Source: a virus. Taken from it: a stretch of 64,000 nucleotides of DNA. Location of the stretch: IMG/VR virus record IMGVR_UViG_3300008451_000399, positions 1 to 64,000 of that record; one strand, 5' to 3'. The notes beneath the pieces are model-generated. The model was not told the DNA's origin and ran no database searches. It worked only from the letters and a program-made list of their open reading frames with translations. How positions within the stretch are numbered: position 1 is the first letter of the stretch; each line of letters opens with the position of its first letter. The position numbers and the translations under genes were made by a program. Shown in pieces: positions 1-64,000 of the stretch.

Positions 1-115
1 TAGAATAGCTGCTAATAAGGGTGTTGTAATAACTAATACAATGAGAATGACAACCAACACCAATCCCCAATTAAGAAGCCCTAGACATAATAAACCTAAT
101 AATAACCAAAACATG

Positions 116-370
116 TTATCCCTCCATCTTCTCAAGAATACTTCTGAATTTAACTTGTTCATCATTATACAAACAGTACACCGCACATCTGTATTTTGAA
201 AGCTCATTATTCAATTCACTGTTCTCAGTGATAAGGGTTGTGTTACTAACACAAAGTTGTATAACATTCCTACTTAGTTGTGAGTTTTCAGCCATTGTAG
301 TGTATGTAAAAACACCCATTGATAGAACAAACAATATAAGTACAGATATAATTATAATTTCAAGTGTCAT
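116..370 (-). CDS. hypothetical membrane-anchored protein
   Basis: 84-aa ORF with N-terminal hydrophobic helix, packed in a - strand run. Confidence 0.6.
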   Translation of the reverse strand: MTLEIIIISVLILFVLSMGVFTYTTMAENSQLSRNVIQLCVSNTTLITENSELNNELSKYRCAVYCLYNDEQVKFRSILEKMEG

Positions 371-623
371 GTTTCTCTCCTTTTAGTAAGTCAGCAATAC
401 AAACATTAACACAGCTCAATTGTTCTTCAAGCTCTGTAATGTATTGTGCCACAGCTTGATTCACTTCATTCTGATTTTCTATAATTGATAGGACATTCTC
501 AGATGTCTTACAATCAACATCCACCATCTTGACAAGCATTTCTCGATGTTCTTTTACTAGGCTGTATAGATGAATAACAAGACCTAGTAGTGTCACAATA
601 CAAATTAACATTAGGGTTTCCAT
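360..623 (-). CDS. hypothetical membrane-anchored coiled-coil protein
   Basis: 87-aa ORF with N-terminal TM segment; AGGAGA RBS. Confidence 0.6.
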   Translation of the reverse strand: METLMLICIVTLLGLVIHLYSLVKEHREMLVKMVDVDCKTSENVLSIIENQNEVNQAVAQYITELEEQLSCVNVCIADLLKGEKHDT

Positions 624-1441
624 TATTTATCTCCTTTGAAATTACTAAGTTCTAGAACTTTATCTTCTAAGTCTTTCTGCATTTTATCAATTTGAGACTG
701 AATGCTATCAGCCTGTCTTTTATAACAATCTTGAATAATGCTATCATCCACAGTAGCTCCCCATTGTAGAGCTGTTTCAATATGATAGTGGTGTAAGTAT
801 AAAGGATTATTTGCATAGATACGCTTCACTTTCTCTGTGTAGTAATTAGCAAGTTCTTCCTTTGTTTTAATAAACTCTACATTCTCCTTACTTCCAGAAC
901 CATCATAATACTGATGCATCTTATATGTCAGACTACCATCACTTCTACCAAACAGAGAAATAAGTTTAATATCCATATCGTAATACCCCTCTGGACATTT
1001 TATTTGCTCCATAAATAACTTAGGAGGATAAATACCGTAATCTCCTTGACTTACGATATACTTAATATTACCTGCCATAACATCACATAACAAGTCAAAA
1101 GCACCCTCATCTAGTTGTTTGGACAATGTATCATGAAGACGTTTTGTAGAATTGAAAGCTTTAGTGTAAGCTTTACGTTCCTTATCTAGTCTACTAATAT
1201 CATCTGATATTTGCTTTTCTTTGTTCTTCAATGCTGTAATAGAAGCTTCAAGTTTCTTCTCTTCCTTATTCTTCCAAGTTTCTACAGGATTGTCGTGTAA
1301 GCTCTTTGTGACAAATCGTTCACCACTAGGAATCTCATCTCCTGCTTTGCTGACAAACACTTCTTGCACAATCCACTCTGTATTATTGAGTTGTCCTACA
1401 ACAACTACTTTACGTCCATCTGATAAATATTTTTGTTCCAT
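623..1441 (-). CDS. conserved phage hypothetical protein (coiled-coil)
   Basis: 272-aa ORF with GGAGG RBS, coupled to neighbours. Confidence 0.75.
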   Translation of the reverse strand: MEQKYLSDGRKVVVVGQLNNTEWIVQEVFVSKAGDEIPSGERFVTKSLHDNPVETWKNKEEKKLEASITALKNKEKQISDDISRLDKERKAYTKAFNSTKRLHDTLSKQLDEGAFDLLCDVMAGNIKYIVSQGDYGIYPPKLFMEQIKCPEGYYDMDIKLISLFGRSDGSLTYKMHQYYDGSGSKENVEFIKTKEELANYYTEKVKRIYANNPLYLHHYHIETALQWGATVDDSIIQDCYKRQADSIQSQIDKMQKDLEDKVLELSNFKGDK

Positions 1442-1442
1442 A

Positions 1443-1748
1443 TTATCCTCCTTTAAATTTCTTAATAATCTTCTTGAGTTTATACATCAGTGTCTCCTTA
1501 TTACGCTCTGGAGTTATTGTTTCATATTGCCACTTTCCATCAACCTTCTTTGTAGCTACTTGTAAAATCATATTATCCGTCTTAGATGTATAGACAGCTT
1601 TGCGAGCCTTTGTATGTAGCATAAAGAGTCCACCATCTTTCTTGATATTAGTCATGAAGTTAGGTGCTGATGATATCTCATCTCCTGTGTCCTTGTCAAT
1701 GAAACGATAACGAATGTTGTAATTTGCCATTATTCCTCCTCTTTCCAC
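1443..1748 (-). CDS. hypothetical protein
   Basis: ORF; likely start is the MANYN ATG with AGGAGG RBS. Confidence 0.6.
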   Translation of the reverse strand: MERGGIMANYNIRYRFIDKDTGDEISSAPNFMTNIKKDGGLFMLHTKARKAVYTSKTDNMILQVATKKVDGKWQYETITPERNKETLMYKLKKIIKKFKGG

Positions 1749-1912
1749 ACAACATCATAATTCCCAATACTATCACTAAGCTTACGAACAGACTGGTAAT
1801 ATGTCTCTGTGCAAACTAGGAAGAATATTCCCTCACTATTCATAACAACCATATTGTTCGTAGAAGGATTGTATTTAACTCCATTCTGGTGTATTTCAAA
1901 TTTCTTTTTCAT
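1730..1912 (-). CDS. hypothetical protein
   Basis: 60-aa ORF with AGGAGA RBS. Confidence 0.55.
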   Translation of the reverse strand: MKKKFEIHQNGVKYNPSTNNMVVMNSEGIFFLVCTETYYQSVRKLSDSIGNYDVVWKEEE

Positions 1913-1924
1913 GTTAGTTCTCCT

Positions 1925-2149
1925 TTAAATTTTATTCCAATATTTATTACCGCGTTTGTAAGCTTCCCATTTACGTTTATTCTTACCACATTTTATAGTG
2001 AAACTAAGTTTTACATAGAACTCATTTGAGCACAACACTTGTATTGATTTTACAGTATGATCTGCAGCTGCTTTAACTTCTAATAGAGATTGTATAACCT
2101 CTTCTATCTTACCTTGTACACCAATGTTTTCGTTAGCAAAATTAAACAT
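1925..2149 (-). CDS. hypothetical protein
   Basis: 74-aa ORF with AAGGAGA RBS, first gene after a promoter. Confidence 0.6.
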   Translation of the reverse strand: MFNFANENIGVQGKIEEVIQSLLEVKAAADHTVKSIQVLCSNEFYVKLSFTIKCGKNKRKWEAYKRGNKYWNKI

Positions 2150-2199
2150 TATTTCTCCTTTAAATTAATAAGAAAGCTCAATATGAGCAGACAAAACAG

Positions 2200-2228
2200 A
2201 TAGTATATGAAGTTTTATTGTGTGTCAA
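2200..2228 (-). promoter_or_regulatory. sigma70-type promoter (TTGACA-17-TACTAT)
   Basis: tgtcaa at 2223-2228 and atagta at 2200-2205 on + strand. Confidence 0.6.
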
Positions 2229-2254
2229 GCGTCATCATTTACTTTGTAAACAAT

Positions 2255-3394
2255 TTACTTCAATCCTGCACATAACAAAAGCACTTCCTCTTTCCTGTCA
2301 ATGCTAATACTCTCTCGTCTGAAGCCTTCGCAGTCTATTAAGCCTGTTTTGTGTAGGGCTTTGATAGCGCTCTCCACTGATAACACCTTAGTGCCAGAGC
2401 CTTCAAAGATTCTTGTTGAGAGGATTTTGTAGCCTAGCTCTTTTAAGTTCTTACGGTGGGTTGTAAGACGGTTGTTGAGCTTGTTTGTGATGCCATATCC
2501 TAGGATTGTACCAGAGTCTGTTTGGATTTCTAAGAGGTATAAAGAGCCTTGTTTGGTTTTGTCATAGCCTGTTAGTGGTGGGTTGCATTTTAGGCAGTGA
2601 CAGCCTGTCTTATTTAAGTCACTGGAGTTTCGAGAGTACACCCCGTGAGTATTACACAAGAAAACAGAATACCATGCCTCCTTCTTCCTATAAGCTCCAA
2701 TTACTTCAACCCCACTCAGTTTCTGTATGTTCAATTTAGTTTTGGTTATTTCAACAATATGATCTCCTGTAATACGTTTACTTACCGATGAGCAGTAACA
2801 AGGTATTTGCCCACTAAAAAGAGAAGCAGAGTTAATTTCAAACAAACTTTCAAAACCTCTGTTTTCGCATATCTTACAGTAAAAACCACACACCACGTTA
2901 AAACCTGTCTTCTTGCCACTATCCCAAACGATGTAATTAGAATTATCTTTATTATACATGGCAATTCTTTCTTCTGCTGAAAATGTTTTACCTCGATTAC
3001 CTTTACCACTAAAGAAGTCGTATATAGAATATACTTCATACTCAGTAAGTGACTTGTTACAAAACAGTTTTACTGGTGTACTGTTAAGTGACGACACCCT
3101 ATTACCAAACCCAACAAATTCAATGTCAAGATTCTCATCTATAATTTTACGTTTAATTCTAATCTCGTATTGCGGTAAAGTCCAATAGAACTTTTTAGCA
3201 CAACCACAAGGAAGACTCCCTTTTTCACAACTCCCATATGCAGTTTCAAAAACACCATCTCCAAATAATTCAGGGTCTTTTGCGCAAACACTACACTTAA
3301 CCTTAACATAACCATACTTATCACCGCCATCCACCACAACAAGCTTAGCGTCATTGAACGTCTTCCCAATATGTGACCTACAGTATTTCCCCAT
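2255..3394 (-). CDS. free-standing homing endonuclease-like protein (repeated Cys/Zn modules, C-terminal GIY-YIG/T5orf172-like domain)
   Basis: Two CxxC...PCxC modules; C-terminal LYLLEI...YGITNKLNNRL..H and E..IK...EGFRRE motifs. Confidence 0.65.
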   Translation of the reverse strand: MGKYCRSHIGKTFNDAKLVVVDGGDKYGYVKVKCSVCAKDPELFGDGVFETAYGSCEKGSLPCGCAKKFYWTLPQYEIRIKRKIIDENLDIEFVGFGNRVSSLNSTPVKLFCNKSLTEYEVYSIYDFFSGKGNRGKTFSAEERIAMYNKDNSNYIVWDSGKKTGFNVVCGFYCKICENRGFESLFEINSASLFSGQIPCYCSSVSKRITGDHIVEITKTKLNIQKLSGVEVIGAYRKKEAWYSVFLCNTHGVYSRNSSDLNKTGCHCLKCNPPLTGYDKTKQGSLYLLEIQTDSGTILGYGITNKLNNRLTTHRKNLKELGYKILSTRIFEGSGTKVLSVESAIKALHKTGLIDCEGFRRESISIDRKEEVLLLCAGLK

Positions 3395-3411
3395 TCTTTT
3401 GTTCTCCTAAC

Positions 3412-4128
3412 TCAGTCTAATAAATTCTTTAAAGAAACATTCTTAGCCCTCGGACGTTGTTGATTAACTTTATCCAGTACAACACGATATGTTGCAACTT
3501 CTTTATGGTAACGTCTGAAAGCATCTGCCATTTCTTCGTCAACAAGTTCTTCAATGAGAGTGTTATCACCATCATCTTTTAACTCAATATCTTTCAGTGA
3601 AAGTCTGTTTATTATAAACCAATCATAAACAATTTCATCAAACTGTACAGGGTAATGATCTACGTTTGAACTTTTCTTGTCTATTTTCAATCCTGTTTCT
3701 GCACATTTTACCTTACCGAGTCTGTCAGCATTCTGCCTGAAGTAGTTTATCTTATACCACATAGTGTCTTCTCTAACAATATGTCGTAAAGCTTCTTTAA
3801 CTCTTGATTCCTTACCAACTGGACTTATTGCCTTGTAATAACTAAAATCAGTTGTAGTACCATCTTCACGTTTTATGTAGAAATGTAGATTCCTAGGATT
3901 TATCTCACATTGCTGCACACCAATCTTGTATTTACCGCAACCAACTTTCTGTTCGTAGTTATCGTGATTCTTCAGTATTGCATCAACTACATCTAATTTC
4001 TTACCTGTTAAATATTTATCAAGAGGTTGTGAGTGTAATATCTTTCGTACATAACTGATTATCTCAGCTTTTGTTTTAAACTTAACACCACCATATTCAT
4101 ATTTACTCATTATTCGCCTCCATCCCAT
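3412..4128 (-). CDS. DCL/DUF3223-like domain protein with C-terminal HNH-like domain
   Basis: H.NYEQK.G.G...FYIKREDGTTTDFSYYK resembles the DCL motif; C..TG...NVDHYP...N in the C-terminal half. Confidence 0.55.
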   Translation of the reverse strand: MGWRRIMSKYEYGGVKFKTKAEIISYVRKILHSQPLDKYLTGKKLDVVDAILKNHDNYEQKVGCGKYKIGVQQCEINPRNLHFYIKREDGTTTDFSYYKAISPVGKESRVKEALRHIVREDTMWYKINYFRQNADRLGKVKCAETGLKIDKKSSNVDHYPVQFDEIVYDWFIINRLSLKDIELKDDGDNTLIEELVDEEMADAFRRYHKEVATYRVVLDKVNQQRPRAKNVSLKNLLD

Positions 4129-4871
4129 TTGTTATCACGTTCACAATCCAAGTAATAACTTGCTTCATCAAAATAATTTAACACGTCAAAATCACCCAAT
4201 ACACTTTCTGAGCCTATTACATCATTTGGTGCGCACGAACTCACGGAAGTATTTATATAGTGCATTGTGGTGTGGTTCCTATTTTGAAGCTCGTGAACTA
4301 GACGTTCAAAGTTGTCAATTGTGGATTGAGCATCTGTACCAGAACCAAACTTACTGCCTGCATATGTCAATGAAACAATAGCCCACCGTACACTGTTGGC
4401 ATAAGAATTATCTAAACCAAATAAATCAAGAAAATAAACAACCTCTTCCTCTATCCTATCACTAACCAATTTCGTTGCTTGCATTAGTGCAATAAATGAT
4501 TCATTTGCTTTCTGTGGTTGCATCCAGTATGGACGAACAACACAGTTGTCCTCTTTCCTTAGTTGTGTCTTAATCTTGTTGAACATCTTGTCCTCAAGTA
4601 GTCTGTCTTCTTTGCTAAATGTTGTTGGGTAAAAAGTTCTAATAACATTACGGATTTGTTTGTTTGTTACTCCGTCATTACTTTGCGCAAGCTTGATTGT
4701 TTGTGCAAGAATTTCTTTTTCCTTTGTGTTCTTCACTACTTTGGATAAATTACGTTTACACCAATCTTCACTACAACCAATTGTTTGTGCAATATGTTTG
4801 TATGTGTGTCCTGCTTCTCTCATTTGTTGGGCTAGTTGTTTATCAACGACCATATACACTACTCCTTTCAT
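4110..4871 (-). CDS. HTH DNA-binding protein
   Basis: N-terminal MREAGHTYKHIAQTIGCSEDWCKRNL helix-turn-helix; own promoter. Confidence 0.6.
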   Translation of the reverse strand: MKGVVYMVVDKQLAQQMREAGHTYKHIAQTIGCSEDWCKRNLSKVVKNTKEKEILAQTIKLAQSNDGVTNKQIRNVIRTFYPTTFSKEDRLLEDKMFNKIKTQLRKEDNCVVRPYWMQPQKANESFIALMQATKLVSDRIEEEVVYFLDLFGLDNSYANSVRWAIVSLTYAGSKFGSGTDAQSTIDNFERLVHELQNRNHTTMHYINTSVSSCAPNDVIGSESVLGDFDVLNYFDEASYYLDCERDNKWDGGE

Positions 4872-4897
4872 ACACTAAGTGTAATTTGTAAAAGTGT

Positions 4898-4926
4898 ATT
4901 GTAGCATCCACTTTGCTTGAAGTCAA
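4898..4926 (-). promoter_or_regulatory. sigma70-type promoter (TTGACT-17-TACAAT)
   Basis: agtcaa at 4921-4926 and attgta at 4898-4903. Confidence 0.7.
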
Positions 4927-4944
4927 CAATTATTTGTGTACATA

Positions 4945-4979
4945 GAATAAAACCCCATACCAATTAAGGTACAGGGTTT
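4945..4979 (-). terminator. rho-independent terminator
   Basis: aaacccc-atacc...ggtac-agggttt interrupted stem followed by a T-rich tract on - strand. Confidence 0.55.
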
Positions 4980-4983
4980 GTTA

Positions 4984-5199
4984 TTAATCAAAATTCCACT
5001 CAAGCCTCAACAAAAAATTATTATTACTAGCCTTCTTGTAGGATACCCATATCCCCTTATCTGTAAGCATACTAATAACATCATCCAACGTATACGGAAA
5101 ATTACATTGAATAACTTTAATAACTGTATTGTGCAGAAGGTTGTTAGCTTCCTCTTTAGCTTGTAATAGCTCTTTTACAATTGTTTGTGATTCGCTCAT
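4984..5199 (-). CDS. hypothetical protein
   Basis: 71-aa ORF with GAGGAGA RBS. Confidence 0.55.
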   Translation of the reverse strand: MSESQTIVKELLQAKEEANNLLHNTVIKVIQCNFPYTLDDVISMLTDKGIWVSYKKASNNNFLLRLEWNFD

Positions 5200-5480
5200 A
5201 AATTCTCCTCGTAATCTTTCATCTCCTTTGCAGTTACATACACAACTCGCTTAGAAAATGGAGTCATCTTAGTCAACTTTCCTTTATTAATACCTCGATT
5301 CGGTCTTTCAAACTCAGCACCAAACAGTCGCATACACCCATGTTGTCCTGTGTTATCATCCAACCATTCTGCCATATAAATACGAAAGTCGCTTGATATT
5401 GTGAATTGTGCCTTAATCTTCTCTAGTGCGATCTTACCATATGTTGTATCAGCAAATAAATCAGTTTCCATATCGCTCAT
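5196..5480 (-). CDS. hypothetical protein
   Basis: 94-aa ORF with GAGGAGA RBS and ATGA overlap. Confidence 0.6.
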   Translation of the reverse strand: MSDMETDLFADTTYGKIALEKIKAQFTISSDFRIYMAEWLDDNTGQHGCMRLFGAEFERPNRGINKGKLTKMTPFSKRVVYVTAKEMKDYEENL

Positions 5481-5489
5481 AATTTCTCC

Positions 5490-5675
5490 TCAACCTAATA
5501 TATCAATATAAGTGAACCCTTGCTTGCCATGATAAATATCGTATTCAATCCTACCATCTTCACCTAAGTAGAATTGATACTCATCATTAAATCCAATTAA
5601 AGCCTTCCCGTAGCCCTCTTGAACAAGTTTATCAACTAAAATCTTCAAGTCATTAAGGGTTGCTCCTTCACTCAT
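5490..5675 (-). CDS. hypothetical protein
   Basis: 61-aa ORF with AGGAGG RBS. Confidence 0.55.
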   Translation of the reverse strand: MSEGATLNDLKILVDKLVQEGYGKALIGFNDEYQFYLGEDGRIEYDIYHGKQGFTYIDILG

Positions 5676-5859
5676 CTTTACCTCCTTGTAATAACTCTAT
5701 ACCTGATAATGTTGTATGCTCAAACCCCACCTCACCACTGCCACCTGACTTCAACAAACTTTCCAGTTCTGGCAAATCTATGTCTAGTGTAATGAATGAC
5801 TTTGAATTGACACCTTCATTATAATTGACGTAGTGTTTTTCTAGTATGAATCTAATCAT
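5668..5859 (-). CDS. hypothetical protein
   Basis: 63-aa ORF with AGGAGG RBS. Confidence 0.55.
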   Translation of the reverse strand: MIRFILEKHYVNYNEGVNSKSFITLDIDLPELESLLKSGGSGEVGFEHTTLSGIELLQGGKDE

Positions 5860-6017
5860 TCTTTACCTCCTTGTAAAACAGCCAACACACGTTCTGTATT
5901 GTAATTAGCTTTAATAAGCTCAATATTCTCAGCAATGCTGCTAACAGCTCCCTCAGAATCATCTAACAATTGTCCCAATGTTCCATCAGGTTTCTTGTAC
6001 ATGTAATTTACGTTCAT
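5856..6017 (-). CDS. small hypothetical protein (53 aa, not in ORF track)
   Basis: MNVNYMYKKPDG...LQGGKE fills the gap with ATGA overlaps at both ends. Confidence 0.5.
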   Translation of the reverse strand: MNVNYMYKKPDGTLGQLLDDSEGAVSSIAENIELIKANYNTERVLAVLQGGKE

Positions 6018-6445
6018 AATTTCTTTCCTTTCAAAGAGTTTCGTTTATCCATAATAAGCTTACCCAGAATGTTCTTACCTTTGCCAGTTTTTAAACACAC
6101 TCCCCAAAACTTGTCATTCCACATATTGCCTTCTTGTATTAAACTATCTTCAGTTGCTAGTAGTTTGTCTTTGAAGAAAGGGTGGTTAAACTTTTGATCT
6201 ATGCATTCTCGCATAACACCAACTTTAATATCATCCCAATTATCTACTAATGTGATGTTTCTACTAGCCTTCTTCACCTGTCCTGCAGAGAATGTGTTTT
6301 CACAATAGTCTTTCCATTTCTCATCATCACTTTTAGCTGACATGTATGCATGTTCTACAGAATAGAACATTCTACCATCTAATTCAATAGCAACTTGTGT
6401 GAAGTTACTAAGCCAACGAAACTCTCCTTGGAACTCTTTAATCAT
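6014..6445 (-). CDS. NADAR (YbiA-like) family protein
   Basis: FQGEFRWLSNF...SVEHAYMSAK...KF...LLATEDSLIQEGNMWNDKFWG...G.N.LGKLIM signature. Confidence 0.9.
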   Translation of the reverse strand: MIKEFQGEFRWLSNFTQVAIELDGRMFYSVEHAYMSAKSDDEKWKDYCENTFSAGQVKKASRNITLVDNWDDIKVGVMRECIDQKFNHPFFKDKLLATEDSLIQEGNMWNDKFWGVCLKTGKGKNILGKLIMDKRNSLKGKKL

Positions 6446-6467
6446 AAAATACCTCCTTTATCCTTGA

Positions 6468-6551
6468 TTTAAACCACCTAGAATCGTTTTAAACTCGTAG
6501 GTAGTATGTTTGTATGTCCTAGCTTAGTTAAACGCCTTTTAGGGCTTTAAA
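6468..6551. repeat. long imperfect inverted repeat
   Basis: tttaaa/cctagaa/cgtttt/tagg mirrored by ccta/aaacg/ttttagg/tttaaa in intergenic DNA. Confidence 0.5.
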
Positions 6552-6598
6552 ATACACTAAACTAGTTTCCCTTGTTGTTTGTCACATCGACAGAACGA

Positions 6599-6627
6599 AT
6601 ATTAAAGGAATCGAAGATAAATGTCAA
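6599..6627 (-). promoter_or_regulatory. sigma70-type promoter (TTGACA-17-TAATAT), divergent from the promoter at 6656
   Basis: tgtcaa at 6622-6627 and atatta at 6599-6604. Confidence 0.5.
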
Positions 6628-6655
6628 CACAACCCTCTAAGATATTTGAAATCTA

Positions 6656-6684
6656 TTGACAAAACCTCAATAATATGTTATAAT
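6656..6684 (+). promoter_or_regulatory. consensus sigma70 promoter (TTGACA-17-TATAAT, extended -10)
   Basis: Perfect hexamers with a 17-bp spacer and TG. Confidence 0.85.
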
Positions 6685-6710
6685 AGACATCTTTAAAAAG
6701 GAAAAATAAA

Positions 6711-7376
6711 ATGGACTTGCAGACACAATCAGTTTGGGGCTTAAACAACCAAGAAGAAATTGTAGTAAAGTTGGGCACTGGTGGAGACTCTGTTGTTGGA
6801 GTCCTTCCTACTAATCAGATACCTGTTGATGCAGATGGTAAACTCGTGCTAAGAATACCAGAACTGGACTCAATAGGTTCTAGCCCTCTCAGTACAGGGT
6901 TCTTCGACTATAACGACAGTGCTACAGCCATAACACCTATTAGTGTGTTGGCGAATACATGGACTAAACTAACTAACAATGGTTTGGGAGCATTTACTAA
7001 CAAGACGTATAAACCCGCTGGTGTGGCTGAAGTATGGAATACTACAACGAATAGGTTCGAGTGGGGAGACTTGGTACTTGGTGACACGTTAGATATTAGG
7101 GCTGATATTGATATAATTACATCTGTTCCAAACCAAATAGTTAATTTGGCGGTATTCAATGCAGTGGGAACTGCAGGAGAGTATGAAATTGACCTAATGC
7201 CTGAGACAACCTATAAAACTGTGGGTATTAAGAAGATCATTACATATATTGGTATCTATATGGGTGATACCAATACGTTGAACAACCCTTCAGAGATACG
7301 GATTAGGAGTGACGCAGCTTGCTCAGTTAAAGTCAATGGGTGGTATGTGAGGTTGTTATTAGTGGGACAGCACTAA
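6711..7376 (+). CDS. stand-alone putative virion or surface protein (beta-sandwich, fibre-tip-like)
   Basis: 221 aa, T/G/N/V-rich beta composition, AAGGAA RBS like virion genes, own promoter and terminator. Confidence 0.6.
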   Translation: MDLQTQSVWGLNNQEEIVVKLGTGGDSVVGVLPTNQIPVDADGKLVLRIPELDSIGSSPLSTGFFDYNDSATAITPISVLANTWTKLTNNGLGAFTNKTYKPAGVAEVWNTTTNRFEWGDLVLGDTLDIRADIDIITSVPNQIVNLAVFNAVGTAGEYEIDLMPETTYKTVGIKKIITYIGIYMGDTNTLNNPSEIRIRSDAACSVKVNGWYVRLLLVGQH

Positions 7377-7415
7377 AAGAAAAGCCCCTTCCTTGCGGTT
7401 GGGGCTTTGTTGTTT
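7376..7415. terminator. bidirectional rho-independent terminator
   Basis: aaagcccc...ggggcttt stem between convergent genes, A-rich on the left and T-rich on the right. Confidence 0.75.
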
Positions 7416-7438
7416 ACACTTCAGGTGGTGATAAGTAA

Positions 7439-8182
7439 TCAATCATAAGCTGTTTCTAAGTCTTTAAAAGCCCTAGTAGCAGGGTCGTACTGCGGTGTAA
7501 GTACTTCCCCATCAACTTTCTTCTTACGTGGCTTAGATGGCTTTTTAAGCGCCTTCTGAGCGGCTTTCTCGAGCTTTTCTACTTGCTCCTTATACCAAGC
7601 ATTGCGTTGCTCAGAACGTTCCATCCAGCCTTGAGCATCCAACCAGATATTCTTTCCTAGCATCATTTCATCAAACTCTTGATCTGACAAGAATCCTGAA
7701 TAGATTTCCTTGTAATATTCGTACAAGAACTTCTTGTCAAAATCACTCTTAGCATGGTACTCATTTAAGTTACCAAAACTACCACTAGAACCGTTATGGA
7801 TCAAGCTGTTAAAGTTACGAGACAGTTCAAAACTATCTGCTTGTAATAATATGTGTGTTCCTGCTGAATGCACTCCTCCAGAGGCTACGATGTGTATTGG
7901 ACAAGCACATTTCTCCATAGCGTGAATGAATCCACCTGATACATCAACTGAACCTCCACAACTTTGCAAGCTAATAACTACTTGGTCGCCCTCTTCAGCA
8001 GCTTCAAGGGCTTCAATACCCATCGTCACTTGTTCCATACTAATCACAGGAGCATGGAAGTTAATCTTGAACACTCCGTTTTTATTAGGTGTGTACGAAA
8101 CCGTAACCCTATTGGTATCTTGATAACCGTAGTAGTCGCCATCATTGTTCTGTGGCTTACTTTTATTGAATCGCTCTTTCAT
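7439..8182 (-). CDS. clpP: ClpP-like serine protease
   Basis: ISLQSCGGSV, VHSAGTHILLQAD (catalytic Ser), LIHNG (His), IWLDA motifs. Confidence 0.8.
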   Translation of the reverse strand: MKERFNKSKPQNNDGDYYGYQDTNRVTVSYTPNKNGVFKINFHAPVISMEQVTMGIEALEAAEEGDQVVISLQSCGGSVDVSGGFIHAMEKCACPIHIVASGGVHSAGTHILLQADSFELSRNFNSLIHNGSSGSFGNLNEYHAKSDFDKKFLYEYYKEIYSGFLSDQEFDEMMLGKNIWLDAQGWMERSEQRNAWYKEQVEKLEKAAQKALKKPSKPRKKKVDGEVLTPQYDPATRAFKDLETAYD

Positions 8183-8973
8183 GTGTTCTCCTCTGAGTAG
8201 TAGTACATTTTAACAAGGGCTTTATTAAGTCCTCCGCGCATATCGTCATTGGGCATAAAAGTTACTACACCAATGTCGTCCTCCAAAGCCTCTAAATCTG
8301 AATCATCCATGTATGTAGGAGCATCTTCTAACACTTTAGTAATACGATTGAGGGTCAATGTCATGCCACTCTTACCACGAAGGTCATGCTGTCGTTCGTC
8401 CCCTGTCATAATGTAAGTTGTGCCTTTACCGATACGAGTAAGTAGGAGTTCCATGTCAGACTCGGTAAGGTTTTGAGACTCTTCGATAATTACTACACTA
8501 TTCTCGATAGAAAACCCTCGTAAGTATTCAAAGGCTTGCATTTCTACAACTTTCTTTTCGATACAATAGCTTAAAAATCCTGCACCCATGAAAGTTTCAA
8601 GATGTTTAATTGTCTGTACAAAATAAGGAGCTAACTTTTCCTCTAAACTACCCTTCAGTAATCCCACAGTGTTACCAGCAGCAACAGCAGGTCGTAACAA
8701 CCAAATTTTATCAACTTCCTTAGATTTGATAAGGTTAGCAGCCCACCAAGCAGCGATCATACTCTTACCAGAGCCACTACTACCACGAAGCACTACCACT
8801 TTCCTACCCTCCTTAAGAAGTCTTACCGCGATGTGTTGATTCTCAGTAGCAGGGTGAAATTTAGGAACTACTTGTTGTTGACAGGTTTCTACATCTACCT
8901 TGAACTTGTCTTTTGTTTGTGGTTTTGAGTCCTGATTATTTTTACGATTACCAAAATTTAATCTTTTAGCCAT
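8179..8973 (-). CDS. phoH: PhoH-like ATPase
   Basis: GSSGSGKS Walker A, RPAV, GLLKGSLEEK..PY, YLRG.S, IIEESQN, LLTRIG, TGD..Q.D. Confidence 0.92.
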   Translation of the reverse strand: MAKRLNFGNRKNNQDSKPQTKDKFKVDVETCQQQVVPKFHPATENQHIAVRLLKEGRKVVVLRGSSGSGKSMIAAWWAANLIKSKEVDKIWLLRPAVAAGNTVGLLKGSLEEKLAPYFVQTIKHLETFMGAGFLSYCIEKKVVEMQAFEYLRGFSIENSVVIIEESQNLTESDMELLLTRIGKGTTYIMTGDERQHDLRGKSGMTLTLNRITKVLEDAPTYMDDSDLEALEDDIGVVTFMPNDDMRGGLNKALVKMYYYSEENT

Positions 8974-9002
8974 GAAGGATTCTCCTACATTAATATAATC
9001 TT

Positions 9003-9027
9003 CCTACCCACTTGCTGCATGGGTAGG
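9003..9027. other. intergenic hairpin (terminator or processing site)
   Basis: cctaccca...tgggtagg perfect 8-bp stem. Confidence 0.45.
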
Positions 9028-9037
9028 TTTGTTACGT

Positions 9038-9304
9038 TTATTTATTAAAGCTATGTAATACTTGTACTTCAATTAACTCTTCAAGAGTTGTATCTAATGT
9101 TGCTGCAACTCGTTCAATCTCTTTAAAAACTTCTTTTGGGAGCCGTATTGTAACAGGAAAAAGAGTTTCAGGTTGTTTCACACGAACTCCGCTATCAATT
9201 AAATCATAGTTTTCTGCAAACACTGTGTAGTTGTCTGCTTTTGTACGGATTGTATCTCCTGTATGTGGATTGAAATCTGTCCTGCTTTTACCGAAATTTC
9301 CCAT
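9038..9304 (-). CDS. ribbon-helix-helix-like DNA-binding protein
   Basis: C-terminal VTIRLPKEVFKEIERVAATLDTTLEELI. Confidence 0.55.
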   Translation of the reverse strand: MGNFGKSRTDFNPHTGDTIRTKADNYTVFAENYDLIDSGVRVKQPETLFPVTIRLPKEVFKEIERVAATLDTTLEELIEVQVLHSFNK

Positions 9305-9969
9305 TATTCACCTTTCGCTTTTATTAAATAGTTTTTTGATAAATTAGATAACGCAAGTAATACTCTTTCATCTATCGCAGAATTCTTTAGTGATTCTAAC
9401 ATTTCTAAGCATATCTCAGATTTTCTTTCGAGGTACTTAATGTGCGCTTCCTCTTGAGTCTTGAAACACCCTAAATACTCTAAATTCCCATTATTCTGTA
9501 TGCAAGCTTTTATTAATTTAGACTCAGCTATTGGGAACGTACCAAGAAGAAACTTACTACCCTTACTCCTCGGTTTAACTAAAAGGGAATTCAAATACTG
9601 AGGGACAAAGACACAATTATCCTCAGAGTAAAATCTATTACCCTCGAATAAGATGTCTTTATCTAACTCCCACCCCTCTTCAAAGTACCCTTTCTGATGC
9701 TGACACCATTCTGCAAAATACTGGAAATCTTCAAAATTCTCAGAACACCAAACATCCCTATACGCTGGATTTTTAACAGAACCAAAGTTATTACACCTCT
9801 TCCTTAAATTGTACCAAATACTTGAAGACTTTGTAAAAATTGATCTTTTATCTATTGTAAAGTTCTTTACCCACTTTCCGTCAATTTTAAAGTATGGCTT
9901 GACTTTGGAATTTCCATTACTCGTTGTCACTCCAAGTACCTCCTTCTGAATTAATCTTACTATTTTCAA
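9304..9969 (-). CDS. HNH homing endonuclease
   Basis: WYNLRKRC...FQYFAEW...WELDKDIL..GN..YSEDNCVFVP..LN, then YLGCFKTQEEAH AP2-like tail. Confidence 0.85.
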   Translation of the reverse strand: MKIVRLIQKEVLGVTTSNGNSKVKPYFKIDGKWVKNFTIDKRSIFTKSSSIWYNLRKRCNNFGSVKNPAYRDVWCSENFEDFQYFAEWCQHQKGYFEEGWELDKDILFEGNRFYSEDNCVFVPQYLNSLLVKPRSKGSKFLLGTFPIAESKLIKACIQNNGNLEYLGCFKTQEEAHIKYLERKSEICLEMLESLKNSAIDERVLLALSNLSKNYLIKAKGE

Positions 9970-10105
9970 TCTTCAAGACAAGATTGCCATACTCATCTGT
10001 CCATTCTACTAATACTCCACCTTCTTTACATGACTCTAACACATCATATAAATCAGACTCAAGTAGTTGCTGCTTATTTTTCTTGCCCATTTGTCTTACG
10101 TCCAC
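9917..10105 (-). CDS. hypothetical protein
   Basis: 62-aa ORF in the operon. Confidence 0.45.
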   Translation of the reverse strand: MDVRQMGKKNKQQLLESDLYDVLESCKEGGVLVEWTDEYGNLVLKIENSKINSEGGTWSDNE

Positions 10106-10313
10106 GTTTTATTGTTGGAGCTTCTAGCTCTTCTTGTTGTTCTTGTGCAGCTCCACGAATTAATACAGCGTTGTATTGCTGATCAATCCAAGGATACTCT
10201 GAAGCTTCCTCTGAGATGATAAAGCCCTCTTTAAACTTAGCTTGTAGTTCTAATGCAAATCCACCAACTGAGCTTTCACGGATTGTAATTTTTTCCAAGT
10301 TATTTCCTTTCAT
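10074..10313 (-). CDS. hypothetical protein
   Basis: 79-aa ORF with a basic C-terminal tail. Confidence 0.55.
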   Translation of the reverse strand: MKGNNLEKITIRESSVGGFALELQAKFKEGFIISEEASEYPWIDQQYNAVLIRGAAQEQQEELEAPTIKRGRKTNGQEK

Positions 10314-10316
10314 TAA

Positions 10317-10397
10317 TTATTCAAAATCTTCTTCAAGCATTAAATGCTCTACAAAGTCGTTCACATCAAGATATTCTAGTTCTGTGTATTCGTCCAT
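10317..10397 (-). CDS. 26-aa acidic peptide (not in ORF track)
   Basis: MDEYTELEYLDVNDFVEHLMLEEDFE; CAGGAGA RBS; first ORF after a promoter. Confidence 0.55.
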   Translation of the reverse strand: MDEYTELEYLDVNDFVEHLMLEEDFE

Positions 10398-10446
10398 TGT
10401 GTTCTCCTGTGTTGTTCAGAAATTAAAACATTTCTTTAGAAATTAA

Positions 10447-10475
10447 ACTATATCACCTAAACTGAAGAATTGCAA
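10447..10475 (-). promoter_or_regulatory. sigma70-type promoter (TTGCAA-17-TATAGT)
   Basis: ttgcaa at 10470-10475 and actata at 10447-10452. Confidence 0.65.
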
Positions 10476-10534
10476 GTATTTATTTTACAGACTTTAGATA
10501 TTATTGTGATAACATATTTATTTTCACAAGGGGC

Positions 10535-10563
10535 TTGACAACAGTGAAGATATGGTTTATACT
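10535..10563 (+). promoter_or_regulatory. sigma70 promoter (TTGACA-17-TATACT) for the packaging operon
   Basis: Hexamers with a 17-bp spacer upstream of terS. Confidence 0.8.
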
Positions 10564-10593
10564 TCATATTATAAGTAAATAAGCAGGAGATGT

Positions 10594-10974
10594 ATGAGTG
10601 CAGACGTAGATAATTCAGTAGGAGAGATAGTAAGGACAGGTGTTCAGAGTAAGAAGAACTCTATCACTATTCAGAAGAGGTTACTAAACAAAGAAAACAA
10701 ACCATCTATGGCTTACTTGGTATCTGTGAGAGATGACCCCACAGCAAGTAGGAAAGATAGGATGGAAGCAGCGAAGTTTCTCATGACTATGCACATGGAA
10801 TCTATCAAAGTCGAGTCTGCGGAGAAGGCTAGGAATAAAGAGTTTGCTGCGAAGCATCATGAATTACTTTTAAGTATTCAACGTAATGGTGGTATTATTG
10901 TGGATGATAGTGATGACGATGATGAGTCAAGTCCTCTACTTATGTTCGATCAAATCATGGATGTGGATGAATAA
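10594..10974 (+). CDS. terS: putative terminase small subunit
   Basis: 126 aa, first gene upstream of terL, helical with acidic C-terminus; assignment mainly positional. Confidence 0.6.
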   Translation: MSADVDNSVGEIVRTGVQSKKNSITIQKRLLNKENKPSMAYLVSVRDDPTASRKDRMEAAKFLMTMHMESIKVESAEKARNKEFAAKHHELLLSIQRNGGIIVDDSDDDDESSPLLMFDQIMDVDE

Positions 10975-10980
10975 AATCTT

Positions 10981-11500
10981 ATCAACCATGTGTTGATGTA
11001 GTCTCTCGCAAATATTAACTTGATACTGTCACTCGACACTTCAAGGTTTGTGAGGGAAGCTAGGCTCTGAGATATGTTGGCTTGCCTCCCCTCAGAGGGT
11101 TCCTTCTTAGCAAGGACAAGAATGCGTGGTTGCAGTCACCGTGTAGGATTGAGGAGTTCCTTATAAACCTCGTTACGTACCTTTAGTTTAATGTTAGAAC
11201 ATACGCCTGCAGCGTAAAGTGAGAGGTCAAAACTCTCAGGGTACTCCATAGATTGCAAATACAACGGCTCTCCGTCATTCTCCTGCCATGCCCTCCTCAT
11301 GGTTCTCCTGTGACGTTGTAGAGCCGTTCTGTTTGCAATTTTTCGCAACAGTGTTTCGTCCCATATCTGGTAATTAGCGCCGTAAGTATCGTGGAACACT
11401 GTTGCATTCGGTATTTGCAAATAAAGAATATCAAGTATTTATAAGTACGAAAGTTAATGCAGGTGCGTGGTTGCAAGTTAGTAACCACTTATTCTGTATT
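10981..11500 (+). ncRNA. candidate large structured non-coding RNA or structured terL leader
   Basis: At least 7 hairpins or multibranch domains; many G-U pairs that work only on the + strand; no credible + strand ORF. Confidence 0.65.
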
Positions 11501-11526
11501 GGCGAATGTGAATTTAAAGGAGTAAA

Positions 11527-12966
11527 ATGAGTAAAAAAGAACGTAAAGTTCTTGCTCCAGCGTCAGAAGCACATAGGAAGTTTCTTAATTGTAAATCTAA
11601 TTTTGTTATTTTCGGAGGCGGGGCAGGTTCGGGCAAATCGCACCAAGCGTTAATGTTAATTTTAAAATACATTCACGACCCATACTTCAGAGGTGTATTT
11701 ATCCGCGAAACATCCACACAGCTTTCTCAGGCTGGTGGTTTGTTCATGGAAGCACAAGATATGTGGAAAGATTACGGAGCAAAGTTTAAGACACATCCTC
11801 AGATGACTGCCACATTTCCAAGTGGAGCACAAGTACAGTTCAAAGTGTGCCAAGCAGATAGAGATATCAACAACTTCGACGGTGGGCAGTTTTCACTGGT
11901 GTGCTTCGATGAGGCGCAATGGCACAGTGAAACTCAAATCAAGTATCTAGAGTCTCGTATTCGTTCTAAAGCACAAGCACCTCACCAACTTATCTGTACA
12001 GCCAACCCTTCAAGAGCTTCTTACCTCTACCAATTCGTGCAACCATATCTTGATATGGAAACAGGTATTCCTATTCCTGAATTGTCTGGTAAAGAGAGAT
12101 ACTACGCTACTTATGGTGGTGTTACGGTAACAGCAGATACAAAAGAAGAGTTACTTGAGAAGTACGGAGATAAAGTACAAGCTCAAACATACACTTATAT
12201 CTCTGCTACGGTTAAAGATAACCCGATCATGAAAATCCTGAATCCAAACTATGTAGCGCGTTTGGAGAACTTGAAGCGTACAGAACGTGAACGCCTCTAC
12301 TTGGGGTCATGGCACGCCAAAGAAGAGTCACGAGGATTTTTTAAGAGAGATTGGTGTGAAGTAATTACACAACTTCCAGACGATATTGTATCTACTGTGC
12401 GTGGTATGGATATTGCTGGTAGCTTACCTTCTGAAGCCTACCCCGACCCTGATTGGACTGCATCTGTAATGATGTCTAAGACAAAATCAGGACATTACAT
12501 TATACACCACGGAGAGAGATATAGGTCTTTAATCAATGGGGTAATGGAACACATTGCAGAGACAGACAGAAGAGATAAAGCAATAGGACATTTTCCTGCT
12601 GTGTATTTACCTGAAGACGTTGGGGTAGCAGCAAAGGCAGCAACGATGTTTTTTGTTAAAACACTAATTGAGTCTGGTGTAGATGCAAGGATTGATAAGT
12701 CTGGTGGCACGAAGAGCAAATTGCACAGGATGCAACCCTTTCTTACATTGGCAGAAGCAGGCTTTGTTAAAATTTTAGACGATGGTAGTTGGGACACAGA
12801 GCCTTTGTTGTCAGAATTGGAAGATTTTGTAGATGGGAAGCGCCAGCAAAAAGATGATTACTGGGATGCAACTGGTACAGCATGTAAGGCATTGATGAGA
12901 ACACAGACACTGCCCACATTCAGCCTACCCTCCCTAACAAAGCCATCCCCAGTTCCAAGAATATAA
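11527..12966 (+). CDS. terL: terminase large subunit
   Basis: GGGAGSGKS Walker A, CFDEA Walker B, TANP motif, GMDIA and KDDYWDA nuclease motifs. Confidence 0.95.
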   Translation: MSKKERKVLAPASEAHRKFLNCKSNFVIFGGGAGSGKSHQALMLILKYIHDPYFRGVFIRETSTQLSQAGGLFMEAQDMWKDYGAKFKTHPQMTATFPSGAQVQFKVCQADRDINNFDGGQFSLVCFDEAQWHSETQIKYLESRIRSKAQAPHQLICTANPSRASYLYQFVQPYLDMETGIPIPELSGKERYYATYGGVTVTADTKEELLEKYGDKVQAQTYTYISATVKDNPIMKILNPNYVARLENLKRTERERLYLGSWHAKEESRGFFKRDWCEVITQLPDDIVSTVRGMDIAGSLPSEAYPDPDWTASVMMSKTKSGHYIIHHGERYRSLINGVMEHIAETDRRDKAIGHFPAVYLPEDVGVAAKAATMFFVKTLIESGVDARIDKSGGTKSKLHRMQPFLTLAEAGFVKILDDGSWDTEPLLSELEDFVDGKRQQKDDYWDATGTACKALMRTQTLPTFSLPSLTKPSPVPRI

Positions 12967-12972
12967 CCCGTA

Positions 12973-13000
12973 ATTATACCATAACTAAAGTATCTTGCAA
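12973..13000 (-). promoter_or_regulatory. antisense-facing sigma70-type promoter (TTGCAA-16-TATAAT, extended -10)
   Basis: ttgcaa at 12995-13000 and attata at 12973-12978; points into the 3' end of terL. Confidence 0.5.
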
Positions 13001-13008
13001 GAAATTAC

Positions 13009-13037
13009 TTGACATTTTTAACAGTAAGTGGTATAAT
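13009..13037 (+). promoter_or_regulatory. consensus sigma70 promoter (TTGACA-17-TATAAT, extended -10)
   Basis: Perfect hexamers upstream of the portal gene. Confidence 0.85.
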
Positions 13038-13078
13038 TACACCAAATTAAATAATAAGCATTACAAGGAGCAATAAAT

Positions 13079-14593
13079 ATGCCAGAAGCGAACGCGCCTG
13101 ATGGCGTTGCAACAGCTCTACAGCCAGATACAGGAGCAGTCGTTCCTCGCCTCAAATTAGGAGCTACTGGCTTCAATGTATTAAAAACCTCGAACGGTAG
13201 AATATACGAAGAAGCTAATGCTGCATTTAGAATGCCAGCAAGAATTAAAGTAGTAGATGAAATGAGGTTATCACCTCCTATCAGCATCGCAATGAATGCG
13301 CTTAAAATGCTCATGAATCGTGCAGAAATGTATGTAGAGCCTTTTGATGACACTCCTAAGCACAGAGAACGTGCAAAATTCTTACACTCCTGCTTACATG
13401 ACATGGAAGAAACATTCCAGCAAACAATGCAGAATACTTTTCCTGTTCTTGAATACGGCTTTCACATTTCTGAAAAAGTCTATCGTAGACGCTTAAAATC
13501 CAACGGTAGTAAATATAATGATGGACTCGTAGGACTTAAATGCCTTGCAACTCGCCCCCAATCTTCCATTGAAAAGTGGAACTTTTCAGAAGATGGTAGA
13601 GAGCTTGTCAGTGTATCACAGTCTATTGCAAATTTGGAGAATAGTTACAGATTCTCTAATCTCAAAAACCAAGATGGCTTGATTGACATTCCTCGTGAGA
13701 AGTTTGTACTCTTTAATGTTGACCCTACTAATGGTAATCCAGAAGGTAACTCAGTTCTCAAAGCTGCGTATTTAGCTTACAAGCAATTGACATTGCTTAC
13801 AGATAATATGATGTTAGGTGTTGCTAAAGATACACAAGGTCTCCCTGTTATCGGTATCCCACCACAGTATATGTCTGCTGATGCAAGTGACGATCAAAAA
13901 GCTGTCTACCAGTCTTTCATGCAAATGGCTGATGGTTTGTCTAATGGAACACAGAAGACGATTGTGATACCAAAGTCTTATGATATGGACTCTAAGGGTG
14001 AGATGTTCACAGTGGAGTTGCTAGAGTCTAAAGGTGGTAAGGCTTACAACGTGTTAGAGATTATCAAGACATTACAAGCTAACATTCTTTCAGTGCTTTC
14101 GTGTGATGCTGTCAAGATGGGTAGTGATACTGCAGGTTCGTTGAGTTTAGAGGACGGGGACACAAATTTATTGGCGATGGCTGTTAGTTATCGTTTAATG
14201 GAGATTGCTAACGCTTTAAACAAGGATTTAGTGCAGCAGCTATGGTCACTCAACGGATGGGACTTGTCAGAAATGCCTCAGATTAAATTTAAGGATGTTT
14301 CTAATGTATCTCAGGAAACTTTCAGTAAGTTTATACAACGTGTGGCTTCAACAGGTTTGTTAGAACTTGATCGTGGTGTCATGAACCGTGTACGAGAAGT
14401 TGGTGGATTTGATTTACTTCCATATGATCTTCCAATTCAAGAAGATATGTTATCGACAACTATGGCTGGAAAAGCCTCTAGCGCATCAGAGGGTATGGAA
14501 GTCGGGGTTGGTAATACTGTTGAGGGTGGAACGTCTAAAGGTGGTGGGAAGAAAACTGACAATTCTGCGAAAAATAACGATAACAAGGGGTGA
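13079..14593 (+). CDS. portal protein (DUF935-like)
   Basis: 504 aa after terL; LEYGFHISEKVY, GNPEGNSVLKAAY motifs. Confidence 0.88.
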   Translation: MPEANAPDGVATALQPDTGAVVPRLKLGATGFNVLKTSNGRIYEEANAAFRMPARIKVVDEMRLSPPISIAMNALKMLMNRAEMYVEPFDDTPKHRERAKFLHSCLHDMEETFQQTMQNTFPVLEYGFHISEKVYRRRLKSNGSKYNDGLVGLKCLATRPQSSIEKWNFSEDGRELVSVSQSIANLENSYRFSNLKNQDGLIDIPREKFVLFNVDPTNGNPEGNSVLKAAYLAYKQLTLLTDNMMLGVAKDTQGLPVIGIPPQYMSADASDDQKAVYQSFMQMADGLSNGTQKTIVIPKSYDMDSKGEMFTVELLESKGGKAYNVLEIIKTLQANILSVLSCDAVKMGSDTAGSLSLEDGDTNLLAMAVSYRLMEIANALNKDLVQQLWSLNGWDLSEMPQIKFKDVSNVSQETFSKFIQRVASTGLLELDRGVMNRVREVGGFDLLPYDLPIQEDMLSTTMAGKASSASEGMEVGVGNTVEGGTSKGGGKKTDNSAKNNDNKG

Positions 14594-15396
14594 TAATATT
14601 GGCAATTTTATATTGGGTACATTTACCAGAGCACACTGACATTACTTCAAGTGGGTATGTGGGTATAACAATTAGAACACTCTCTCAACGTTGGGCTAGT
14701 CATAAGACTGCTGCTAAAACAGAGTCTAAACAACATTTACCTATTGTACGTGCAATAAACAAGTATGGACATGAAAATTTAGTTTTCGAAACTCTTCTAG
14801 AAGGTTCTGAAGAATATGTAGCTTTGATAGAGAATAAACTTCGCCCTGCTTGCGGTATTGGCTGGAATTGTGCGGTGGGTGGTCAAGCCACAGGAGTAGG
14901 TAGAAAACACTCCCCTGAAAGTATCGCCAAACGAATTGCCAAAGTTAAGGGTACAAAACGCTCTGCAGAGACTAAATTGAAACAATCCCTCGCTTCCAAA
15001 GGTAAGCCTAAATCCCCTGAACACAGACAAAAATGCGCGATTGCTAATCTGGGTAAGACTAGATCACAAGAAGCTAAAGACGCTCAAAGAGATAAGATGT
15101 TAGGCAGGAAGAAGATAACTGAGGAAGGCAGACTAAAGTTATCAGAGTACCATAAAAATCTGAAACCTTGGAAAAGATCAAGGGCTAAATTCTCTTTGTG
15201 GTCTGGCGCAACTACTCTATTTGATTTGTTCTGTAAAGGGAATACACTAACAAATGGATTTGTGCGAACAGTCTTAAATGATAAGAACATATCCTCTACC
15301 ACAATTAGGAATATGATTGAATCAGGTTGGAACCCAAACGAAGATCAAGAATACCTTTCTTGGTTAGAAGAAAGAAAGGATAACAATGTCACATGA
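14590..15396 (+). CDS. GIY-YIG homing endonuclease with NUMOD3 repeats
   Basis: ILYW...GYVGIT.R....RWASH; GWN; repeated G.K.S.E motifs. Confidence 0.85.
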   Translation: MIILAILYWVHLPEHTDITSSGYVGITIRTLSQRWASHKTAAKTESKQHLPIVRAINKYGHENLVFETLLEGSEEYVALIENKLRPACGIGWNCAVGGQATGVGRKHSPESIAKRIAKVKGTKRSAETKLKQSLASKGKPKSPEHRQKCAIANLGKTRSQEAKDAQRDKMLGRKKITEEGRLKLSEYHKNLKPWKRSRAKFSLWSGATTLFDLFCKGNTLTNGFVRTVLNDKNISSTTIRNMIESGWNPNEDQEYLSWLEERKDNNVT

Positions 15397-16222
15397 ATTA
15401 ATTCGACTTATGGGGAGTGTAGTTAATACTCCTCACTTAATAACACAAGATAGTTTTGCACCAATCCTCGATTACTTAACCTTACGCAATACAGGTTTGA
15501 TTGAGATGAAAGACACATCTAAAGAAGCTCCTAAGAAGCCAGAGTATGTTAAAGCAAATTCTGGTAAATCTATTGGTGAGATTCAAGTATCTGGTGCTCT
15601 GACTTATAAGCCTGTTCAAATGATGTGTGCTCCTGATGGAACAAGTTATCAACAACTTATCACAGATACAGAGCAGTTAATCTCGCAAGGTGTTAAAACT
15701 ATCTTGTACACACATTCAAGTGGAGGTGGGGAAGCTGCACATTGTTTTACTACAGCTAACCGACTACGTGAATTGGCAGATGAGAATGGTGTAACTCTTG
15801 TTACATATATTGATGAAATGTCAGCTTCAGCAGCTCTTGCATTAGGTATCGTATCTGACCACGTAGTTATTCATCCGAGTGCAAAAACAGGAAGTATTGG
15901 TTGCGTCTGCGCAGTCGTAGATCGTAGCAAGGCTTTAGCAGACGCTGGATTGAAACCAATCTATATCAGTTCAACGGCAGGAAAAACGCCATTTCAATCT
16001 GACGGTTCATTCAGTCAAAGCTTCTTGGACAATCTTCAAGCAGAAGTAACAGAACTTGGTAATCAGTTTGCACAGCATGTAGAGAAATATACAAGTATTC
16101 CAGTTGATGAGATTCTTGCACTAGACGCCCAAGTATTTAATGCTAAACGTGCCAAAGAGATTGGACTTGTTACAGCCGTGATGAACCATCAAGAATTCGC
16201 AGAGTTTCTTGCAAACCTATAA
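15386..16222 (+). CDS. prohead protease (S49 family)
   Basis: SGGGE, MSASAA, TGSIG motifs; position after portal. Confidence 0.88.
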   Translation: MSHELIRLMGSVVNTPHLITQDSFAPILDYLTLRNTGLIEMKDTSKEAPKKPEYVKANSGKSIGEIQVSGALTYKPVQMMCAPDGTSYQQLITDTEQLISQGVKTILYTHSSGGGEAAHCFTTANRLRELADENGVTLVTYIDEMSASAALALGIVSDHVVIHPSAKTGSIGCVCAVVDRSKALADAGLKPIYISSTAGKTPFQSDGSFSQSFLDNLQAEVTELGNQFAQHVEKYTSIPVDEILALDAQVFNAKRAKEIGLVTAVMNHQEFAEFLANL

Positions 16223-16230
16223 GGACAAAT

Positions 16231-16758
16231 ATGTTAGACCATCTTAAAAAGTATTTTTCTACGCAAGTAGATACAACCACTGCGCAAGCAGACATTGAAA
16301 AGGAAGTCGTTAATATGACTACAGCAACAGAGCAGCCAATGGCGGCTGAAAACAACTCCGCAGACTTGGCAGCACAACTTGCTTCCTCTACCTCTGCTTT
16401 AAACGAATTGCAAGCTTCTTTTGCAGAACTCTCCAGCAAGTTTGAAGCGGCTCAAGCAGCTTTGACAGTTGTAGAAAATGAAAAGAAAGAGATGGTTACT
16501 AAAGCTGCAGAAGCACGTTTAGTAGCTCGTAAAGAATCCTTGGAAGCAACAGTAGGTACTATTAAAGCTGCTGAACTGTTGACTACATTGGAAGTGTTGG
16601 ATGACACAGCGTTTGCTGCTGTTGTATCAACTATGAAGGTCAATCTCGATGCAGAAGCAAAGAGTGGAGCTTTCACTGAAGCAGGTGTAGCAGCAGAGGC
16701 AAATACAGATGTGCAAGTAGCACACTTCAAAGATTATATTAATAAAGGAAACAAATAA
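16231..16758 (+). CDS. scaffold protein
   Basis: Ala/Glu-rich coiled coil between protease and capsid genes. Confidence 0.7.
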   Translation: MLDHLKKYFSTQVDTTTAQADIEKEVVNMTTATEQPMAAENNSADLAAQLASSTSALNELQASFAELSSKFEAAQAALTVVENEKKEMVTKAAEARLVARKESLEATVGTIKAAELLTTLEVLDDTAFAAVVSTMKVNLDAEAKSGAFTEAGVAAEANTDVQVAHFKDYINKGNK

Positions 16759-17147
16759 TGACTAAATTAGCGACTATGGGTAAAAAACTTTCTGGTGTAT
16801 TGGCATTTGAAGAGATGCCAGAGCACGGTTTTTGCCGTAAGACAGTTACTGTAACTGTTCAAGCAAACATGGATATTGGTGCAGTATTGCATTTGTCTGG
16901 TGGTAAGTATGTATGGATGCAACAATCCACTCACGCTGCGGCTACTGATGTTTGTGTACTGATTGACCACATGAAAGATGTTCCAAACTTGGCAGCAGGC
17001 GATCACCAACTAGCAGTATTGTACCGCGGTAGTGCTGGTGTCGTAGATACTGGCTTGTTGTATAAAGATGCTTTGTCTGGTGCTGAAAAATTAGTAGTAC
17101 AAGGCAAGTTGGAAACAAAAGGCATTGTAACACGCACTGCTGTTTAA
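16758..17147 (+). CDS. head decoration protein
   Basis: 129 aa directly before MCP, lambda gpD-like position and size. Confidence 0.75.
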   Translation: MTKLATMGKKLSGVLAFEEMPEHGFCRKTVTVTVQANMDIGAVLHLSGGKYVWMQQSTHAAATDVCVLIDHMKDVPNLAAGDHQLAVLYRGSAGVVDTGLLYKDALSGAEKLVVQGKLETKGIVTRTAV

Positions 17148-17173
17148 TAAATAAAAGAATAAGGAATAAATAA

Positions 17174-18214
17174 ATGAACATTCGTGATTACTACAATAAC
17201 TTTAAAAATGCCGACTTCGTAGACGGTATCACTAACACACCTTTGCAATACGGTTATATCAATAGCCAAAATATGTTCAATGTTAAAGGTACTAACCAAA
17301 CAGCGATCATCTTTGATAAAGATTCTACTACTACAACTTTGTTACCACAAGTAAATCGTGGTGATAAGTCTGCGACTCAGAACAAAGAACGCTCTGCTGA
17401 AACATTCGCATTGAAGTTAGCATACTTCAAACATGCTGATCGTTTGACAGGTGAAGATATCCAATCTTGGCGTAAAGTTGGCTCTACAGATAGCCAAACA
17501 TTAGCTGCTGCTACTGCTGACAAGTTGACAGATATGCGTCGCACTTGGGATCAAACTAGTGAATACTTGAAATTGCAAGCAATCAAAGGTATTGCTAAAA
17601 CTCCAGACGGTGCTGTACTGGCAAACATGTTCACAGAGTTTGGTATCACTCAAACTTCTGTAGATTTCTTGTTAGGTACTTCTACTACTAACGTAGACCA
17701 AAAGATTCGTCAATTGAAGACAGCAATCTCCAAAAACTTACAAAACGGTGGTGCTATCTCTGGTATCGACGTATTAGTTGACCCATTGTTCTTCGACAAA
17801 TTGATCTCTCATGCAAACATGAAGACAGCATATCAATCTTATGTAAACTCTGGTAAACAGTTGTTGCGTGATGATTTGTCCAGCTACATGAAGTGGGGCA
17901 TTATGGATAGCTTCAACTTCCGTGGCGTGAACTTCATCTCTTATGATGCAACATTCAACTTGCCAAACGGCTCTACAGAAGACGCTTTCGCAGCCTCCTC
18001 TGGTACAGCATACGCAACAGGTTCAAAAGATTTGTTCCGTGGCTACAATGGTCCGAGTAACAAGCTTTCTGGTGCTAACGAAGTTGGTCAAGAAGTTTAT
18101 ATGAATACGTATGTTGACCCTCGTGACGAGTTCGTAGAATTTGAAATGGAAGCAGCTCCGTTGTACTTCTGTACACGTCCTGCAAGCTTGATTGCTGTTA
18201 CTTCAAGTAACTAA
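17174..18214 (+). CDS. major capsid protein (lambda E-like, HK97 fold)
   Basis: 346 aa; T.EY...QAIKG, F.EFG, E.EAAPL...RP motifs; strong codon bias. Confidence 0.92.
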   Translation: MNIRDYYNNFKNADFVDGITNTPLQYGYINSQNMFNVKGTNQTAIIFDKDSTTTTLLPQVNRGDKSATQNKERSAETFALKLAYFKHADRLTGEDIQSWRKVGSTDSQTLAAATADKLTDMRRTWDQTSEYLKLQAIKGIAKTPDGAVLANMFTEFGITQTSVDFLLGTSTTNVDQKIRQLKTAISKNLQNGGAISGIDVLVDPLFFDKLISHANMKTAYQSYVNSGKQLLRDDLSSYMKWGIMDSFNFRGVNFISYDATFNLPNGSTEDAFAASSGTAYATGSKDLFRGYNGPSNKLSGANEVGQEVYMNTYVDPRDEFVEFEMEAAPLYFCTRPASLIAVTSSN

Positions 18215-18232
18215 TCTGTAGTTTGTTAATAG

Positions 18233-18262
18233 AATACCTTCTCAGAAATGGGAAGGTATTTC
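18233..18262 (+). terminator. terminator or hairpin after MCP
   Basis: aataccttctca-gaaa-tgggaaggtatt 12-bp stem with GNRA loop. Confidence 0.7.
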
Positions 18263-18297
18263 AGTTAGTAAATTATACAACTAAATAAAGGAATAAC

Positions 18298-18723
18298 ATG
18301 GCAGTAATTGACCCAACAACTCCTACTGGAAAACTTAGATTGCGTTGCGGTGATACCTCAGACCTGCCTATCCTTTCTGACGCAGTATATGAACAAACAT
18401 ATGTTGATAGTGGTAATAGTTTGAGTAGAGCTGCTGTGACATGCGCTCAGTACATACTAGCTTTACTTTCTCAGAACACCCATAGCAAGCTCGTACAAAT
18501 TGAGGTGTGGGGAGCTGAAGCTTTTAACAACTACTTAACATATTTAACGAAAGTAGTTCTTAACCCCAACCTTTCACAAACTTGCCCTATTCCGTATTCT
18601 GCAAGTAACGATAAAGTTCATCCTTTAATTGAGTTTACAGGTGATTGGTATGGCAATTTCCATTCTGGTACACAAAGCGAACAGCTTGCTCAGGACAGTG
18701 TTAACGGTGGATACAAAGTATGA
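18298..18723 (+). CDS. head-tail adaptor
   Basis: DPTTPTGKLRLRCGDT...LSD..Y motif; position after MCP. Confidence 0.7.
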   Translation: MAVIDPTTPTGKLRLRCGDTSDLPILSDAVYEQTYVDSGNSLSRAAVTCAQYILALLSQNTHSKLVQIEVWGAEAFNNYLTYLTKVVLNPNLSQTCPIPYSASNDKVHPLIEFTGDWYGNFHSGTQSEQLAQDSVNGGYKV

Positions 18724-19673
18724 GAATAAAGGATTTGGCAGGTTTCTTGGATAAAGCTAAAACTATCCACGGAGACAAGTACAATTACTCCAATTCAATA
18801 TACTTAGGCGCAACTACGAAGTTAGAAATCATTTGTAGTAAGCATGGTAGTTTTTGGCAAATACCTGCAGGGCATTTAGACGGTAAAGGTTGTCAGAAAT
18901 GCGCAAGAGAGTTAGTTGGAAGTAAGACGAAATATACAACTGAAGAGTTCATAGCTCTGGCTAAAAGCAAGCATGGTGATAAATATGATTATTCAGAAAC
19001 ACTCTACGGTAAATCAAACACAGACCCATTAAAAATAATCTGTAAGCAACATGGGGCATTTCAGCAGAAACCAATGGGACATTTAGCTGGTCAAGGATGT
19101 TTCCATTGTGGTGTAGAAGTATCTAGAAAAACTCATTTATTGAATACTGAAATATTTATCAAAAATGCTGAATCCAAGCATGGTAAAACATATTGTTACT
19201 CTAAATCTATTTACACAAGTTCTGCAAATAAACTAATAATTACTTGCACGACACACGGAGATTTTTCGGCATCCCCTAACTCTCATTTGATGGGTACAGG
19301 TTGTCCTAGTTGCAGTAAAACGGGGTTTAAAGTCAGTAGTTCAGCAATTTTTTATGTGTTTGTCTGTGATGGAATGGTTAAGATAGGTATAACAAATAAA
19401 AGCCTTAGACAGAGGCTTAATAGCCTGAAAAACTCTAGCAAACGAGAGTTCAATACATTTTTGACATTTCACAGTACAGGGCAAGTTGTTCTTGACTTGG
19501 AGACAAAACTGCTCAGAAAATTAAGTATTAAGTTCAGTAGACCAGATTATTTATTCAATGGTTGTACTGAGACTTTTGTTTGTGAGGATACTACTAAAAT
19601 ACTGAAAGAGATACTATATGAGTTACAGAATATTACAGGAGAGTTAAATGTTCAACATGCAACTATTTCATAG
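18720..19673 (+). CDS. homing endonuclease-like protein (DUF723-type repeats plus GIY-YIG/T5orf172-like domain)
   Basis: Three F...A...HG.KY.YS...I.C..HG.F.....HL.G.GC..C repeats; FYVF...VKIGITN...R; GCTETF. Confidence 0.8.
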   Translation: MRIKDLAGFLDKAKTIHGDKYNYSNSIYLGATTKLEIICSKHGSFWQIPAGHLDGKGCQKCARELVGSKTKYTTEEFIALAKSKHGDKYDYSETLYGKSNTDPLKIICKQHGAFQQKPMGHLAGQGCFHCGVEVSRKTHLLNTEIFIKNAESKHGKTYCYSKSIYTSSANKLIITCTTHGDFSASPNSHLMGTGCPSCSKTGFKVSSSAIFYVFVCDGMVKIGITNKSLRQRLNSLKNSSKREFNTFLTFHSTGQVVLDLETKLLRKLSIKFSRPDYLFNGCTETFVCEDTTKILKEILYELQNITGELNVQHATIS

Positions 19674-20046
19674 AACTGTAGCTAACATGATTACCCCTTT
19701 CGGTGGTGTTGGTACTTTAAGAGTATTTGGAGAGTCTGTCTACGATGATGGTGAGGCTGTCTCTACATCGACTGATTATCAAGTGGAGTTAGCTTTACTC
19801 GAATTTAGTCAGGCGAATGCGGGCGATAAGTCAAAATTTGGTACTCTTATACTATCTGGTGACAAATATTGCCTCATGCGACCTGTCAACCAGACGAACA
19901 CTGCAATTCCAGCTCCTGTCATTAAAGCTAACAGAGACACAATAACAATAGACAATGTAGAGTGGAAAATCTTTGCATTAAAAACAGTTAATCCAAGTGG
20001 AGTAAACGGGAATGATTTTTTATTTGAATTTCACTTAAGAAAATAA
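19648..20046 (+). CDS. head closure protein
   Basis: 132 aa; GTLILSGDK, D.I.I....WKI..K.VNP.G motifs; position. Confidence 0.7.
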   Translation: MFNMQLFHRTVANMITPFGGVGTLRVFGESVYDDGEAVSTSTDYQVELALLEFSQANAGDKSKFGTLILSGDKYCLMRPVNQTNTAIPAPVIKANRDTITIDNVEWKIFALKTVNPSGVNGNDFLFEFHLRK

Positions 20047-20075
20047 TTGACTTTTAGCCACTATCGTAGTATAAT
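20047..20075 (+). promoter_or_regulatory. sigma70 promoter (TTGACT-17-TATAAT)
   Basis: Hexamers with a 17-bp spacer. Confidence 0.75.
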
Positions 20076-20089
20076 TATAGGACAAACAA

Positions 20090-20503
20090 ATGGGTAGCTT
20101 TGCAGACAGTATAAAAGCAAACATCAAAGAGCTTCAACGAGAAGTGAATGATATAATAACTAACGAAGCGATTAAAACATTTCGTGATGTTGTTCGTTAC
20201 TCTCCCTCTAAGGATTTCAATGGCTCTGAGTGGGCTACTGGTTGGGTTATAAATCAGTGGTATCCTAGTGTTGGAAGTCCTTCTTCAGAGCTTAATGAAA
20301 GCAGAGATCAAGCTGGTATGAACAGTGGTGATCGAATTGCTCAGTTAATCGGCAGTAGACATTTCACTAATAAAGATAATTCAGTCTATCTGACAAACAA
20401 TGTTCCTTATGTATATCAAGTGGAAGCACTCGGTTGGGTTGGAACAAAAGCTTATGCAATGGTTGATCTAGCCTTAACAGATGCTAAAACAAGATTAGGC
20501 TAA
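20090..20503 (+). CDS. neck/tail completion protein (HK97 gp10-like)
   Basis: ATG...NQW, YLTNNVPY...VE..GW, AYAMV motifs. Confidence 0.7.
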   Translation: MGSFADSIKANIKELQREVNDIITNEAIKTFRDVVRYSPSKDFNGSEWATGWVINQWYPSVGSPSSELNESRDQAGMNSGDRIAQLIGSRHFTNKDNSVYLTNNVPYVYQVEALGWVGTKAYAMVDLALTDAKTRLG

Positions 20504-20505
20504 AC

Positions 20506-20907
20506 ATGACACAAAGAACAATACGCTTAGAAGTAGAAGCTAGAGTGAAAGCTTGGGCAGCAGCTCAATCTCCATCAATACCAATTGCTTACGAGAATGT
20601 AGCTTTCACAAAGCCTGATAATACATTCATAGAATTATATATCATACCAGCAACCACTGTCAACCAAACAGTGAGTGCAGCAAGAAAGACATTAACAGGA
20701 CTGATTCAATTCAATATCTACACAAAAGAAGGCTCTGGTACAAAGAAGTCAGAAGAACTTGCTCAAGCAATTATAGATTTATTTCCTGTTGTTCCAAAAA
20801 CAGGAACAGTATCTATCGAACAGACAGGCAGCATTATGAATACCTTGTACGATGCTCAATGGCTCGTAACACCTGTGCGTTTCAGATACAGACAAGAAAA
20901 TTATTAG
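20506..20907 (+). CDS. tail terminator (DUF4128-like)
   Basis: IAYENV.F..P, G.IQFNI....G.G, I...FP, PV...YR. Confidence 0.75.
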   Translation: MTQRTIRLEVEARVKAWAAAQSPSIPIAYENVAFTKPDNTFIELYIIPATTVNQTVSAARKTLTGLIQFNIYTKEGSGTKKSEELAQAIIDLFPVVPKTGTVSIEQTGSIMNTLYDAQWLVTPVRFRYRQENY

Positions 20908-20970
20908 CAGCAAAATTTGCCCCTAAAGGGCTTTATCTAGCCGTAAGGCAAATTTAATAAAGGAAACAAA

Positions 20971-21327
20971 ATGGCAGCATTATTAAGCACTTCATTACAA
21001 AGTGCAGCAGGTGTGGCAACAGCCACTGTCAATACAGCATCTGCTTCTGACACTTTAACATATGTAGCAGGTAGTGGTCAATTAGTAGAGATGGATAATA
21101 CAACTGGTGGCAGTTTGACTTTAAATATTAAAGGCACTGCACCATCAGCAGCATACCCTGTAAGTGGTACTTCTACTACAATCGACTTGTCTGCAGGTTT
21201 TAATGTGACTATTGCAGCAGGTGTAAAGAAAATCATTAACTTAGATAAGATTAAAGCATACCTTACAGGCACAGGCGTTGTTACCCTTTCAGGCGCAGCA
21301 ACATTAAAAATCACAGTATACGCTTAA
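20971..21327 (+). CDS. small virion structural protein (decoration-like)
   Basis: 118 aa, A/T/G/S-rich all-beta, strong AAGGAA RBS, between terminator and tail tube genes. Confidence 0.6.
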   Translation: MAALLSTSLQSAAGVATATVNTASASDTLTYVAGSGQLVEMDNTTGGSLTLNIKGTAPSAAYPVSGTSTTIDLSAGFNVTIAAGVKKIINLDKIKAYLTGTGVVTLSGAATLKITVYA

Positions 21328-21347
21328 TATAATTAAAAGGAAACAAC

Positions 21348-21800
21348 ATGTCTGAAATTCACAGCGCAGCAGGAACCAAACTTTCTATCGCTACAGTAGC
21401 AGGTAAGCCAGCAACAATTGACCAAGCAGGTTTTGAGTCTAAAACATATGTCGAAGTTGGTGAAATTACAAACATTGGTGATTTTGGTGCAACAGTTAAT
21501 GTTATTAACCACAGCCCATTATCTAACCGAGTAATTCAAAAGTTCAAAGGTAGTATCAATAACGGCAGTGGCTCTTATGAGTTTGCATCTAAATCTTCTG
21601 ACGCAGGTCAAATCTTAGTTAAAGCAGCTTCTGTTTCTGATTCTCCATATGCAGTTAAGGTGGAAGAACAAGACGGTGCTATCACTTACTTTATGTGTTT
21701 GTTCACATCTTTCGTCAAGAAAATTGGTACTATTGATAACGTAGTAGCAGGTTCTGCAAACTATGAAATCACATCTTCTATCGTTGAAGTTGGTGTTTAA
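21348..21800 (+). CDS. major tail tube protein
   Basis: AGTKLSI...P.T.D..GF....VEVGEIT.IG.FG...K.KGS.N.G...DAGQ motifs. Confidence 0.85.
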   Translation: MSEIHSAAGTKLSIATVAGKPATIDQAGFESKTYVEVGEITNIGDFGATVNVINHSPLSNRVIQKFKGSINNGSGSYEFASKSSDAGQILVKAASVSDSPYAVKVEEQDGAITYFMCLFTSFVKKIGTIDNVVAGSANYEITSSIVEVGV

Positions 21801-21887
21801 TACTGAAGTAAATTAGTAGGAAAAGGGGAACAAAGATTCCCCTCTTACAACACAATAAATCTCTCTCAAACTATAAGGAATATATTA

Positions 21888-22292
21888 ATGTCATTAAAAT
21901 TATCAAGCTTAAAAGCAAAAACTTCTGCAGTTCCTGTTGTCGTACTTCATCCAGTAGTAGGTGAATTAGAAGATGATAAAGGTAATAAAGTTACTTTACA
22001 TATCTTCGGTAAAGCATCTAAACGCTATCGTGATTACACAGAGGCACAAACAGACAGTTTTATTGCTAAACAACAAGCTAAAGTAAAATCGAAAACAACT
22101 GGTAAGCAATTGCTTACAGATCGCATCAAATTTATCGCAGCGATGACAGATAAGATTGAACATCTTGAATCAGATGATGGTTCTAAATATGACAACACAT
22201 CAGCATTGGAAGAATTGTACGCCAATCCAGAATATTTTTGGTTGTTAGAATTTGCAGAAGCAGCTTTGGAAGATAACGCAAATTTCTTCTAA
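21888..22292 (+). CDS. tail assembly chaperone (G)
   Basis: After tail tube gene; ends ..ANFF*; slippery site at the 3' end. Confidence 0.8.
   Translation: MSLKLSSLKAKTSAVPVVVLHPVVGELEDDKGNKVTLHIFGKASKRYRDYTEAQTDSFIAKQQAKVKSKTTGKQLLTDRIKFIAAMTDKIEHLESDDGSKYDNTSALEELYANPEYFWLLEFAEAALEDNANFF
22280..22286 (+). other. -1 programmed ribosomal frameshift site (A AAT TTC)
   Basis: XXXYYYZ heptamer in frame; the -1 frame is open into ORF 22346-22729. Confidence 0.75.
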
Positions 22293-22729
22293 CCCTGTCA
22301 GAAGAGCTTTTACTTTTTGCTCGACAACTTGGATGGTATCACAGTGTGCCAGAGAAGGAAACAAAAAGTAGAGCGTCTAAAATGTTAGAACAAGATGAAG
22401 GACTAGAACTCTCTTTGCCCAAATGCACAGCCGAGTTTCTAGTCCTTTTGTTTTATGAGCTTGGTCTTTCTGGACAGGGTGCGAATGGGGCTACTCCTAT
22501 TACGTGGCAAGAAATTGAAGCTTTTAACAGAATTGCAGATAAAAGACTTACCCCTTGGGAAGCAGAAATGTTGCACAAGATGAGTGAAGCTTATGTACAT
22601 GAAGTACATGCAGGAACAGATAAAGGTCGTACAGCTCCATATTCTGATACAGATATGACAGTGGTTAAACGACAAAGCGTAGCAAGTAAATTTAGGGCTT
22701 CTATGGAAGCTGCAAAACAAAATAGATAG
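22286..22729 (+). CDS. tail assembly chaperone GT C-terminal part (via frameshift)
   Basis: PITWQEIEAF...LTPWEAEML..MS.AY motif, just before the tape measure gene. Confidence 0.75.
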   Translation, partial: LLTLSEELLLFARQLGWYHSVPEKETKSRASKMLEQDEGLELSLPKCTAEFLVLLFYELGLSGQGANGATPITWQEIEAFNRIADKRLTPWEAEMLHKMSEAYVHEVHAGTDKGRTAPYSDTDMTVVKRQSVASKFRASMEAAKQNR

Positions 22730-22737
22730 GGTTTAAT

Positions 22738-25700
22738 ATGGGAATGACAACGAGCGAACTGTCAATGAAAGTTAAGTCAGAGGGTATTGCACAAGCTGCC
22801 ATTGACTTAGGTAATCTCGCTAAAGCAGCGTCTTCTGTTGACGCAGAAACTCGCTCGTTTATTGTTTCACAACAGAAGATGAACTCTTCGAGTGATAAAT
22901 CTGCTAAAGCTTCTGAATTATTAGATTTAAAAATAACTAAACAAAAACTCTCTATTCAAGCTCTAATTGAGAGAACAGAGCGTCTAGCAGCAGCGAACAC
23001 TTCTTTGCAAGCAAAGCAAGAACAAATTGCTAATAGCAAGCTTGCTGCTGAATTGGAGAGACAAGCTTCTGCAGCGCAAAAAGCAGCTCAATCTGCTGAG
23101 GCTCATGAACGTGCAATGACCAAGCAACACATTCAAGCTTTGAAAATGAATGAAGCTTTTGACAAGCAAGCAAAAGGGTTGGATGAAGTCAATCGTAGAG
23201 GTAATGTTTATGTCAACACATTACGTTCTATGGCTACAGCAGCTTTAGCTTATGTTGGTGTGAATTTCTTCACTGATGTTGTGAAACAAGCTGACGCTTG
23301 GAGTTTAGCGCAATCTAAATTAAAACTCGCTGTCGGAAGTATGGAAGGTGCTATTGTAGCACAAAAAGACTTGTATGAGATTTCTCAAAAACTTCGTGTG
23401 CCATTAGAAGATACGACAAAGTTATTCACTCGTATGATGGTTCCATTACAGAAGATGGGGAAAACCAGCTCAGATGCTAAAGAAATGGTTTCTGCATTTT
23501 CCACAGCCCTAAAGCTGTCTGGTGCTACAGGGCAAGAAGCAGCTTCAGCTATGCTACAGTTCTCTCAGTCCTTAAACGCTGGACGTTTAAATGGTGGTGA
23601 GTTTAATTCCATTGCAGAAGCTTCTCCTAATATTCTACGTGCAGTAGAAGCTGAATTCAAACGTCTTGGAGTCAGTGTAGAAGGTACTTCTGGTGGCTTG
23701 AAGAAATTAGCTGCAGACGGCAAAATCACCACAGAGATTCTTTACAATGCAATTAAGAACGCTTCCCCAAAATGGGCTAAAGAGTTTGAAACACTTCCAT
23801 TGACAGTAGATGGTGCATTAACACGTATTAAGAATGCTTGGGGCAAAGCGATTGGTGAACTTGGGCAGGACACAAAGTTCAATGAGAAAATGGCAGCTTC
23901 TCTTAAGAAGCTTGAAGAAATGTTGCCGAGTATTGCTAAAGCCATTGTAGGTGTATTTTCATTTATAGTAGATAATGGGGATGTAATTCTCAAAGTGTTT
24001 GCTGGTATTGCATCAGCTACAGTGTTGTTTAATATTGGTAGTTTAGCTACAAAGATGTGGTTAGCTTATCAAAGTGTTGTTGCTGTCACAGGCGCAGTTG
24101 GTGGCTTGACTAAAGCTTTTGCGTTGATTGGTATTACTCCTGTTGGCGCAGCTTTGGTTGTGCTAGGTACGATTATAGCAGGTGGTATTGCACTTTGGAA
24201 CAATTGGAACAAGGAAGTATCTGACTCTGAAAAAGCTCGTAAGAAAATAATAGAGGATTCTGATAGTATTGTTTCAAAAATCAATGCTGAGAACAATGAG
24301 ATTAAAAAACAAATTGACTTATTACTATTAGCAACAGGACAGCAAGCTAGATATAACATTGAGAAGAATGGTGGTTCCGCAAGTAAGACAGACGTAGATA
24401 CACAATTTGTTACTGCAACTGAAGCTTATAAGAACTATGCTAAAGCAGAAAAAGACTTAAGTGACGCGATAAAAGCAAAAGGAAGGGTTCCATTTCAACT
24501 TTACGAAGATGTTAGGAAAAACAGAGATATTGCTTATGCTGCTAATATAAAGTATGAGAATGCATTGGCAGGTTTCAGAGAACAGCAAGCTTTGAAAGTT
24601 GAACAACAAGATCGTCTTGCTATAAAAAATAGACAAGAAATTCAAGAAACTCAATTAAAAGCTCTAATGAGCGAAGCGGAACTTGCAAAAAAAGTTAGGC
24701 AAGACAGTTTAAAGCAACTAGAGGATGATGCTAAAAAAGAAGCTTGGCTTCCTAGCATGGTGGCTAATCAGAAGTTGATTATCGAGAAAAAATATCGGGA
24801 AGACCTTGAAAAAATAAAAACTCCAAAATCAGAGAAAGAAGCTGACAAAAACTTAAAAGCGCATCTTGACAGAATGACAGAGATGGCAGATAAGCTTCGT
24901 AACATGCGTACAGAACTTGAGGGTATGCAAAAGTTTGGTGTTGATTGGGATAAGATGCTTCCAGAGGAAAAAGCTTTTGCTGATATTTCTAACAATATGA
25001 GTTCTTTAATATCTAAAATTGGTGCTAAGAGAGCTGAGGAAGAGAAAGCTAGAGCTGGCGAAATAGAAGCTGCTGCTAAAGAGAAAAGAAGCTTAGAAGA
25101 GAAAGTAGCTAATCAATTGAAAGGTATTGAACTAGCTAAGTCTGGTATGCAATCAGCCCAAGATGAATTAACCAGAAATGAAGCTTTATTAGAGTCTGAA
25201 GAAAAACGTGCAGAAGTTTTGGCTAAGATTGCTGCAGTCAAGGCTTACGATGAGTATCAAACAAAACAACTTGACCCAACTGTTCATGAAAAAGAGTTGG
25301 CATTTCTTTATGAGAGATACCTTCTGCTTCAGAAGAATGCAGAAGTAGTGAATAAAAAAGTTGAGAAGGACGAAACTAATAAAGCAGATGAAGAAGCTAA
25401 AAAACTCTTAGATGCTATGTTTGACACAACCAAAATAGATAAGTGGGAAACTGCTTCGTCTAAAGCTATGAAGGGAATGTTGAAAGGTGTTGTTGACTTA
25501 ACCAAAGCATTTGATAAATTGAATGCCAAGAAAGAGACTTTAGCAGAGGCTGAAAAAGCTAACGAGAAGAGATTTAAGACAAATAAAATCTCCGAGATTG
25601 AGTATGAACAAAACAAAGCTAAGTTACAAGAAAAATCTACAGAGTATTACTTATCTTCCCTTGCTGAAATGACTGATGCTTCTAAGAACTTTTTTGACGA

Positions 25701-28263
25701 GGGTTCTAAGGGTTATAAAACGCTTGATGGTATTTCTAAAATTGTACACACTGCACAAATGGCTCGTAATCTAGTTGAAATGGGTCAGATGGCTATTAAA
25801 GCTGTGATGAATCAAGCTAGTGGCGATCCATACTCTGCATGGGTTAGAATGGGTGCAATGGCGGCAGCAATGGCAGCGTTAGGTTTTGCTGTTGGTGGAG
25901 GTTTTAGTAGTTCTGGTAGTGGTGGCATGAAAGCTGCTGACGTACAGAAAGCACAAGGTTCTGGTAGTGTGTTTGGAGACTCTGAAGCTAAGTCTGATAG
26001 TGTTAGGAAATCATTAGAACTTCTTAAATCAAGTTTTGACAAGCTTTATCCTGTCAATCAAGGTATGTTGAAAGCTTTACAATCTATTGAGAATAGTATG
26101 ACAGGTTTGACTAATCTTGTTGTACGCTCAGGAGGTGTTGCTGAAGGCACAAACATGGGGATTAAAGAAGGTGTTACATCTAAGAGTAGTATTGGCTGGA
26201 TTCCTTCTATAATATTAGGTGGTGTGACAGCTCCTGTAATTAAATTCTTAGGAAACTTATGGGGCAAAACTACACAAAACATTGTTGACTCTGGTATTCA
26301 GTTTGGTGGTAGTTTAGCTGGAATGAAACAAGGTCAAGGCTTTAATCAGTATGCCTCTGTTGATACAACTAAATCATCTTGGTTTGGTTTGAAAAAAGAC
26401 ACAACAAATACTGTGCAAACTCAAGGTTTGAATGAAGAAATCTCTAAACAATTAGGTATGGTGTTTGGCAATATGCAGACAGCATTAGAAGAAGCTGGTA
26501 AAGCATTGTTTGGTTCCTCAGACGGAATTACAAAAGCTCTTGATGCCTTAGTGTTGACTACAAATAAAATCTCTTTGAAAGGATTGACAGGTCAAGCTTT
26601 AACAGACGCTATCAACGCTGTAGTTTCTAAGGGCTTAGATGAAATGGCTTCTGCTGCTTTTAAAGGTTTTGAAGAGTTTCAAAAAGTTGGTGAAGGTATG
26701 GCACAAACAGTGCTTCGTGTTGCAAATAACTTTGCCACAATGAATGCTACTTTAGCTAAACTCAATTTGACAACATTTGAAACATCTATGGCTGGTGTAA
26801 AGGCTTCAGATTCATTCTTGAAGTTGTTTGACAGTTTAGAAGATTTCCAATCAGCATCATCAGCTTACTACGACAAGTTCTTCACAGAAGCAGAGAAGAA
26901 TGAAAAAGTTATGAATGCTTTGAAGATTCAATTCCAAGGGATGAATTTAGAGCTTCCTAATTCTATCAAAGCGTATCGACAGCTTGTAGAAACTACTACA
27001 GACCCTGTTAAATTAGCAGCATTATTAAAACTATCTGGTGCTTTTGCAGAATTGTTTGGAACTGCTTCAGCAGGTACAGAGAAGATGAGGGAAGCTATTG
27101 ACGAGACAGCTAAATCAGCAGAGCGTTGGCTGAGTATTCGTAATCAAGCAGCATCTTTACAAGACTCTATTAACTCTGCAATGGGTAATCCTGAGCGTGA
27201 CCCTGCTGTACGAATGAAGAAGTTGTGGGACGATATGGCTGCTGACATTACTCCTGAACAAAAACTTGCATTAGCTGGTGAATTGAAAGATTTAATATTA
27301 GCTAAGTATCAAGTTGAAAAAGAAGCAATGACAAAGCTAATTGAGTTTGGTAAGCAACTAAGAAGTTATGTAGAAAGCTTGAAAGTTGGTAGCTTGTCTC
27401 CACTAACATTGCAAGAGAAATTGTTAGAAGCTAAGAAACAATATGAGGCAACTTTAGCTAAAGCCCAAGGCGGAGATGTTACAGCACAAGGAGCTTTACA
27501 AGGTAAATCTGACACGTATTTGCAATTAGCTCAAACAGCTTTGGCATCAAGTGGACAATACCAAGAAGTATTTAACTCTGTGACAAACAGCTTAGATGCA
27601 TTAGGTGTTGAAAGCATGTCTGCTGCTGAACGTGCAACACAGATTGCTAACAGTCAACTTGAGCAATTGCAAAAGTTAAAAGATTACGCTAACTCAATTG
27701 AAATTACTTCTGATAGGTATTACAATGAAAGCATTGTCAAACTTTCTTCTCAAGTGATGTTGCTAGACTCTATGAACAAGAAAATGGGTGTGTTCGACAC
27801 GATTGCTGTTACATTGGCTGGCATGTCTGCTCAGATAGCTGCTGCTGTAGCTGGTAAAACAGGTAGTGGTGTTACAACAGGTATTACAGGAACAACTCAA
27901 GACTTTATCACATCATTGTACCAACAATACGCTGGTAAGTCTGCTTCTCAAATTGATGTTGGTGGTATGGAGTATTGGAAACAAGAGTTGTTACAATACG
28001 GAAAAGACTATGTAACTAAGGCTTTTGCTGAATCTGTTAAAGCTCCTGCTCCAACACAAAGTAATGCTGCACTTATTGATGAAATAAAAGCACTCCGAGA
28101 AGAAGTAGTTGGATTACGTGCGGATAGTGGAGTCAATACAACTAACACAATTCAAGCCGTTATTATGTCTAACAACGACAATGCTAAACAAGTTGTTGAT
28201 GGTACAAATCAAAATAGACAAACACAATCGTGGGTAGAATCTAATTCTCCTGCTTTAGTTTAA
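22738..28263 (+). CDS. tape measure protein
   Basis: 1841 aa helical; QFSQSL..G.L.G.EFNSI.E..P...LKKLA.DGKIT motif; GDPYSA..RM.AM.A segment. Confidence 0.95.
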   Translation: MGMTTSELSMKVKSEGIAQAAIDLGNLAKAASSVDAETRSFIVSQQKMNSSSDKSAKASELLDLKITKQKLSIQALIERTERLAAANTSLQAKQEQIANSKLAAELERQASAAQKAAQSAEAHERAMTKQHIQALKMNEAFDKQAKGLDEVNRRGNVYVNTLRSMATAALAYVGVNFFTDVVKQADAWSLAQSKLKLAVGSMEGAIVAQKDLYEISQKLRVPLEDTTKLFTRMMVPLQKMGKTSSDAKEMVSAFSTALKLSGATGQEAASAMLQFSQSLNAGRLNGGEFNSIAEASPNILRAVEAEFKRLGVSVEGTSGGLKKLAADGKITTEILYNAIKNASPKWAKEFETLPLTVDGALTRIKNAWGKAIGELGQDTKFNEKMAASLKKLEEMLPSIAKAIVGVFSFIVDNGDVILKVFAGIASATVLFNIGSLATKMWLAYQSVVAVTGAVGGLTKAFALIGITPVGAALVVLGTIIAGGIALWNNWNKEVSDSEKARKKIIEDSDSIVSKINAENNEIKKQIDLLLLATGQQARYNIEKNGGSASKTDVDTQFVTATEAYKNYAKAEKDLSDAIKAKGRVPFQLYEDVRKNRDIAYAANIKYENALAGFREQQALKVEQQDRLAIKNRQEIQETQLKALMSEAELAKKVRQDSLKQLEDDAKKEAWLPSMVANQKLIIEKKYREDLEKIKTPKSEKEADKNLKAHLDRMTEMADKLRNMRTELEGMQKFGVDWDKMLPEEKAFADISNNMSSLISKIGAKRAEEEKARAGEIEAAAKEKRSLEEKVANQLKGIELAKSGMQSAQDELTRNEALLESEEKRAEVLAKIAAVKAYDEYQTKQLDPTVHEKELAFLYERYLLLQKNAEVVNKKVEKDETNKADEEAKKLLDAMFDTTKIDKWETASSKAMKGMLKGVVDLTKAFDKLNAKKETLAEAEKANEKRFKTNKISEIEYEQNKAKLQEKSTEYYLSSLAEMTDASKNFFDEGSKGYKTLDGISKIVHTAQMARNLVEMGQMAIKAVMNQASGDPYSAWVRMGAMAAAMAALGFAVGGGFSSSGSGGMKAADVQKAQGSGSVFGDSEAKSDSVRKSLELLKSSFDKLYPVNQGMLKALQSIENSMTGLTNLVVRSGGVAEGTNMGIKEGVTSKSSIGWIPSIILGGVTAPVIKFLGNLWGKTTQNIVDSGIQFGGSLAGMKQGQGFNQYASVDTTKSSWFGLKKDTTNTVQTQGLNEEISKQLGMVFGNMQTALEEAGKALFGSSDGITKALDALVLTTNKISLKGLTGQALTDAINAVVSKGLDEMASAAFKGFEEFQKVGEGMAQTVLRVANNFATMNATLAKLNLTTFETSMAGVKASDSFLKLFDSLEDFQSASSAYYDKFFTEAEKNEKVMNALKIQFQGMNLELPNSIKAYRQLVETTTDPVKLAALLKLSGAFAELFGTASAGTEKMREAIDETAKSAERWLSIRNQAASLQDSINSAMGNPERDPAVRMKKLWDDMAADITPEQKLALAGELKDLILAKYQVEKEAMTKLIEFGKQLRSYVESLKVGSLSPLTLQEKLLEAKKQYEATLAKAQGGDVTAQGALQGKSDTYLQLAQTALASSGQYQEVFNSVTNSLDALGVESMSAAERATQIANSQLEQLQKLKDYANSIEITSDRYYNESIVKLSSQVMLLDSMNKKMGVFDTIAVTLAGMSAQIAAAVAGKTGSGVTTGITGTTQDFITSLYQQYAGKSASQIDVGGMEYWKQELLQYGKDYVTKAFAESVKAPAPTQSNAALIDEIKALREEVVGLRADSGVNTTNTIQAVIMSNNDNAKQVVDGTNQNRQTQSWVESNSPALV

Positions 28264-28278
28264 TTAAAGGAAATAAAT

Positions 28279-29754
28279 ATGGCAATTTCAGACAGTGAAT
28301 ACATCTCTTGGCTTTCTTCTCCATCTGCTATCAGATGTATTCTTGTCGAAGCCAAATGTAATTCTGGCGGTACAGAGGTAACTCGTTATTTATCTAATCG
28401 AGGTTATGTAACAAGTCCATCTTCAACTCCAGCTAACACTGAATACAAAGGTGTTATCAAAGCTGGAGTTAAGCTGACAGAAACCCTTTCTCTGGAATCT
28501 AACGCAACCCTTTCTTACGGGGATATTGAGCTAGATAATACATCAGGAGAATTAGATTCTTGGCTTGACGATGTGTGGGACAATAGAGATGTAGCTGTAT
28601 TTTATGGAGATGTGAAATGGGAACGAGCTGACTTCAGACTTGTATTTGACGGAGTGTTGTCAGGTGTTGGTAGCTCTTCACGTACATCCCTTAATCTAAT
28701 GTTAAGAGACAATTTACAGAAACTCAACACCCCTATTTCGGATGTAAAGCTTGGTGGAAGCTCTACTAACAAGGATAGACTTATTCCTATTACTATCGGG
28801 GAATGTCACAATGTAAGTCCTTTGTTGACAGACGCTGTAAATCATGAGTATCAAGTACACACTGGAGCTATTGAGTCTATTATTGAAGTGAGGGATAACG
28901 GTGCTCCTATCACAGTGACACCCCTCTTGTCAACAGGGAAATTTAGATTAACATCTTCCCCCGTTGGAACAATTACTTGCTCAATCCAAGGTGCAAAATC
29001 ATCCACATACAGTAATCAAATTGTGGATGCTATTAAATTGTTAGTCAAGTCTTTTGGCACACCGGCAAACAGGTTGACAGATTCAGATTTAGATGGTACA
29101 AATCTTTCAAGCTTTGCTTCTTCAAATACAGCTCCAATAGGGTTTTATCAATCTGACAGGATTAACTTATTAGAAGCTATTCAACAATTAGCTGGAAGTG
29201 TTGGGGGACAGATAACTACATCTAGGGCTGGATTATTGAAAATACTTCGTATTGATTTTCCTCCTTCTGGAACTCCTGTGCTTATTAATACGGATCACAT
29301 TGTAGAGAAATCATTCGGGGTAGACAGCAGACTCCCTATTCAATCTTCTGTTAAGATTGGTTATTGTAAAAACTATACAGTAGAAAACAATCTTCAAACC
29401 GTTATTCCAGAAGAGCATAAGAGTTTATATGAACAGGAATGGCTTACTATAACACAATCTGACAGTACAGTGGCTACTAAGTATAAACAAATAGCAGAGC
29501 CTGTGCAGAAAGACACTTTGTTATTAACTACAGCTACAGCAACAACAGAAGCAACAAGACGTTTGAATATTGTCAAGCAACAACGTACTGTATACAAGAT
29601 GACTTGTTTTGCAAGTATGTTTAATTTAGAACTTGGTCAGGCTGTTACTTTGAAACACCCTCGTTTTGGACTCAGTTCTGGAGTATTAGGGGTTGTTGTA
29701 GGGCTAGAACCAGATTGGATAAATGCAAGAATAACAGTGAAAGTAATGGTGTAA
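28279..29754 (+). CDS. tail tip / baseplate hub protein
   Basis: 491 aa after TMP; PI..GECHNV.P, EVRDNG, LELGQ.V.L.HPRFGL motifs. Confidence 0.7.
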   Translation: MAISDSEYISWLSSPSAIRCILVEAKCNSGGTEVTRYLSNRGYVTSPSSTPANTEYKGVIKAGVKLTETLSLESNATLSYGDIELDNTSGELDSWLDDVWDNRDVAVFYGDVKWERADFRLVFDGVLSGVGSSSRTSLNLMLRDNLQKLNTPISDVKLGGSSTNKDRLIPITIGECHNVSPLLTDAVNHEYQVHTGAIESIIEVRDNGAPITVTPLLSTGKFRLTSSPVGTITCSIQGAKSSTYSNQIVDAIKLLVKSFGTPANRLTDSDLDGTNLSSFASSNTAPIGFYQSDRINLLEAIQQLAGSVGGQITTSRAGLLKILRIDFPPSGTPVLINTDHIVEKSFGVDSRLPIQSSVKIGYCKNYTVENNLQTVIPEEHKSLYEQEWLTITQSDSTVATKYKQIAEPVQKDTLLLTTATATTEATRRLNIVKQQRTVYKMTCFASMFNLELGQAVTLKHPRFGLSSGVLGVVVGLEPDWINARITVKVMV

Positions 29755-29755
29755 T

Positions 29756-31408
29756 ATGGCAACAGTTGTAAATACAAGAGATGTATTGTTATTAGCAGCT
29801 TCTCCGCGTTTGTTGTGGACTGGTGTTCGTGGAGTAAAGATAACAGCAGATTCTACTACATTTAAAGTGACAGCCGCTGGTTCACCTACGCCTTCTACAA
29901 TTAACCTAACAAGTGCATTGAATGGTGTTTCAGGAACAGTGAATTGGACTGTCACATTTGGCACTGCAACATTGTCAAGTTCTACAGGAGCTACAACATC
30001 TCTTGTATATAGCAACATGACCACAAGTGTTGTTACTATCAAAGCAACTGTAACGGATGGTGGAGTTGCATACACAGACACTATTACTTTATCTAAAGTT
30101 GTTGATGGCGCAACAGGGGCTACAGGAGCCACAGGTTCAGCAGGTGCTGCAGGAGATCAAGGAGCAAGTTCTCGTATTGCTTACACTTTAATAGATGGAA
30201 ATAGCTTAAACTCGACACCGACAAGTGTTACAGTTTCTGGTGATTCTAAACCCTCTTCTGGAACTTGGGGAGAAACTAGATCATGGACTAATTCACCAAG
30301 TAGTCCCTCTGCAGGTCAAGCTGTTTTCCAATCTACAGGAACTTATAATCCTACTACGAATCAGACAGTTTGGGTGGTTCCTTACTTGAGCAATTTAAAA
30401 GTTGGGCAACTATCAGCTATTACAGCAGACATTGGTACAATAACAGCAGGGAGTTTAACAGCTAATGTGACTATTGTTTCCAATGGGAATATTAAAGCAA
30501 GTGGACAGAACTCTAACTTATCAAGTGTATGGGGAGATAACCCGAATACGAATAGTTATGGCGTAGCTGGAACTTGCAATACAACAGGAGGTACTGGAGT
30601 ATTTGGTGTTGGGACAGCTCAAGGTGTCTATGGTTCTAGCCCATCAGGAAAGGCTATTTATGGGAATACCGACACAGGGTATGCTGTATATGGTATTTCA
30701 AGTAGTTCGTCTGGTGTAGGTGGATACTTCACCGCAGTAACAGGCTACGCTTTGCAAACAAGTGGTAAAAGCTTATTCCAAGAGTTTGATGCTATTACAC
30801 TGACTTCAGAATGCAGCTCATCTAGCTATTCATCAGGTGTATTTAGAAATACAAGTAGTGGTAAAGTTATTTCATTAGGTGGCGGTAGTTATGCTGCTTA
30901 CAGTGGAAGTGGTGATGGCAAGATTTATGCTGTAGATGGTTTTACTCCTTTTACTGGAAGCCACAATGGGCTAATACTGAAACGACAGTTTCCAGAAGTA
31001 GGTGATATTGTATGTGATGTTGCTACAATATTCAAGCATGATGTAAGCAATACATTAAGTGAAATTGCTTGTAGTTCTGTTGCTAATGATAAAAGAGTTA
31101 TTGGAGTATTTGTATCAGAAGAACATGATAATCCTCTTGACATTCCTGATGAAGAATGGTATAATTACAAGGAAAAATATTCTTTAATTTCTTTCAATGC
31201 AGTTGGTGAAGGATGTATCAATGTATGTGGAGAGAATGGCAATATTGAAATAGGTGATTTAATTGTAACATCCTCTCAATCTGGAAAAGGTATGAAACAA
31301 TCAGATGATATTGTACGAAACATAACTGTAGCAAAATCCAGAGAAGATGTCAAGTTCGATTCACCTACGCAAATTAAACAAATAGCATGTATTTATATGT
31401 GCGGATAA
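29756..31408 (+). CDS. tail spike/fibre protein with C-terminal intramolecular-chaperone (peptidase G2-like) domain
   Basis: LKVGQLSAITADIGTITAG, GVYG beta-helix repeats, FTGSH...NAVGEG.INVCGENGNIE.GD.I.TS...GKGMKQ.DD. Confidence 0.7.
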   Translation: MATVVNTRDVLLLAASPRLLWTGVRGVKITADSTTFKVTAAGSPTPSTINLTSALNGVSGTVNWTVTFGTATLSSSTGATTSLVYSNMTTSVVTIKATVTDGGVAYTDTITLSKVVDGATGATGATGSAGAAGDQGASSRIAYTLIDGNSLNSTPTSVTVSGDSKPSSGTWGETRSWTNSPSSPSAGQAVFQSTGTYNPTTNQTVWVVPYLSNLKVGQLSAITADIGTITAGSLTANVTIVSNGNIKASGQNSNLSSVWGDNPNTNSYGVAGTCNTTGGTGVFGVGTAQGVYGSSPSGKAIYGNTDTGYAVYGISSSSSGVGGYFTAVTGYALQTSGKSLFQEFDAITLTSECSSSSYSSGVFRNTSSGKVISLGGGSYAAYSGSGDGKIYAVDGFTPFTGSHNGLILKRQFPEVGDIVCDVATIFKHDVSNTLSEIACSSVANDKRVIGVFVSEEHDNPLDIPDEEWYNYKEKYSLISFNAVGEGCINVCGENGNIEIGDLIVTSSQSGKGMKQSDDIVRNITVAKSREDVKFDSPTQIKQIACIYMCG

Positions 31409-31420
31409 TAAGAGGTTTTA

Positions 31421-32251
31421 GTGAGTAATATTAGAATTGTTTACAACAATGCAGCAGACAGAGCTACTATTACAGCTTCTTCAACAGCAGGTAGTTTAGC
31501 AGCTTCTAATTTAAAGACAGATTTTAAGTCTGCTATCTACCGTAGCACAGGAACAACTACAACAATTACACTAACTTGGACAACTGCTGAATTTGTTGGT
31601 ATGGTGGCATTACCTTTTAGTAATCTTACAAGTCCTGCAACACTTCAAGTAAAGTGCTACACAGAGTCTACAGATGTTTCTCCTGTGTTAGATACAGGTG
31701 TTGTTAGTGCTTGTGCAGCAGCTCCGCTAGGAGCTTGGGATTGGGGTAATGTTCCATTAGGTGTTAATGCATATTCGTATGTAGGTAGTGCTTATGGTAG
31801 AGCTTGGTTCGAAACAAATGCTATTAAGAAAATGGAAGTGATTATCTCAGATACAACAAATCCTTCAGGATACATTGAAGCATCTCGTATTGTGTGTGGA
31901 GCCTATTTTGAGCCAATTAACAATGCAGAGTTAAATGCTCAATGGGCTGTCAATGAGACTAGCACAAATACACGTAATGATAGCTCAGATTTGATTACAG
32001 ATTTAGGTAGTAAGAGTAAGAAGATTTCTTTCAGTTTGGAACATATGACTCCTTCAGATAGAGCTTCTGTGACCAATATCCTGAGAGGTAATGGTATTGC
32101 GCGTCCTGTATTCTTAAGTTTGTTTCCTGAAGACAGTGATGCTAGTCAAGAACAACTATATCAAGTGTATGGTAAATTAAGTCAACAATCTGCTGTGAGT
32201 ATTGCCTATTGGAATGCATATAGTAGTACATTAGAAGTGGAGGAAAGTTAA
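31421..32251 (+). CDS. minor tail protein (distal-tail-like)
   Basis: 276 aa; D..NP.GYIEASR...G.YF.P..N motif. Confidence 0.6.
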   Translation: MSNIRIVYNNAADRATITASSTAGSLAASNLKTDFKSAIYRSTGTTTTITLTWTTAEFVGMVALPFSNLTSPATLQVKCYTESTDVSPVLDTGVVSACAAAPLGAWDWGNVPLGVNAYSYVGSAYGRAWFETNAIKKMEVIISDTTNPSGYIEASRIVCGAYFEPINNAELNAQWAVNETSTNTRNDSSDLITDLGSKSKKISFSLEHMTPSDRASVTNILRGNGIARPVFLSLFPEDSDASQEQLYQVYGKLSQQSAVSIAYWNAYSSTLEVEES

Positions 32252-35088
32252 TGCCTACATCAGTTTTTTATGCAGGTCAAGCAGATTATATCCCTAAGTT
32301 GAACGCTTTGTGGGACAGAGGAACAGCCTCATTGTACGGCACAAGTACAGATAGCGAAACACTTTCATTAGGTGCTAAAACCTTGACAACACAGACAGGG
32401 TTGCAGTTCTATACGGGCAGTCAGATTACAATTACTTATGCTAGTGATTTGACGAAATATATGTCAGGAGTTGTGTCTGATTATGACTCAGAAACAGGGG
32501 TTTTAGATATAAACATCACCTCAGTAAGTGGTAGTGGTACATTTGCAAACTGGACTCTCACTCTGTCTGGTGCAGCAGGAGCTGCTGGTATTGCTGATAA
32601 TATCAGTATCGGTACAGTTGCACAAGGGGTAACAGCTTCGGCAAATATTACAGGCACAAGTCCTGATAAGTATTTAAACTTAGTGTTACAAAAAGGTGAC
32701 AAAGGAGATAAAGGGGACACTGGTAACGTAGGTGCTCCTAACGTATTAACTATTGGTACAGTTGCTCAAGGTACTGCTGCAGCTTCTATCACAGGAACAA
32801 GTCCATCTCAAGTGCTGAACTTAACTCTCCCAAAAGGGGATAAAGGAGATACGGGTGACACAGGGGCAGCAGGTCTTGTTGCTAAAGGCGCTTGGAATAG
32901 CGCAACAAATTATGCACAGAATGATTGGGTTACTTATTCAGGCTCATCTTACTATCGCAAAGTAGCAGGTACAACTGGTACAGACCCTGCAACGGACACA
33001 ACCAATTGGGGTATACTAGCACAAAAAGGAGCTGATGGTACAGGAGCTGTTTCTAGTGTTACAGCTAGTGCTCCTTTGTCTAGTTCTGGTGGCGCAACTC
33101 CTAACATTACTATTGCAACAGCAGATACATCTACTACAGGTGTATTGACAAGTGCAGATTGGAATACATTCAACAGTAAACTTGGAAGTATCCCTAATAC
33201 AACAGTTTCAGTGGGTTCTTATGGTAGTGCTACACAATCTCCTACATTCACAGTTGGTGCAGATGGTAGGCTAACTGTAGCGAGTAACGTTACAGTTACA
33301 CCTGCATGGACTTCTGTGACAGGTAAGCCAACGTTTGCAACTGTTGCAACAACGGGGGCTTATAGTGACTTAACAGGCACACCTGCTGCATACAGCTTAC
33401 CGACAGCCTCCACAACTATATTAGGTGGTGTTAAGGTTGATGGCACAAGTATTACAATTAGTAGTGGTGTGATTAGTGCGTCAGGTGGTGGTATAGTTGT
33501 AACAGATGTCTCTACTACCGAGTATGGGCAACTTACAACACTTCCTGATGCTACAACACTATCTGTAGGTCAAACTTATACTTACATGAACAATGGAGAG
33601 TTTCCTAGAAGGGTGAATGACTTTAGCGGTAAATTGTTAGGGTTCATTCCTTCCAAAGATGCTTCTATAATCACACTGCAAGATAATTCTACAACAACAG
33701 GTGTTTGGTCTTGTAATAACATAGATGTGTTTGCTGTATCTGCACAGTTTAGCAGTCAAGTGGCTCTAGGAGGAGGTACATCTATTAGTGTAAACTTTAT
33801 TGTAGACATTGACTCTGATAGACAATTATTTATATTCTCTGGTGGTATAACAACTTGTTACGGTATTGTGTACGATAGGTCTAGTAACACGTGGGGAACA
33901 CCCACCCTCATTAGAAATGCTAATTGTTCTGTGTCTGCAATTTTGTATGACACAAATAAAGTAGTAGTTATTACAAATGCAGCTTCAACTGCAATGGAAG
34001 CAGTAATGTTATCTATTTCAGGAGTTAGCATCACTGTAGGAACTGCTGCAACTCAGACAGCGACAGTCTCGCCAACTTTCTTCGGTATTGTTGTTTGTAG
34101 CGGAAAAGTAGTCTTAAGCACACAAGAAACTGCTGGTACTCTCAGAGTTATCGATGTTAGTGGTACAACTTTGAGTTGGGCTTCCTCGACTACTTCTGGC
34201 ACTGGCGCTCAGAAAAGATTATTTAAAGTTTCTGAAACGCAAATACTCACGATTGCATGGAATACTAATATTTATGCAACTCCATTCTCTTTGTCAGGAA
34301 CTACGTTAACATTAGGTACAGAGGTTAATACAACTACTACAACTAACCCGTTTAGAGCTGTTCAGATGTCTGATGGCACAGTTTTGGTGGTTGCTACTAA
34401 CACTAATACAATGGCATGTTTAGCTTCAGTGACTTCAAATGTAGCAAATTTGTCGGTGGTTCAAGACGTTATCGCAAATGCCCTATCAAGCAATGTGACA
34501 ACATTTTTGGATTGGTCAATAATATCTGCTGATAAAATACTAGTAGTTGGTCAAACTACTACAACAGGTTATCGTGCTAATATCATCAGTAAATCAGGAA
34601 ATTCCATAACAAAAGGCACTGAGCTAACTGTTTCGGGAGCGACTGTTTCAGGAAGTGCTAATTGGGGTATCGCTCATACAACCTCTTCAATTGCTTATCT
34701 GCAAGCATCTTGGGCTGGTTCATCCAGTAGAATATCTCTGAATATATCAGGAACATCTCCTACTCTAGCTAAGATTGACAGAGCTTTTGAAGGGACTACC
34801 TATAAACCTTTGACAGTAAGTAATTCTTTTTACCAAGGGAATAGTGGGAATATGGGTATTTTTCCAGCAGAAGGTATTCTAAAAACTTCACAAGGGTCTT
34901 TAGCTTATTCGCAAACTACATCTGCGCCAGAAGCAACTTTAGTCACATCCAGTGGAATAACCTCTATACCAGCTAAATTTTATAGGGCTTCATTCAACAG
35001 AGCAAGAGGAAACAGGTTAAATGAGGAGTGGATTATTTCTGGCTACGGGGATGGATTTACATTGCAGAAAGTTGAGACAAGTTTATGA
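32251..35088 (+). CDS. tail fibre / receptor-binding protein
   Basis: 945 aa; collagen-like KGDKGD repeats, W....Y...D.V.Y.GSSY module, T/S-rich C-terminal repeats. Confidence 0.8.
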   Translation: MPTSVFYAGQADYIPKLNALWDRGTASLYGTSTDSETLSLGAKTLTTQTGLQFYTGSQITITYASDLTKYMSGVVSDYDSETGVLDINITSVSGSGTFANWTLTLSGAAGAAGIADNISIGTVAQGVTASANITGTSPDKYLNLVLQKGDKGDKGDTGNVGAPNVLTIGTVAQGTAAASITGTSPSQVLNLTLPKGDKGDTGDTGAAGLVAKGAWNSATNYAQNDWVTYSGSSYYRKVAGTTGTDPATDTTNWGILAQKGADGTGAVSSVTASAPLSSSGGATPNITIATADTSTTGVLTSADWNTFNSKLGSIPNTTVSVGSYGSATQSPTFTVGADGRLTVASNVTVTPAWTSVTGKPTFATVATTGAYSDLTGTPAAYSLPTASTTILGGVKVDGTSITISSGVISASGGGIVVTDVSTTEYGQLTTLPDATTLSVGQTYTYMNNGEFPRRVNDFSGKLLGFIPSKDASIITLQDNSTTTGVWSCNNIDVFAVSAQFSSQVALGGGTSISVNFIVDIDSDRQLFIFSGGITTCYGIVYDRSSNTWGTPTLIRNANCSVSAILYDTNKVVVITNAASTAMEAVMLSISGVSITVGTAATQTATVSPTFFGIVVCSGKVVLSTQETAGTLRVIDVSGTTLSWASSTTSGTGAQKRLFKVSETQILTIAWNTNIYATPFSLSGTTLTLGTEVNTTTTTNPFRAVQMSDGTVLVVATNTNTMACLASVTSNVANLSVVQDVIANALSSNVTTFLDWSIISADKILVVGQTTTTGYRANIISKSGNSITKGTELTVSGATVSGSANWGIAHTTSSIAYLQASWAGSSSRISLNISGTSPTLAKIDRAFEGTTYKPLTVSNSFYQGNSGNMGIFPAEGILKTSQGSLAYSQTTSAPEATLVTSSGITSIPAKFYRASFNRARGNRLNEEWIISGYGDGFTLQKVETSL

Positions 35089-35657
35089 TGTTATTTATCA
35101 GTAATAAGTTTTTTGGCAATTTCAGAGAAATTAATGTTGAATCAGAAGGATTGTCCTGTGATAACAGTTTTCTGCCATTCAGCGTTATTGGAACTAACTA
35201 TGCAATTGAAGATGGCTGGTTTGATAATACAATTGTAAAAACAACAGAAGAAATTAACAAAGAAAAACTTTCTATATGGGAAGATATTAAACTCCACAGA
35301 ACTAAAATCTTGGATGGTAATTTCTTTCATAATGGACATTGGTTCCATTGTACAGATAAAGATAAGATTGTATTTAGTAATCTGAAATCAACTGTACTGG
35401 AGCGTAGACTGGATAGCTTACCACTTAATGAAACTGCTACGCATGACGGTACTCCAGTGTATCTCAAGACAGTCGATAATGGGGCGATTACAATCACCTA
35501 CGAACAGGTTGGTGGTATTGTAAATGCTTGCACATCTCATGTCAAGAAAACTTACGAGTGTGCAGCATATCATCAGGTTATGTTGAACGCTTCTAACAGT
35601 CCCTCCTCTTACAATTGGAAAACAGGTTGGCAAATTCAATATGAGGATGAAACATGA
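35085..35657 (+). CDS. tail fibre assembly chaperone (DUF4376-like)
   Basis: WE.IK..R......G.WFH...KT.DN...Y.W..GW pattern after the fibre gene. Confidence 0.7.
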   Translation: MMLFISNKFFGNFREINVESEGLSCDNSFLPFSVIGTNYAIEDGWFDNTIVKTTEEINKEKLSIWEDIKLHRTKILDGNFFHNGHWFHCTDKDKIVFSNLKSTVLERRLDSLPLNETATHDGTPVYLKTVDNGAITITYEQVGGIVNACTSHVKKTYECAAYHQVMLNASNSPSSYNWKTGWQIQYEDET

Positions 35658-36205
35658 AGATAGCTTTTTATAAAGGTACTAGGAAAGGACTTGCTGGTAT
35701 TTACAGTAGAGGTGTTCGACTTGTCACAAAAGGCAGGTATTCTCATTGTGAAGTTGTATTTAATAATGGTATGAGTGCATCAGCTAGTTTTATTGATAAA
35801 GGTGTACGCTTTAAACGTATTGAGTACGACCCTGCTAATTGGGACTTCTTAGAAATTGATGATAAGTATGAGTTGAACGCTTGGAAGTGGTTTAAAGAAC
35901 ACGAAGGGGAAAGTTATGACCTTCTAGGGAATATCCACTTCCTTTTACCATTTGTAGGGGATGATAGACACAAATGGAGTTGTGCAGAGAGTGTAGCAGA
36001 AGCATTACAAATTAGAGACAGTTGGAGAATCCATCCAAATAGTTTGTATGCATTAATTAGTAGTTTTATTGTTGTTAACCCAAAGAAAGAAGATATGAAT
36101 AAATTTTATATGAGTGCTGATACAGAAACACCAACAGACCCTGATGAGCCAGTAAAAGACGCTGGAGATGGTTTGCCACCACGTAAACCGCCAACGAATC
36201 CATAA
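35654..36205 (+). CDS. permuted papain-like (NlpC/P60, YiiX-type) amidase
   Basis: YSHCE...G..YD..G...KWSCAE.VA.AL...P..L, His before Cys. Confidence 0.75.
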   Translation: MKIAFYKGTRKGLAGIYSRGVRLVTKGRYSHCEVVFNNGMSASASFIDKGVRFKRIEYDPANWDFLEIDDKYELNAWKWFKEHEGESYDLLGNIHFLLPFVGDDRHKWSCAESVAEALQIRDSWRIHPNSLYALISSFIVVNPKKEDMNKFYMSADTETPTDPDEPVKDAGDGLPPRKPPTNP

Positions 36206-36207
36206 TC

Positions 36208-36609
36208 ATGATTGCAGCTATTCTTATAGTAGCTGCTTTCCTTTTAAATATTAGAGACTTAAAATCTTTATTGTTATTAGGAGTCATCACAAGTATTGTA
36301 TACGCACCTTTCAGCTATATCGAGGATTACCGTATTTGGTATTTGTCTTGCATAGCAGCGGATTGTTTTATAGCAGTTTTAAGTTATTATTTGAAGTCAC
36401 AATCTTCTATCATACTCATTCCAGCTTGTGTAGTGTTGGTATGTTCACACATCGCTTCGTGGTTATCTACAAGCATGTTTAATTACCACACAGTAGCTGT
36501 CACGTTGGAGTTACTACAAATAATCTCTTTAATCATAACTTCTCCAATCGTCTTATCTTTCTTGACGAATGCCATAATTAAACTAATAAAAATAAGGGGA
36601 TTTAAGTGA
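36208..36609 (+). CDS. multi-pass membrane protein
   Basis: 133 aa, about 4-5 hydrophobic helices. Confidence 0.65.
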   Translation: MIAAILIVAAFLLNIRDLKSLLLLGVITSIVYAPFSYIEDYRIWYLSCIAADCFIAVLSYYLKSQSSIILIPACVVLVCSHIASWLSTSMFNYHTVAVTLELLQIISLIITSPIVLSFLTNAIIKLIKIRGFK

Positions 36610-36977
36610 GTGACACTAATATCTGGTTAGCATTGCTGTCTGGAGCAGTTGCTTTTGTAATAGGCTTAGTAAAAATAATATACAATCGAGTTCAACAAGA
36701 GCTTGACGTTCAACGAGAAGATATTAAGAAAAAAGCTGATAAAGAAAAACTTCAAGAGTGTGATGACAGATTTATCAGAGAGATAAAACGTATTGAGGAT
36801 AGACATGATAGAGATATTGAAATTCTTGTAAGTCGTCAAGAAAGAGAAGTGGATAACTTAAAAAAGGATTTAACAGATCAAATGTCTGCTGTCAGAGATC
36901 AAATGAGTTCAATGCGAGATGATTTAATGGCTCAAATGAAGCTCATGATGGAAATGATGAAAGGAACTAATAGATGA
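36606..36977 (+). CDS. membrane-anchored coiled-coil lysis protein (holin or i-spanin candidate)
   Basis: One N-terminal TM then a charged coiled coil; immediately before the endolysin. Confidence 0.55.
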   Translation: MSDTNIWLALLSGAVAFVIGLVKIIYNRVQQELDVQREDIKKKADKEKLQECDDRFIREIKRIEDRHDRDIEILVSRQEREVDNLKKDLTDQMSAVRDQMSSMRDDLMAQMKLMMEMMKGTNR

Positions 36978-37441
36978 GTGATATGTTATCTGAACATTTC
37001 TCATTAAAAGAACTTACACATTCTGATAAAGCTATTAAGCTTAAGATTGACAACACCCCAACACCTAATGCTTTAGCTTCGTTATACATCTTAGCAAGCA
37101 CTCTAGAACTTATTAGAAAGGCTGTTGGCAAGCCTATGAAGATTTCTAGTGGGTATAGATGTCCTGAACTTAACGCTGCTATTGGAGGCTCTAAAACGTC
37201 AGCGCATTGTCTAGGATTAGCTGCGGATTTTACTGTAGCAGGTATGACTCCAAGACAAGTTGCTGAGAAGATTGTTGCATCTGATATTATTTTCGATCAG
37301 TGCATTTTGGAAAATATTTCAGCAACAAATCCTGACGGTGTGTGGGTTCATGTAGGACTCTCTACAACAAAGAACAGACAAGAAGTATTAACAAAGAAAG
37401 TTGGAGATAAGAAGTATTACTCTGGACTTATCCACTATTAA
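36974..37441 (+). CDS. endolysin, peptidase M15 family
   Basis: ISSGYRCPELN..IGG...SAH..G.AADF...DQ.ILE...WVH. Confidence 0.9.
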   Translation: MSDMLSEHFSLKELTHSDKAIKLKIDNTPTPNALASLYILASTLELIRKAVGKPMKISSGYRCPELNAAIGGSKTSAHCLGLAADFTVAGMTPRQVAEKIVASDIIFDQCILENISATNPDGVWVHVGLSTTKNRQEVLTKKVGDKKYYSGLIHY

Positions 37442-37455
37442 ATAAAGGAACCATT

Positions 37456-37761
37456 ATGTTTGAAAAATTAAAATCATTCTTTGACTTATTCCGTAAAGGT
37501 CAGGAAATCAGTAACGCAGAAGCATGGAAGAAAGGTACTATTTCTGTATCAGCTCTTTCTGCATTCTTATATGCTATTGTAAAATTAACTAAAGGGACAC
37601 AATATGAAGTTCCTCTCGATGAAGCATCTGTTGAAGCTTTCTCTGGTGCTGTGCTTACTCTTGCAGCTACAGTCATGCACATTATCACCTCAAAGAAAGC
37701 TGGTGTATTACCAGCCAAAGCTCCAATCGAGGAACATAGTTATCCCTCCCTCGACAAATAA
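37456..37761 (+). CDS. putative holin
   Basis: 101 aa with two hydrophobic segments, after endolysin, AAGGAA RBS. Confidence 0.55.
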   Translation: MFEKLKSFFDLFRKGQEISNAEAWKKGTISVSALSAFLYAIVKLTKGTQYEVPLDEASVEAFSGAVLTLAATVMHIITSKKAGVLPAKAPIEEHSYPSLDK

Positions 37762-37900
37762 GTGTAACATAAAAATAAAGCCTTCTATCACTCTTTCACC
37801 TTTGCTAGAGGTAATTGAGCAAGAGAAGGCTTTGAATAATACAGAAATTGTAAAAGACTCTTTCAAGGGAATTGATTTTACAATTGTATGTAGAATATAA
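37619..37900 (+). CDS. putative outer-membrane lipoprotein (o-spanin-like), overlapping in +1 frame
   Basis: MKHLLKLSLVLCLLLQLQS-C signal peptide with lipobox; ends just before the terminator. Confidence 0.55.
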   Translation: MKHLLKLSLVLCLLLQLQSCTLSPQRKLVYYQPKLQSRNIVIPPSTNKCNIKIKPSITLSPLLEVIEQEKALNNTEIVKDSFKGIDFTIVCRI

Positions 37901-37926
37901 ATAGAGTTTTAGTCTGAGAGGACTTT

Positions 37927-37960
37927 AGAGAGCTATCCTGAAAAGGACGCTCTCTTTTTT
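37927..37960 (+). terminator. rho-independent terminator ending the late operon
   Basis: agagagc..tcct-gaaa-agga..gctctct followed by a T-run. Confidence 0.8.
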
Positions 37961-37969
37961 ATTGTCTAG

Positions 37970-38224
37970 TTATTTGCCACTAAAGAAGCCAGTAGCTTTC
38001 ATAATAGATGTAGCTACAGCAATAGCTTTGTTGAAAGCTGTAGCATAGTTCTCTTGACTCACATCTGTAGCCACAGAAGATACATCTGACAACATCTCTT
38101 GCAATAATTTCATCTTAGTAGCACCTTGTCCTTGAGCTGGAATTTGTGTTTCCAATACCTTCATAGCTTCAATTACAATTGGAATGAGTTGTAATACTAA
38201 CTTAATAATCTGTAAAAAATTCAT
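37970..38224 (-). CDS. holin-like small membrane protein (LL-H-like), convergent with the lysis cassette
   Basis: Hydrophobic N-terminal helix and E...P..GQG..K motif. Confidence 0.45.
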   Translation of the reverse strand: MNFLQIIKLVLQLIPIVIEAMKVLETQIPAQGQGATKMKLLQEMLSDVSSVATDVSQENYATAFNKAIAVATSIMKATGFFSGK

Positions 38225-38236
38225 TTTGATTCTCCT

Positions 38237-38599
38237 TTAATTAAATTTACTCTCAAGGAAAGCAAAAGCATTCCCCTTCTCTTTTACCACTGCGACTGCC
38301 TCATCACTTTTGATAGCTGCTTTAACATACTGTTTAGTGACAGCAGGTTTAAAACTGAAGTCCTTAGACACAATCTTAGCAGCCTTACCAAACTCTTTGG
38401 ACAACTCTTTAATCTCATTTGTCAGAGCAAAGATTTCTGTATCAGCAGCAATAGCAGCTTTGCGCTTATCTTGCAATTCTTTAATCTCTGCGTCAATTGT
38501 TTGCACAGCTTCTAATTGTGCAATGTAGTCCTTCAACAATTCTTGTTTCTTGTTGAGTTCTACTGCACGTTGTTTCAAATCATCAAATACGTTTGTCAT
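38237..38599 (-). CDS. coiled-coil protein (possibly T4 DsbA-like DNA-binding)
   Basis: 120 aa helical with highly-expressed-type codons; family assignment weak. Confidence 0.5.
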   Translation of the reverse strand: MTNVFDDLKQRAVELNKKQELLKDYIAQLEAVQTIDAEIKELQDKRKAAIAADTEIFALTNEIKELSKEFGKAAKIVSKDFSFKPAVTKQYVKAAIKSDEAVAVVKEKGNAFAFLESKFN

Positions 38600-38611
38600 T
38601 GTTATTTCTCC

Positions 38612-38908
38612 TTAAAATGTTGTTGGTTTAGCTACAGCACGAGTGAGCTGCATAAAGCCTAATTTCAAATCTTTCTTACCTGCCAAAACCCACCCGTATG
38701 CATCTTCACAGGACTCATAATAGTCTTCTGTATCTGGATTGTAATCAAAAACATCAGAAGCTTTGGTAAATTCATCAGCAGCTTTATCTTCTAATTCCTT
38801 AACAAGCTCACCCACTTGCTCTGCTAAAGCTTTAATCTTATTCATCAAGTCGATTTCCTCTTGTGATAAGTCTCGATAGCCCTTAATTTGTTTGTGTTGA
38901 TCTTTCAC
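38612..38908 (-). CDS. acb2: anti-CBASS cyclic-oligonucleotide sponge Acb2
   Basis: QHKQIKGYRDLSQEEIDLMN.IK and W...GK.DL..GFM.L.RAVAKP..F match the Acb2 sequence pattern. Confidence 0.9.
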   Translation of the reverse strand: MKDQHKQIKGYRDLSQEEIDLMNKIKALAEQVGELVKELEDKAADEFTKASDVFDYNPDTEDYYESCEDAYGWVLAGKKDLKLGFMQLTRAVAKPTTF

Positions 38909-38938
38909 TTACGTTCACCTTTGTCCATTCAATTCTCC

Positions 38939-39256
38939 TTATAAATCCTCTGTCATTAACAAGCCATAATTGGCTCCACGTTTTACTACAATAAACTCTG
39001 AACACACAACACCTTGAGTAGTTTGTTTCATAAAACTATCAAAGCTATTTCGCATCAGAGAGTATGTTACACCAGTTTTGATGTCTTGTACAATAAATCG
39101 TACACTGCTACGTCCTTGCTGAAATCCTTTATACTCTAACGTAGCAAAGAAAGGTTTCATGTCGAGCCAAGTTACTGAGCCATTCTGATACCCTAGATAA
39201 TCAATCATATCTCCAGACGCATCTACAGGGTATTTACCTTTTGTGTCAGACATCAA
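38939..39256 (-). CDS. hypothetical protein
   Basis: 105-aa ORF with AGGAGA RBS. Confidence 0.6.
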   Translation of the reverse strand: MMSDTKGKYPVDASGDMIDYLGYQNGSVTWLDMKPFFATLEYKGFQQGRSSVRFIVQDIKTGVTYSLMRNSFDSFMKQTTQGVVCSEFIVVKRGANYGLLMTEDL

Positions 39257-39435
39257 TTCTCCTTAAAAGTTTCAGCTTCTTTGCGTTCAACAGCTTCATT
39301 AACTAACACTAATGTTTCCATAAGCTGTTTGATTCCCCATTTCCATAAAACAATCACAGACCAACCCACTGTAGCTACTACAAATAATCCTCCGATTGCG
39401 ATAGCAGCAACTAACGTCATAAAATCATACATCAC
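39253..39435 (-). CDS. small membrane protein
   Basis: One TM helix; AGGAGA RBS. Confidence 0.55.
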   Translation of the reverse strand: MMYDFMTLVAAIAIGGLFVVATVGWSVIVLWKWGIKQLMETLVLVNEAVERKEAETFKEN

Positions 39436-39842
39436 TCATCTCCTTTCTTGTACTTTCTGTACTTATTAGGCTTAAACACTTCTAACCGCTTCTCCCACTC
39501 CAGTCGTTGCAAATCACCCATCTTCACTACAATCTTAGCTGTATCAGATGACTCTGTAGACACAAAGAAGTATTCTCCACAATGACTGACCTCTGCTACA
39601 TATTTAGTAAAGCTAACCCCACTCCCTTGGTCTGGATTACCATTCCTATCTTCATTCAACAGCTTAAATCGAAACTTCTGTGGAAAGTGTGGATTGTTCT
39701 TCATAGATAATATCTGATACTCTAAAGCATTGCATTGTTCTATGAACATATTAGCAATACGCTCTTTAGCAATCCTATGCGACTCTTTAAATTGCTCAAC
39801 GTTTTCAGGATTGCTAAACCACTCCGTTGCTCTCTTGTTCAT
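39432..39842 (-). CDS. hypothetical protein
   Basis: 136-aa ORF in the operon. Confidence 0.6.
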   Translation of the reverse strand: MNKRATEWFSNPENVEQFKESHRIAKERIANMFIEQCNALEYQILSMKNNPHFPQKFRFKLLNEDRNGNPDQGSGVSFTKYVAEVSHCGEYFFVSTESSDTAKIVVKMGDLQRLEWEKRLEVFKPNKYRKYKKGDE

Positions 39843-40068
39843 CTTCAGATTCCTCTATTAAATCAAACAAACCTTTACTAAGTCCAATATCAATTACATC
39901 TGGTGCATAATAACGTGCAAACACTTCAGGAGTTCCTCTATGTCTTATTACCAATACAGCAGGAACTCCTTCTACTAATACATGTTCGTAATCAACAATT
40001 TCCCCTGTCTCATTAAATATAAATTTCATGATAGACGTTTCCAAAGACCGCGATTGATAAGAGCACAC
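39814..40068 (-). CDS. hypothetical protein
   Basis: ORF; likely start at MKFIF. Confidence 0.5.
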   Translation of the reverse strand: MCSYQSRSLETSIMKFIFNETGEIVDYEHVLVEGVPAVLVIRHRGTPEVFARYYAPDVIDIGLSKGLFDLIEESEDEQESNGVV

Positions 40069-40229
40069 ACTTCGTTATATTCAAATAGTGAGAAGTAAAT
40101 GTCTTCTATAAAGCTAATACGAAATGTATCTGAGTAAGCATCGTATTCTGCTTTACAGAGTTTATCATCTTCATTTGTAAACTTAAATGGTTCAATGTCG
40201 AATATATCCATATTACTCTCCTTTGACAC
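40026..40229 (-). CDS. hypothetical protein
   Basis: ORF; likely start at MDIF with AGGAGAG RBS. Confidence 0.5.
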   Translation of the reverse strand: MSKESNMDIFDIEPFKFTNEDDKLCKAEYDAYSDTFRISFIEDIYFSLFEYNEVCALINRGLWKRLS

Positions 40230-40395
40230 ACATATTCAAATGTACAGTGTATCCTTTACTTTCAGCTTGACGAATGAGTGCTCTCTGAGCAATCATACAA
40301 GCTTCAACTGTTTTGAATGATGGAACTACAGTTGTGGATAGATTTACAGCACTGGCATGTGTGTATAACGAAAATACAAATACTAATGTCCACAT
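40213..40395 (-). CDS. small exported protein with two Cys
   Basis: MW.LV signal-like start; F.T.EAC..A...C pattern; first gene after a promoter. Confidence 0.55.
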   Translation of the reverse strand: MWTLVFVFSLYTHASAVNLSTTVVPSFKTVEACMIAQRALIRQAESKGYTVHLNMCVKGE

Positions 40396-40426
40396 ACTTT
40401 TCTCCTTTAGTGATGTAGAAGCCTAC

Positions 40427-40455
40427 ATTGTAGACCTCTACGGTTTGATTGTCAA
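40427..40455 (-). promoter_or_regulatory. sigma70 promoter (TTGACA-17-TACAAT)
   Basis: tgtcaa at 40450-40455 and attgta at 40427-40432. Confidence 0.75.
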
Positions 40456-40458
40456 CAA

Positions 40459-40683
40459 TTATTTCAACATTTCTTGAAGTCCTTTAAATCCATTCTGCAC
40501 ATATAAATTACCTTGGCTATCAAAGATTTGAGGAAAGCTGCGAAGACCTTGCGACACAATGAAATCAAAAGAATCCCAATCTTCATCACAATTTTTTACC
40601 ACAAATTCAATACCACGACTTGATAATAAAGCTTTAGCACTTTCACATGATTGGCAATTATTTTTACTATAGACTGTCAGCAT
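40459..40683 (-). CDS. glutaredoxin (NrdH-like)
   Basis: VYSK.NCQSC..AK.LL, RSFPQIF, GF; next to nrdAB. Confidence 0.9.
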   Translation of the reverse strand: MLTVYSKNNCQSCESAKALLSSRGIEFVVKNCDEDWDSFDFIVSQGLRSFPQIFDSQGNLYVQNGFKGLQEMLK

Positions 40684-41041
40684 AATATTTCATCTCCTTG
40701 TAACGTAACTCTTGACTATGGAAGGAATTTCTCAAAGCCATTGATAAAACAAATAATCTATGTTGATTGTGTCTATCACCCTCATACAGTATCTGCATCT
40801 CATCTAGTAGCAGTTCTAGATTTAGTTCTTCTTTGCCGAATTCCTCATCATCTTTTACAATATCTTCATCATCAAGTGCCAATAAGAACACAATGTCTAA
40901 TGCTAAGTTACTTACAAACGTAATATCACACAAAGTACTATTCTCATAGTTTTGACTCAAATAATTTCCTAGTTCCTTAATACAATGTTCTAACGTGTTA
41001 TGTGCTTCTTGTGCATCTTTTATCGCGAACAAATCTCCCAT
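40667..41041 (-). CDS. hypothetical acidic protein
   Basis: 124-aa ORF between nrdB and glutaredoxin. Confidence 0.6.
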   Translation of the reverse strand: MGDLFAIKDAQEAHNTLEHCIKELGNYLSQNYENSTLCDITFVSNLALDIVFLLALDDEDIVKDDEEFGKEELNLELLLDEMQILYEGDRHNQHRLFVLSMALRNSFHSQELRYKEMKYYADSL

Positions 41042-41042
41042 A

Positions 41043-41999
41043 TTAATACTCCCATTCTCCAGTTAATGATTGTTTACTATAAGCTGTGATTGTACTTTCA
41101 AAGAAGTTACCAAACACGCCATCCCCTGTAATTTCTTCAATGAAAGGTAAAGGATTTTTCTCTACGTTAAATTGAGGTTTAAATCCCATCTGTTGCATCC
41201 GAATGTCACAAACAAATCGAATGTAGTCTTTCAAATCTTTCTTTAACAACTTCTCATTATCCTCGATGTTGTAGCACAAGTCAATGAAATCATCTTCAAG
41301 TTTTACAACTGTTCGAGCTGTCTCGTAGATTGTTTTCTTGAATTCCTCATTTACAACAGAAGGGTTCTCAGCAACAAATATCTTGAACAACTCAGACAAC
41401 CCTTGTACGTGAAGCTGCTCGTCAATAATCGACCATTGGTTAATACTTACAAGTCCTGACAACTGTCCTTGACGAGAGAAGTTTAAAAGCATTGCAAAGG
41501 ACGCGAATAACGAAACTCCTTCTAACAGAATCTGTTTAGCTAAATATTCAGCAATGCCTTTATTAGACCTCATGTTTGATTGCTCAATAAAGAATGTGTG
41601 CTTATCCGCCATCTCTTTATATTGCAAGAACTCAGACATAAAAGCTTCTGTGTCATACCCAAGTGTGTCATTTAATCGTTTATACGCTTTAATGTGTGTC
41701 ACTTCACGACTAGCAAATGACAACAACATCATACGAGCGTCTGCTTGCTTAAATACTGGTAACAGCTTCTCAACATAACCTGAGCATACATCCGTATCTG
41801 CTTGAGTGAACAAACGTAGAATCATCTTAACAAACTCTTTACGTTGTGGGGCAATGCTTCCATCTTTCCACTGTGTAACATCTTGAGCCATGTCAGCTTC
41901 ATCTTCAATCCAATGACTTCGCTCGTGCTTTCCTAACAGCTCTTGCAGTACGTGGTACTTTGGTACAAAAATCTCTGTGGCTTCTGTAATCTTACTCAT
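41043..41999 (-). CDS. nrdB: ribonucleotide reductase class I beta subunit
   Basis: FTQAD, REVTH..AY (radical Tyr), LEGVSLF, WSIIDEQLH, NFFE..IT.Y. Confidence 0.95.
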   Translation of the reverse strand: MSKITEATEIFVPKYHVLQELLGKHERSHWIEDEADMAQDVTQWKDGSIAPQRKEFVKMILRLFTQADTDVCSGYVEKLLPVFKQADARMMLLSFASREVTHIKAYKRLNDTLGYDTEAFMSEFLQYKEMADKHTFFIEQSNMRSNKGIAEYLAKQILLEGVSLFASFAMLLNFSRQGQLSGLVSINQWSIIDEQLHVQGLSELFKIFVAENPSVVNEEFKKTIYETARTVVKLEDDFIDLCYNIEDNEKLLKKDLKDYIRFVCDIRMQQMGFKPQFNVEKNPLPFIEEITGDGVFGNFFESTITAYSKQSLTGEWEY

Positions 42000-42000
42000 A

Positions 42001-43833
42001 TTATCCTTCACAACTTAAACATGTTGACTTTGTAGGGTCTTGCCAATCGACAAGAGCTTTACGTTCAATTTTCTGTGCAATGTCGATATTACCCTCTCGT
42101 TCTGTTCGGAAGTAGTACAGGGTGAGCACATTAGGACTATGCAAGAACTTACGATGCACAGAATTAACATACTTACGACTACTACCAAATGGGAAGAACA
42201 AGTTCAAGCTACTTGCTTGACATACACTCTTACCTCGTGCTTCCGCAATTTCAATCAACCAATGTTGGTCAATCTCCATAGCCGTAGCATACACTTTCTT
42301 CTCGTGATCTGTCAAGAACTCTAAGTGACTTACCCGACCTTCATTATCTTGAATACTCTTCCACACTTCATCTGTATCCATATCATGTTTCTTCAACACA
42401 TTTACAAGATTGCCATTCTTCACTGTAAATGTACCAGCACGAGAGCTTTGTAAGAATACATTACGGAAGTATGGTTCAATACTCGGACTTGTATTTAAGA
42501 TAGAAGCACTGTTAGAGTTTGGTGCAACTGCCATTAATCGACTGTTACGCAATCCAGTTCCAACCATATCATCAGGTTCACCTCGCTCTTTAGCAAGACG
42601 TTTACTTTCTTCCACAGCACGTTTCTTAATCAATCCAAACAATCGTTCTGTCATTGTTACAGCATTGTTTAAGCTGTCAGCTCCCTCTAAAGGAATTCCT
42701 TTGTTTTGCAAATAACTATGAAACCCCAAAGTACCTAACCCTAAACCACGTTCAGATTTAGCAGAGAATCGGGCTTTAGACAATGTAGCAGGAGCGTTAT
42801 CAATAAAACTCTGCAATACATTGTCTAAGAATCGAATCAAATCTTCTACAATCTTTGTATCTTTCCATTCATCAAACTTCTCCAAATTCAAGCTAGATAG
42901 ACAGCAAACAAATGTGCGATTCTCGTCTGTTGGCATGAGGATTTCTGAACATAAGTTGCTACCGCGAATCTTCAACCCTTTTGCTTTCTGTGTCTCTGGA
43001 AGCTTACGATTAGCTTCATCAATCTTCAATAAATATGGCTCACCTGTCAATGCACGATTCTCTAAGATTGTTTCCCACACTTCACGAGCACGTAGTTCTT
43101 CATATACACGACCACTGTGAGGGCATACTAACGGGTATGTGCTGTCAGATTCTACTGCTGCAATAAACTCATCTGTAAGATTCACAGCAGAATGGTATTG
43201 TTGTCGGTTATCACTACGTCTTTTTGCGTCTCCTCCAGCTTTACGGAAGTTGATGTGTTCTATAATGTCAGGATGATCTACATTGCAATAAGCTGCAATT
43301 GCACCACGTCTATTTTGTTGTCGGAAATAACCAATTGCAGAATCCATTACTTTCTGGTAAGGAATATTGCCAACAGCCTTACCGCCTACTCCACGAATAC
43401 TCAAATGAGCACCTGTACCCCCACCACTCATAGACAACGTTGCAAGCTCTTGAATTGCCTCAACTTGACCTTGTGCTGTATCAGGTACATCAAATGCAAA
43501 ACAACTAATAGGTAGTCCACGGGCTTTTTCTTCTGCAATAAATGTGCTTGTGTACCAATAATGTTTACCTTGTTTCTCAGGGTCTTCTACCCACTTACCT
43601 TTTGCTGCATTACTCAATACAGGACTTGCATACATAAACCAACCATTGTACACATATTCATAAATTCTTTGTGCCAATTCATAATCACCATAACAATACG
43701 CTGCTGCAGGTCTTGCTAAAGCCATTGGGATAGTTTCATCATCTCGTTTATAAAAACCATCTAATAATGTTTTTGAGAACTCTGTAATGTATGAAGGGTC
43801 TTTCTCGTGAATCTTAATTCCCAAATATTCCAT
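42001..43833 (-). CDS. nrdA: ribonucleotide reductase class I alpha subunit (no ATP cone)
   Basis: SPVLSN, PISCF, GSNLCSE, VCCLSS, APNSNS, SIEP, LYY.R, C-terminal CLSCEG; start placed at MEYL by RBS and promoter. Confidence 0.95.
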   Translation of the reverse strand: MEYLGIKIHEKDPSYITEFSKTLLDGFYKRDDETIPMALARPAAAYCYGDYELAQRIYEYVYNGWFMYASPVLSNAAKGKWVEDPEKQGKHYWYTSTFIAEEKARGLPISCFAFDVPDTAQGQVEAIQELATLSMSGGGTGAHLSIRGVGGKAVGNIPYQKVMDSAIGYFRQQNRRGAIAAYCNVDHPDIIEHINFRKAGGDAKRRSDNRQQYHSAVNLTDEFIAAVESDSTYPLVCPHSGRVYEELRAREVWETILENRALTGEPYLLKIDEANRKLPETQKAKGLKIRGSNLCSEILMPTDENRTFVCCLSSLNLEKFDEWKDTKIVEDLIRFLDNVLQSFIDNAPATLSKARFSAKSERGLGLGTLGFHSYLQNKGIPLEGADSLNNAVTMTERLFGLIKKRAVEESKRLAKERGEPDDMVGTGLRNSRLMAVAPNSNSASILNTSPSIEPYFRNVFLQSSRAGTFTVKNGNLVNVLKKHDMDTDEVWKSIQDNEGRVSHLEFLTDHEKKVYATAMEIDQHWLIEIAEARGKSVCQASSLNLFFPFGSSRKYVNSVHRKFLHSPNVLTLYYFRTEREGNIDIAQKIERKALVDWQDPTKSTCLSCEG

Positions 43834-43873
43834 AACTTCCTTTCTATTTATATATTCTGAAGAACGAAACAAT

Positions 43874-43902
43874 AGTATATCATCCATCCTTCAGAATTGC
43901 AA
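43874..43902 (-). promoter_or_regulatory. sigma70-type promoter (TTGCAA-17-TATACT) for nrdAB
   Basis: ttgcaa at 43897-43902 and agtata at 43874-43879. Confidence 0.65.
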
Positions 43903-43907
43903 CAATC

Positions 43908-44495
43908 TTACACTGCAGGCTTTAAACTTTCTTGCCACTCTTGATAAACCTTCAATCCACCATTCTCCCCAATACTACAGCCCCGAATATGTGTAGCTAA
44001 ATCATTGAGCATATCAATTTGCTTCTCAACAGCTTTATAACCATCTTCAAAGCTATCTTGATAATCTCGATCATTTTCTACATCTTCATCAGCGTCTTTG
44101 CCATAGCTGAAATTACCTCCTTGCAGCTTCTGTAGTTCTTGTACAAGTGTAACGTCCTGTCGCAAATTCGACAGAGTGCGTAATTCTGCTGTACATAAAC
44201 TGCTATTACGAAACTCCTTGTCATTACGAATCTCGCCAATCAGACGATAGCCAATGACAGGTTGATTCTTGATATTGAGGTGTTGAGATGCTTCATACTT
44301 GAACCCCTGAGTAATGTCCATCCCGACTGTGAAAGCTTCTTGTAGCACATCGTAGTCGTTCTTAGGGTGAATTAACTCAGCTTCATTCATGTGTTTGAAC
44401 TTATCTACTTTAAGAATATCTGATACTGATATTGACATCATATTAATAAGCCTTTCCACCGACAGCTTCTCGGTTTTCTTTTTTGTGGTCTGCAC
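43908..44495 (-). CDS. hypothetical protein
   Basis: 195-aa ORF. Confidence 0.65.
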   Translation of the reverse strand: MQTTKKKTEKLSVERLINMMSISVSDILKVDKFKHMNEAELIHPKNDYDVLQEAFTVGMDITQGFKYEASQHLNIKNQPVIGYRLIGEIRNDKEFRNSSLCTAELRTLSNLRQDVTLVQELQKLQGGNFSYGKDADEDVENDRDYQDSFEDGYKAVEKQIDMLNDLATHIRGCSIGENGGLKVYQEWQESLKPAV

Positions 44496-44811
44496 GATTA
44501 GCGTTATACTTTAATTTTTCTACAATAGCCCCACCTAAGTCCATGTTATAAGCTCCAGCTAAATCAAAGATACGGATAACAGCATCTGCCAACTCTACTT
44601 CTCGCATATCTCGGTGCGGTAGTTTATCATCCATGCTGTCTTTACGATCACCTTCCATTGCCTCAGCAATCTCTGACACAATCAGCATAAGTTTCTGACT
44701 AAAACACATAGGATTTGTTCGTGTATCATATCCTTCTTTATCAACCCACCAACCTGCATCATAAGAAGCTTTGTGACAAATATCTACTACATCATTAATT
44801 TTATATTTCAA
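44443..44811 (-). CDS. MazG-like nucleotide pyrophosphohydrolase
   Basis: LMLIVSEIAEAMEG.RK...EVELADAVIRIFD...K..YN..R.DH. Confidence 0.85.
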   Translation of the reverse strand: MKYKINDVVDICHKASYDAGWWVDKEGYDTRTNPMCFSQKLMLIVSEIAEAMEGDRKDSMDDKLPHRDMREVELADAVIRIFDLAGAYNMDLGGAIVEKLKYNANRADHKKENREAVGGKAY

Positions 44812-44981
44812 TTTAAATCTCCTTGTCCGTTAATTCTTCTACATTTAACACTTGTAAATTGTGTGGCTCCCACTCACTGCCATCGTAAGGTAGGTATTGA
44901 ATAAGTGTATTTACTGCATCCTCTGGTATATCATTATACCCTACATCTATTGTGCAGAGTACCCTGAATGTTTTATTCACA

Positions 44982-45185
44982 CTATTTCTCCTTAAACATA
45001 TAACTAAAAGCAGCTTTAGTTTTTATTTCATTAATCTTGCGTTTATCTTCATCTTCCATTGAGTTCCAGACATCAGGTGAGATGTAGGCTTCTTGGATAG
45101 AAACTTTCAATCCTTTTCGTTTCATCTCACAAGGACAATAAGTGTCTGTACCAGATGCTCCCATACATGCACATAAGTTCATCAC
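44982..45185 (-). CDS. small Cys-rich hypothetical protein
   Basis: CACMG......CPC motif. Confidence 0.55.
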   Translation of the reverse strand: MMNLCACMGASGTDTYCPCEMKRKGLKVSIQEAYISPDVWNSMEDEDKRKINEIKTKAAFSYMFKEK

Positions 45186-45369
45186 ACTTCATCCTCACAA
45201 ATCACTCTACCCTCTGGGTACATTTTAGCATTGATTGCTTCCCAAGCATCTAATTCTGTTTTAAAACGTCTACGGTCTTGATACCAAATATCTTCCCATA
45301 CCAGCAAAGCTTTGTATTGAGCTTTGAACATTCCATAGTTTGCAATAATTCTTACTTTCATAACACCTC

Positions 45370-45678
45370 CTAAAAATTAAAATGAAACCCTTTCATTTGC
45401 TCCCTCATTTGTTTCTCTACAGCAAACTGATTATGAATTACACTGATGTCCAAGTCAAGTGATTTCAAGTAACTTAATAAATCTGGTTCTTGCTTATAGT
45501 CAATCATTATACCATAGAAGTATTGCTTCACACCTACTGAGAAACCTTTGTCATCATACATTGCAATACCGTCTACAAGAGTTCCAAAGTTTCCTTGTGG
45601 TGATAGTGCAATCATACCATTCTCAAGGAATGTAATGTTAAGCGGTAGTGTTCCTAAGGGAGTTGTTATTTGTTGCAT
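45370..45678 (-). CDS. hypothetical protein
   Basis: 102-aa ORF with GAGG RBS. Confidence 0.55.
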   Translation of the reverse strand: MQQITTPLGTLPLNITFLENGMIALSPQGNFGTLVDGIAMYDDKGFSVGVKQYFYGIMIDYKQEPDLLSYLKSLDLDISVIHNQFAVEKQMREQMKGFHFNF

Positions 45679-45881
45679 ATAACCTCATCGAATAAAACTG
45701 TATTAAACCCTTTAGAATAACCTACTAAATACACTTCTGAATGCCAACTCCATACGTCAATGAAATTTACTTCGTATGTTTCTCCTACAGTTAAATACTC
45801 GTTAGCTCTGTCTTTGCAAGCTTGTAAGCCTTCTTTTGCAGTGTACACTACTTTAGTTCCTTTGGGTGAGTAGATGTTCAT
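45666..45881 (-). CDS. hypothetical protein (small beta domain)
   Basis: LTVGETYEV...FNTVLF pattern. Confidence 0.55.
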   Translation of the reverse strand: MNIYSPKGTKVVYTAKEGLQACKDRANEYLTVGETYEVNFIDVWSWHSEVYLVGYSKGFNTVLFDEVICNK

Positions 45882-46453
45882 TTATTTTCCTTCCCATGAC
45901 GGTCTGTGTATCCTGCACCCTGAGAGTTTAATTCTTCAATCATCTTCTGACGATGGATTACTGCATCTCTGAATGCAACCATGATTCCTAGTTTCTTTAC
46001 TGAAAATGATTTTGTCACTTTAGCTCCGTTTGTGAGATTACACCAAGAGGCTCTGACATATAACTCTTTTATCCAATTTTCTTGAAAAGTTACTCCAGTA
46101 ACACCAGAACTGTTTCTACTATTCATCTTACAGTTTCTAGCATTCTTAATTAACTCTATCACCCTCAAATTGGTTATAAAATTATTCAGAGAATTTCCGT
46201 CTCTATGATCTACGAGAAAACCCTCTGGAACTTTTCCTTTGAACATTTCCCAAACAATAATGTGAGCAGGACGTTTAATTCTTTTAACACAATTATACCA
46301 ATACCCATCTGTACCGATACTACCAGCAGCATCTCCAGATATAGCTATAAAGTTATTGTGATGTTTTGTATTAGTCCTACTGACTTTCCATCTTAAACAA
46401 CTAGGAGAAGTCTCATCATAATAGAACCAATCATTCCAATTAATCTTTTCCAT
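45878..46453 (-). CDS. HNH homing endonuclease
   Basis: YDETSPSCLRWK, AH.IVWE...VDHRDGN.LNN...NLR, N.SG.TGV, FS..K.G. Confidence 0.88.
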   Translation of the reverse strand: MEKINWNDWFYYDETSPSCLRWKVSRTNTKHHNNFIAISGDAAGSIGTDGYWYNCVKRIKRPAHIIVWEMFKGKVPEGFLVDHRDGNSLNNFITNLRVIELIKNARNCKMNSRNSSGVTGVTFQENWIKELYVRASWCNLTNGAKVTKSFSVKKLGIMVAFRDAVIHRQKMIEELNSQGAGYTDRHGKENK

Positions 46454-47486
46454 ACTGTTCTTTCAGCCAATCAATAGAGACAAACACAGGGTTATAGCTT
46501 CCGTTTTTGACACCATGCTTTAATACCACTCCACGCCAATGCTTGTTGCCCTGTACACCCTTGTAATCTTCCTCATGCTCGTAGTAAGAACCACACTGTA
46601 AACCCCACTGTTGCGTACCATCTACTTGTAAGAATCGTGTAGCAACATCTAGCGTCTGTTTGTGCCCAACACTGAACGATTTTCCGATTGTCTTCAGCAT
46701 TGTGGCTGCATTTCCACCAAGCGGTTTGCCATTCATTACATTCTGTAGATAATGAACGTAGTGTACACCACCAACATTAATTGGGGTTAGAAATGGAATC
46801 ACCTCCCACCCAAACTCTTCATACTTTAAGTCTGAGATACTTAAAAAGCCATGTAAAGCTGGTGTGGCATCTACATACCGATTAATCCTGTTCTCATGAT
46901 TTCCCAAAGTCAGAATAAGTCGTGGTTTGTATTTAATCACTCCAAACTCTTCTAACTCTGCTTGTTGTAAGTTGTATAAAGGTTCTAATAAAGCTTCCAT
47001 TCCTTCGATAGCTGAGTTAATATCTTCTTGCACTCGCTTACCTTCAGCAGACTTCTTACCTTTATCGTACTCGGATAAAGACTCCATGTCAGCATGATCG
47101 CCAGCATGAATAATTACATCTGGTTTCTTGCGCACAATATACTGTCCAAGCCATTTCAGGTAGTCTAAAGAGATATTAGGCTTACATTGTGTGTCTGGAA
47201 TGAATAAATGAGTACCTTCTTGTTTTGTCGAGTCTGTGTCAATTTTGAATACCGATTCATAACTAACTGACTCCTTATCAGCAACAACACTAGCTTGTTC
47301 ATACATCTCATCAACCCGCTTAACAGCATCAGTGTCATCATCCACTTTATCACGCATCTTATAATACTCTCGCAAGAAATCTGAACACGTGCTTTTTGGC
47401 ACATCCAATTCTCGTGCAATACCACGCCAAGATAATGCGCCAGTTTCCGCTAACTTGATTGCATCTAATTGCCATTCTTTATTCAT
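46440..47486 (-). CDS. calcineurin-like metallophosphoesterase with N-terminal HTH
   Basis: IPDTQ, AGDHAD, LGNHE.R, H, VGH.Q motifs. Confidence 0.85.
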   Translation of the reverse strand: MNKEWQLDAIKLAETGALSWRGIARELDVPKSTCSDFLREYYKMRDKVDDDTDAVKRVDEMYEQASVVADKESVSYESVFKIDTDSTKQEGTHLFIPDTQCKPNISLDYLKWLGQYIVRKKPDVIIHAGDHADMESLSEYDKGKKSAEGKRVQEDINSAIEGMEALLEPLYNLQQAELEEFGVIKYKPRLILTLGNHENRINRYVDATPALHGFLSISDLKYEEFGWEVIPFLTPINVGGVHYVHYLQNVMNGKPLGGNAATMLKTIGKSFSVGHKQTLDVATRFLQVDGTQQWGLQCGSYYEHEEDYKGVQGNKHWRGVVLKHGVKNGSYNPVFVSIDWLKEQYGKD

Positions 47487-47674
47487 ACATTCTCCTCATC
47501 AATAATACAACCTAATTCAAACTCATAACTATCTAATGCAGTTAACATAACATCATAAACACTGGCTACAACATATGGGTCACATAAATCAATAGGGTGT
47601 TGTAATTCTATACTGGAAGTAACTTCCCCAACAGTCCACGTCTTCTTTACCTTGAAGTATTGCTTATCACTCAT
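47483..47674 (-). CDS. hypothetical protein
   Basis: 63-aa ORF with ATGA overlaps. Confidence 0.5.
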   Translation of the reverse strand: MSDKQYFKVKKTWTVGEVTSSIELQHPIDLCDPYVVASVYDVMLTALDSYEFELGCIIDEENV

Positions 47675-48258
47675 ACACTTACTCCTTTCAAAATAGCCCT
47701 AACAGCTTCCTTGCGATTTGGGGCATTGTTTGTATTGTACTCGTTATGCCAATTATAGTCAAGTATGAACTGAACAATATCTTCTTTCTTTTCGTTCTTA
47801 AAAATAGCTATTAGCTCTTTCTCCAGTCTAGCATCTTCAAAAGTAATTCCATGACCTTGCGCATAAGTTATAATCCCGTGGCACTCTTTACAGGCAATAC
47901 GTAACCAAGAGTCATCTACATAGTACAAGTGCTTGGCATAAGCTTCAATGTCCTCTATAGACCGTAGAGAACCTTCATCTCCAATATGATCTACTTCAAC
48001 AGACTTATCAAATGGAAACTGCTTCCCACAAATCTCACAGTCGATCTTGTTAATCTCTGGGAACCTTTTCATTGATTTAGGGTTAGTGTTCTTAACTTTA
48101 TACTTCTTAGAGTTCTTGTAATTGGTCTTAATAGCATAGTTACTCCAACCTTTTCTCAAAACTCCACGAAGCCAGTTAAGCCACTTACCTTCAGTCTTCC
48201 AAGGATTACCTTCTACTTCCCAAGGGAGGATTTCAGGACGCTTCATAGTTCCAACCAC
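47671..48258 (-). CDS. HNH-type endonuclease (replication/recombination cluster)
   Basis: WLRG.LR..W, CEICG...VEVDH...L...CK.CH. Confidence 0.75.
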   Translation of the reverse strand: MVGTMKRPEILPWEVEGNPWKTEGKWLNWLRGVLRKGWSNYAIKTNYKNSKKYKVKNTNPKSMKRFPEINKIDCEICGKQFPFDKSVEVDHIGDEGSLRSIEDIEAYAKHLYYVDDSWLRIACKECHGIITYAQGHGITFEDARLEKELIAIFKNEKKEDIVQFILDYNWHNEYNTNNAPNRKEAVRAILKGVSV

Positions 48259-48427
48259 CTTTCTCGTAGCTACTCATACAAGCCTTGTCAATTTCCCACA
48301 AATGCTCAGACACTTCTAAAGATATTCCAGCGTTCCATTCTTCAGGCATTGCACATAAGCTCATAGCTTCTCGTTTAGCCATATCTTCAAATAGCATCCA
48401 TGCAGGTATTACGTTGTTCCAGCTCAT
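48233..48427 (-). CDS. hypothetical protein
   Basis: 64-aa ORF. Confidence 0.5.
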   Translation of the reverse strand: MSWNNVIPAWMLFEDMAKREAMSLCAMPEEWNAGISLEVSEHLWEIDKACMSSYEKGGWNYEAS

Positions 48428-49431
48428 TGTTGTCCTTTTAGTTTCTTCAACACATCCGAAGCCACAACAACATCACCATCATAACGTAACATTCGACACA
48501 TGTCAAAACATTCGTTCATAACATATTCCCAATCAATAAGAATGTCGTCACCTCTCCAGCCTATTACATTCTTAGGTTCAGGATAAAGCTTCTTAAACAC
48601 TTTCTCAATATTCAGCCAAACTTCTTTATCATTCTTTGATTCATGTAACGCATTGAAAGCAGATACATCAGCCCACTTTAAATCTGAGAAACAGTTAGCA
48701 GCATAGTTATCTGAAGTGTCGTTCGAGCATAGTTGGAAGTAGTTGAACATCCTACCATAACCACGTACATCACCTTTCTCGTTACGCCAAAGTTTGCCAA
48801 AACAATCTCCGTTAATAATACCTTCGTCTACGCGATTAACATTGAAGAATCTGACAGGGCATCCGTAGAAATCTTTATCAACCCCTGTGACAATATTGTT
48901 GGGTTGTTTGTAGGCTTCTTGTACCACTCTATCATCATTCTCAATGTTTGTCACAATCTCTGCATCATATTTCTTTGCGAGGTACTCTGACACATCGTTC
49001 AAGAATAGTGCCTTTAAGGAGTCTGTTCTGTTCCCCTTATACTTCATCAGAGTAGATCGTTGCACACGAAAGCTCTCACCTTTACCTACGAATGCTTTAT
49101 ATTGTGTTGTACCTAGATTGTACAGCGCAGCTTCTACCATTGATTTTGCTGTGTGTAGTACATTCTCAATAGGCTCTGGAGTTTGAATATCTGTGATTGT
49201 AAAGTCTGTATAGAGCCAATCTTTACCTTGAGCCTTGTTGAATTCCCCAAGCCACCCTTCATCTTTAGACTTCTTACGCCCATACATCTCTGTACGTGTT
49301 GCAAATTCAAACTCATCCCCTGTTGTGTTATGCACAGCTTTAATGCTGCGCTTTTCTCCTACAGAAGCGGCTGTATACTTGCACCAATCTAAGTCCAGAA
49401 TCGCTGTTAGTTTAGTCATCATCATCTCCAA
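48424..49431 (-). CDS. 5'-3' exonuclease (T7 gp6-like)
   Basis: ILDLD, FR.......YKGNR, ENDD, DKD, D.SDN motifs. Confidence 0.85.
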   Translation of the reverse strand: MEMMMTKLTAILDLDWCKYTAASVGEKRSIKAVHNTTGDEFEFATRTEMYGRKKSKDEGWLGEFNKAQGKDWLYTDFTITDIQTPEPIENVLHTAKSMVEAALYNLGTTQYKAFVGKGESFRVQRSTLMKYKGNRTDSLKALFLNDVSEYLAKKYDAEIVTNIENDDRVVQEAYKQPNNIVTGVDKDFYGCPVRFFNVNRVDEGIINGDCFGKLWRNEKGDVRGYGRMFNYFQLCSNDTSDNYAANCFSDLKWADVSAFNALHESKNDKEVWLNIEKVFKKLYPEPKNVIGWRGDDILIDWEYVMNECFDMCRMLRYDGDVVVASDVLKKLKGQQ

Positions 49432-49630
49432 ACAATTCTTCCTGAGTAAAACTCTCCTTGATAAACCACTTCAACGCTTCGCTTCCAACCAACTCTCGCA
49501 CAGCATCGAACATATCTGAGCCTAAACTTCTAGCTTCATCATTGTTCAATAAACCTGATTCAATTGTTGCACGAAACTCTGAAACCTTAAGCTCTAAATA
49601 ACCACTACACTGAATAACATCAAATTCCAT
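49412..49630 (-). CDS. hypothetical protein
   Basis: 72-aa ORF with AGGAGA RBS. Confidence 0.55.
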   Translation of the reverse strand: MEFDVIQCSGYLELKVSEFRATIESGLLNNDEARSLGSDMFDAVRELVGSEALKWFIKESFTQEELFGDDDD

Positions 49631-49644
49631 ATTCTTCTCCTTAT

Positions 49645-49683
49645 AAAACTAAAAGCCCCCACCCCACGAGGAGCAAGGGCTTT
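49645..49683 (-). terminator. rho-independent terminator after SSB
   Basis: aaagccc...gggcttt stem with a T-run on - strand. Confidence 0.6.
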
Positions 49684-49713
49684 GTCAAGCTACATCAAAT
49701 AGTTGTTATAATA

Positions 49714-50367
49714 CTAAAACGGTGCTAGTTCATCGTCTGTATCTACAGGAACTTCTTTAGCTTTCTTAGCTGGAGCAGCCTTCTCAGGACGTGCTTCAAG
49801 AACTTCTTTACGAGGAGCTTCTGTCTTCACTGGCTTAGAGCCAAACTCATCACCCGCCTTACCACTACCACCTGAAGATTCATACTCAATGAAATTATCC
49901 TCTTCCATTAAAACATTCTGCAAACGAGCAAATGTACCGAAGTCATTTGTAGAGATGTAATACGACACTTTACCAAATGAGCCATTAGCAATCAAACGAC
50001 TTTGACCAATCTCTGTACGATTGCCTTCTGCGTCATCTACAAACACCTTTGGACGGAACTCTTCATCCACTGGCACACCATCATTTGTAGCTTGACGTTT
50101 GAGTTTAATGCCAAAGACATTCTTCTCATTCTTCAAAGAATCAGGTACAGGAATCTTGTATTTAGCTTCAAATTCAGAAGATTTAATCTTCTTAGCTGGT
50201 TGCTTTTTAAATTGCTCATTCCATTCATCTGCTGTATCTTCATCTACGATAACTTCAATACTCCACTCTTTGTCTGTACTCTGGTATTTTGTATCTGGCT
50301 GTCCCACTTTAGCGTAGACGAAAGTACCTTCGATAGTACCATATTGAGATTTTTGTTTAGTTGCCAT
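49714..50367 (-). CDS. single-stranded DNA-binding protein (T7 gp2.5-like)
   Basis: YAK...PDTKY, P.V.D..G...IANGS.G.V, acidic C-terminus ending in PF. Confidence 0.8.
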   Translation of the reverse strand: MATKQKSQYGTIEGTFVYAKVGQPDTKYQSTDKEWSIEVIVDEDTADEWNEQFKKQPAKKIKSSEFEAKYKIPVPDSLKNEKNVFGIKLKRQATNDGVPVDEEFRPKVFVDDAEGNRTEIGQSRLIANGSFGKVSYYISTNDFGTFARLQNVLMEEDNFIEYESSGGSGKAGDEFGSKPVKTEAPRKEVLEARPEKAAPAKKAKEVPVDTDDELAPF

Positions 50368-50448
50368 TATTTAGTTTCCTTTATAGAAATTGCTTATTAG
50401 ATTTTCGTAGAGCACTTGCCTAAAGACACTACGCTGCCTTGTTAATTC

Positions 50449-50525
50449 TGGTGTACCGTGTGTGATTTGAACACACGACCTTGGTGTTATGAGCACCCTG
50501 CTACTGACCTCTGAGCTAACGGTAC
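50449..50525 (-). tRNA. tRNA with CAU anticodon, probably tRNA-Ile2
   Basis: GTACCGT/ACGGTAC acceptor, A73, encoded CCA, CTCATAA loop, TTCAAAT T-loop; C4:G69 and C5:G68 favour Ile2 over Met. Confidence 0.88.
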
Positions 50526-50527
50526 AA

Positions 50528-50605
50528 TGGTGACACTGGCAGGAGTCGAACCTGCGACCTATGGAGTAGAAATCCACTGCTCTAAATCCTCTGAGCTACA
50601 GTGCC
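50528..50605 (-). tRNA. tRNA-Arg(UCU)
   Basis: GGCACTG/CAGTGTC acceptor, GTGGA-TTTCTAC-TCCAT anticodon arm, TTCGACT T-loop, CCA. Confidence 0.9.
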
Positions 50606-50616
50606 ATTGAAACGAT

Positions 50617-50645
50617 ATTATATACCACCTAAAAATTATTTGCAA
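50617..50645 (-). promoter_or_regulatory. sigma70-type promoter (TTGCAA-17-TATAAT) for tRNAs and SSB
   Basis: ttgcaa at 50640-50645 and attata at 50617-50622. Confidence 0.75.
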
Positions 50646-50658
50646 GCTTTATTTCACT

Positions 50659-50961
50659 TTAATTGCTGTAAGCACCGATGCGTTTCTCAAATTTATTTTT
50701 TAATCGTTCATACTCTTTTCGTTCATTCTCCTGAATACGTACTAGGAGTTCCATCTCCTTACGGGATACCTCTTCAACTTCCTCTTTAGTTTGTTCTCGC
50801 TCTAATTCAATACAAAAAGATGTGTCGTAGTCCCAACGAAAGAGGAAGTCTATTCTGGCATTTTCATCATACCTTTGCAAAACTTCTACAGCTTGCTTAA
50901 TCGTCATTGAGTTAATTGACAAATCTTCTGCTAATACTGACTTAATCATTTCTGGTTTCAT
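50659..50961 (-). CDS. hypothetical protein
   Basis: 100 aa; ER..YERLK.KFE tail. Confidence 0.6.
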   Translation of the reverse strand: MKPEMIKSVLAEDLSINSMTIKQAVEVLQRYDENARIDFLFRWDYDTSFCIELEREQTKEEVEEVSRKEMELLVRIQENERKEYERLKNKFEKRIGAYSN

Positions 50962-51149
50962 GCTAGCTCCTTTACTATTTTATTCAAAACATCATCTACA
51001 GATTGTCCTAATACATCACAAGCATTAAATTGGAAGTAAATTGGGTTGAGTGAGATACAGGCATCTTTCTCCCACAGGTCAATGTCAGTTATGGTTAGAC
51101 GTGATAGGAGGTAGTTGTACTTGACTTCTATAGTTGGTTTAGTATTCAT
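50958..51149 (-). CDS. hypothetical protein
   Basis: 63-aa ORF. Confidence 0.5.
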   Translation of the reverse strand: MNTKPTIEVKYNYLLSRLTITDIDLWEKDACISLNPIYFQFNACDVLGQSVDDVLNKIVKELA

Positions 51150-51387
51150 CAGGTACTTTCATGTCAACAGTGATATCTGTGTCAAACATTTTTAATCGTT
51201 TGTCTCCACGATTTGTAATGTAATCTAATACAATCCCATAAGCTTGAAACACTTTATCCTGATATACTAACTGTTCATTCACTGTCGTATTAGGGATTTT
51301 AACTCTGGAAGCATCTGCAAACAACTTAGCACGGACGATTTCTTCCATTATATCTTCATTTGAATGTTTTGTAAAATCAATTTTCAT
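51139..51387 (-). CDS. hypothetical protein
   Basis: 82-aa ORF with AGGAGA RBS. Confidence 0.55.
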   Translation of the reverse strand: MKIDFTKHSNEDIMEEIVRAKLFADASRVKIPNTTVNEQLVYQDKVFQAYGIVLDYITNRGDKRLKMFDTDITVDMKVPDEY

Positions 51388-51408
51388 ACTTTCTCCTTAA
51401 TATGTCTG

Positions 51409-51684
51409 TCATGTAAATATACTGTGAACAATAATAACATTATTGTTAAACTCTAAGTGGAACTTACTTATAGAATTAAACACAGATGTCCAGCTTTTAG
51501 GTATATCCTCTCCATTCTGTAAAGCTATCCTCACAAAAGCACTAGGACGTAGTGCAGGATGTTGAAGTATATCAGTGAATACTTTGTCTGTCACAACATA
51601 CGCACCCTCTGGAAGTTTTTCAAAATAATCTAAAGCATTGAATGTACACTTCTTTAAATTTTCTCCAAGTTCTTCAACATTCAT
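51409..51684 (-). CDS. hypothetical protein
   Basis: 91-aa ORF with AGGAGA RBS. Confidence 0.55.
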   Translation of the reverse strand: MNVEELGENLKKCTFNALDYFEKLPEGAYVVTDKVFTDILQHPALRPSAFVRIALQNGEDIPKSWTSVFNSISKFHLEFNNNVIIVHSIFT

Positions 51685-51953
51685 GGCTTCTCCTTCGTAA
51701 TAAACCTACTATGAATCCACATACCCAACATTGCCCCAAGCCCACTTCCAGTGCCTATCCAAAACACTAACCAACCCCATCCATGCTTGCTAATTACTGT
51801 AATAGTCCAAACTTCAAGTGCTCCCATCATTAGAGATACTGGAAGGATTAGCATGTAGTGTTTACCAGCGACTGATAATTGTTGAAATGCTTTGAGTGCA
51901 ACGAAGCAGAAGCTTGCAAAGAATGCTAGGAAGTACATTGCAGGTGGATTCAT
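51681..51953 (-). CDS. three-TM membrane protein
   Basis: F.FV.LKAFQQL.V...Y...G.G.GLGA...M.IH. Confidence 0.65.
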   Translation of the reverse strand: MNPPAMYFLAFFASFCFVALKAFQQLSVAGKHYMLILPVSLMMGALEVWTITVISKHGWGWLVFWIGTGSGLGAMLGMWIHSRFITKEKP

Positions 51954-52672
51954 TTAAAATCCTTAGCATAATAATGTCTAGGGTTCTTCTCCTTGTGCAA
52001 CTCCTTCAACTGCTTCACCATTGGAGTAAGAGCCTTGTAAGCCTCTAATTGCCCTGTACACAGTGGTCGATCATCAATCAATGTACCTGCTGCTTGTGCT
52101 GATAAAATGATGTCACAATTAGCTCCAATCGCGCCAAAGTGATTTACACCATCGACTTCATCCACCACTTCACCCATCTTAATCTTATCAAGGTGACGTT
52201 GAATAGCATCTAAGTAGATTGACATAACAACTTCTGTTCCAATGTAGTTTGCCAAACCGTACTTCTCAGCTCCGTTCAATTTTCCAAGGGCTACATGAGC
52301 TGAAAACAAAGGACTAATCATTCCCATTGGGAGTGCATGTGAGCCTATTTGTGCTTTGGGATTCACTGCGTTAGAGTTTACTTCCACTTGCTCAGGTGTT
52401 CCTGTTCCAAAATTCTTTAATAACACAAATCCTTGACTTTCCAAGTATTTCTCATAAGTAATTACCTTTGAGTCATATTCTCGCACATAGAATCTCTTAG
52501 GTGAATATTCTGGATGATCTCCACCAATAGATATACAACACTCGTCTGTGTAAGGTAGTGATTCAAACTTATTTTTAATACCACATTCAAGAAACCACAC
52601 TTGATTAGCTTCTTCTACTGTATCTACTCGTACTACTGTGTCGTAATTCATAATTCCTCCTATTAATTCCAA
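51950..52672 (-). CDS. dATP/dGTP diphosphohydrolase-like (DUF5664) protein with an N-terminal extra domain
   Basis: NPK...G...P......GA.KYG..NY......YLDAI.RHL......E..D...G..H.....AN...DDRP. Confidence 0.75.
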   Translation of the reverse strand: MELIGGIMNYDTVVRVDTVEEANQVWFLECGIKNKFESLPYTDECCISIGGDHPEYSPKRFYVREYDSKVITYEKYLESQGFVLLKNFGTGTPEQVEVNSNAVNPKAQIGSHALPMGMISPLFSAHVALGKLNGAEKYGLANYIGTEVVMSIYLDAIQRHLDKIKMGEVVDEVDGVNHFGAIGANCDIILSAQAAGTLIDDRPLCTGQLEAYKALTPMVKQLKELHKEKNPRHYYAKDFK

Positions 52673-53013
52673 CTACGGTGACGTTCTTTTACAGATTCCA
52701 GACCATCGTAATCGTCAATCTCCCACTCGATACCATCTGGAATTTCTACAACTCTTAACTCAGCATGATCACCACTTGCCTCATTAACACCCAGAGACTC
52801 TACAGCTTCTACTAATAGGGGATCATTTCGTTCTGTCTCGTGGAGATATCCATAGAATTCTTTCTGACTCAACATTTCAATGGCTTCCTTACTACCACGA
52901 TTTGCCATATATTGCACAGCTTCTTTTGATAGTGAGAAGCCTCCAAAACACCGATTGATAACTACTTTCATAATTTCTCCTACTTTATTTAAATAAACTT
53001 TTAATGTTCTCAC
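52663..53013 (-). CDS. conserved phage hypothetical protein
   Basis: KVVINRCFGGFSLS...RNDPLLV..VE.LG...VVEIPD...WEI..YDG.E.V. Confidence 0.7.
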   Translation of the reverse strand: MRTLKVYLNKVGEIMKVVINRCFGGFSLSKEAVQYMANRGSKEAIEMLSQKEFYGYLHETERNDPLLVEAVESLGVNEASGDHAELRVVEIPDGIEWEIDDYDGLESVKERHRSWN

Positions 53014-53170
53014 AATCTATCAACTTAGGAGTGCGAATCGGATTGTTAGAGTATAACTCAAAGTACATCCGTTGCTTTGCAAACAGCCTCTGTTCAGGTG
53101 TAACTTCTTCGTAAGGTACATTGAATAATTCTGATGCATGTTGTCGGTGCAAGTCTATATGTTCACTCAT
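52985..53170 (-). CDS. hypothetical protein resembling the PolA fingers segment
   Basis: DLH...ASELF.VP.EEVTPEQR..AK...F...Y. Confidence 0.55.
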   Translation of the reverse strand: MSEHIDLHRQHASELFNVPYEEVTPEQRLFAKQRMYFELYSNNPIRTPKLIDCENIKSLFK

Positions 53171-53201
53171 AATTCCTCCTTCTGTTTAGTTAATAAATGA
53201 C

Positions 53202-53230
53202 ATTATAGAGCGTTTTCATGGGTGTGTCAA
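53202..53230 (-). promoter_or_regulatory. consensus sigma70 promoter (TTGACA-17-TATAAT)
   Basis: tgtcaa at 53225-53230 and attata at 53202-53207. Confidence 0.8.
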
Positions 53231-53236
53231 GCAATA

Positions 53237-53551
53237 TCAATGACATGTAGCCCAATTCGTCCCAATCATGTAACCTGCTGTCAGTTCCACATTCAACTTG
53301 TAATACTCTCCAGCTAGTCTTACAGCTTTAGTTGCAAGCTCCCCTGCACGATTATATGCTACATAGTACATCTTATCTGTGTGCATGACATCACTCCACA
53401 CTCTGTCAGTTTGTGCCTCTTTAAATGCTTTAGCAGCAGCTTCTGCCTTCTTTTCGGCTTGCTTTCTCAACTCTTTATCACTACCTTCATACTCTATTTT
53501 AAACGTCTTAAATTCAACGTCAGAGCGTCTTACCTCGTACTGCGCTTCGTC
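53237..53551 (-). CDS. DNA polymerase (family A), exon 2
   Basis: Starts DEAQYEV, completing motif C; ends L.AGY.IG.NWA.CH. Confidence 0.9.
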   Translation of the reverse strand, partial: DEAQYEVRRSDVEFKTFKIEYEGSDKELRKQAEKKAEAAAKAFKEAQTDRVWSDVMHTDKMYYVAYNRAGELATKAVRLAGEYYKLNVELTAGYMIGTNWATCH

Positions 53552-53794
53552 CTTGTAATTGTACACTCGTTACGTGTTTCGTTATTTTCATAACTAATTG
53601 GACTATATCACCACCCTGACAGGGTGCTCACCGTTTCGAGTTCACTTGAACCCTACTCCATCTCTGGATAGTCTCTGGGCATTTAGGAAGCAAGCTTCCA
53701 TTTAGCACAGTGGTTAGCGTAGCTCCCGCCTTAGCTTTCCCTGTTTAGATGAGTTATCATTTACAGATTACTCTGTAAAGCCACAACAATGTTT
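53552..53794 (-). mobile_element. group I intron (IA2-like, 243 nt, no ORF) in the DNA polymerase gene
   Basis: 5' splice after U (CAU), terminal G, R element CAGAGACUA (53669-53677), S element GAUAUAGUCC (53600-53609), P2, P3, P7.1, P7.2, P8 and P9 stems; splicing restores IAYH-DEAQ. Confidence 0.92.
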
Positions 53795-55939
53795 ATGGTA
53801 CGCAATAAGCTGTTGACAGAAGTTTTTATTCTTCCAATCGTCCTTAAAGAAATCCACACTAAGCCCTTCATCCTTCAGCATCTTATCGTGGAGCACCATC
53901 GCACGTTTGGCAGCAATAACACCACAACTTTGAAACTGACTATTAACTACATTTCCTTTAGATCGAATAGGTAGCTTACGTCCATCAATACCGAGTAAGA
54001 ATTTCTTCTGCCCAGTAGTCTCCCAATACTTCTGCATGTTCTCTTTCAACTGCTTTAGAGGATATGCTTGAGTCCAGAAAGCATTAAAAATAATATTACC
54101 TGTTTCTAAGTCGCAACCTACTGTCTTCGCTACTCGCTTTGGTTGAGCATTATAACTGCAACCGTACTTTACATTCTTAGCTGTTCCACGAGGAAATGGT
54201 CTTCCTAGTAATTCAGTAATACTTGCAGCAAGCACAGAATGACAGTCATTAGGTTTCTCTGCTGTCAAGCTGTAACCGTACTCCTTGCCTCCTTCATACT
54301 TGTAAACAAAGGAAGCTTCAACTTTAGCCTCAAGGCTGTCGAAATCAAAAGCCATCTGAAGGAACCCGTCTTTAACATCCACTCCGAACAAACTGCGCAT
54401 CTCCTTACCATAAATACTTGTCGTTCTGCTAATATTTGCAACTTTACGGTGCTTGAACCTAGAAGTCCCAGCTCCGCAAGTATCAGCAGGTGTTGGAATC
54501 CTATGATCTAAGTTCAATCGCGGCTCACTTAGAAAACCCTTCTCAGGCTCTTCGTCATCTGCGTCAGGGTCTACACCTCCTCCAAGAATACTGTTACGTC
54601 TGTGAGTGTACGTGAAGTAATCAGACACCAACTTAGCATGAGGAAACTTATCAGCAATCTCTAGCAAGTTAGGGTCAATCTCTTTCTCTTGCCCTACTGT
54701 CAGTGTCGGGTTAGTATAAACCTTCAAAGGACGTGAGATGTCATGCTTCATTAACTTCTCTCGCAGCTTCTTAGGAGTTGTCTCCAACTCATCACAACGG
54801 TCTTTACAGAAAGGACTACTTAAAGTCTGCTCTACGTACTTCTCAACTGCTGCTTCAAATTTCTCTCTACTAATCTTTTTCTTCTTTGAGTCACAAGTAA
54901 GGTCACGCTCCTTGTACTGCGTTGGAACCCATTTAAATTCTTGCACTAGCCACCCTTTAATGTGAGAGCTGTCTGCTGCACTGCTACTCAACTTACCAGC
55001 TTCGGTTGAAATTAAAGGCTCACATGGAATTGGTAATGCCATACTCTTATCAAAGATTGTTGCTACCCACTTTCCATCTACTTCCTCTAGAGTTCCATTG
55101 TGCTTGCTAATAAAGTTTTTAATGTGTGTACTAGGTTGCCCACTTTTCAAGAATTGAGTATTAGGTGGAGTGTACTCTTTCTGCTTCGTCTTCGGTAGAG
55201 ACTTAGGTGGAATAAGAGGTTCAACAATGTCACGTATTGTATCCATCTTTTCGTCTAAATCTCGTACACAGTCTTCGGCTTTATCTTTATCAAACCAGAA
55301 GCCTCTGTGCTGTTGTCGTGTAATGATTTCAGCAACAGCTTGTTCCAACTTAAAAGCATCAGTCCAATTCCAATCACCCCACTCTTTCATCAGAGCTTTA
55401 TAGACTAAGTGATTAACTTCTACGTCTCGAATGTTATACACAAGCATTTCTGGATGGTACTGTTTAAATTCATCTCCGTCAGAAGCATCCTTTCCAATCA
55501 GTCCCATCTCAATAGCCTTGCTTCGCCAGTCAATCTTCTCAAGTCCTAGTGTCTTACCCCAAGCATCAATACTATGACCTCCATAGCGGTCTGGATTAAG
55601 AGCTTTTGACAAAATTAGGGTATCCCATATCTCTACAGGCTTACCATCTATCTTGTCAATGTCTCCTATTTCGTAGTCAATACCTAAGTACAATTTAATA
55701 GCCAACAAGTCAAAGTTGATTTGGTTGTGAGCAATAACCATTGTAGCTTGTTTAAAGAAAGCTGGAAACTTAGTTTTCACTTCGTCTTCTACGAATGTGT
55801 AAATCTTGCCAGTGTCTATGTCTTTAGCAGCTATACAGTGAATCTTAAACGTGTCTAAGAGTTTGTAAGGGCTGCTAGTATAGTCTACACTCGTGTGGTC
55901 GATGAAGCCATTGCTCTCAATATCCCATACAATTCTCAT
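53795..55939 (-). CDS. DNA polymerase (family A, T7-like), exon 1
   Basis: Exo I WDIESNG, HNQINFD, YN..DV; motif A DFDSLE; motif B R..AK...YG..Y. Confidence 0.95.
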
Positions 55940-55941
55940 AA

Positions 55942-56766
55942 TTACTCCTTTATAAATCCATAGTATTTAAGTTCTGCTTCTTCTCTTGCTTTTACCGCGC
56001 TATCATAACTGTGGAAAGTCCCTAAGTGGATTAACTTGTCCTCTGCACCAATAGCTGCAGTCCATGTGTTAGGTTTTACACAGTATACTCCTGTCCTACC
56101 AGATGTATTATTTATTCTGATATTGGTATTGTAACCCTGCATATTTTTTGAGTCCCAGACACAATTTTCTTTGCAGTAGTTTCCATTGCAATCTTTTCTT
56201 TCTATAGTAAGACCTTCTGGGCAATCACCCATGTCTTTGTAGAACTGTTCAAAATTATTTAACCACTCATCACATACTTTAATACCTCTTGCTCCGTACC
56301 TGTGATAATTATCCTTATTAGGGTCATAACACCTTTGCTTCATTGCAGCCCATATTCCATACTCTTTTGTGCCTGTCTTTCCGTGTGTCTTATTTACTTC
56401 TCTAACAACTTCATCTCTAAAACATCCGCACGAAGTTGTGTGCCCTGAAGTTAATGCTATAGTTGTAGGATAACTGGTGTTACCACAGTCACATATGCAC
56501 TCCCATTTAGTATTAGCAGCTCCTGACTGTGAAACTCTCTTTACCACGGTTAGGCGGTTAAACTTATCCCCTGTAGATATTACTGCTTTCTTCTTAGACT
56601 TTAACGAATTATTACGGATACTCTTGTAGTCCGTTATGCGTGTTACGCCTGAATCAAGAAATTGAATCTTAACACCTCCAGTTTTTACGCTGCAACTAAT
56701 TATCTCTAGTATAACGTAAGATTCGCCTCCGTTTGTTATTCTAATATCGCCTACTTTAAAACCCAC
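55942..56766 (-). CDS. HNH-family homing endonuclease with AP2-like C-terminus
   Basis: W.C.CDCG...SCGC, W..MKQRC...YGARGI.VC.EW...F..F..DMG...TIER...NG.Y...NC.W, N.SG.TGV, HLG.F...A..AR..AE. Confidence 0.88.
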   Translation of the reverse strand: MGFKVGDIRITNGGESYVILEIISCSVKTGGVKIQFLDSGVTRITDYKSIRNNSLKSKKKAVISTGDKFNRLTVVKRVSQSGAANTKWECICDCGNTSYPTTIALTSGHTTSCGCFRDEVVREVNKTHGKTGTKEYGIWAAMKQRCYDPNKDNYHRYGARGIKVCDEWLNNFEQFYKDMGDCPEGLTIERKDCNGNYCKENCVWDSKNMQGYNTNIRINNTSGRTGVYCVKPNTWTAAIGAEDKLIHLGTFHSYDSAVKAREEAELKYYGFIKE

Positions 56767-56791
56767 TATATACTCCTTGTGTCAAAATATA

Positions 56792-56820
56792 ATTATAGCA
56801 TATTTAGGATGCCAAGTCAA
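56792..56820 (-). promoter_or_regulatory. sigma70 promoter (TTGACT-17-TATAAT) for the endonuclease and polymerase genes
   Basis: agtcaa at 56815-56820 and attata at 56792-56797. Confidence 0.75.
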
Positions 56821-56839
56821 CTGTATTATCGTAACTTAA

Positions 56840-57079
56840 TTATTCATTATCCAAATTCCCAAGCAAAAGCTCTACCAAAGGCTCTAACAACTCCTCAGCA
56901 GCTTCTTCCCAAGCTTCGTCTAAAGAACTTTCATTACCATAAGTGTAGAATACCTTTTGTCGAAATTCAAAAGCATATCTAGCAGAGTGACAACCTAATC
57001 CAAAGTTAGTAGGTGCTTCGCTGATAAACTTAAGTCCAAGTGCTTCTGCAATATCTACTTTAGTTAGTTTCATTATCAC
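56840..57079 (-). CDS. hypothetical protein
   Basis: 79-aa ORF. Confidence 0.5.
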   Translation of the reverse strand: MIMKLTKVDIAEALGLKFISEAPTNFGLGCHSARYAFEFRQKVFYTYGNESSLDEAWEEAAEELLEPLVELLLGNLDNE

Positions 57080-57378
57080 TCTCCAATAGTTTAAGTAGAA
57101 GCGTAATATTACTCGCTAAATGGTTTCCATCAACAGAATATCTCTGAGAAGGAGGGATGTTGTCATTTTCTTCGTATTTTGAAGTTTCTTGCAAAGAAAG
57201 CTCCAAAAATTGCTTAATTTGTTGTACGTTCATTTCTTCTCCTCAATAGTATAACACATAAATTCCATATAGAAAGCTTCTACAAGAAAATAAGTAGCTT
57301 TGGTATAATTGTCTGTGTATGCGTAATAGGCTCCAGAGAATAAGCAGACAATGTTTAAGATTTTGAATAAGTGGTACA

Positions 57379-57672
57379 TTATTTGTTGTCCACTAACTCA
57401 AAATCATTAATCCATCTCCCACGCTCTACACCCAAACGCTTCATGACAACAGCCATTACAGCGTCTTCAAATTCTTGTTGTGATGAGAATACAATCATGT
57501 CAGGAATTTCGTAAGACTCTTCAAATCTCGTATGCTCAAACCATCTATTTACACCTTCATCAGATCGTATCATGTAGTTCAATCCATCGTTGTGCAATAC
57601 TTTATAGGAATTATCGCTAGTTAAATCGCCATCCCAACCACTACTATCAATACACTTCACGTATTTAGCCAT
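57379..57672 (-). CDS. hypothetical protein (small SH3-like N-terminal domain)
   Basis: VKCID....LT....YKV......I..D.G....F...RFE. Confidence 0.55.
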   Translation of the reverse strand: MAKYVKCIDSSGWDGDLTSDNSYKVLHNDGLNYMIRSDEGVNRWFEHTRFEESYEIPDMIVFSSQQEFEDAVMAVVMKRLGVERGRWINDFELVDNK

Positions 57673-57985
57673 TTTGTTTAGCCTCCTTAATTAACATTTC
57701 CAAGTGAGCTGCCATGTCTTCGTAGGTATAATATTTACCAGCTTTTTCATCATCCGTATAGCTGGTCGGTTCTCCAATATCCCTCATACCCTGATTAGCA
57801 AACTCCAAAGCTTTCTTCAACATTTCCTCTGCTGAGGGTTTTGGAGGCTTACATTTCGGCATAGGAGGGTAGTGCGTAGGTGATGGCACAGAGAATTCCA
57901 ATGTGGCTCTATCATCATGTACACAAAGATCACCTCTGTCAGTATCACCTATACTGTGTAATTTATTTACTTTCATGTAGTCCAT
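57665..57985 (-). CDS. hypothetical protein
   Basis: 106-aa ORF with AGGAGA RBS. Confidence 0.55.
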   Translation of the reverse strand: MDYMKVNKLHSIGDTDRGDLCVHDDRATLEFSVPSPTHYPPMPKCKPPKPSAEEMLKKALEFANQGMRDIGEPTSYTDDEKAGKYYTYEDMAAHLEMLIKEAKQNG

Positions 57986-57998
57986 GTCAGTTAATCTC

Positions 57999-58562
57999 CT
58001 AGTCTAAAATTGTTTTAGCCATTGCATCGAAGCTTCCATAATACGTCATCTCAGGAAACTTAGCAAGAATTTTCTGAATATATTGATGCTCATTGTTGTA
58101 AATGTCATTCGTTTTGTAAATAGCTTTAAACTTCACAGAACGTAAGAAGTCTTTACCGTAATGAGCTTTACCATTCTTCCACCAAGCTTTACAAATACTC
58201 AAAGGAAACTTATCTATGACACTGTTCCACGTTGGCTTACTCATACGCATAAGTTGTACCTTAACACCGTGAATAGAAGTTTCATACACAGCTTTTAGGT
58301 AAGGATTTTTCTTATACCACTCTGGGATATTCCCTCCAAGTTTTGTCTCAGTGATTTCAAAACCAGCTTTCTTTAACATATCTTCCATACGATACATAGT
58401 AGAAACTTGTGGACAATGAAAGAACAAGTCAATATCAGAAGCTTCTTTATCAAAGTACCAATCACGCACAGCTCCTCCAGCTACGATGCTGTAAGGGTCT
58501 ATTAAATACATCATGTCAAGTGCTTTGTTGGCTGCTTCTTTTTGTATATCTATTGTATTCAT
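57999..58562 (-). CDS. nucleotidyltransferase (CCA-adding / poly(A) polymerase head-domain-like)
   Basis: VAGGAVRD......ASDIDLF catalytic motif, VQLM, FPLSIC. Confidence 0.8.
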   Translation of the reverse strand: MNTIDIQKEAANKALDMMYLIDPYSIVAGGAVRDWYFDKEASDIDLFFHCPQVSTMYRMEDMLKKAGFEITETKLGGNIPEWYKKNPYLKAVYETSIHGVKVQLMRMSKPTWNSVIDKFPLSICKAWWKNGKAHYGKDFLRSVKFKAIYKTNDIYNNEHQYIQKILAKFPEMTYYGSFDAMAKTILD

Positions 58563-58900
58563 AAAATCTCCAAAAGTCTAGTATTATTACGATAGTATTC
58601 TGCTACCCACTCTTTAGGAATCTCTTTACCAGCTTCCAAATAACGTATCACAGCTTCTTGTATTTCTTTCTGACGATGTTCTAAAACAATGAATTCTGGT
58701 CGTAGTCCTAGTGGTGGCTTCTCAACTACGTCATTTGACAAAACTTCCTCAAATCTCTCTTTAAAGAATGTAGACTCTTTGCCCCCATCGTCAACTATCC
58801 AAATACAACCTTGATTTCCTAAGTATGGTTTGCTCTCTTTGTAAATCTTACCTTTTGTGATAAGACCTTCGTGAGTTTCTAGTGCTTTAAATTGTCGCAT
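58559..58900 (-). CDS. hypothetical protein
   Basis: SH3-like N-terminus plus KPPLGL.P...R..EI..A..RY...IP.EW. Confidence 0.6.
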   Translation of the reverse strand: MRQFKALETHEGLITKGKIYKESKPYLGNQGCIWIVDDGGKESTFFKERFEEVLSNDVVEKPPLGLRPEFIVLEHRQKEIQEAVIRYLEAGKEIPKEWVAEYYRNNTRLLEIL

Positions 58901-58901
58901 A

Positions 58902-59210
58902 TCAATCCTTCTTAACTAACATTAATAAATAACTATCTCTACTATCATTCATCCTAATCTCCTCTTTAATAGCCTTCTGAATTGCTGCTAATTGTTTGAG
59001 GGATTTGGAGTTCTTTTGAACACTCTCTAGTTTCCTAGTTTTGTCTGCGTAGAGAGCTTTAAGATACATAGAGTTATCTCCAAGACATAAATCTGAAATC
59101 TCCATGTTAATCAATCTGAGTTTATCTTTTAATACACCTTGATTATATGTTAACTCGTTAATAAGCTCTTTATTCCTTGCAAGCATTGATTGTAATATGC
59201 TAGTTTTCAT
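58902..59210 (-). CDS. hypothetical coiled-coil protein
   Basis: 102-aa ORF with AGGAGA RBS. Confidence 0.55.
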   Translation of the reverse strand: MKTSILQSMLARNKELINELTYNQGVLKDKLRLINMEISDLCLGDNSMYLKALYADKTRKLESVQKNSKSLKQLAAIQKAIKEEIRMNDSRDSYLLMLVKKD

Positions 59211-59219
59211 TTGTTCTCC

Positions 59220-60116
59220 TTATTTATTAAACTCAGGGAATATTGTAGCGAAATATTCTTTGATTGTCAAATTATTTTGTCCATAATAAACAGTATCACC
59301 ACTCCTACTGCTTGGTGCAAAGTATCTCTGAACAGCATTAATATAAAAACTGTATTCATGTTGATATGTGGTATCCCAATCCTTTACGAATCGCTTCACA
59401 TTTAATTGTTCTAGAGCAAGGTTATCGAATGAGACAATATCAAAAATCTTAAACAACTCGTGTATTTGTCTGTACCATTTACGATGCGAAGCAGAAACAA
59501 TTTTGACTTTACCTAAATTGAACCCAAAATCTTTCTCTCCTAATACAAGAATCTTCTTAACTCCATTGTCACGTAATTTCTTAACATCTTCGATGTCATC
59601 AATACCAGCAATTACGTGCACAACCATGTTAGAGTATTGCGTCAAAGCTACTGGAATATCTCTCATACCTTTACGATAACTGATACCTAAGCCTTTTACA
59701 GCTTTACTGAGAATTGCCAAGTGAATGTTGATAATATCTCTGTGTACCAACCCTTGATTAACTGTCAGATTCACAACAAAGCCCTTATCTCGACATTTAT
59801 ACAAAAACTTAAGTAATTCATCTGTAACTTCGTTAGCTCCAATAGCAAGCTCTATGCCAGATGGAAGGTTTTTAAGAACTTCAAACAACTCTGTAAGATT
59901 AGCATCACTACCATCTGTTGTTGCAGATTCATGACAGAATCCACAAATAGCTTTTCCTGTAGATTTGTTCAAACCAAATGCGCATTTCTCTGACACTCGT
60001 ATATCAATGTTTAAAGGATATGTAAGTTTAATATCTCCCTCACACTCAATAACACGAGTACCATCATTGTACAATTTAATATCTGCGTTTCCATTTTGGT
60101 AGTGATGTAACAACAT
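59220..60116 (-). CDS. radical SAM superfamily protein with CX12CX2C cluster motif
   Basis: YQNGN...DGT...P.NIDI....C(12)CGFCHE...ELAIG..E...NLTVNQ...GLGIS...V.HVIAGI...K.LVLG.K..G...SFDNLA.EQL. Confidence 0.8.
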   Translation of the reverse strand: MLLHHYQNGNADIKLYNDGTRVIECEGDIKLTYPLNIDIRVSEKCAFGLNKSTGKAICGFCHESATTDGSDANLTELFEVLKNLPSGIELAIGANEVTDELLKFLYKCRDKGFVVNLTVNQGLVHRDIINIHLAILSKAVKGLGISYRKGMRDIPVALTQYSNMVVHVIAGIDDIEDVKKLRDNGVKKILVLGEKDFGFNLGKVKIVSASHRKWYRQIHELFKIFDIVSFDNLALEQLNVKRFVKDWDTTYQHEYSFYINAVQRYFAPSSRSGDTVYYGQNNLTIKEYFATIFPEFNK

Positions 60117-60133
60117 TATTTCTCCTCTCTCTA

Positions 60134-60583
60134 TTAATGGTTGTCGTTGTCAGTTTCAATCCAAGAACTACTATCAAAGATAAATGACTTCAATAATGAT
60201 TTATCTTCAAAAATGTAGTGCAAGTCAGCACTTTCTACAGATTGGTGGTCAATATACCCGTAGCCATCGTTCCATTTCTTCCCAAATACTTCATGCGTTA
60301 CAGCACCAGCTCCTGTGTGCTCACATACAACCTCTTGCAAAGTTTTTATAAACTCATCCCTCTTGTCTCCACTCCAATCCATCGCATAAATGTAAGCGTA
60401 TGCTAAACGAGCTTCGGGATATGAATATGTTTCTTGACTCCAACCAAACTCATGAGAATCGTCTACAATAATTAGATTATCCTCATTTGGTGTGATTCCA
60501 TCGTAAGTTCCACTTGCACCAATTGACAGACTGTGGCATGAGCTACTGTTTGTTTCAAATACTCCGTGACGTACTAATTTCAT
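60134..60583 (-). CDS. FETNSSS-motif protein, radical SAM neighbour
   Basis: VRHGVFETNSSSCHSLSI, EFGW, GYIDHQS, FIF......DNDN. Confidence 0.75.
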   Translation of the reverse strand: MKLVRHGVFETNSSSCHSLSIGASGTYDGITPNEDNLIIVDDSHEFGWSQETYSYPEARLAYAYIYAMDWSGDKRDEFIKTLQEVVCEHTGAGAVTHEVFGKKWNDGYGYIDHQSVESADLHYIFEDKSLLKSFIFDSSSWIETDNDNH

Positions 60584-60593
60584 TATTTTCTCC

Positions 60594-60917
60594 TTATTTC
60601 AATTCTTTAGGAATCTTGGGGCAGTTATTATGTTCCCACCATTCACTACCGTCATATTCTCCACGACTACTCCAAGTACCACCTACATACCAGATCGTGC
60701 CATATAACTCTTGTCCACCAAACCCTGAGTCATACACAAAATCTAAAGAGGACAAGAATTTCTCGTAATCTTCGTCTGAGTAACCAACCTTCAATCGACA
60801 TACATCTATGTCTTCATCGTCGTAGATGTAGCCAATCTGTACTTCAGCAGCTTTAACTATCTTCTTGGAATCTTTTATGTGCATTAAAAACTCTTCTTTA
60901 GCATTTTTGTCACTCAT
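60594..60917 (-). CDS. conserved phage hypothetical protein
   Basis: LDF.YDSGFGGQELYG.IW...GTW..RGEYDGSEWW. Confidence 0.7.
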   Translation of the reverse strand: MSDKNAKEEFLMHIKDSKKIVKAAEVQIGYIYDDEDIDVCRLKVGYSDEDYEKFLSSLDFVYDSGFGGQELYGTIWYVGGTWSSRGEYDGSEWWEHNNCPKIPKELK

Positions 60918-60927
60918 TATATTCTCC

Positions 60928-61131
60928 TCAGTCTGTCACAACAATCTTCAAACCATCGAACCCATAAACTGCAGGGAATCTATCCATACAGTCACTAGAA
61001 ACCACTTTTGTAATGTCTGTAATAGTGATGTTCTTTGGAGTATATCCTAAGTCTTGAATAACAAGTTGCTTTAATTGCTCCATGTTTAAAGTGAATGTTT
61101 TAGTTGTTCCTACGCTATTTAAAATTGACAT
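60928..61131 (-). CDS. hypothetical protein
   Basis: 67-aa ORF with AGGAGA RBS. Confidence 0.55.
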   Translation of the reverse strand: MSILNSVGTTKTFTLNMEQLKQLVIQDLGYTPKNITITDITKVVSSDCMDRFPAVYGFDGLKIVVTD

Positions 61132-61143
61132 TTGTTTTCTCCT

Positions 61144-61554
61144 TTATTCCGCTAATAAATTCATCTGCTTAGAATACTTCAAAACACGCTTCATGTCAAG
61201 TCGTTTCAAGCTTTCATTTAAATTGCATTGTGTGTCATGCATCTTGACAATCTTGGCAAGAGCATTCCCTTTCACCTTAGCAATGTAGTCTTCGTAGCTT
61301 TCGTCAGCTACTTTTGTAATAGCTCGCACAGCATTAACAACATTATCTTCAAACAATCCGTACAATACATCTAAGCTACAATTCGTATCTTCAAGAATAT
61401 CATGGAGAATAGCAATAATTGGGAGTCTGTCGTCAACGTGACAGCTCACACTATCTGCTACAGCTAGTAGATGCACAGTATAAGGCTCATTGCCATACTT
61501 TTGTCCAGAGTGAAATTTTGTTGCGATTGTTAGGGCTAGTTCGTAGTCTGTCAT
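61144..61554 (-). CDS. HD-domain (p)ppGpp hydrolase-like protein (SpoT/Mesh1 type)
   Basis: A.KFH.GQ....EPY..H, A.LHDILEDT, V..ITK, VK..D...N; start placed at MTDYEL (CAGGAGA RBS). Confidence 0.85.
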   Translation of the reverse strand: MTDYELALTIATKFHSGQKYGNEPYTVHLLAVADSVSCHVDDRLPIIAILHDILEDTNCSLDVLYGLFEDNVVNAVRAITKVADESYEDYIAKVKGNALAKIVKMHDTQCNLNESLKRLDMKRVLKYSKQMNLLAE

Positions 61555-61582
61555 GATGTCTCCTGTAAATTGAACAGACTCT

Positions 61583-61611
61583 ACTTTATAGGAGTTGGTA
61601 GAATCTGTCAA
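61583..61611 (-). promoter_or_regulatory. sigma70-type promoter (TTGACA-17-TAAAGT)
   Basis: tgtcaa at 61606-61611 and acttta at 61583-61588. Confidence 0.55.
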
Positions 61612-61620
61612 GAGGTTTGT

Positions 61621-63393
61621 TTAGAATGTTGCAGGGTTGGCTTCCAAATAATCATCCAAGTCCCATAACTTATGCTTCTCATTCTCATAGTAATACTTAC
61701 CAACAATTCCAGTATCTCCGACACCACGTGCCTTAGATAACTTCATTAATGTTGTATTCTTATCTAAATCAGAATCTGCTTCTTTATCTCGCATAATAAT
61801 AATGTTGATGCCACCAGATTTGAAAATAGTAGAGCTTCCCATAATATCTTCCTCTGATAAGTCTGCACCTTTAGAATTAGCCTTCTGTCCTTGTCCATTC
61901 TTGCGAACGTGATTTACATTGACAAACATTACTCCTGTCTTCATCCAACCTTTCATCCAACCCATGAACTTCGCTTGTTCATCCTCTCCAAGCATATCAA
62001 ACACATCTTGCAGTGGGTCAATGATAATTATCTTACAACCTAGACTAACAATCAAATACTCGATACGATCTTTCATTGTTTCAGCTTCAGCATCAAGAAT
62101 GTAGAAACGAGGGTTCCCATCACTGTCATAAAACAACTCATCTTGTAATTGAACAATATCTTCTGAGTCAATGAAGTTAAGACGGTCTTCTACTGTCTCA
62201 AATAAATTCATTTTGACTTCGGCGTAGGATGACAGAAGATTTACTCCATACTCACCATCTCCCGTTTCCATTGGGACAATTCCAACCTTACTATTTTCAT
62301 TCATAATCCAATGCAAGATCATTGCATCTACATAAGTCGATTTTCCAGTACCTGAGGCAGAAATTAGGTTTAGGATACAAGATGCTGGAATTCCTCCTCG
62401 TAGCTTCTTCTGTAACTTGTGCATAAAAGGTGGAAGCGTAATACGAGGCATACTCAGAAACTCTCGCATTTTATCTTTGATGTCCGTACTAGCTGTTACA
62501 CCTGAAGGTACATACTTCTTAGCTTTCAAGAAGTCTTGGATAAACTCTTGTTGCTTGCCAGCTTTAACATAATCATCAGCATCCTTGTAACGCATACGCA
62601 TCACCCAAGCCTTACCTTTAGGTAAAACTTTAATGATTTGTTCTGTAGCTTTCTGTCCAGCTTCATCTTCATCCATACACACAATAATCTTCTTGAATTG
62701 ATTAAAGAATTCATACTGAGCTTGCACTTGCTTGTGTGCTCCGCTTTCTCCTAGTGTAGAACATACAACTGCAGTTGTTTCATACTGCAAAGCATTACGT
62801 TGTGTCTGATTGTCCAAAAGCATTTGATATGTGCTCAAAGCCTTCGTTTCACCTCCTGTAATGATACAAGTGTTTGTGTGTGTCTTGAAACGGAATTGAA
62901 ACACCATATCGCATTCCTTCCCAACCTGTCCTACAGGATGTGAGAAATCTTTGGGGAATGTGCGAGTGCGATAACCTGATAATTCCCCGCCAATTGTTGT
63001 TGGAACATATTGCTTAACAGGCTCACCTGTCTCTTCATCATACGAATAACGCACTCCGAAGAAATTGTTTGTGGCTGTCTTAATACCTCTGTACCCTTTA
63101 CCATCTGTGCCAGTGTATCCCTTAATACGTTCATTCTCTTCTGGTGTAATTTTCTCTCTTGTACTCACTTCACTCTCCTCATAATAATCCTCTTCCTCAT
63201 CCCATCCCATAGCGTCACGATGCTCTTGACTAGCAATAGTCCAGCCACAACTCCAACAGTGGGCAGACTCTGTACTGGCATAGACATGTAAATTGTTTCT
63301 GGAATTATCTCTGCCTTCTCGTATACAACGAGGACAACCTGTTTTGTGCTCTCGTGTTAAATCAATTCCATACTTCTCTGCTATTGCTGACAT
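61621..63393 (-). CDS. DNA primase-helicase (T7 gp4-like)
   Basis: CPRC...CWSC Zn finger, TOPRIM GGE and MDED..G, KDA; SGTGKST, IIIDP, HVRK, GSS.I, KAR..G.TG. Confidence 0.93.
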   Translation of the reverse strand: MSAIAEKYGIDLTREHKTGCPRCIREGRDNSRNNLHVYASTESAHCWSCGWTIASQEHRDAMGWDEEEDYYEESEVSTREKITPEENERIKGYTGTDGKGYRGIKTATNNFFGVRYSYDEETGEPVKQYVPTTIGGELSGYRTRTFPKDFSHPVGQVGKECDMVFQFRFKTHTNTCIITGGETKALSTYQMLLDNQTQRNALQYETTAVVCSTLGESGAHKQVQAQYEFFNQFKKIIVCMDEDEAGQKATEQIIKVLPKGKAWVMRMRYKDADDYVKAGKQQEFIQDFLKAKKYVPSGVTASTDIKDKMREFLSMPRITLPPFMHKLQKKLRGGIPASCILNLISASGTGKSTYVDAMILHWIMNENSKVGIVPMETGDGEYGVNLLSSYAEVKMNLFETVEDRLNFIDSEDIVQLQDELFYDSDGNPRFYILDAEAETMKDRIEYLIVSLGCKIIIIDPLQDVFDMLGEDEQAKFMGWMKGWMKTGVMFVNVNHVRKNGQGQKANSKGADLSEEDIMGSSTIFKSGGINIIIMRDKEADSDLDKNTTLMKLSKARGVGDTGIVGKYYYENEKHKLWDLDDYLEANPATF

Positions 63394-63402
63394 TATCTCT
63401 CC

Positions 63403-63618
63403 TCAACAAACGTACCAATATCCAATTCCAACATCGTCAAGAACATGTTCATCACTGAATAAGAAATCTTCAGCTTCATCTCCTAGTTCATTTACAGACC
63501 TGACTTCTATGAAGCTACCTCCGTAAGTGTCTCGCACAGATTTTGTTGACAACATTTCATATACGTAATATTTCTTGAAGCCCATATTCAATAATCCCCC
63601 CATCGTTCTACATGCCAT
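63403..63618 (-). CDS. hypothetical protein
   Basis: ORF; likely start at MGFKK. Confidence 0.45.
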   Translation of the reverse strand: MACRTMGGLLNMGFKKYYVYEMLSTKSVRDTYGGSFIEVRSVNELGDEAEDFLFSDEHVLDDVGIGYWYVC

Positions 63619-63980
63619 CGGTGATATACTCCAATAGGTTCCTTCAGTGTTTTAGCAGTCCTTAACTTGCTTCGCAAATATGCATAAACATCGTTATCCA
63701 CAATATCCGCTAAAAATAAGTGTGTAATTTGCATTCCACCCCACTTACCGCAACATTCATGATGATTTATTGGAGTAATTCCAAACACTATTGTACCAAG
63801 ACTTTTATAAATACCTTCACACTTATTAGTCATATTAGATTTTATTTTTACATACGCTTCCACATTATGCACAAGAAATAGTATATAAGCATTCTCATCA
63901 TTGTCTACAATACTCTTCGCGTATTCTAACATCTCTTCAGTTGTTTTCATAAACTCAATTCTCCCGATCATCATAGACAT
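63588..63980 (-). CDS. hypothetical protein
   Basis: 130-aa ORF; likely start at MKTTE with GGGAGA RBS. Confidence 0.55.
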   Translation of the reverse strand: MSMMIGRIEFMKTTEEMLEYAKSIVDNDENAYILFLVHNVEAYVKIKSNMTNKCEGIYKSLGTIVFGITPINHHECCGKWGGMQITHLFLADIVDNDVYAYLRSKLRTAKTLKEPIGVYHRWHVERWGDY

Positions 63981-64000
63981 CTTCCAGATTGCAACCCGAC

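What the first reader, a model, noticed from the sequence alone, without database searches (positions are those of the whole stretch)
6697..63402. RBS dichotomy: virion genes mostly avoid GGAG, early/middle genes use AGGAGA
Seen: AAGGA followed by A, U or C precedes genes at 6711, 15386, 16231, 16758, 17174, 18298, 20971, 21348, 21888, 28279, 36974 and 37456, plus ssb and nrdA/nrdB. AGGAGA precedes more than 20 - strand genes (e.g. starts at 8182, 8973, 38224, 38599, 40395, 47486, 49630, 51387, 59210, 60116, 60583, 60917, 61131, 63393). Exceptions on the + strand: terS and 19648 (AGGAGA), terL and portal (AGGAGT/C). Established: T4 RegB cuts GGAG in early SD sequences, and CsrA binds GGA. Inference: timing or abundance is set post-transcriptionally through the RBS, either by the anti-SD hairpin or by a RegB-like nuclease.
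Basis: partly seen in the sequence, partly recalled or inferred. Interest (0 to 1): 0.7.

Follow-up and report, generated by a model that had tools for sequence, protein, structure and literature searches.

The report
Two ribosome-binding-site grades in phage
In this uncultured freshwater phage and its relatives, the virion genes and a few abundant replication proteins use a ribosome-binding site one base shorter than that of most other genes, a conserved split that might be read by a small RNA hairpin encoded beside the packaging genes.

Summary
All 27 quoted sites are as described. Independently of gene calls, AGGAGA-N3-8-ATG occurs 36 times in the window (3.6 expected), 34 of them on the - strand. 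AAGGA[ACT]-N3-8-ATG occurs 32 times (13.3 expected), 19 on the + strand.

By gene, GGAG precedes 5 of 27 virion-block genes against 47-51 of 72 - strand genes. AAGGA[ACT] precedes 11 of 27 against 7-9 of 72. The two classes share one register and differ by one base.

The split recurs in nine relatives but not in Felix O1. It is gene-specific: major capsid 8 of 9 orthologues, tail tube 5 of 5, SSB 3 of 3 keep AAGGA[ACT]; portal keeps GGAG in 6 of 7.

No homologue of RegB, CsrA, RegA, S21 or the S1 domain was found.

The "anti-SD hairpin" is real. It lies at 11257-11334 (+), is supported by covariation, and shows three exposed CUCCU words complementary to AGGAGAA. Its link to the split is inference.

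Most likely the split reflects selected translation-output classes. A late anti-SD RNA that masks GGAG sites is the main rival. Earlier notes of this scan describe the same hairpin family on other phage DNA.

The parts
10594..37761 (+). Virion and lysis gene block. It holds terS-like, terL, portal, protease, a scaffold-position gene, decoration protein, major capsid, connector proteins, tail tube, tape measure, tail proteins, endolysin and a spanin-like gene. Two homing or HNH endonucleases are inserted at 14599-15396 and 18720-19673.
   Evidence: PHROG matches. RBS classes of its 27 called genes are listed: 11 AAGGAH, 5 GGAG, 7 other G-rich, 4 weak.
17161..17166 (+). AAGGAA ribosome-binding site of the major capsid gene (start 17174).
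   Evidence: The same class is found in 8 of 9 orthologues, although the surrounding leader sequences differ.
16745..16750 (+). AAGGAA site of the head decoration gene (start 16758).
   Evidence: 6 of 7 orthologues are AAGGAH.
21337..21342 (+). AAGGAA site of the major tail (tube) gene (start 21348).
   Evidence: 5 of 5 orthologues are AAGGAH.
15376..15381 (+). AAGGAT site of the head maturation protease gene (start 15386).
   Evidence: 4 of 7 orthologues are AAGGAH and 3 are GGAG.
16221..16226 (+). AAGGAC site of the gene in the scaffold position (start 16231).
18288..18293 (+). AAGGAA site of gene 18298-18723.
   Evidence: Orthologues mostly differ: 6 of 8 are GGAG.
20960..20965 (+). AAGGAA site of gene 20971-21327.
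   Evidence: 5 of 5 orthologues are AAGGAH.
21875..21880 (+). AAGGAA site of gene 21888-22292, which lies in the tail chaperone position.
28267..28272 (+). AAGGAA site of gene 28279-29754, the first gene after the tape measure.
36961..36966 (+). AAGGAA site of the endolysin gene (start 36974).
37445..37450 (+). AAGGAA site of gene 37456-37761.
6698..6703 (+). AAGGAA site of the lone + strand gene 6711-7376. A perfect sigma-70-type promoter-like site lies at 6656-6684.
50376..50381 (-). AAGGAA site of the Gp2.5-like ssDNA-binding protein gene (49714-50367).
   Evidence: 3 of 3 orthologues are AAGGAH.
42003..42008 (-). AAGGAT site of nrdB (41043-41999).
43837..43842 (-). AAGGAA site before the internal ATG 43833 of nrdA. 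The true start is ambiguous; the first ATG is at 43887.
368..63403 (-). 34 AGGAGA-N3-8-ATG sites on the - strand. Most lie before called replication, nucleotide-metabolism and small early-type genes.
   Evidence: One search lists each site. 31 called - strand genes of the window have AGGAGA in their leader.
10585..10590 (+). AGGAGA site of the terS-like gene, one of 5 GGAG sites in the virion block.
11517..11522 (+). AAGGAG site of terL.
13065..13070 (+). AAGGAG site of the portal gene.
   Evidence: 6 of 7 orthologues are GGAG.
19637..19642 (+). AGGAGA site of the head-closure gene 19648-20046.
32239..32243 (+). GGAGG site of the 945-aa tail protein gene (start 32251).
11257..11334 (+). Conserved RNA hairpin in the terS-terL spacer. 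It shows three unpaired anti-SD-like words: UUCUCCU on each side of an internal loop and CCCUCCU in the apical loop.
   Evidence: MFE -27.9 kcal/mol, z = -6.8. Seven family members score 86-95 bits with model R1. 18 pairs are 100% paired over 106 cells, 9 of them with changes on both sides, and 0/500 shuffles reach this. The + strand is the more stable in 7/7 members.
11177..11245 (+). tRNA-like element just upstream of the hairpin.
   Evidence: Rfam RF00005, 48.7 bits. ARAGORN did not call it.

Best explanation
The genome writes its ribosome-binding sites in two grades that sit in the same register and differ by one base.

- Grade 1 is (A)AGGAG followed by A or G. It has 6-7 nt of complementarity to the CCUCC anti-SD core, with a median predicted pairing of about -8.7 kcal/mol. 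It precedes most replication, nucleotide-metabolism and small early-type genes.
- Grade 2 is AAGGA followed by A, U or C, set in a leader almost free of G and C (median about -5.6 kcal/mol). It precedes the proteins needed in the largest amounts: capsid, decoration, scaffold-position protein, protease, tail tube, SSB and ribonucleotide reductase. It also precedes several other virion and lysis genes.

The most likely reading is that selection keeps each gene in the grade that gives it the right translation output. Strong GGAG sites help early messages compete with host mRNA. The short SD in an A-rich leader serves the bulk proteins.

Shown: the two grades, their association with gene class, their shared register, and their conservation gene by gene. 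Inferred: that the grades differ in output, and that the + strand block is expressed late.
For: Shared register. The GGA-to-start spacing has its mode at 6 nt in both classes.

Leader properties. AAGGAH leaders hold more A (0.50 against 0.39 of 25 nt, p = 3e-5). They fold slightly less over -30..+30 (-4.1 against -5.2 kcal/mol, p = 0.05). The direction is the same in the 5 other genomes tested. No extended motif beyond A/T richness is seen around AAGGA.

Link to abundance. Within the virion block, all 5 genes whose products are high-copy are AAGGAH, against 6 of 22 others (p = 0.0057). The high-copy label comes from general knowledge of siphovirus virions. The - strand AAGGAH genes with an assignable function are SSB, nrdA and nrdB.

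Gene-specific conservation, although the leaders themselves have diverged: capsid 8/9, tail tube 5/5, gene 20971 5/5, decoration 6/7 and SSB 3/3 are AAGGAH; portal is GGAG in 6/7.

Persistence without a hairpin. AAGGAH enrichment in the virion block holds in all 10 clade genomes, including G009, where no hairpin was found in the block.

Literature.
[quoted passage not shown] - The phage comes from a freshwater metagenome.
Against: Abundance alone does not explain the block effect. Low-copy virion genes also avoid GGAG: 5/22 against 76/131 non-virion genes (p = 0.0025).

Felix O1, of the same wider group and of similar G+C, shows no split, and its capsid gene uses GGAG. So this is not a general ribosome rule.

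In E. coli reporters a 6-nt SD was the most efficient at 37 C (abstract of PMC2176067). A 5-nt SD for the most abundant proteins is therefore not the simple expectation.

Non-G after AAGGA is the compositional default in an A-rich leader. Its conservation is thus weaker evidence of selection than the excess of G in the other class.

No expression, proteome or host data exist for this phage.
Confidence: 0.45

Rival explanations
1. Anti-SD RNA switch. The virion-strand hairpin at 11257-11334, possibly released by processing next to the tRNA-like element, exposes three CUCCU words. These pair with AGGAG(A/G) ribosome-binding sites in trans and mask them once the RNA accumulates. Translation of early and middle genes is thereby turned down. 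AAGGA[A/U/C] leaders pair too weakly to be masked and keep the ribosomes. On this reading the RBS split is the evolutionary footprint of the switch.
For: The hairpin is a real, selected RNA.
- Seven family members score 86-95 bits with model R1.
- 18 pairs are 100% paired over 106 cells, 9 of them with changes on both sides, and 0/500 shuffles reach this.
- The inner stem exists in three compensating versions.
- The + strand is more stable than its complement in 7/7 members, because of 1-4 G-U pairs.

The stems vary, while the three unpaired words keep CUCC in 6 of 7 members.

UUCUCCU is the exact complement of AGGAGAA.
- AGGAGAA precedes 32/131, 32/123 and 32/123 non-virion genes in the three fully fetched genomes that carry the hairpin, and 0/27, 0/28 and 1/34 virion genes.
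- It precedes 2-15% of non-virion genes in seven other clade genomes (pooled p = 1e-12).

Predicted pairing with the internal-loop word is -9.6 kcal/mol for GGAG leaders and -4.8 for AAGGAH leaders. Complementarity of 7 nt or more occurs in 41/131 non-virion leaders against 2/27 virion leaders (p = 0.009).

Stable hairpins of other sequence with an unpaired [CU]CUCC lie inside the virion block 0.2-2.7 kb upstream of terL in 9 of 10 clade genomes. In intergenic DNA there are 17 in the virion-sense orientation against 3.4 expected, and 0 in the antisense orientation against 5.4 expected.

G009, the one genome without such a hairpin in the block, is also the one without GGAG depletion (9/33 against 44/147, p = 0.84).

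Precedent: alpha-r14/NfeR1 sRNAs carry three redundant unpaired anti-SD words and silence mRNAs by occluding the RBS (passages of PMC10746234).
Against: No transcript, processing site or target has been seen.

The three genomes with the sharpest split are close kin, so the correlation is close to a single observation.

The divergent hairpins of the other genomes are not detected by the covariance model. Single hits there could be chance or terminators. Felix O1, which has no split, also has one UCUCC-loop, terminator-like hairpin before terL.

AAGGAH on capsid, tail tube and SSB is conserved irrespective of the hairpin.

One RNA with three sites would have to be in large excess to mask more than 80 leaders.

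The loops resemble the 16S anti-SD, so any SD would pair with them to some degree.

A near-consensus sigma-70-type promoter precedes terS, so the RNA need not be late.

One family member (L228) has lost the third CUCC.

The genes just downstream of the hairpins have mixed RBS classes, so a simple cis role is not supported either.
Confidence: 0.3
2. RegB-like nuclease. A phage-encoded endoribonuclease cuts GGAG in early ribosome-binding sites, as T4 RegB does, and virion genes avoid GGAG to escape it.
For: The pattern resembles T4.
- GGAG is the commonest SD of the non-virion genes.
- It is followed by A in 46 of 83 cases and by AA in 34.
- This recalls the strong RegB site GGAGRAYARAA (passages of PMC3014915).
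- About 130 small genes of the phage have no assigned function, so a non-homologous nuclease cannot be excluded.
Against: There is no match to PF10715 (REGB_T4) at E <= 1 in six frames of the complete record. The phage also encodes no S1-domain protein.

GGAG and AGGAGA are not depleted inside virion coding sequence relative to synonymous-codon shuffles: GGAG 70 against 82.5 +/- 7.5 and AGGAGA 4 against 6.6 +/- 2.5, with similar ratios in the other genes.

Five virion-block genes keep GGAG, among them terS, terL and portal.

In T4 itself, late GGAG sites exist and are simply resistant. RegB therefore does not by itself predict avoidance.
Confidence: 0.05
3. No function. The split is a by-product of history or composition: the virion module and the replication modules have different ancestries, or simply different A-richness and gene spacing.
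For: The genome is mosaic. The capsid protein is 64% identical to that of a myovirus of the Ounavirinae, while the tail is of the siphovirus kind. terL is only 33-34% identical in relatives whose capsid is 71-97% identical.

Non-G after AAGGA is the expected base in A-rich leaders.
Against: The split recurs in ten genomes of 37.5-48.8% G+C, with capsid identity down to 30%. RBS class follows the orthologue while the leader sequences differ.

Both motifs are far more frequent before ATG than in shuffles.

The G+C of the two blocks is similar, 0.35-0.41.
Confidence: 0.12

Closest known systems
Phage T4 RegB system: GGAG Shine-Dalgarno sites of early mRNAs are cut by a phage endoribonuclease with ribosomal protein S1 (review PMC3014915; passages read)
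   Same: GGAG-type sites followed by A-rich sequence dominate one temporal or functional gene class. The other class largely uses other sites. The idea that RBS sequence encodes class-specific post-transcriptional fate is the same.
   Different: No RegB homologue is present. The phage belongs to a different lineage, with an Ounavirinae-like head module. The class that escapes is defined by a one-base-shorter SD in the same register. No cleavage data exist.
alpha-r14 / NfeR1 ('cuckoo') small RNAs of Alphaproteobacteria: three hairpins each with an unpaired CCUCCUCCC anti-SD word, functionally redundant, silencing mRNAs by RBS occlusion (PMC10746234; passages read)
   Same: The terS-terL hairpin shows three unpaired pyrimidine words containing CUCC(U). 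The stems vary by compensating changes while the words are kept.
   Different: Here there is one hairpin with two words in an internal loop and one in the apical loop, not three hairpins. The words are UCUCCU and CCCUCCU. Apart from tRNA, no Rfam family matched the spacer below E = 1; the only other hit was a microRNA model at E = 1.4, 16 bits against a gathering score of 200. The element is phage-encoded and lies inside a packaging operon. Its own promoter and terminator are not established.
C-rich-loop regulators of Firmicutes (S. aureus RNAIII, RsaE; B. subtilis RoxS); recalled, no paper read here
   Same: Exposed C/U-rich loops that pair with G-rich Shine-Dalgarno sequences of several targets.
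   Different: Those are cellular regulators with specific regulons. Here the potential targets would be a whole class of phage genes. No homology was tested.
A-rich or A/U-rich translational enhancers with short SDs in bacteria (PMC7043885, passages; PMC2176067, abstract)
   Same: The AAGGA[A/U/C] class is a GG core in a leader almost free of G and C, more A-rich and slightly less structured than the GGAG class.
   Different: Those studies concern E. coli genes. A genome-wide partition by gene class within a phage is not described in what I read.

Membership tests
T4 RegB / GGAG early-mRNA inactivation | A RegB endoribonuclease gene (Pfam PF10715) | tested here: not met
   0 matches at E <= 1 in six frames of the complete 86,411-bp record.
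T4 RegB / GGAG early-mRNA inactivation | GGAG in early SDs with an A-rich 3' context (GGAGRAYARAA) | tested here: inconclusive
   GGAG precedes 83 of 131 non-virion genes. The next base is A in 46 and the next two are AA in 34. The full 11-nt consensus was not scored.
T4 RegB / GGAG early-mRNA inactivation | Cleavage between G and A of GGAG soon after infection | not testable with these tools
   No RNA run holds the sequence.
alpha-r14 / NfeR1-type anti-SD small RNA | Several unpaired anti-SD words displayed on hairpins, kept while the stems vary | tested here: met
   Three unpaired CUCC-containing words are present in 6 of 7 family members. 9 of 18 scored pairs show changes on both sides.
alpha-r14 / NfeR1-type anti-SD small RNA | Match to a curated RNA family model | tested here: not met
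   cmscan of 10950-11540 at E <= 10 returned only tRNA and a chance microRNA hit at E = 1.4.
alpha-r14 / NfeR1-type anti-SD small RNA | Three separate hairpins each with the identical word CCUCCUCCC | tested here: not met
   There is a single hairpin, with words UUCUCCU (twice) and CCCUCCU.
alpha-r14 / NfeR1-type anti-SD small RNA | Trans silencing by RBS occlusion | not testable with these tools
   Only predicted duplex energies are available: -9.6 kcal/mol for GGAG leaders and -4.8 for AAGGAH leaders.
CsrA/RsmA with a CsrB-type GGA-loop sponge | A CsrA gene, or an RNA with GGA in hairpin loops on the functional strand | tested here: not met
   No PF02599 match. The strand that shows CUCCU loops is the more stable one in 7/7 hairpins. 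A host CsrA cannot be assessed because the host is unknown.
Ordinary SD / anti-SD tuning with an A-rich leader | Both classes complementary to the CCUCC core at the same spacing | tested here: met
   The GGA-to-start spacing mode is 6 nt in both classes, in 3 of the 6 genomes examined including this one; in the other 3 the modes differ by 1-2 nt between the classes.
Ordinary SD / anti-SD tuning with an A-rich leader | The weaker-SD class has a more A-rich, less structured leader | tested here: met
   A fraction 0.50 against 0.39 (p = 3e-5). Folding of the translation-initiation region -4.1 against -5.2 kcal/mol (p = 0.05).
Ordinary SD / anti-SD tuning with an A-rich leader | The classes differ in protein output | not testable with these tools
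   No expression data. High copy number is assigned from general virion knowledge.

The most novel reading that the evidence does not exclude
A clade of 84-94-kb freshwater and marine phages runs a translational early-to-late switch with an RNA, not a protein. Hairpins encoded at the head of the virion gene block mimic the ribosome's anti-SD. They mask the AGGAG(A/G) ribosome-binding sites carried by most non-virion genes. Bulk virion proteins, SSB and RNR escape because their sites stop one base short (AAGGA[A/U/C]). The genome-wide RBS split is the footprint of that switch.
Probability: 0.27. Interest if true: 0.85.

Novelty: new variant of a known kind. Interest (0 to 1): 0.6.

Why it matters
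Class-specific ribosome-binding sites are textbook for T4, where a nuclease reads them. Here the same kind of partition is found in an unrelated, uncultured phage clade without that nuclease. It differs by a single base and is conserved gene by gene.

Either way the result gives practical rules. It helps with start-site calling and with expression design in these phages. It also defines a simple test: swap one base, with and without the hairpin.

Tried and rejected
Close DNA relatives among deposited phages: none found by megablast.

Host identification.
- Tail-fibre protein search gave only short collagen-like matches to Gordonia phages, which are uninformative.
- The capsid scan of 185,579 species genomes found no relative.
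- Sequencing runs show only a freshwater metagenome that may be the source itself.
- The host remains unknown. A Gram-negative host is only suggested by the 155-aa endolysin without a binding domain and by the Gram-negative hosts of capsid relatives.

Protein factors. RegB, CsrA, ribosomal protein S21, T4 RegA and the S1 domain have no match at E <= 1 in the phage. Most of the roughly 130 small proteins were not scanned against Pfam.

Avoidance of GGAG or AGGAGA inside virion coding sequence: not seen against synonymous shuffles. A first apparent fivefold difference came from downstream RBSs lying in gene ends.

An extended motif around AAGGA, such as a late promoter or processing site: none beyond A/T richness.

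A cis role of the hairpin on the next gene: downstream RBS classes are mixed.

Finding more hairpins.
Only 1 of these was a true family member, plus a collagen-like repeat.
- The terS scan gave 4 loci, 3 of them with new hairpin variants.
- Model R1 did not reach the divergent hairpins of G001, G002, G004, G005, G008 or M1. Their kinship rests on position and loop word only.

The - strand ORF 11300-11136 over the hairpin: rejected as a gene, because its ATG lies in the inner stem and is absent in the G003-type and G006-type versions.

A T4 run through the same pipeline as a positive control was not done. The T4 statements rest on passages of PMC3014915.

Literature.
- The search (4 papers) gave nothing on early/late SD differences in phages. 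Passages of PMC11052298 were read and found not relevant.
- The search (anti-Shine-Dalgarno + phage-encoded + small RNA) gave 1 unrelated paper.
- Supplementary files were not consulted.

Rows dropped.
- I removed 9 doubtful ORFs (11136-11420, 11402-11530, 22346-22729, 37708-37866, 78619-78738, 79080-79334, 80979-81155, 83274-83453, 86181-86393) and added 36208-36609.
- Searches used a stricter score cut-off, giving 158 genes. That set keeps 22346-22729 and lacks 36208-36609.
- One search counts only BLASTP best hits whose alignment begins within 12 residues of both N-termini.
- Searches count only hairpins passing stated energy and unpaired-motif thresholds.

Full report
WHAT THE WINDOW IS. 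The window is the first 64 kb of an 86,411-bp virus record rated complete. The best holder among sequencing runs is a freshwater metagenome, which may be the source itself. G+C is 0.375.

Genes lie in strand blocks:
- a - strand block at 1-10313;
- a + strand block at 10594-37761;
- a - strand block from 37970 to about 76.4 kb.

PHROG matches show that the + block is the virion and lysis module. It holds terL, portal, head protease, decoration protein, major head protein, head closure, neck, tail terminator, major tail protein, tape measure, tail proteins and endolysin. Two homing or HNH endonucleases are inserted in it. That this block is expressed late is inferred from function and is not shown. 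Near-consensus sigma-70-type promoter-like sites occur in both kinds of block.

The closest named relative is Pseudomonas phage vB_PsaM_M1 (Ounavirinae, from seawater), with 64% capsid identity. There is no close DNA match among deposited phages.

THE OBSERVATION. Every quoted site is as described (terS, terL and portal).

Without any gene calling:
- AGGAGA-N3-8-ATG occurs 36 times against 3.63 +/- 2.02 in shuffles; 34 are on the - strand and 2 on the + strand.
- AAGGA[ACT]-N3-8-ATG occurs 32 times against 13.34 +/- 3.25; 19 are on + and 13 on -.
- The strand split has p = 1.2e-6.

With my own gene calls (a codon log-odds model trained on long ORFs; starts chosen by three rules), the whole-genome table of 162 genes gives these counts:
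- GGAG within -19..-4: 5/27 virion-block genes against 58/113 (first start), 74/113 (first ATG) or 81/113 (SD-energy rule) genes of the main - strand blocks; p = 2e-3 to 8e-7.
- AAGGA[ACT]: 11/27 against 6-9/113; p = 1e-5 to 1e-4.

Within the window alone the figures are 5/27 against 47-51/72, and 11/27 against 7-9/72.

Median predicted pairing to a generic anti-SD tail is -5.6 against -8.7 kcal/mol under the first-ATG and SD-energy rules; under the first-start rule it is -5.6 against -7.3, which is not significant (p = 0.11).

The nrdA assignment depends on which start is used.

ANATOMY OF THE TWO CLASSES. The distance from GGA to the start codon has its mode at 6 nt in both classes. The classes therefore sit in one register and differ in the base after AAGGA: G against A, U or C.

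AAGGAH leaders are richer in A (0.50 against 0.39) and fold slightly less. Aligned on GGA, they show almost no G or C in the flanks and no further conserved motif.

In the virion block the remaining genes use still weaker or other G-rich sites.

Beyond the window, the + strand block at 77-83 kb mostly uses G-run sites such as GAGGG or GGGG.

CONSERVATION. I fetched eight complete or near-complete IMG/VR relatives, with capsid identity 30-97% and G+C 0.385-0.488. I ran them and M1 through the same pipeline.
- AAGGAH is enriched in the virion block in all 10 genomes, with p < 0.05 in 7.
- GGAG is less frequent there in all 10, with p <= 0.05 in 7. In G009 the difference is nil (9/33 against 44/147).
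- Pooled: GGAG 86/318 against 693/1267, and AAGGAH 95/318 against 141/1267.
- With M1's deposited CDS: AAGGAH 10/36 against 4/147 (p = 1.6e-5), and GGAG 14/36 against 91/147 (p = 0.015).

In Felix O1, using deposited CDS, there is no split. GGAG is 8/29 against 30/97 (p = 0.82), AAGGAH is 3/29 against 3/97, and its capsid gene uses GGAG.

Gene by gene, the class follows the orthologue although the leaders differ in sequence:
- AAGGAH: capsid 8/9, tail tube 5/5, gene 20971 5/5, decoration 6/7, SSB 3/3.
- GGAG: portal 6/7.
- Less constant: protease (4 AAGGAH, 3 GGAG) and gene 18298 (2 AAGGAH, 6 GGAG).

WHAT THE CLASSES TRACK. All five virion genes whose products are needed in hundreds of copies are AAGGAH, against 6/22 other virion-block genes (p = 0.0057). 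These five are the protease, the scaffold-position gene, decoration, capsid and tail tube; their stoichiometry is taken from general knowledge.

The - strand AAGGAH genes with a recognisable function are the Gp2.5-like SSB and both RNR subunits. This favours abundance.

Low-copy virion genes nevertheless avoid GGAG too (5/22 against 76/131, p = 0.0025). There is thus also an effect of the block as a whole.

THE PROPOSED READERS.

Nuclease. There is no RegB family match. There is no GGAG or AGGAGA depletion inside virion coding sequence against synonymous shuffles. According to the T4 review, RegB sites are mostly intergenic and late T4 GGAG sites are resistant rather than absent. The coding-sequence test is therefore weak, but nothing positive supports a nuclease.

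Other proteins. CsrA, T4 RegA, ribosomal protein S21 and S1-domain proteins are likewise absent.

Hairpin. The 552-nt terS-terL spacer holds a tRNA-like element (Rfam, 48.7 bits) at 11177-11245. It also holds a hairpin at 11257-11334 on the virion strand.
- The hairpin has a long outer stem.
- A symmetric internal loop carries UUCUCCU on each side.
- A 6-bp inner stem leads to an apical loop CCCUCCU.
- MFE is -27.9 kcal/mol with z = -6.8.

Seven family members were found: the window, L005, L227, L228, L230, G003 and G006. They score 86-95 bits with a model built from six of them.

On the six-sequence alignment, the 18 outer and middle pairs are paired in all 106 cells. Nine pairs show changes on both sides, and 0 of 500 shuffles reach these values. 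The inner stem occurs as GCCAUG/CAUGGU, GGCACG/CGUGCU or CGUG/CACG.

The virion strand is the more stable one in 7/7 members, by 3.7-6.6 kcal/mol, owing to 1-4 G-U pairs. This argues against a CsrB-like GGA-loop RNA on the other strand, and against the small - strand ORF.

Apart from tRNA, no Rfam family matches below E = 1.

LINK BETWEEN HAIRPIN AND SPLIT (INFERENCE). UUCUCCU is the exact complement of AGGAGAA.
- AAGGAGAA-type leaders with the 7-mer precede 32/131, 32/123 and 32/123 non-virion genes in the three fully fetched hairpin genomes. They precede 0/27, 0/28 and 1/34 virion genes.
- In seven other clade genomes the 7-mer precedes 2-15% of non-virion genes.
- Predicted pairing to the internal-loop word is -9.6 kcal/mol for GGAG leaders and -4.8 for AAGGAH leaders. 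This gap is somewhat wider than the one computed for the 16S tail (-9.2 against -5.6).

Other clade genomes carry sequence-unrelated stable hairpins with an unpaired [CU]CUCC inside the virion block, 0.2-2.7 kb upstream of terL. This holds in 9 of 10 genomes. Over all intergenic DNA there are 17 such hairpins in the virion-sense orientation against 3.4 expected from shuffles. There are none in the antisense orientation against 5.4 expected.

Four of the 17 lie outside the virion block. In early-block spacers this orientation reads the complement of early RBSs. The positional clustering of the other 13 is therefore the informative part.

G009 lacks such a hairpin in the block and also lacks GGAG depletion.

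Points against the link:
- The three sharpest genomes are close kin.
- The divergent hairpins are not statistically tied to the family.
- Felix O1 has one terminator-like UCUCC-loop hairpin before terL yet shows no split.
- L228 has lost one word.
- The genes downstream of the hairpins have mixed RBS classes.
- The AAGGAH rule for bulk proteins holds regardless of the hairpin.
- Nothing shows that the RNA is made.

VERDICT. I rank the readings as follows:
1. Selected translation-output classes read by the ribosome: 0.45.
2. An anti-SD RNA that masks GGAG-type sites, with AAGGAH as the escape form: 0.30.
3. History or composition: 0.12.
4. A RegB-like nuclease: 0.05.

COMPARISON WITH WHAT IS KNOWN. 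The pattern works like the T4 early-GGAG arrangement but fails its defining membership test, since there is no RegB.

The hairpin works, on paper, like alpha-r14/NfeR1 RNAs, whose three unpaired anti-SD words redundantly occlude ribosome-binding sites (passages of PMC10746234). It is not a member of that or any other Rfam family.

A-rich leaders that promote initiation, and a preference for shorter SDs in the cold, are documented for E. coli.

I found no paper describing a phage anti-SD RNA or an early/late SD partition outside T4 with the searches. These cover open-access text only.

Earlier notes of this scan describe the same hairpin family in related phage genomes and reach a similar "plausible but unshown" view. 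They are not independent evidence.

Noticed in passing
window 11177-11245 (+): A tRNA-like element lies in the terS-terL spacer (Rfam tRNA, 48.7 bits). ARAGORN does not call it, and its anticodon loop looks shortened. The relative G006 has a normal-looking tRNA ending in CCA at the same place; G003 has none. Felix O1 keeps its tRNA cluster in the same slot before terL.
   Followed up: partly
window 53579-53805 (-): A group I intron (Rfam RF00028, 77.2 bits) lies between the two DNA polymerase ORFs 53768-55939 and 53237-53566.
   Followed up: no
window 13009-13037, 6656-6684, 31137-31165, 10535-10563, 20047-20075 (+): Perfect or near-perfect sigma-70-type promoter-like sites (11-12 of 12 matches, three of them with an extended -10 TG) lie inside or at the head of the virion block. 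They precede portal, gene 6711, terS and the neck gene. Host-polymerase transcription of 'late' genes is therefore possible, and timing is not settled.
   Followed up: partly
genome 77042-83147 (+), beyond the window: A third RBS flavour: this block of small genes mostly uses G-run sites (GAGGG, GGGG, AGGGTG). GGAG precedes only 2 of its 16 genes.
   Followed up: partly
window 10594-37761 compared with M1 (L003): Mosaic virion module. The head genes resemble an Ounavirinae myovirus (capsid 64% identical). The tail is of the siphovirus kind, with a 1841-aa tape measure, a 150-aa major tail protein and no sheath match.
   Followed up: partly
L077 (G003) about 7940-8400; L092 (G006) 19740-21541: terL of relatives with 71-97% identical capsids is only 33-34% identical to this phage's terL. 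It appears split: two ORFs in G006, and an AAAGGAG-led short first exon followed by structured RNA in G003. This suggests module exchange and an intron or intein-like insertion.
   Followed up: no
window 14599-15396 and 18720-19673 (+): A homing endonuclease and an HNH endonuclease are inserted between head genes. Their sites (GGGGTGA, GGTGGA) belong to neither main class.
   Followed up: no
coding sequence of the whole genome: AAGGAA is depleted inside coding sequence relative to synonymous shuffles. Virion genes have 3 against 12.1 +/- 3.0, and other genes 33 against 48.3 +/- 5.6. This is consistent with avoidance of internal start signals.
   Followed up: partly
window 10320-10408 (-): An uncalled 25-codon acidic ORF has an AGGAGAAC site. 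It lies in the divergent spacer between the - strand block and terS.
   Followed up: no
L088-L089 (G005) 62375-62531 (- strand of that record): Three tandem hairpins with loops UUUCUCCUCUC, UUUCUCCUCC and AUUCUCCUG lie at the head of the virion block of a distant relative (capsid 50% identical).
   Followed up: partly

Follow-up and report, generated by a model that had tools for sequence, protein, structure and literature searches.

Results

The gap between the terS-like gene and terL

The locus examined here lies in the window (the whole stretch of 64,000 nucleotides of viral DNA that was analysed, from an uncultured lake phage) and consists of a small gene, an unusually structured spacer and terL. 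The small gene, taken from the list of ORFs, encodes a protein of 126 aa on the + strand (10594–10974) and owes its terS label to its position only, as the protein has no Pfam or PHROGs match, no named neighbours in the Atlas and 17 homologues, all without a name. Its ribosome-binding site (RBS) reads CAGGAGA (10584–10590). Upstream, and on the same strand, there is a putative sigma-70-like promoter (10535–10563) composed of TTGACA, a 17-nt spacer and TATACT, which matches 11 of 12 consensus positions and is presumed to be the source of a transcript that would carry the RNA modules described below. Of the listed sequencing runs containing this DNA, none is recorded as RNA. terL starts at 11527; its RBS AAAGGAG and start codon occupy 11516–11529 on the + strand, and GAATTTAAAGGAG at this start is kept in four relatives (L002, L003, L023 and L035). 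As a sequence-only reading of this DNA had claimed, the gap separating the two genes (10975–11526, 552 nt) is poor in ORFs, the sole one of at least 40 aa on the + strand being a 42-aa ORF at 11402–11530. On the - strand, a 94-aa frame (11136–11420; open for 94–100 codons in the window) runs antisense to the tRNA-like element and to the hairpins HP1 and HP2 presented below, and was judged not to be a gene.

All 12 stems listed by the sequence-only reading are found fully paired where it had placed them. The strand asymmetry that it had ascribed to G-U pairs is also real: folding of the complete gap gives -179.6 kcal/mol for the + strand (z -6.3; equalled or beaten by 0 of 100 shuffles), compared with -142.1 kcal/mol for the - strand (z -2.6; equalled or beaten by 1 of 100). 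Its statement that nearly all of the gap folds was too generous. When the + strand was split into nine segments and each was compared with shuffles, five were clearly better, namely 11000–11059 (z -4.3), 11177–11248 (z -2.5), HP1 at 11249–11343 (z -8.5), HP2 at 11344–11406 (z -4.1) and 11454–11502 (z -4.5), and four were not, namely 10975–11000 (z -2.2, 10 of 200 shuffles as good), 11060–11122 (z +1.45), 11118–11176 (z +0.18) and 11407–11455 (z -1.5). A cmscan search of 10500–11700 with the complete set of 4227 Rfam families, at E up to 10, yielded a tRNA match inside the gap, one chance snoRNA match and nothing else. No model of GOLLD, ROOL, HEARO or phi29 pRNA, families included in Rfam, matched in this region at that threshold. 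At the sensitivity of blastn, the gap has no match among 50,697 records of cultured phages.

The gap is a row of modules

The gap was compared with eight close and five more distant relatives, whose loci are designated by L-numbers. In these phages, the slot is a mosaic of interchangeable modules that are present, absent or swapped independently of each other. Relatives whose TerL is 95–97% identical share only gap positions 153–201 and 275–455, in pieces, which speaks against the proposal that the region is one RNA of ~520 nt of the GOLLD/ROOL/pRNA kind. What stands of the undescribed non-coding RNA once proposed here is conserved + strand RNA structure without a non-tRNA Rfam match. When blastn was run by segment, the parts matched in relatives were SL0 together with the 27-nt motif, HP1 and HP2.

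tRNA genes are common in the slot. ARAGORN finds five in L006, to which Rfam adds a weak sixth, four in L008, two in L022 and one each in L003, L005, L012 and L036; in the window, it finds only tRNA-Met and tRNA-Arg, at 50449–50605. A weak tRNA(CAU)-like element scores 35.6 bits in L002 and 37.6 bits in L006, and an apparent truncated remnant of it was seen by eye in L003. Homing endonuclease genes and introns occur near the slot in relatives, and TTGACA-type promoters were recognised by eye before the island in L005 and L008. The gene that follows HP1 varies, and can be a terL of either of two types, an HNH endonuclease gene or a T5orf172 endonuclease gene. In L023 and L026 the same RNA modules precede a terL of a different type (33% identical), and we found nothing linking the region to packaging, a role that had been suggested for it. 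Many relatives have, downstream of HP1, a GA-rich box (GUGGAGAGGG or GAGGUGAGAGG) and then a start codon in a hairpin loop, which we refer to as module M4. The GA box is absent from the window itself, and by eye its variants do not covary with the variants of the HP1 loops. The gap is therefore very probably the remnant of a phage island of tRNAs and small RNAs, built as a row of independent modules.

A degenerate tRNA-Gly(UCC)

The multibranch domain closed by gtacctt/agggtac, which the sequence-only reading had declared not to be a tRNA, matches the Rfam tRNA model end to end, and we describe it as a degenerate derivative of tRNA-Gly(UCC) (11177–11248, + strand). In a local search, 11177–11245 aligned with model positions 1–71 at 48.7 bits (E 4e-9), against a gathering threshold of 29. 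All four stems of the cloverleaf are intact (7, 4, 5 and 5 bp), the cloverleaf is the minimum-energy fold, and the 3' end consists of a discriminator U followed by an encoded CCA (11246–11248). Position by position, the element corresponds to the true tRNA-Gly(UCC) genes of L036, L006 and L022, sharing the TCCA end with all of them, the D-arm TAGTTTAATG(G/T)TAGAA with L006 and the T-stem GAGAG/CTCTC with L036. blastn found no match to it in the loci of relatives.

The loops are where the degeneration lies. A normal tRNA has GG in its D-loop and a UUCRA signature in its T-loop; here, the D-loop is AAUGUUA, with GU replacing GG (AAUGGUA in L006), and the T-loop is GUCAAAA (UUCGAUU in L006). The anticodon loop CUGCA has 5 nt, not 7, with one residue where the model has three, and reads CUUCCAA in the tRNA-Gly genes of L036, L006 and L022. 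Since the anticodon loop, the GG of the D-loop and the T-loop signature are all lost, decoding is very unlikely. The intact stems could reflect recent inactivation instead of selection for the fold. A working tRNA-Ala(UGC) with a 4-bp anticodon stem and a 7-nt loop was also considered and rejected on account of a C at position 33, no G3:U70, the abnormal D- and T-loops, and the silence of ARAGORN, which makes no call at this element.

HP1, a conserved hairpin with three pyrimidine loops

Immediately 3' of the tRNA-like element lies HP1 (11249–11343, + strand), a conserved hairpin RNA of ~95 nt defined by its fold, by covariation and by a covariance model. Its 12-bp lower stem is separated from the upper stem by a C.C mismatch (11262/11329) that is invariant. 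The hairpin also has a symmetric internal loop with UUCUCCUG on both sides (11278–11285 and 11303–11310), and an apical stem, CCAUG/CAUGG, closes the loop CCCUCCU (11291–11297). The predicted fold (-41.6 kcal/mol, z -8.5) exposes three pyrimidine loops on one hairpin, two with UUCUCCU and one with CCCUCCU.

Covariation, on which the idea of a functional RNA could be judged, is strong for this hairpin. Among seven sequences, 175 of 175 cells are paired and 14 of 25 pairs have changed on both sides, a result matched by 0 of 500 shuffles, and slid controls are 36–50% paired. With ten sequences, 16 of 29 pairs have changed on both sides, and both mismatch C's are invariant. The covariance model scores 105.3 bits on the + strand versus 32.6 bits on the - strand and finds a single copy in the 86-kb genome. 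It scores 94–107 bits in nine of nine close loci, 76.5 bits in L006 and 38.5 bits in L007, and HP1 is kept in phages whose TerL is only 64–65% identical, always on the terL strand and between terS and the next gene. In L009–L017 (nine loci, filters off) nothing was found at E up to 1, and nothing was found in L018–L021 with default filters; a separate search of L012 gave only 12.6 bits (E 0.83). Weak HP1-like hairpins with CU-rich tops in L008, L022 and L005 (18–23 bits, z -5.3 to -7.5) are look-alikes whose homology is unproven.

HP1 starts 0–3 nt 3' of a CCA in four phages, that of the tRNA-like element in the window and that of tRNA-Gly in L036, L006 and L022. Seven of nine close relatives lack a tRNA before HP1, so the hairpin does not depend on a tRNA handle. 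Together, these data show that HP1 is a real RNA family, with no Rfam counterpart here, and our literature searches listed no paper on this element.

The remaining modules

The gap begins with a block private to this phage (10975–11124, + strand), which contains a small hairpin (10981–10997), a stable one (11002–11057) and two weak stems (11065–11097 and 11101–11116), and in which only 11000–11059 rises above shuffles. These ~150 nt match no Rfam family, and blastn with a cut-off of E 0.05 found nothing similar elsewhere in the window or at the locus of any relative. The small stem-loop that follows, SL0 (11125–11143, + strand), was delimited by alignment and holds the word GGTTGCAG(T/C)CAC, which in relatives reappears between modules like a punctuation mark (by eye in L006, L007, L008, L035 and L036) and is part of a 12-nt direct repeat (11123–11134 and 11464–11475). 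The fold of SL0 is not above chance.

Next to SL0, alignment revealed a 27-nt motif, AGGATTGAGGAGTTCCTTATAAACCTC (11145–11171, + strand), which is identical in seven of seven carriers (the window, L002, L003, L004, L023, L026 and L028) amid variable flanks and is swapped for another element in L035, L036 and L006. The window has a single copy at up to 3 mismatches, and scanning metagenomes with a 20-mer of it gave only three stretches. By eye, the motif could form a small H-type pseudoknot (AGGA/UCCU and GAGG/CCUC). Two candidate roles were rejected: that of a repeated promoter, as there is only one copy and a shorter core occurs at chance level (four found; 37 of 100 shuffles have as many), and that of a preQ1-like or other riboswitch, as nothing in Rfam matches and its GAGGAG is not followed by a start codon. 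Further roles that were considered are those of a pac or cos site and of a homing-endonuclease target.

Downstream of HP1, HP2 (11345–11405, + strand) is a 13-bp hairpin, gcaacagtgtttc/ggaacactgttgc, with a conserved interior (z -4.1 on the + strand, -2.85 on the - strand), which is found in the window and in only some relatives (L003, L023, L026 and L035). In an RNAalifold analysis, 0 of 18 pairs had changed on both sides; three pairs alternate between G-U and Watson-Crick among the sequences, and L003 has one C.A break. We regard HP2 as a weak candidate for a conserved structure. It is followed by what alignment identifies as a degenerate copy of a palindromic module, HP3 (11406–11429, + strand), which in relatives reads ATTCGCTATTYGCGAATAGCGAAT.

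The gap closes with a nested hairpin (11456–11500, + strand; z -4.5), whose stems, aatgcagg/tctgtatt around gtggttgc/gtaaccac, were verified. It has no blastn match in relatives and is private to this phage, although it may have diverged from "hairpin b" of their module M4, whose loop reads GCAGGUAGUGUGG, or from a common source. In the 3' block, blastn matched only the stretch with the terL RBS and, in L005, a single segment of 19 nt. A scan for intrinsic terminators, defined by a G+C-rich hairpin with a loop of 3–8 nt and a run of T behind it, flagged only the inner stem of this hairpin (11467–11488), which fails as an intrinsic terminator because the T-rich tail belongs to the outer stem.

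Two ribosome-binding words and the loops of HP1

The loops of HP1 complement the AGGAGAA sites of opposite-strand genes. In the window, there are 36 cases of AGGAGA followed after 3–10 nt by the start of an ORF of at least 40 aa. The - strand has 34 of them, including the antisense of HP1 itself, and 22 of the cases read AGGAGAA. Counted, like all RBS figures given here, by a crude ORF rule without a gene caller and with spurious ORFs in the denominators, GGAG is present 4–16 nt before the start of 48 of 147 ORFs on the - strand versus 5 of 120 on the + strand. The structural genes on the + strand have AAAGGAA-type sites. In five related genomes, the arrangement AGGAGAA, 3–8 nt, ATG is found 19–39 times per genome, compared with 0–2 times for a reversed control, and the strand bias is strong in four of the five; in the record containing L005 (G002), for example, 18 of 77 ORFs on one strand have it versus 1 of 61 on the other. 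The predicted duplex of the HP1 internal loop amounts to -10.0 kcal/mol with the AGGAGAA class, -10.8 kcal/mol with the terS RBS and -4.8 kcal/mol with the late class. The terS RBS, CAGGAGA, is a 7-nt complement of the HP1 loop UCUCCUG and is kept in six of seven close relatives, the exception being L003 with CAGGGGA.

One genome does not fit this pattern. In the record containing L022 (G001), AGGAGAA precedes few ORFs (3 of 97 and 3 of 82), and the weak HP1-like hairpin carries CCUCCUCUCC, whose complement GGAGAGG is uncommon as an RBS (0 and 1). Because of this misfit, covariation between loop and RBS across genomes is not demonstrated. Moreover, any CU-rich loop complements any Shine-Dalgarno (SD) sequence, and the match between the loops and AGGAGAA is therefore not specific proof.

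Discussion

The reading that we prefer, to which as a whole we assign a probability of roughly 0.6, combines a modular tRNA island, a tRNA-derived handle and a hairpin that would pair with SD sites. The island would share a transcript with terS, started at the sigma-70-like promoter (10535), and the tRNA-like element would still give the tRNA-processing enzymes of the host a handle. With RNase P cleaving the 5' end of the element and 3' trimming halting at the CCA, HP1 would be freed as a stable small RNA. The loops of HP1 (UUCUCCUG twice and CCCUCCU once) would then pair with GGAG-type SD sequences, the best fit being with the AGGAGAA sites of the opposite-strand (early/middle) genes and of terS, and the AAAGGAA sites of the + strand fitting poorly. 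We advance this anti-RBS mode of action of HP1 tentatively, and at less than even odds. In its most specific form, HP1 would be a class-specific translational switch released by tRNA enzymes, which blocks AGGAGAA sites and spares AAAGGAA sites, with the decayed tRNA-Gly as handle only. The loops would bind the opposite-strand and terS sites, and probably strong host sites too, with an affinity equal to or above that of the ribosome, and translation would move towards late proteins. Read as it is from motifs and predicted pairing, such a switch is doubtful. The close resemblance of the 10535 promoter to the host consensus points to early and not late expression, and this fits badly with a late shut-off of early genes.

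Among the other explanations, the one that survives best, albeit unlikely, is that HP1 acts in cis only, i.e., that HP1 and its neighbours are leader, processing or stability signals of the packaging operon and that there is no trans-acting small RNA. HP1 could possibly be an RNase III site, a 3' stabilising hairpin that ends the tRNA transcript, a ribosome standby site or S1 platform, or an anti-SD element tuning the translation of terS, terL or an inserted homing-endonuclease gene. The first of these variants has a parallel in phage T7, in whose early RNA irregular long hairpins are cut by RNase III, and which the 22-bp lower helix of HP1 with its one conserved C.C mismatch might be said to resemble. 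That HP1 always lies on the strand of terL, with terS before it and another gene after it, is what would be expected of a cis element, and the conserved complementarity between its loop and the terS RBS points the same way. The GA box downstream of HP1 in relatives could pair with the CU loops, but the window lacks this box and, as mentioned above, no covariation was seen. Stretches of 3–5 U follow HP1, but the intrinsic-terminator scan did not flag HP1 as terminator-like. Finally, the gene after HP1 differs among relatives, which argues against a dedicated cis partner.

It is improbable that the gap is inert debris of a decaying tRNA array, in which the leftover hairpins are tRNA spacers and scars of mobile elements. 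There is much in the region that has this appearance, including the degenerate tRNA of the window, the truncated remnant in L003, the weak tRNA-like elements in L002 and L006, the private 5' block and the four segments folding at chance level. The 12-nt direct repeat flanks the conserved core, and homing endonuclease genes and introns are nearby in relatives. However, 14–16 pairs of HP1 have been kept through two-sided changes, with invariant loops and an invariant mismatch, in phages that have diverged to 64–65% TerL identity, and the 27-nt motif has stayed the same in all of its seven carriers. The compensatory changes in HP1 and the invariance of this motif are signs of purifying selection, and the debris explanation is tenable for the non-HP1 parts only.

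More improbable still is the original proposal that the whole ~520 nt form one large structured RNA, similar to GOLLD, ROOL or phi29 pRNA, with a role in regulation or packaging. The folding of the complete + strand (z -6.3), the location between packaging genes and the lack of any non-tRNA Rfam family would agree with it. Nevertheless, close relatives keep parts only and in differing combinations, the first 150 nt are private, and the long-range pairs of the minimum-energy fold involve private parts. In addition, one module is a tRNA derivative, the modules of L023 and L026 precede a terL of an unrelated type, and no model of a GOLLD, ROOL or pRNA family matched at E up to 10. The call of a giant non-coding RNA is hence corrected to that of a modular island.

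We give almost no credence to the idea that the - strand (11136–11420) encodes a 94-aa protein, with the hairpins being incidental: L002 and L026 have related frames of 74 and 124 open codons, which share NRTALQRHRR and EVYKELLNP, a tblastn match in L002 is 50% identical over 70 aa, and there is one marginal PHROGs match (E 0.0049), but the frame has no Pfam match, lacks an ATG in L002, is not the one that is open over HP1 in L004 and L023, where it gives way to an unrelated peptide, has no counterpart of at least 45 codons over HP1 in L003 and L028, and crosses a hairpin whose changes are compensatory for the + helix, whose G-U pairs become A.C on the - strand and whose model scores 105 bits on + against 33 on -.

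The preferred reading, of an island in which a tRNA-derived handle would release HP1, bears on several broader questions. This clade offers an unusually clean comparative case, with a compensated hairpin, an invariant mismatch and three anti-SD loops. The two strands of the genome use different ribosome-binding words, which makes RNA-based, class-specific control of translation testable with reporters. Furthermore, a tRNA gene that has lost its decoding features and kept its fold is the pattern that reuse of the fold as a processing signal would be expected to leave. That virulent phages such as T4 and PAK_P3 carry small stable RNAs beside tRNA genes is known already.

Several known systems are comparable. 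In T4, early mRNAs have their GGAG-type ribosome-binding sites inactivated by the endoribonuclease RegB. Unlike this protein nuclease, HP1 would reach the same proposed end by pairing. Processing of tRNA transcripts is known to release small RNAs from the E. coli 3'ETS-leuZ trailer and from the units of the gammaherpesvirus MHV68 in which a tRNA-like fold is joined to hairpins, one end of the non-tRNA RNA being set by tRNA-maturing nucleases. As in these cases, a tRNA or tRNA-like fold adjoins a non-tRNA RNA at our locus, where processing is a proposal only; unlike in these cases, no tRNA precedes HP1 in most close relatives.

For the proposed mode of action, the closest parallels are bacterial. 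NfeR1 silences mRNAs via three redundant anti-SD loops, the CuKoo/alpha-r14 small RNAs of Alphaproteobacteria have CCUCCUCCC in each of three hairpins, and in both the anti-SD motifs of the loops occlude the RBS of many mRNAs (bioRxiv 10.1101/2025.11.14.688489). HP1 likewise displays three anti-SD loops, but its motifs are UUCUCCU and CCCUCCU on one hairpin and not CCUCCUCCC on three. HP1 also differs in being encoded by a phage and linked to tRNAs, in having a putative activity and in matching no Rfam family at E up to 10. Small RNAs of Firmicutes with C-rich loops, such as RNAIII and RsaE, are similar to the NfeR1/CuKoo kind.

Among phages, Pseudomonas phage PAK_P3 is a natural comparison, as it is a myovirus of similar size (88 kb) and its TerL is the nearest cultured match (40% identity). 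The sRNA2 of PAK_P3 is an abundant RNA of ~100 nt located between two phage tRNAs, and it is described as carrying a T-loop-like 11-mer and not anti-SD loops (PMC4933390). A search of the PAK_P3 genome with the HP1 model found nothing. For the small stable RNAs of T4, the same source states that their function was still unknown as of 2016 (PMC4933390). These RNAs, rnaC and rnaD (species 1 and 2), are not homologous to HP1, whose model reaches at best ~5 bits over them, and they have tRNA-like 3' parts, unlike HP1, a simple long hairpin whose loops are CU-rich. The likeness is in the layout. The T4 annotation places rnaC and rnaD directly after the last tRNA of a tRNA array, together with the free-standing homing endonuclease gene segB, and in the clade studied here HP1 directly follows tRNA-Gly in L036, L006 and L022, and T5orf172 or HNH genes adjoin the RNA modules in relatives.

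A mosaic island between terS and terL

The main finding of this analysis is that the gap between the terS-like gene and terL is a modular, partly decayed island of tRNA and small-RNA elements, containing a hairpin family (HP1) and one tRNA-derived element. The phage is myovirus-sized and comes from freshwater metagenomes (the IMG/VR record is 86,411 bases long), and its TerL shares no more than 40% identity with the large terminases of cultured phages, Pseudomonas phage PAK_P3 among them. terL (11527-12966, plus strand; Pfam Terminase_6N, E 5e-23) lies downstream of a plus-strand ORF of 126 aa (10594-10974), labelled terS from its position only; this protein has no Pfam or PHROGs family, its 17 homologues are all unnamed, and its Atlas neighbors are likewise without names. 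A gap of 552 nt, whose sole plus-strand ORF of at least 40 aa has 42 codons, separates the two genes.

The sequence-only reading had proposed a single structured RNA of ~520 nt here (10981-11500). All 12 stem pairs that it named are in place and complementary throughout, and the strand-specific structure is real because the plus strand of the gap folds at -179.6 kcal/mol with a z score (fold energy versus shuffles) of -6.3, no shuffle being as good, versus -142.1 kcal/mol and z -2.6 for the minus strand. The folding is not uniform, however: taken alone, five of nine plus-strand segments beat shuffles (11000-11059, z -4.3; 11177-11248, the tRNA-like element, z -2.5; 11249-11343, HP1, -41.6 kcal/mol, z -8.5; 11344-11406, HP2, z -4.1; 11454-11502, z -4.5), whereas four do not (11060-11122, z +1.45; 11118-11176, z +0.18; 11407-11455, z -1.5; and 10975-11000, z -2.2). 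Thus, the gap, the stems and the strand bias stand, and the interpretation survives only in part: relatives with 95-97% identical TerL keep only pieces of what is a mosaic rather than one RNA, and a likeness to GOLLD, ROOL or pRNA finds no support in the Rfam search or in blastn, by which modules are shared piecemeal.

Relatives comprised 21 loci from a search with TerL, to which L023, L026, L028, L035 and L036 were added by pattern and terS-like protein scans. By blastn, the SL0 hairpin plus a 27-nt motif (11125-11143 and 11145-11171), HP1 (11249-11343) and HP2 (11345-11405) each match relatives; neither the tRNA-like element nor the 5' block (10975-11125) has a match among them, and the 3' block (11407-11526) matches only through the terL ribosome-binding stretch and 19 nt in L005. 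HP2 occurs in the window, L003, L023, L026 and L035, and by eye a palindromic HP3 is present in L003, L004, L026, L028 and L035 and degenerate in the window (11406-11429). By eye, most relatives carry a further module, M4, downstream of HP1 (L002 3918-3984, L003 1150-1217, L023 1648-1715, L006 2096-2165, L022 3752-3822, L005 2891-2962, L007 2851-2920), in which two hairpins accompany a Shine-Dalgarno-like box rich in GA. At the end of the first hairpin's loop stands a start codon, AUG or UUG, from which a mini-ORF runs for 1-14 codons in most relatives and further in L005; the second hairpin varies in its stem letters around a conserved, GCAGGUAGUGUGG-like loop. The window lacks the GA box and by eye keeps only a possible remnant of M4. 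The invariant 27-nt motif could, judged by eye, form a small H-type pseudoknot. In its place, L035 (~790-840), L036 (~3015-3062) and L006 (~1700-1740) show by eye a longer element, UGUCAGA...UCUGACA, whose loop word pairs downstream and which could be the same type of knot in different letters. An exact 12-nt direct repeat, TGCGTGGTTGCA (11123-11134 and 11464-11475), brackets the conserved core of motif, tRNA-like element, HP1 and HP2, and may record past recombination between punctuation hairpins of the SL0 type.

L023 and L026 also have the terS-like gene and the RNA modules, ahead of a terL only 33% identical to that of the window; the modules are therefore not bound to one terminase. A different terL type is found from ~1733 in L023, ~5850 in L026 and 1283 in L035 (type read by eye in L035); the terS-like gene of all three has 68-89% identity and the RNA modules are also shared, and the exchange boundary falls within the island.

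A decayed tRNA-Gly

What had been called a multibranch domain and ruled not to be a tRNA is matched end to end by the Rfam tRNA model (11177-11245, plus strand, with CCA encoded at 11246-11248; 48.7 bits, the gathering score being 29). The four stems keep all of their 21 pairs (acceptor 7, D 4, anticodon 5 and T 5 bp) and the discriminator is U, but three loops are damaged, with an anticodon loop of 5 nt (CUGCA), a D-loop without GG (AAUGUUA) and a T-loop reading GUCAAAA, which explains why ARAGORN makes no tRNA call on the element. Three relatives have a true tRNA-Gly(UCC) in the same place, directly 5' of the HP1-type hairpin (L036 3065-3139, L006 1919-1992, L022 3496-3571), and the element aligns with these position for position, its D-arm common to L006 and its T-stem to L036. 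Together, the Rfam match, the damaged loops and this alignment identify it as a tRNA-Gly derivative that has kept its fold and 3' end and lost its decoding features. The intact stems could reflect selection for the fold, which is possible because bacterial RNase P requires little of a substrate beyond the acceptor/T-stem stack and a 3' CCA; they could instead reflect recent inactivation.

tRNA genes occupy the slot in relatives: five by ARAGORN plus a weak sixth by Rfam in L006, four in L008, two in L022, and one each in L003, L005, L012 and L036. Weak elements with the tRNA(CAU)-like anticodon loop CUCAUAA are seen in L002 (3688-3762) and L006 (1596-1670), at 35.6 and 37.6 bits by Rfam and with no ARAGORN call, and by eye L003 (~800-850) has an apparent truncated remnant of which only the 5' third seems to remain; we regard these as further signs of tRNA decay in the slot. 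Elsewhere in the window are adjacent tRNA-Met (CAT) and tRNA-Arg (TCT) genes (50449-50605, minus strand), so working tRNAs remain outside it.

HP1, a well-supported RNA family

That HP1 is a genuine conserved RNA family is well supported by the comparative evidence. When seven sequences are aligned, its 25 pairs are standard in all 175 cells and 14 of them are altered on both sides, a level that none of 500 shuffles reaches and that falls to 36-50% pairing when the partner is slid by 1-3 columns; in an alignment of 10, both sides are altered in 16 of 29 pairs. By eye, the apical stem varies as CCAUG/CAUGG, GCACG/CGUGC and CCGUG/CACGG. The C.C mismatch that follows the lower stem of 12 bp keeps its two C's in 10/10 sequences. 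The covariance model scores 94-107 bits in all nine close loci, 76.5 bits in L006 (TerL 65% identical) and 38.5 bits in L007 (64%), and finds a single copy in the phage's own genome. Its preference for the plus strand (105 versus 33 bits) is expected from the many G-U pairs. Nothing in Rfam matches HP1, and the model finds no such hairpin in the more distant loci L009-L021; look-alikes with CU-rich tops beside tRNAs in L008, L022 and L005 (18-23 bits, z -5.3 to -7.5) are leads only. A minus-strand frame of 94 codons was rejected as a gene, as the frame across HP1 differs between relatives, some of which have none of at least 45 codons over the hairpin, and the 94-codon frame has no family support in Pfam or PHROGs searches.

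HP1 would join the small RNAs that phages carry beside their tRNA clusters, here with anti-SD loops. The layout of the island matches that of the T4 tRNA cluster, which groups eight tRNAs with the segB homing endonuclease and two small stable RNAs, rnaC and rnaD, as well as that of PAK_P3, for which PMC4933390 describes an abundant ~100-nt sRNA between two phage tRNAs. However, HP1 is homologous to neither rnaC/rnaD nor the PAK_P3 sRNA, the model finding no homologue in the T4 tRNA region or the PAK_P3 genome, and literature searches turned up no description of it.

Proposed action at ribosome-binding sites

In HP1, the two sides of a symmetric internal loop (11278-11285, 11303-11310) each expose UUCUCCUG, and the apical loop (11291-11297) exposes CCCUCCU. 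In the window and in four related genome records (G002-G005), two ribosome-binding words divide by strand, AGGAGAA on the strand opposite terL and AAAGGAA-type words for structural genes on the terL strand. AGGAGA 3-10 nt ahead of the start codon of an ORF of at least 40 aa is found 34 times on the minus strand of the window, one of these being HP1 antisense, versus twice on the plus strand, and 22 of the 36 sites read AGGAGAA; GGAG precedes the start of 48/147 minus-strand versus 5/120 plus-strand ORFs. Across five related genomes the AGGAGAA class has 19-39 copies versus 0-2 for the control, with a strand bias in four of five; in G002 and G003, whose orientation can be stated from the locus table, the biased strand is opposite to terL. 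Computed on short strings partly composed by us, pairing with the HP1 loop gives -10.0 kcal/mol for AGGAGAA, -10.8 for the terS site CAGGAGA and -4.8 for a late-type site. Loop complementarity, word bias and duplex energies lead us to favor a route in which HP1 would be freed from the island transcript, in the window phage with help from the tRNA-like element as a processing handle, and would then damp translation at GGAG-type sites, much as multi-loop anti-SD sRNAs such as NfeR1 are portrayed in bioRxiv 10.1101/2025.11.14.688489. Against this stand a host-like promoter, the ability of any CU loop to pair with any SD, and the related genome G001, which does not fit. Since HP1 has no Rfam match, it falls outside the NfeR1-type family.

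Endonucleases and introns near terL

In several relatives, the stretch from the RNA modules to terL also contains free-standing homing-endonuclease-like genes, of T5orf172/MUG113 plus DUF723 type in L006 (2257-3189) and of HNH type in L026 (4632-5603), with others in L004 (from ~3183) and L007 (from ~3040). Each of these genes follows a long conserved hairpin that includes a promoter-like TATAAT stretch. Group I introns interrupt terL in relatives (L002 4074-4275, L003 1304-1521, L004 4094-4358, L012 4440-4659, L021 3481-3734 and 3946-4219, L026 6218-6446, L036 5068-5310), those of L002, L003 and L004 at the Walker A motif, right after TerL residue ~32-34. In the window, terL is uninterrupted; Rfam identifies a group I intron elsewhere, at 53579-53805 on the minus strand (77.2 bits). 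In the distant relatives L010, L014, L016 and L018, the tblastn match to the portal gene is broken after ~residue 257 by ~1 kb, pointing to an endonuclease-bearing intron or intein.

Follow-up and report, generated by a model that had tools for sequence, protein, structure and literature searches.

Comparative analysis confirms that a 90-nt hairpin encoded upstream of the large terminase gene (terL) of an uncultured 86-kb phage is a real, conserved structured RNA read from the + strand. We analyzed a 64,000-nt stretch of this genome (hereafter the window), in which the hairpin is flanked by a conserved 126-aa gene and by terL and occupies a slot where relatives have tRNA genes (Table 1). The alignment of its homologues shows that compensatory change preserves the helices and that selection also preserves the words in the loops, UCUCCU, a CUCCU-containing apical loop, and UCUCCU again. 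Judged from its sequence, the RNA probably masks ribosome-binding sites (RBSs) of the GGAG type, like those of the phage's early genes.

Table 1. Features of the hairpin and of the region upstream of terL, in window coordinates
Feature	Position	Strand	Evidence or remark
Sigma70-like promoter TTGACA-17-TATACT	10535..10563	+	consensus match, 11/12
Conserved 126-aa ORF	10594..10974	+	upstream of hairpin
26-nt module GGAUUGAGGAGUUCCUUAUAAACCUC	11146..11171	+	holds UUCCUU; conserved in relatives
tRNA-like element	11177..11245	+	Rfam RF00005, 48.7 bits; 5-nt anticodon loop, encoded CCA end
Conserved hairpin RNA, 90 nt	11251..11340	+	fold, covariance model R1, covariation
Outer stem, 5' arm	11251..11261	+	partner 11330-11340
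Second stem, 5' arm, and mid stem, 5' arm	11263-11272 and 11273-11278	+	partner 11310-11328
5' internal loop UUCUCCUG	11278..11285	+	unpaired core UCUCCU 11279-11284
Apical stem, 5' arm GCCAUG	11285..11290	+	partner 11298-11303
Apical loop CCCUCCU	11291..11297	+	P(unpaired) 1.00
3' internal loop UUCUCCUG	11303..11310	+	unpaired core UCUCCU 11304-11309
Outer stem, 3' arm	11330..11340	+	followed by UUU
Next conserved hairpin module	11345..11405	+	common to L002, L042, L141
Terminator-like hairpin ahead of terL	11467..11488	+	
terL, large terminase subunit gene	11527..12966	+	RBS AAAGGAGU

Folding of positions 11251-11340 returned one long hairpin with a minimum free energy (MFE) of -40.5 kcal/mol on the + strand (z -9.18), a stability reached by 0/200 shuffled sequences. 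From its base upward, three stems (outer, second, and mid) lead to a symmetric internal loop, above which the apical stem is capped by the apical loop; a small bulge at 11316-11317 and 11319 interrupts the 3' side of the second and mid stems. The three loops and the symmetry of the internal loop are exactly those of the original prediction, which had been made from the letters of the DNA; its transcript of the loops was right, but it had left out the c at 11262, one c of ctctcc, the ttgt bulge at 11316-11319, and the c at 11329. Beneath the 6x6 internal loop runs a nearly continuous helix of ~27 bp, whose A/U-rich base is followed by 3-5 U. The hairpin survives folding in the whole 556-nt intergenic context, where mean P(unpaired) is 1.00 in the apical loop and 0.76 in both internal 8-mers. 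The pattern TCTCCT-N5-14-CCTCCT-N5-14-TCTCCT has a single match in the 64-kb window and none in 100 shuffles (0/100).

Covariance model R1 matched 11 homologues at E <= 1.6e-06 in uncultured phage contigs, and the RNA measures 90-105 nt across the family. Pairing is maintained in 95.1% of the 346 pair cells of their alignment even though the stem sequences differ, and 21 of the 33 pairs carry changes on both sides, values that 0/500 shuffles reach; when the same alignment was slid out of register as a control, 36.0-48.9% of cells remained paired. RNAalifold, run on the same alignment, found compensatory changes in 17/27 pairs, with a covariation term of -7.37. In the outer stem (alignment columns 1-11/109-119), compensatory changes affect six of the 11 pairs (columns 3, 4, 5, 7, 8, and 10), and among the relatives the apical stem occurs in three different sequences and the outer stems are entirely different. 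The alignment holds 42 G.U cells against a single A.C cell, which assigns the RNA to the + strand and agrees with the earlier view that G-U pairs favor this strand. Accordingly, 329/346 cells pair on the + strand versus 288/346 on the - strand, and the MFE of the + strand is better by 6.2-11.8 kcal/mol in 7/7 sequences tested. In relatives, the tRNA genes share the strand of the hairpin RNA. Protein-coding readings were rejected, both for a 29-aa + strand ORF and for a 94-aa ORF (11136-11420, - strand): in L143 and L006 each of the six frames is interrupted by stops across the hairpin, and the 94-aa ORF has a marginal PHROG match (E 0.0049) and no Pfam match.

Conservation of the loops in homologues, left to be checked when the hairpin was first noticed, is borne out: while the stems covary, the core CUCCU is kept in the apical loop of 11/11 homologues and in each internal loop of 9/11. 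UCUCCU stands on both strands of the internal loop in 8/11. It is found on the 5' side only in L158, where the 3' loop reads UUUUCCU, on the 3' side only in L005, and on neither side in L006, where the 3' loop reads UUCUACUAC; the 5' loop lacks the motif in L005 and L006. In more distant relatives (L004, L007, L011, and L021), the slot is occupied by a long hairpin with a single large CU-rich loop, such as GUUUUUCUCCUCCUCUCCUUA. A wide pattern scan of viral contigs returned at least 116 stretches, and among the 25 best-folding of the 80 listed, only the window locus, L001, L002, L003, and L042 leave every one of the 18 motif bases unpaired within a single hairpin; the remaining matches among the 25 are CT-rich stretches.

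We further examined the genomic setting. Across the contigs compared, the family is shown to occur once per genome in a clade of uncultured ~80-90-kb phages, whose large terminase shares ~40% identity with the PAK_P3-type and Felix-O1-type phage enzymes, and it is uncatalogued. A blastn search with the 556-nt gap gave no match among GenBank phages. Synteny with the ~125-aa gene is retained in 13/13 loci examined. The 126-aa ORF matched no Pfam or PHROG family, its 17 homologues are all unnamed or "hypothetical," and no PDB relative was found (best E 0.24); an Atlas search gave a lead to DUF5681 only (0.88), and hhalign against the PAK_P3 DUF5681 protein returned a probability of 0.2. By its position, the ORF is a candidate small terminase subunit gene (terS). 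The sigma70-like promoter ahead of it could drive both this ORF and the RNA cluster that follows. Because such promoters occur on both strands and also inside the virion block, expression timing is not readable from the sequence.

The elements around the hairpin are modular. The tRNA-like element ends 5 nt upstream of it, and most close relatives lack this element there; ARAGORN called nothing in 11000-11500. In the window, L005, and L021, the hairpin starts 5-6 nt after the 3' CCA end of a tRNA or tRNA-like element, and in L007 it lies 5' of the tRNAs. The 15-nt core of the 26-nt module is present in 7/7 sources (the window and six relatives), the 26-nt stretch reads the same in their sequences, and scans for the exact module hit four viral and three metagenome contigs. 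We rejected this module as a repeated promoter motif, as it is single copy in the window. It holds, at 11157-11162, the UUCCUU that had been raised as a caveat to the decoy function, and this word has a mean P(unpaired) of only 0.44-0.49 in the 556-nt context fold. The distance from the hairpin to terL is 86 nt in L001, 186 nt in the window, and over 1 kb in L003, L005, L006, L141, and L143, which have HNH endonuclease genes inserted there. With this family, the tRNA slot ahead of terL stands out as a hotspot for modular RNA genes.

How such an RNA might act is suggested by its loop words. As the likeliest reading, we tentatively take it for an anti-Shine-Dalgarno (anti-SD) base-pairing RNA, possibly Cuckoo/CcsR-like in action while standing outside that family. 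The RNA would be cut out of a longer transcript, which would start at the 10535 promoter and take in both the 126-aa gene and the tRNA-like element, and its helices would form a scaffold holding the pyrimidine words single-stranded. The loops would then pair with purine-rich SD sites of the GGAG type (AGGAGAA, AGGAGG) and exclude 30S subunits from them. Leftward (early/middle) phage genes use such sites, host mRNAs may do so too, and virion genes, with mostly AAGGAA-type sites, would pair more weakly with the loops, so that translation is proposed to shift toward virion proteins. Our census of RBSs, which rests on crude gene calls made in this analysis, upholds the dichotomy that the original prediction took as its premise: GGAG lies within positions -20..-1 of 51/69 leftward (- strand) genes and of 2/25 virion genes (Fisher p = 7e-9), and AGGAGAA, the 7-nt complement of UUCUCCU, precedes 20/69 leftward and 0/25 virion genes. 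Among the 25 virion-block genes, 12 carry AAGGA[ACT] without GGAG. Genome G001 follows the same trend, with GGAG at 5/19 genes of the virion block versus 12/14, 20/27, 9/13, and 12/12 in early blocks, and the trend is weaker in G002.

A comparable split is known from phage T4, whose endoribonuclease RegB cuts GGAG in the SD sites of early genes; early genes use GGAG sites and late genes avoid them, resulting in selective early shut-off. Here the division between early GGAG and late non-GGAG sites emerges from the RBS census, and the discriminating agent would be an RNA, unlike the protein nuclease of T4. No RegB homolog that could otherwise account for the dichotomy was found in the genome. 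It strikes us as doubtful that the hairpin does with RNA alone what the RegB switch does, as an abundant processed phage RNA that builds up during infection and uses its three anti-SD words to mask GGAG sites of host and early/middle phage mRNAs while virion mRNAs, having evolved AAGGAA-type sites, escape; if true, the timing of translation would be encoded in the SD dialect of each gene class. In a still bolder variant, the loops would imitate the 3' end of 16S rRNA and soak up host toxins that cut there. More generally, if the loops mask RBSs, the clade would encode a global RNA regulator of translation alongside a genome-wide split between early and virion SD sites, providing a testable model of ribosome reallocation by a virulent phage without a RegB-type nuclease. 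Virulent phages, from which very few small RNAs are known, would also gain a well-supported RNA family with strong covariation, a single copy, and a defined slot. Even without a mechanism, the family is a clean Rfam candidate.

Several observations weigh against the anti-SD reading. The core common to the loops is only 5 nt (CUCCU), which implies low specificity, and the strands of the internal loop, clamped between two helices, would be sterically poor pairing partners. The UUCCUU of the conserved neighboring module is the complement of the virion-type site. The deviating loops of L158, L005, and L006 count against the reading as well, and so does the lack of CU-rich loops in the PAK_P3 small RNAs from this slot. 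GGAG sites also precede the + strand neighbors of the hairpin, namely the 126-aa ORF, TerL, and portal genes, and these sites, together with the UUUUCCU loop of L158 and the adjacent conserved UUCCUU, argue against a clean early/late discrimination. Enterobacterial Hfq-dependent trans-acting sRNAs combine a seed region with a Rho-independent terminator that has a long U tail. The hairpin has seed-like loops and a U tail of just 3-5 nt; with its A/U-rich stem base, this does not make a typical Hfq-type 3' end. As a specific target we considered, and rejected, the RBS of the first leftward ORF (27 aa), which shows an 11-nt complementarity (10401-10411) to the 3' loop and its flank; this complementarity is not kept in relatives, so that there is no target covariation, and we treat it as chance.

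The loops could instead be read by a protein, making the hairpin a binding platform or decoy, which we consider unlikely. Such a protein could be the 126-aa gene product, ribosomal protein S1, or a host endoribonuclease toxin that recognizes pyrimidine pentads of the 16S 3' end. The same word read 5' to 3' on both strands of the internal loop makes a two-fold symmetric site suited to a homodimer, and this arrangement holds in 8/11 homologues; it is lost in L005 and L006, however, and L004, L007, L011, and L021 have one large loop in its place. The synteny with the ~125-aa gene speaks for a protein partner, and CcaF1, a small protein co-transcribed with the CcsR RNAs, is reported to bind them (PMC8034643); a search of the 126-aa protein for RNA-binding families found none. 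A protein would also account for the adjacent CUCCU and UUCCUU elements, and MazF toxins are reported whose cleavage sites are U^CCUU, UU^CCU, or CACCU, with the 16S anti-SD among their targets (PMC12274833). A different and quite unlikely role is in the processing or stability of the transcript that carries the tRNA cluster, whether as an RNase III-type substrate, as a hairpin protecting a 3' end, or as a weak terminator, with the loop words secondary. RNase III sites of the phage T7 type comprise about two helical turns of double-stranded RNA with an internal loop, an anatomy with which the ~27-bp helix beneath the internal loop is compatible. The placement just past a CCA end and the run of U after the stem fit such an element, as does the T4 tRNA cluster, which ends with stable RNAs of unknown role (T4 record). 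It would nonetheless leave unexplained why the loops keep CUCCU when almost all stem positions vary. Moreover, a terminator scan made no call at the hairpin, the tRNAs of L007 lie 3' of it, and T4 rnaC and rnaD have no loop or fold features in common with it.

It is highly unlikely that the hairpin is a cis-acting leader whose CU-rich loops pair with RBSs on their own transcript and so set the translation of packaging genes. The TerL site AAAGGAGU and the CAGGAGA site of the 126-aa ORF are complementary to the loops, GAGGAG at 11151-11156 in the 26-nt module could pair with the CUCCUC of the apical loop, and relatives carry purine-rich leader modules downstream. Against this stand the variable hairpin-terL distance (86 nt to more than 1 kb), the lack of a downstream leader module in the window, and the whole-region thermodynamic fold, which keeps the loops open. 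The probability that the functional molecule is something other than the + strand RNA, either a - strand RNA with GGA loops (a CsrA/RsmA sponge or 30S decoy) or a site in double-stranded DNA that serves packaging or is bound by a protein, is in our view close to negligible. The - strand loops would read CAGGAGAA, AGGAGGG, and CAGGAGAA, the PAK_P3 record annotates antisense RNAs in the equivalent slot, and the site adjoins terL; yet the 42 G.U cells become A.C mismatches on the - strand, with one cell going the reverse way, and the - strand fold is the weaker in all seven sequences. These results oppose the CsrA-type sponge that had been put forward as an alternative, and we rejected a CsrB/RsmZ-type sponge on the same grounds, its GGA motifs being confined to that strand. 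Compensatory stem changes would be unnecessary in a DNA site, and the motif is repeated in direct rather than inverted orientation.

Returning to the anti-SD reading, we compared the hairpin with known RNA systems. As described in PMC4615179 and PMC8034643, the Cuckoo/CcsR RNAs comprise 2-4 hairpins, each with the aSD-like loop CCUCCUCCC on variable stems, and are co-transcribed with a small protein gene, excised from a UTR, and processed by RNase E. The hairpin resembles the alphaproteobacterial Cuckoo/CcsR1-4 (RSs0680) in its repeated anti-SD-like pyrimidine loop words and in stems that vary by compensatory change while the loop word alone is conserved. It differs from their adjacent hairpins in being one composite hairpin with a symmetric internal and an apical loop, and its word is (U)CUCCU or CCUCCU; the 9-mer CCUCCUCCC is absent from it, and the sequence closest to that 9-mer is CUCCUCCC, in the L007 loop. 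Cuckoo/CcsR RNAs are encoded on alphaproteobacterial chromosomes next to a DUF1127 gene, whereas the hairpin occupies a phage tRNA slot beside a 126-aa ORF without a Pfam match. The Cuckoo/CcsR (ar14 group) Rfam models gave no match at E <= 10 in 10975-11530, at E <= 1 in 10000-12500, or at E <= 0.5 in the loci of eight relatives (55,685 nt). No Rfam family matches the hairpin: its sole hit, MIR7723, scored 16.1 bits against a gathering score of 200 and is a long-hairpin artefact, and the tRNA match (RF00005) belongs to the neighbor at 11177-11245. Multiple C/U-rich loops with the same word, suited to SD capture, are also found in S. aureus RNAIII, where several loops with the same C-rich word seize SD regions (PMC4615179), and in mycobacterial 6C RNAs, whose C-rich loops pair with RBSs (PMC6486639). 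RNAIII and 6C are chromosomal regulators with known targets, whereas here there are candidate targets only; they have no relation in sequence or fold to the hairpin, and their word is UCCC or C-rich.

Among phage RNAs, c4 of phage P1 is an antisense RNA, cut from a precursor, that uses exposed loops to pair with its target mRNA at the ribosome-binding region. The hairpin would likewise be a phage RNA that pairs with RBSs through exposed loops, but c4 relies on specific, long complementarity to one operon, in contrast to the generic SD-word complementarity proposed here, and it shows no Rfam match to the hairpin. Our literature search found no phage RNA that carries anti-SD loops and sits in a tRNA cluster. 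Small RNAs do lie in or at the end of phage tRNA clusters in T4 (the small stable rnaC and rnaD, species 1 and 2, in a cluster that also has a homing endonuclease gene; T4 record) and in PAK_P3 (ncRNA1 and ncRNA2); these were rejected as homologues, as they have no CU-rich loops and no similar fold. In PAK_P3, the slot upstream of terL yields abundant small RNAs that are processed from longer transcripts and rise late in infection (PMC10914365). PAK_P3 also carries a CU-loop hairpin with the loop UUCCUCCUCCUUC upstream of its DUF5681 gene, which may be among the 5'UTR ncRNA candidates that Table S7 of the same paper lists for this phage.

The 552-nt gap between a conserved 126-aa ORF (10594-10974, +) and the large terminase gene terL (11527-12966, +) contains no convincing ORF. 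On the + strand, positions 11251-11340 of this gap are predicted to form a single long hairpin (-40.5 kcal/mol, z -9.18), with equally good folds in 0/200 shuffles; the - strand reaches -34.3 kcal/mol (z -6.26). The fold places three loops in one hairpin exactly as the original prediction described, its transcript being short by a few bases. This three-motif pattern occurs once in the 64-kb window and is produced by 0/100 shuffles. When the whole gap is folded, the hairpin is kept and its loops remain open. The source virus record is 86,411 bases long, the window being part of it, and the window TerL is <=40% identical to large terminases of cultured phages, the best being those of Pseudomonas phages of the PAK_P3 type.

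Features of the hairpin and its surroundings (positions refer to the window unless a locus from a related contig, L-number, is named)
Feature	Position	Strand	Basis or remark
Outer stem	11251-11261 with 11330-11340	+	predicted fold
Second stem	11263-11272 with 11318-11328	+	predicted fold
Mid stem	11273-11278 with 11310-11315	+	predicted fold
Symmetric internal loop, UCUCCU each side	11279-11284 and 11304-11309	+	predicted fold
Apical stem	11285-11290 with 11298-11303	+	predicted fold
Apical loop CCCUCCU	11291-11297	+	predicted fold
Further long hairpin GCAACAGUGUUUCG...CGUGGAACACUGUUGC	11345-11405	+	common to window, L002, L042, L141
tRNA-like element	11177-11245	+	Rfam tRNA, 48.7 bits; ends 5 nt before hairpin
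26-nt module GGAUUGAGGAGUUCCUUAUAAACCUC	11146-11171	+	identical printed sequence in window and six relatives
sigma70-like promoter, upstream of 126-aa ORF	10535-10563		consensus match, 11/12
27-aa ORF MDEYTELEYLDVNDFVEHLMLEEDFE	10396-10313	-	very acidic; first gene after leftward promoter
HNH ORF, opposite side of junction	9304-9969	-	
HNH-type (homing-like) endonuclease gene	L003 2184-2993	+	HNH/endonuclease PHROG phrog_953, 7.8e-74
HNH-type (homing-like) endonuclease gene	L005 2076-3008	+	HNH/endonuclease PHROG phrog_681, 1.9e-68
Group I intron	53579-53805	-	77.2 bits
Group I introns inside terL	L001 3074-3275, L003 3094-3358, L011 3440-3659	+	

Homologues were collected by three routes: terL-based loci, exact scans with the neighbouring conserved 26-mer, and loci reached via the 126-aa protein. 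A covariance model built from seven hairpin copies, R1, matches 11 + strand copies at E <= 1.6e-06 (window, L001, L002, L003, L005, L006, L042, L141, L143, L158 and L159). Across 25 sources (221,709 bases), R1 gives besides these copies just two weak minus-strand self-hits at E <= 1. Three complete relative genomes hold one + strand copy each, one of them (G004) also with a weak minus-strand self-hit, and R1 has no match in two more distant relative genomes. In the 11-sequence alignment, whose fitting to R1 biases pair counts towards the model, standard pairs make up 95.1% of 346 pair cells and 21/33 pairs show both-sided changes. These values are reached by 0/500 column shuffles, a count that overstates independence, the aligned homologues being mutually related. 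Pairing falls to 36.0-48.9% when partners are slid by 1-3 columns, and RNAalifold recovers the same helices from the same alignment, with 17/27 pairs compensated. Despite the model-fitted alignment, stem swaps are visible by eye in the raw sequences, both in the apical stem (ccatg/catgg, gcacg/cgtgc, ccgtg/cacgg) and in the mid stem (cgtca/tgacg, cactga/tcagtg), while the outer stems of L002, L143 and L159 are wholly different. The alignment holds 42 G.U cells vs 1 A.C cell, and the + strand fold beats the - strand by 6.2-11.8 kcal/mol in 7/7 sequences, settling the strand in favor of the one predicted from G-U pairs; in relatives, this strand also carries the tRNA genes. Because stops cross all six frames in L143 and L006, the hairpin is non-coding. 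It is a conserved RNA structure read from the + strand, and this structure is very well supported.

The conserved part of the hairpin is its loops, as expected for homologues under the original prediction. In the MFE fold of each of the 11 sequences, CUCCU is found in the apical loop of 11/11 (as CCCUCCU, CACUCCU, UUCUCCUCCUU, UUCCUCCUCCU, UCCUCCUCCUU, CUCCUCCUU or UCCUCCU) and in each internal loop of 9/11. On the 5' side, L005 differs with CUUCAUUU, and in L006 a small extra hairpin with loop CCUCAUAAC replaces the internal loop; on the 3' side the exceptions are L158 (UUUUCCU) and L006 (UUCUACUAC). In four relatives at greater distance, with 56-75% terL identity, R1 finds no match, and the same slot is occupied by a long stable hairpin with a single large CU-rich loop: GUUUUUCUCCUCCUCUCCUUA in L004, UUUCUCCUCCCUUCUCUCC in L007, AUUCCUCUCUCUCUCCUUG in L011 and, in L021, an inner segment that contains CCUCCUCUCC. 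These one-loop hairpins repeat the theme of the three-loop form, a likeness of theme rather than established homology.

Leftward early/middle genes use GGAG-type ribosome-binding sites and virion genes AAGGAA-type sites. In a census of positions -20 to -1, based on crude in-house ORF calls with starts chosen partly by Shine-Dalgarno score under one rule for all genes, minus-strand genes carry GGAG in 51/69 cases, AGGAGAA in 20/69 and AAGGA[ACT] without GGAG in 7/69, vs 2/25, 0/25 and 12/25 in the + strand virion block (14.6-37.8 kb; Fisher p = 7e-9). A plain motif count that ignores gene calls gives 36 minus-strand and two plus-strand copies of AGGAGAA. The L004 genome (G001; 75% terL identity) keeps the split (virion block 5/19 vs early blocks 12/14, 20/27, 9/13 and 12/12), which is weaker in the L021 genome (G002). 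The site that early genes use most often has UUCUCCU as its 7-nt complement, in line with the premise of the original prediction, and is avoided by the virion genes. Several observations count against a clean switch: GGAG sites also precede the 126-aa ORF, TerL and portal genes; a nearby UUCCUU, a caveat raised from the start, is carried by the 26-nt module, where ensemble prediction leaves it open only about half the time; and target covariation with the hairpin, looked for in relatives, was not found. No RegB homologue was found in the window's phage genome.

The best-supported reading, which we hold tentatively, is that the helices would act as a scaffold presenting anti-Shine-Dalgarno-like loop words, and that these words would base-pair with ribosome-binding sites of the GGAG type. 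That such an RNA is transcribed and processed, that it pairs and that it has an effect is inferred from two analogies. Anti-SD-loop RNAs are already known as an idea in bacteria: reports on Cuckoo/CcsR RNAs describe 2-4 hairpins, each with loop CCUCCUCCC, stems that vary by compensatory change, a co-transcribed small protein gene and excision by RNase E (PMC4615179; PMC8034643). For phage PAK_P3, the record annotation and the published account describe two abundant small RNAs from the equivalent genomic slot that rise late and are without their own start sites (PMC10914365). In its proposed mode of action the hairpin may resemble the Cuckoo/RNAIII/6C class; however, it is not a Cuckoo member, differing in motif, architecture, Rfam model and neighbourhood, and Rfam searches returned no family match. 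The PAK_P3 small RNAs share the slot but lack CU-rich loops, and rnaC and rnaD, stable RNAs of T4, resemble the hairpin only in standing where a tRNA cluster ends. No phage RNA of the anti-SD-loop kind is described in the literature searched. The anti-SD hypothesis for the hairpin's function is sharp and testable.

Among the alternatives, a protein-binding or decoy platform is unlikely, and a processing or stability element somewhat more so. We consider a cis leader improbable: the distance from hairpin to terL varies from 86 nt (L001) through 186 nt (window) to >1 kb in relatives with an ORF inserted between the two (L003, L005, L006, L141, L143). Such variation argues against regulation in cis through the ribosome-binding site of terL. 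A role for the minus strand or at the DNA level is very improbable, the G.U excess and the better + strand fold both speaking against the minus strand.

The gap is a series of separable hairpin modules shuffled among relatives. Upstream of terL, relatives carry a + strand tRNA cluster of up to five tRNAs (L005), of which the window retains only the tRNA-like element. ARAGORN misses this element, whose anticodon loop is 5 nt long, whose T loop is non-canonical and whose CCA is encoded. It separates the 26-nt module from the hairpin as an insertion that L001, L003, L042, L141 and L143 lack at that position. The hairpin begins 5-6 nt after tRNA-Gly in L005 and L021, and lies 5' of the tRNAs in L007. 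The 26-nt module, unique in the window, has a 15-nt core in 7/7 sources examined with varying surroundings, and may serve as an RNA element or as a DNA signal resembling a promoter. The product of the 126-aa ORF is conserved but without a named family, and the ORF is called 'terS' by position. Since sigma70-like sites as good as the one upstream of it occur on both strands and within the virion block, the 'late operon' of the original prediction is not readable from sequence.

ORFs similar to the L003 and L005 endonuclease genes are present in L006, L141 and L143, and in the leader 5' of the inserted HNH-type genes the Shine-Dalgarno site is apparently paired. The longer terL matches in L001, L003 and L011 are due to group I introns within terL. 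The 27-aa acidic ORF is conserved in L002, L003, L143, L158 and L159. In cultured phage PAK_P3, the 5'UTR of the DUF5681 gene contains a hairpin whose 13-nt loop reads UUCCUCCUCCUUC (L165, the PAK_P3 record locus, ~6650-6690; PAK_P3 record ~84649-84689, +), in the same neighbourhood upstream of tRNAs and terL; it may represent a cousin of the theme that is open to experiment. A conserved two-hairpin leader, which the window lacks, precedes terL in L001 (2917-3000), L002 (~1150-1235) and L042 (~1640-1735). Its first hairpin loop holds a strong Shine-Dalgarno site and AUG, followed by a mini-ORF of 1-14 codons in a varying frame, and its stems covary (AGGAGAA/UUCUCCU vs AGGAAGA/UCUUCCU).
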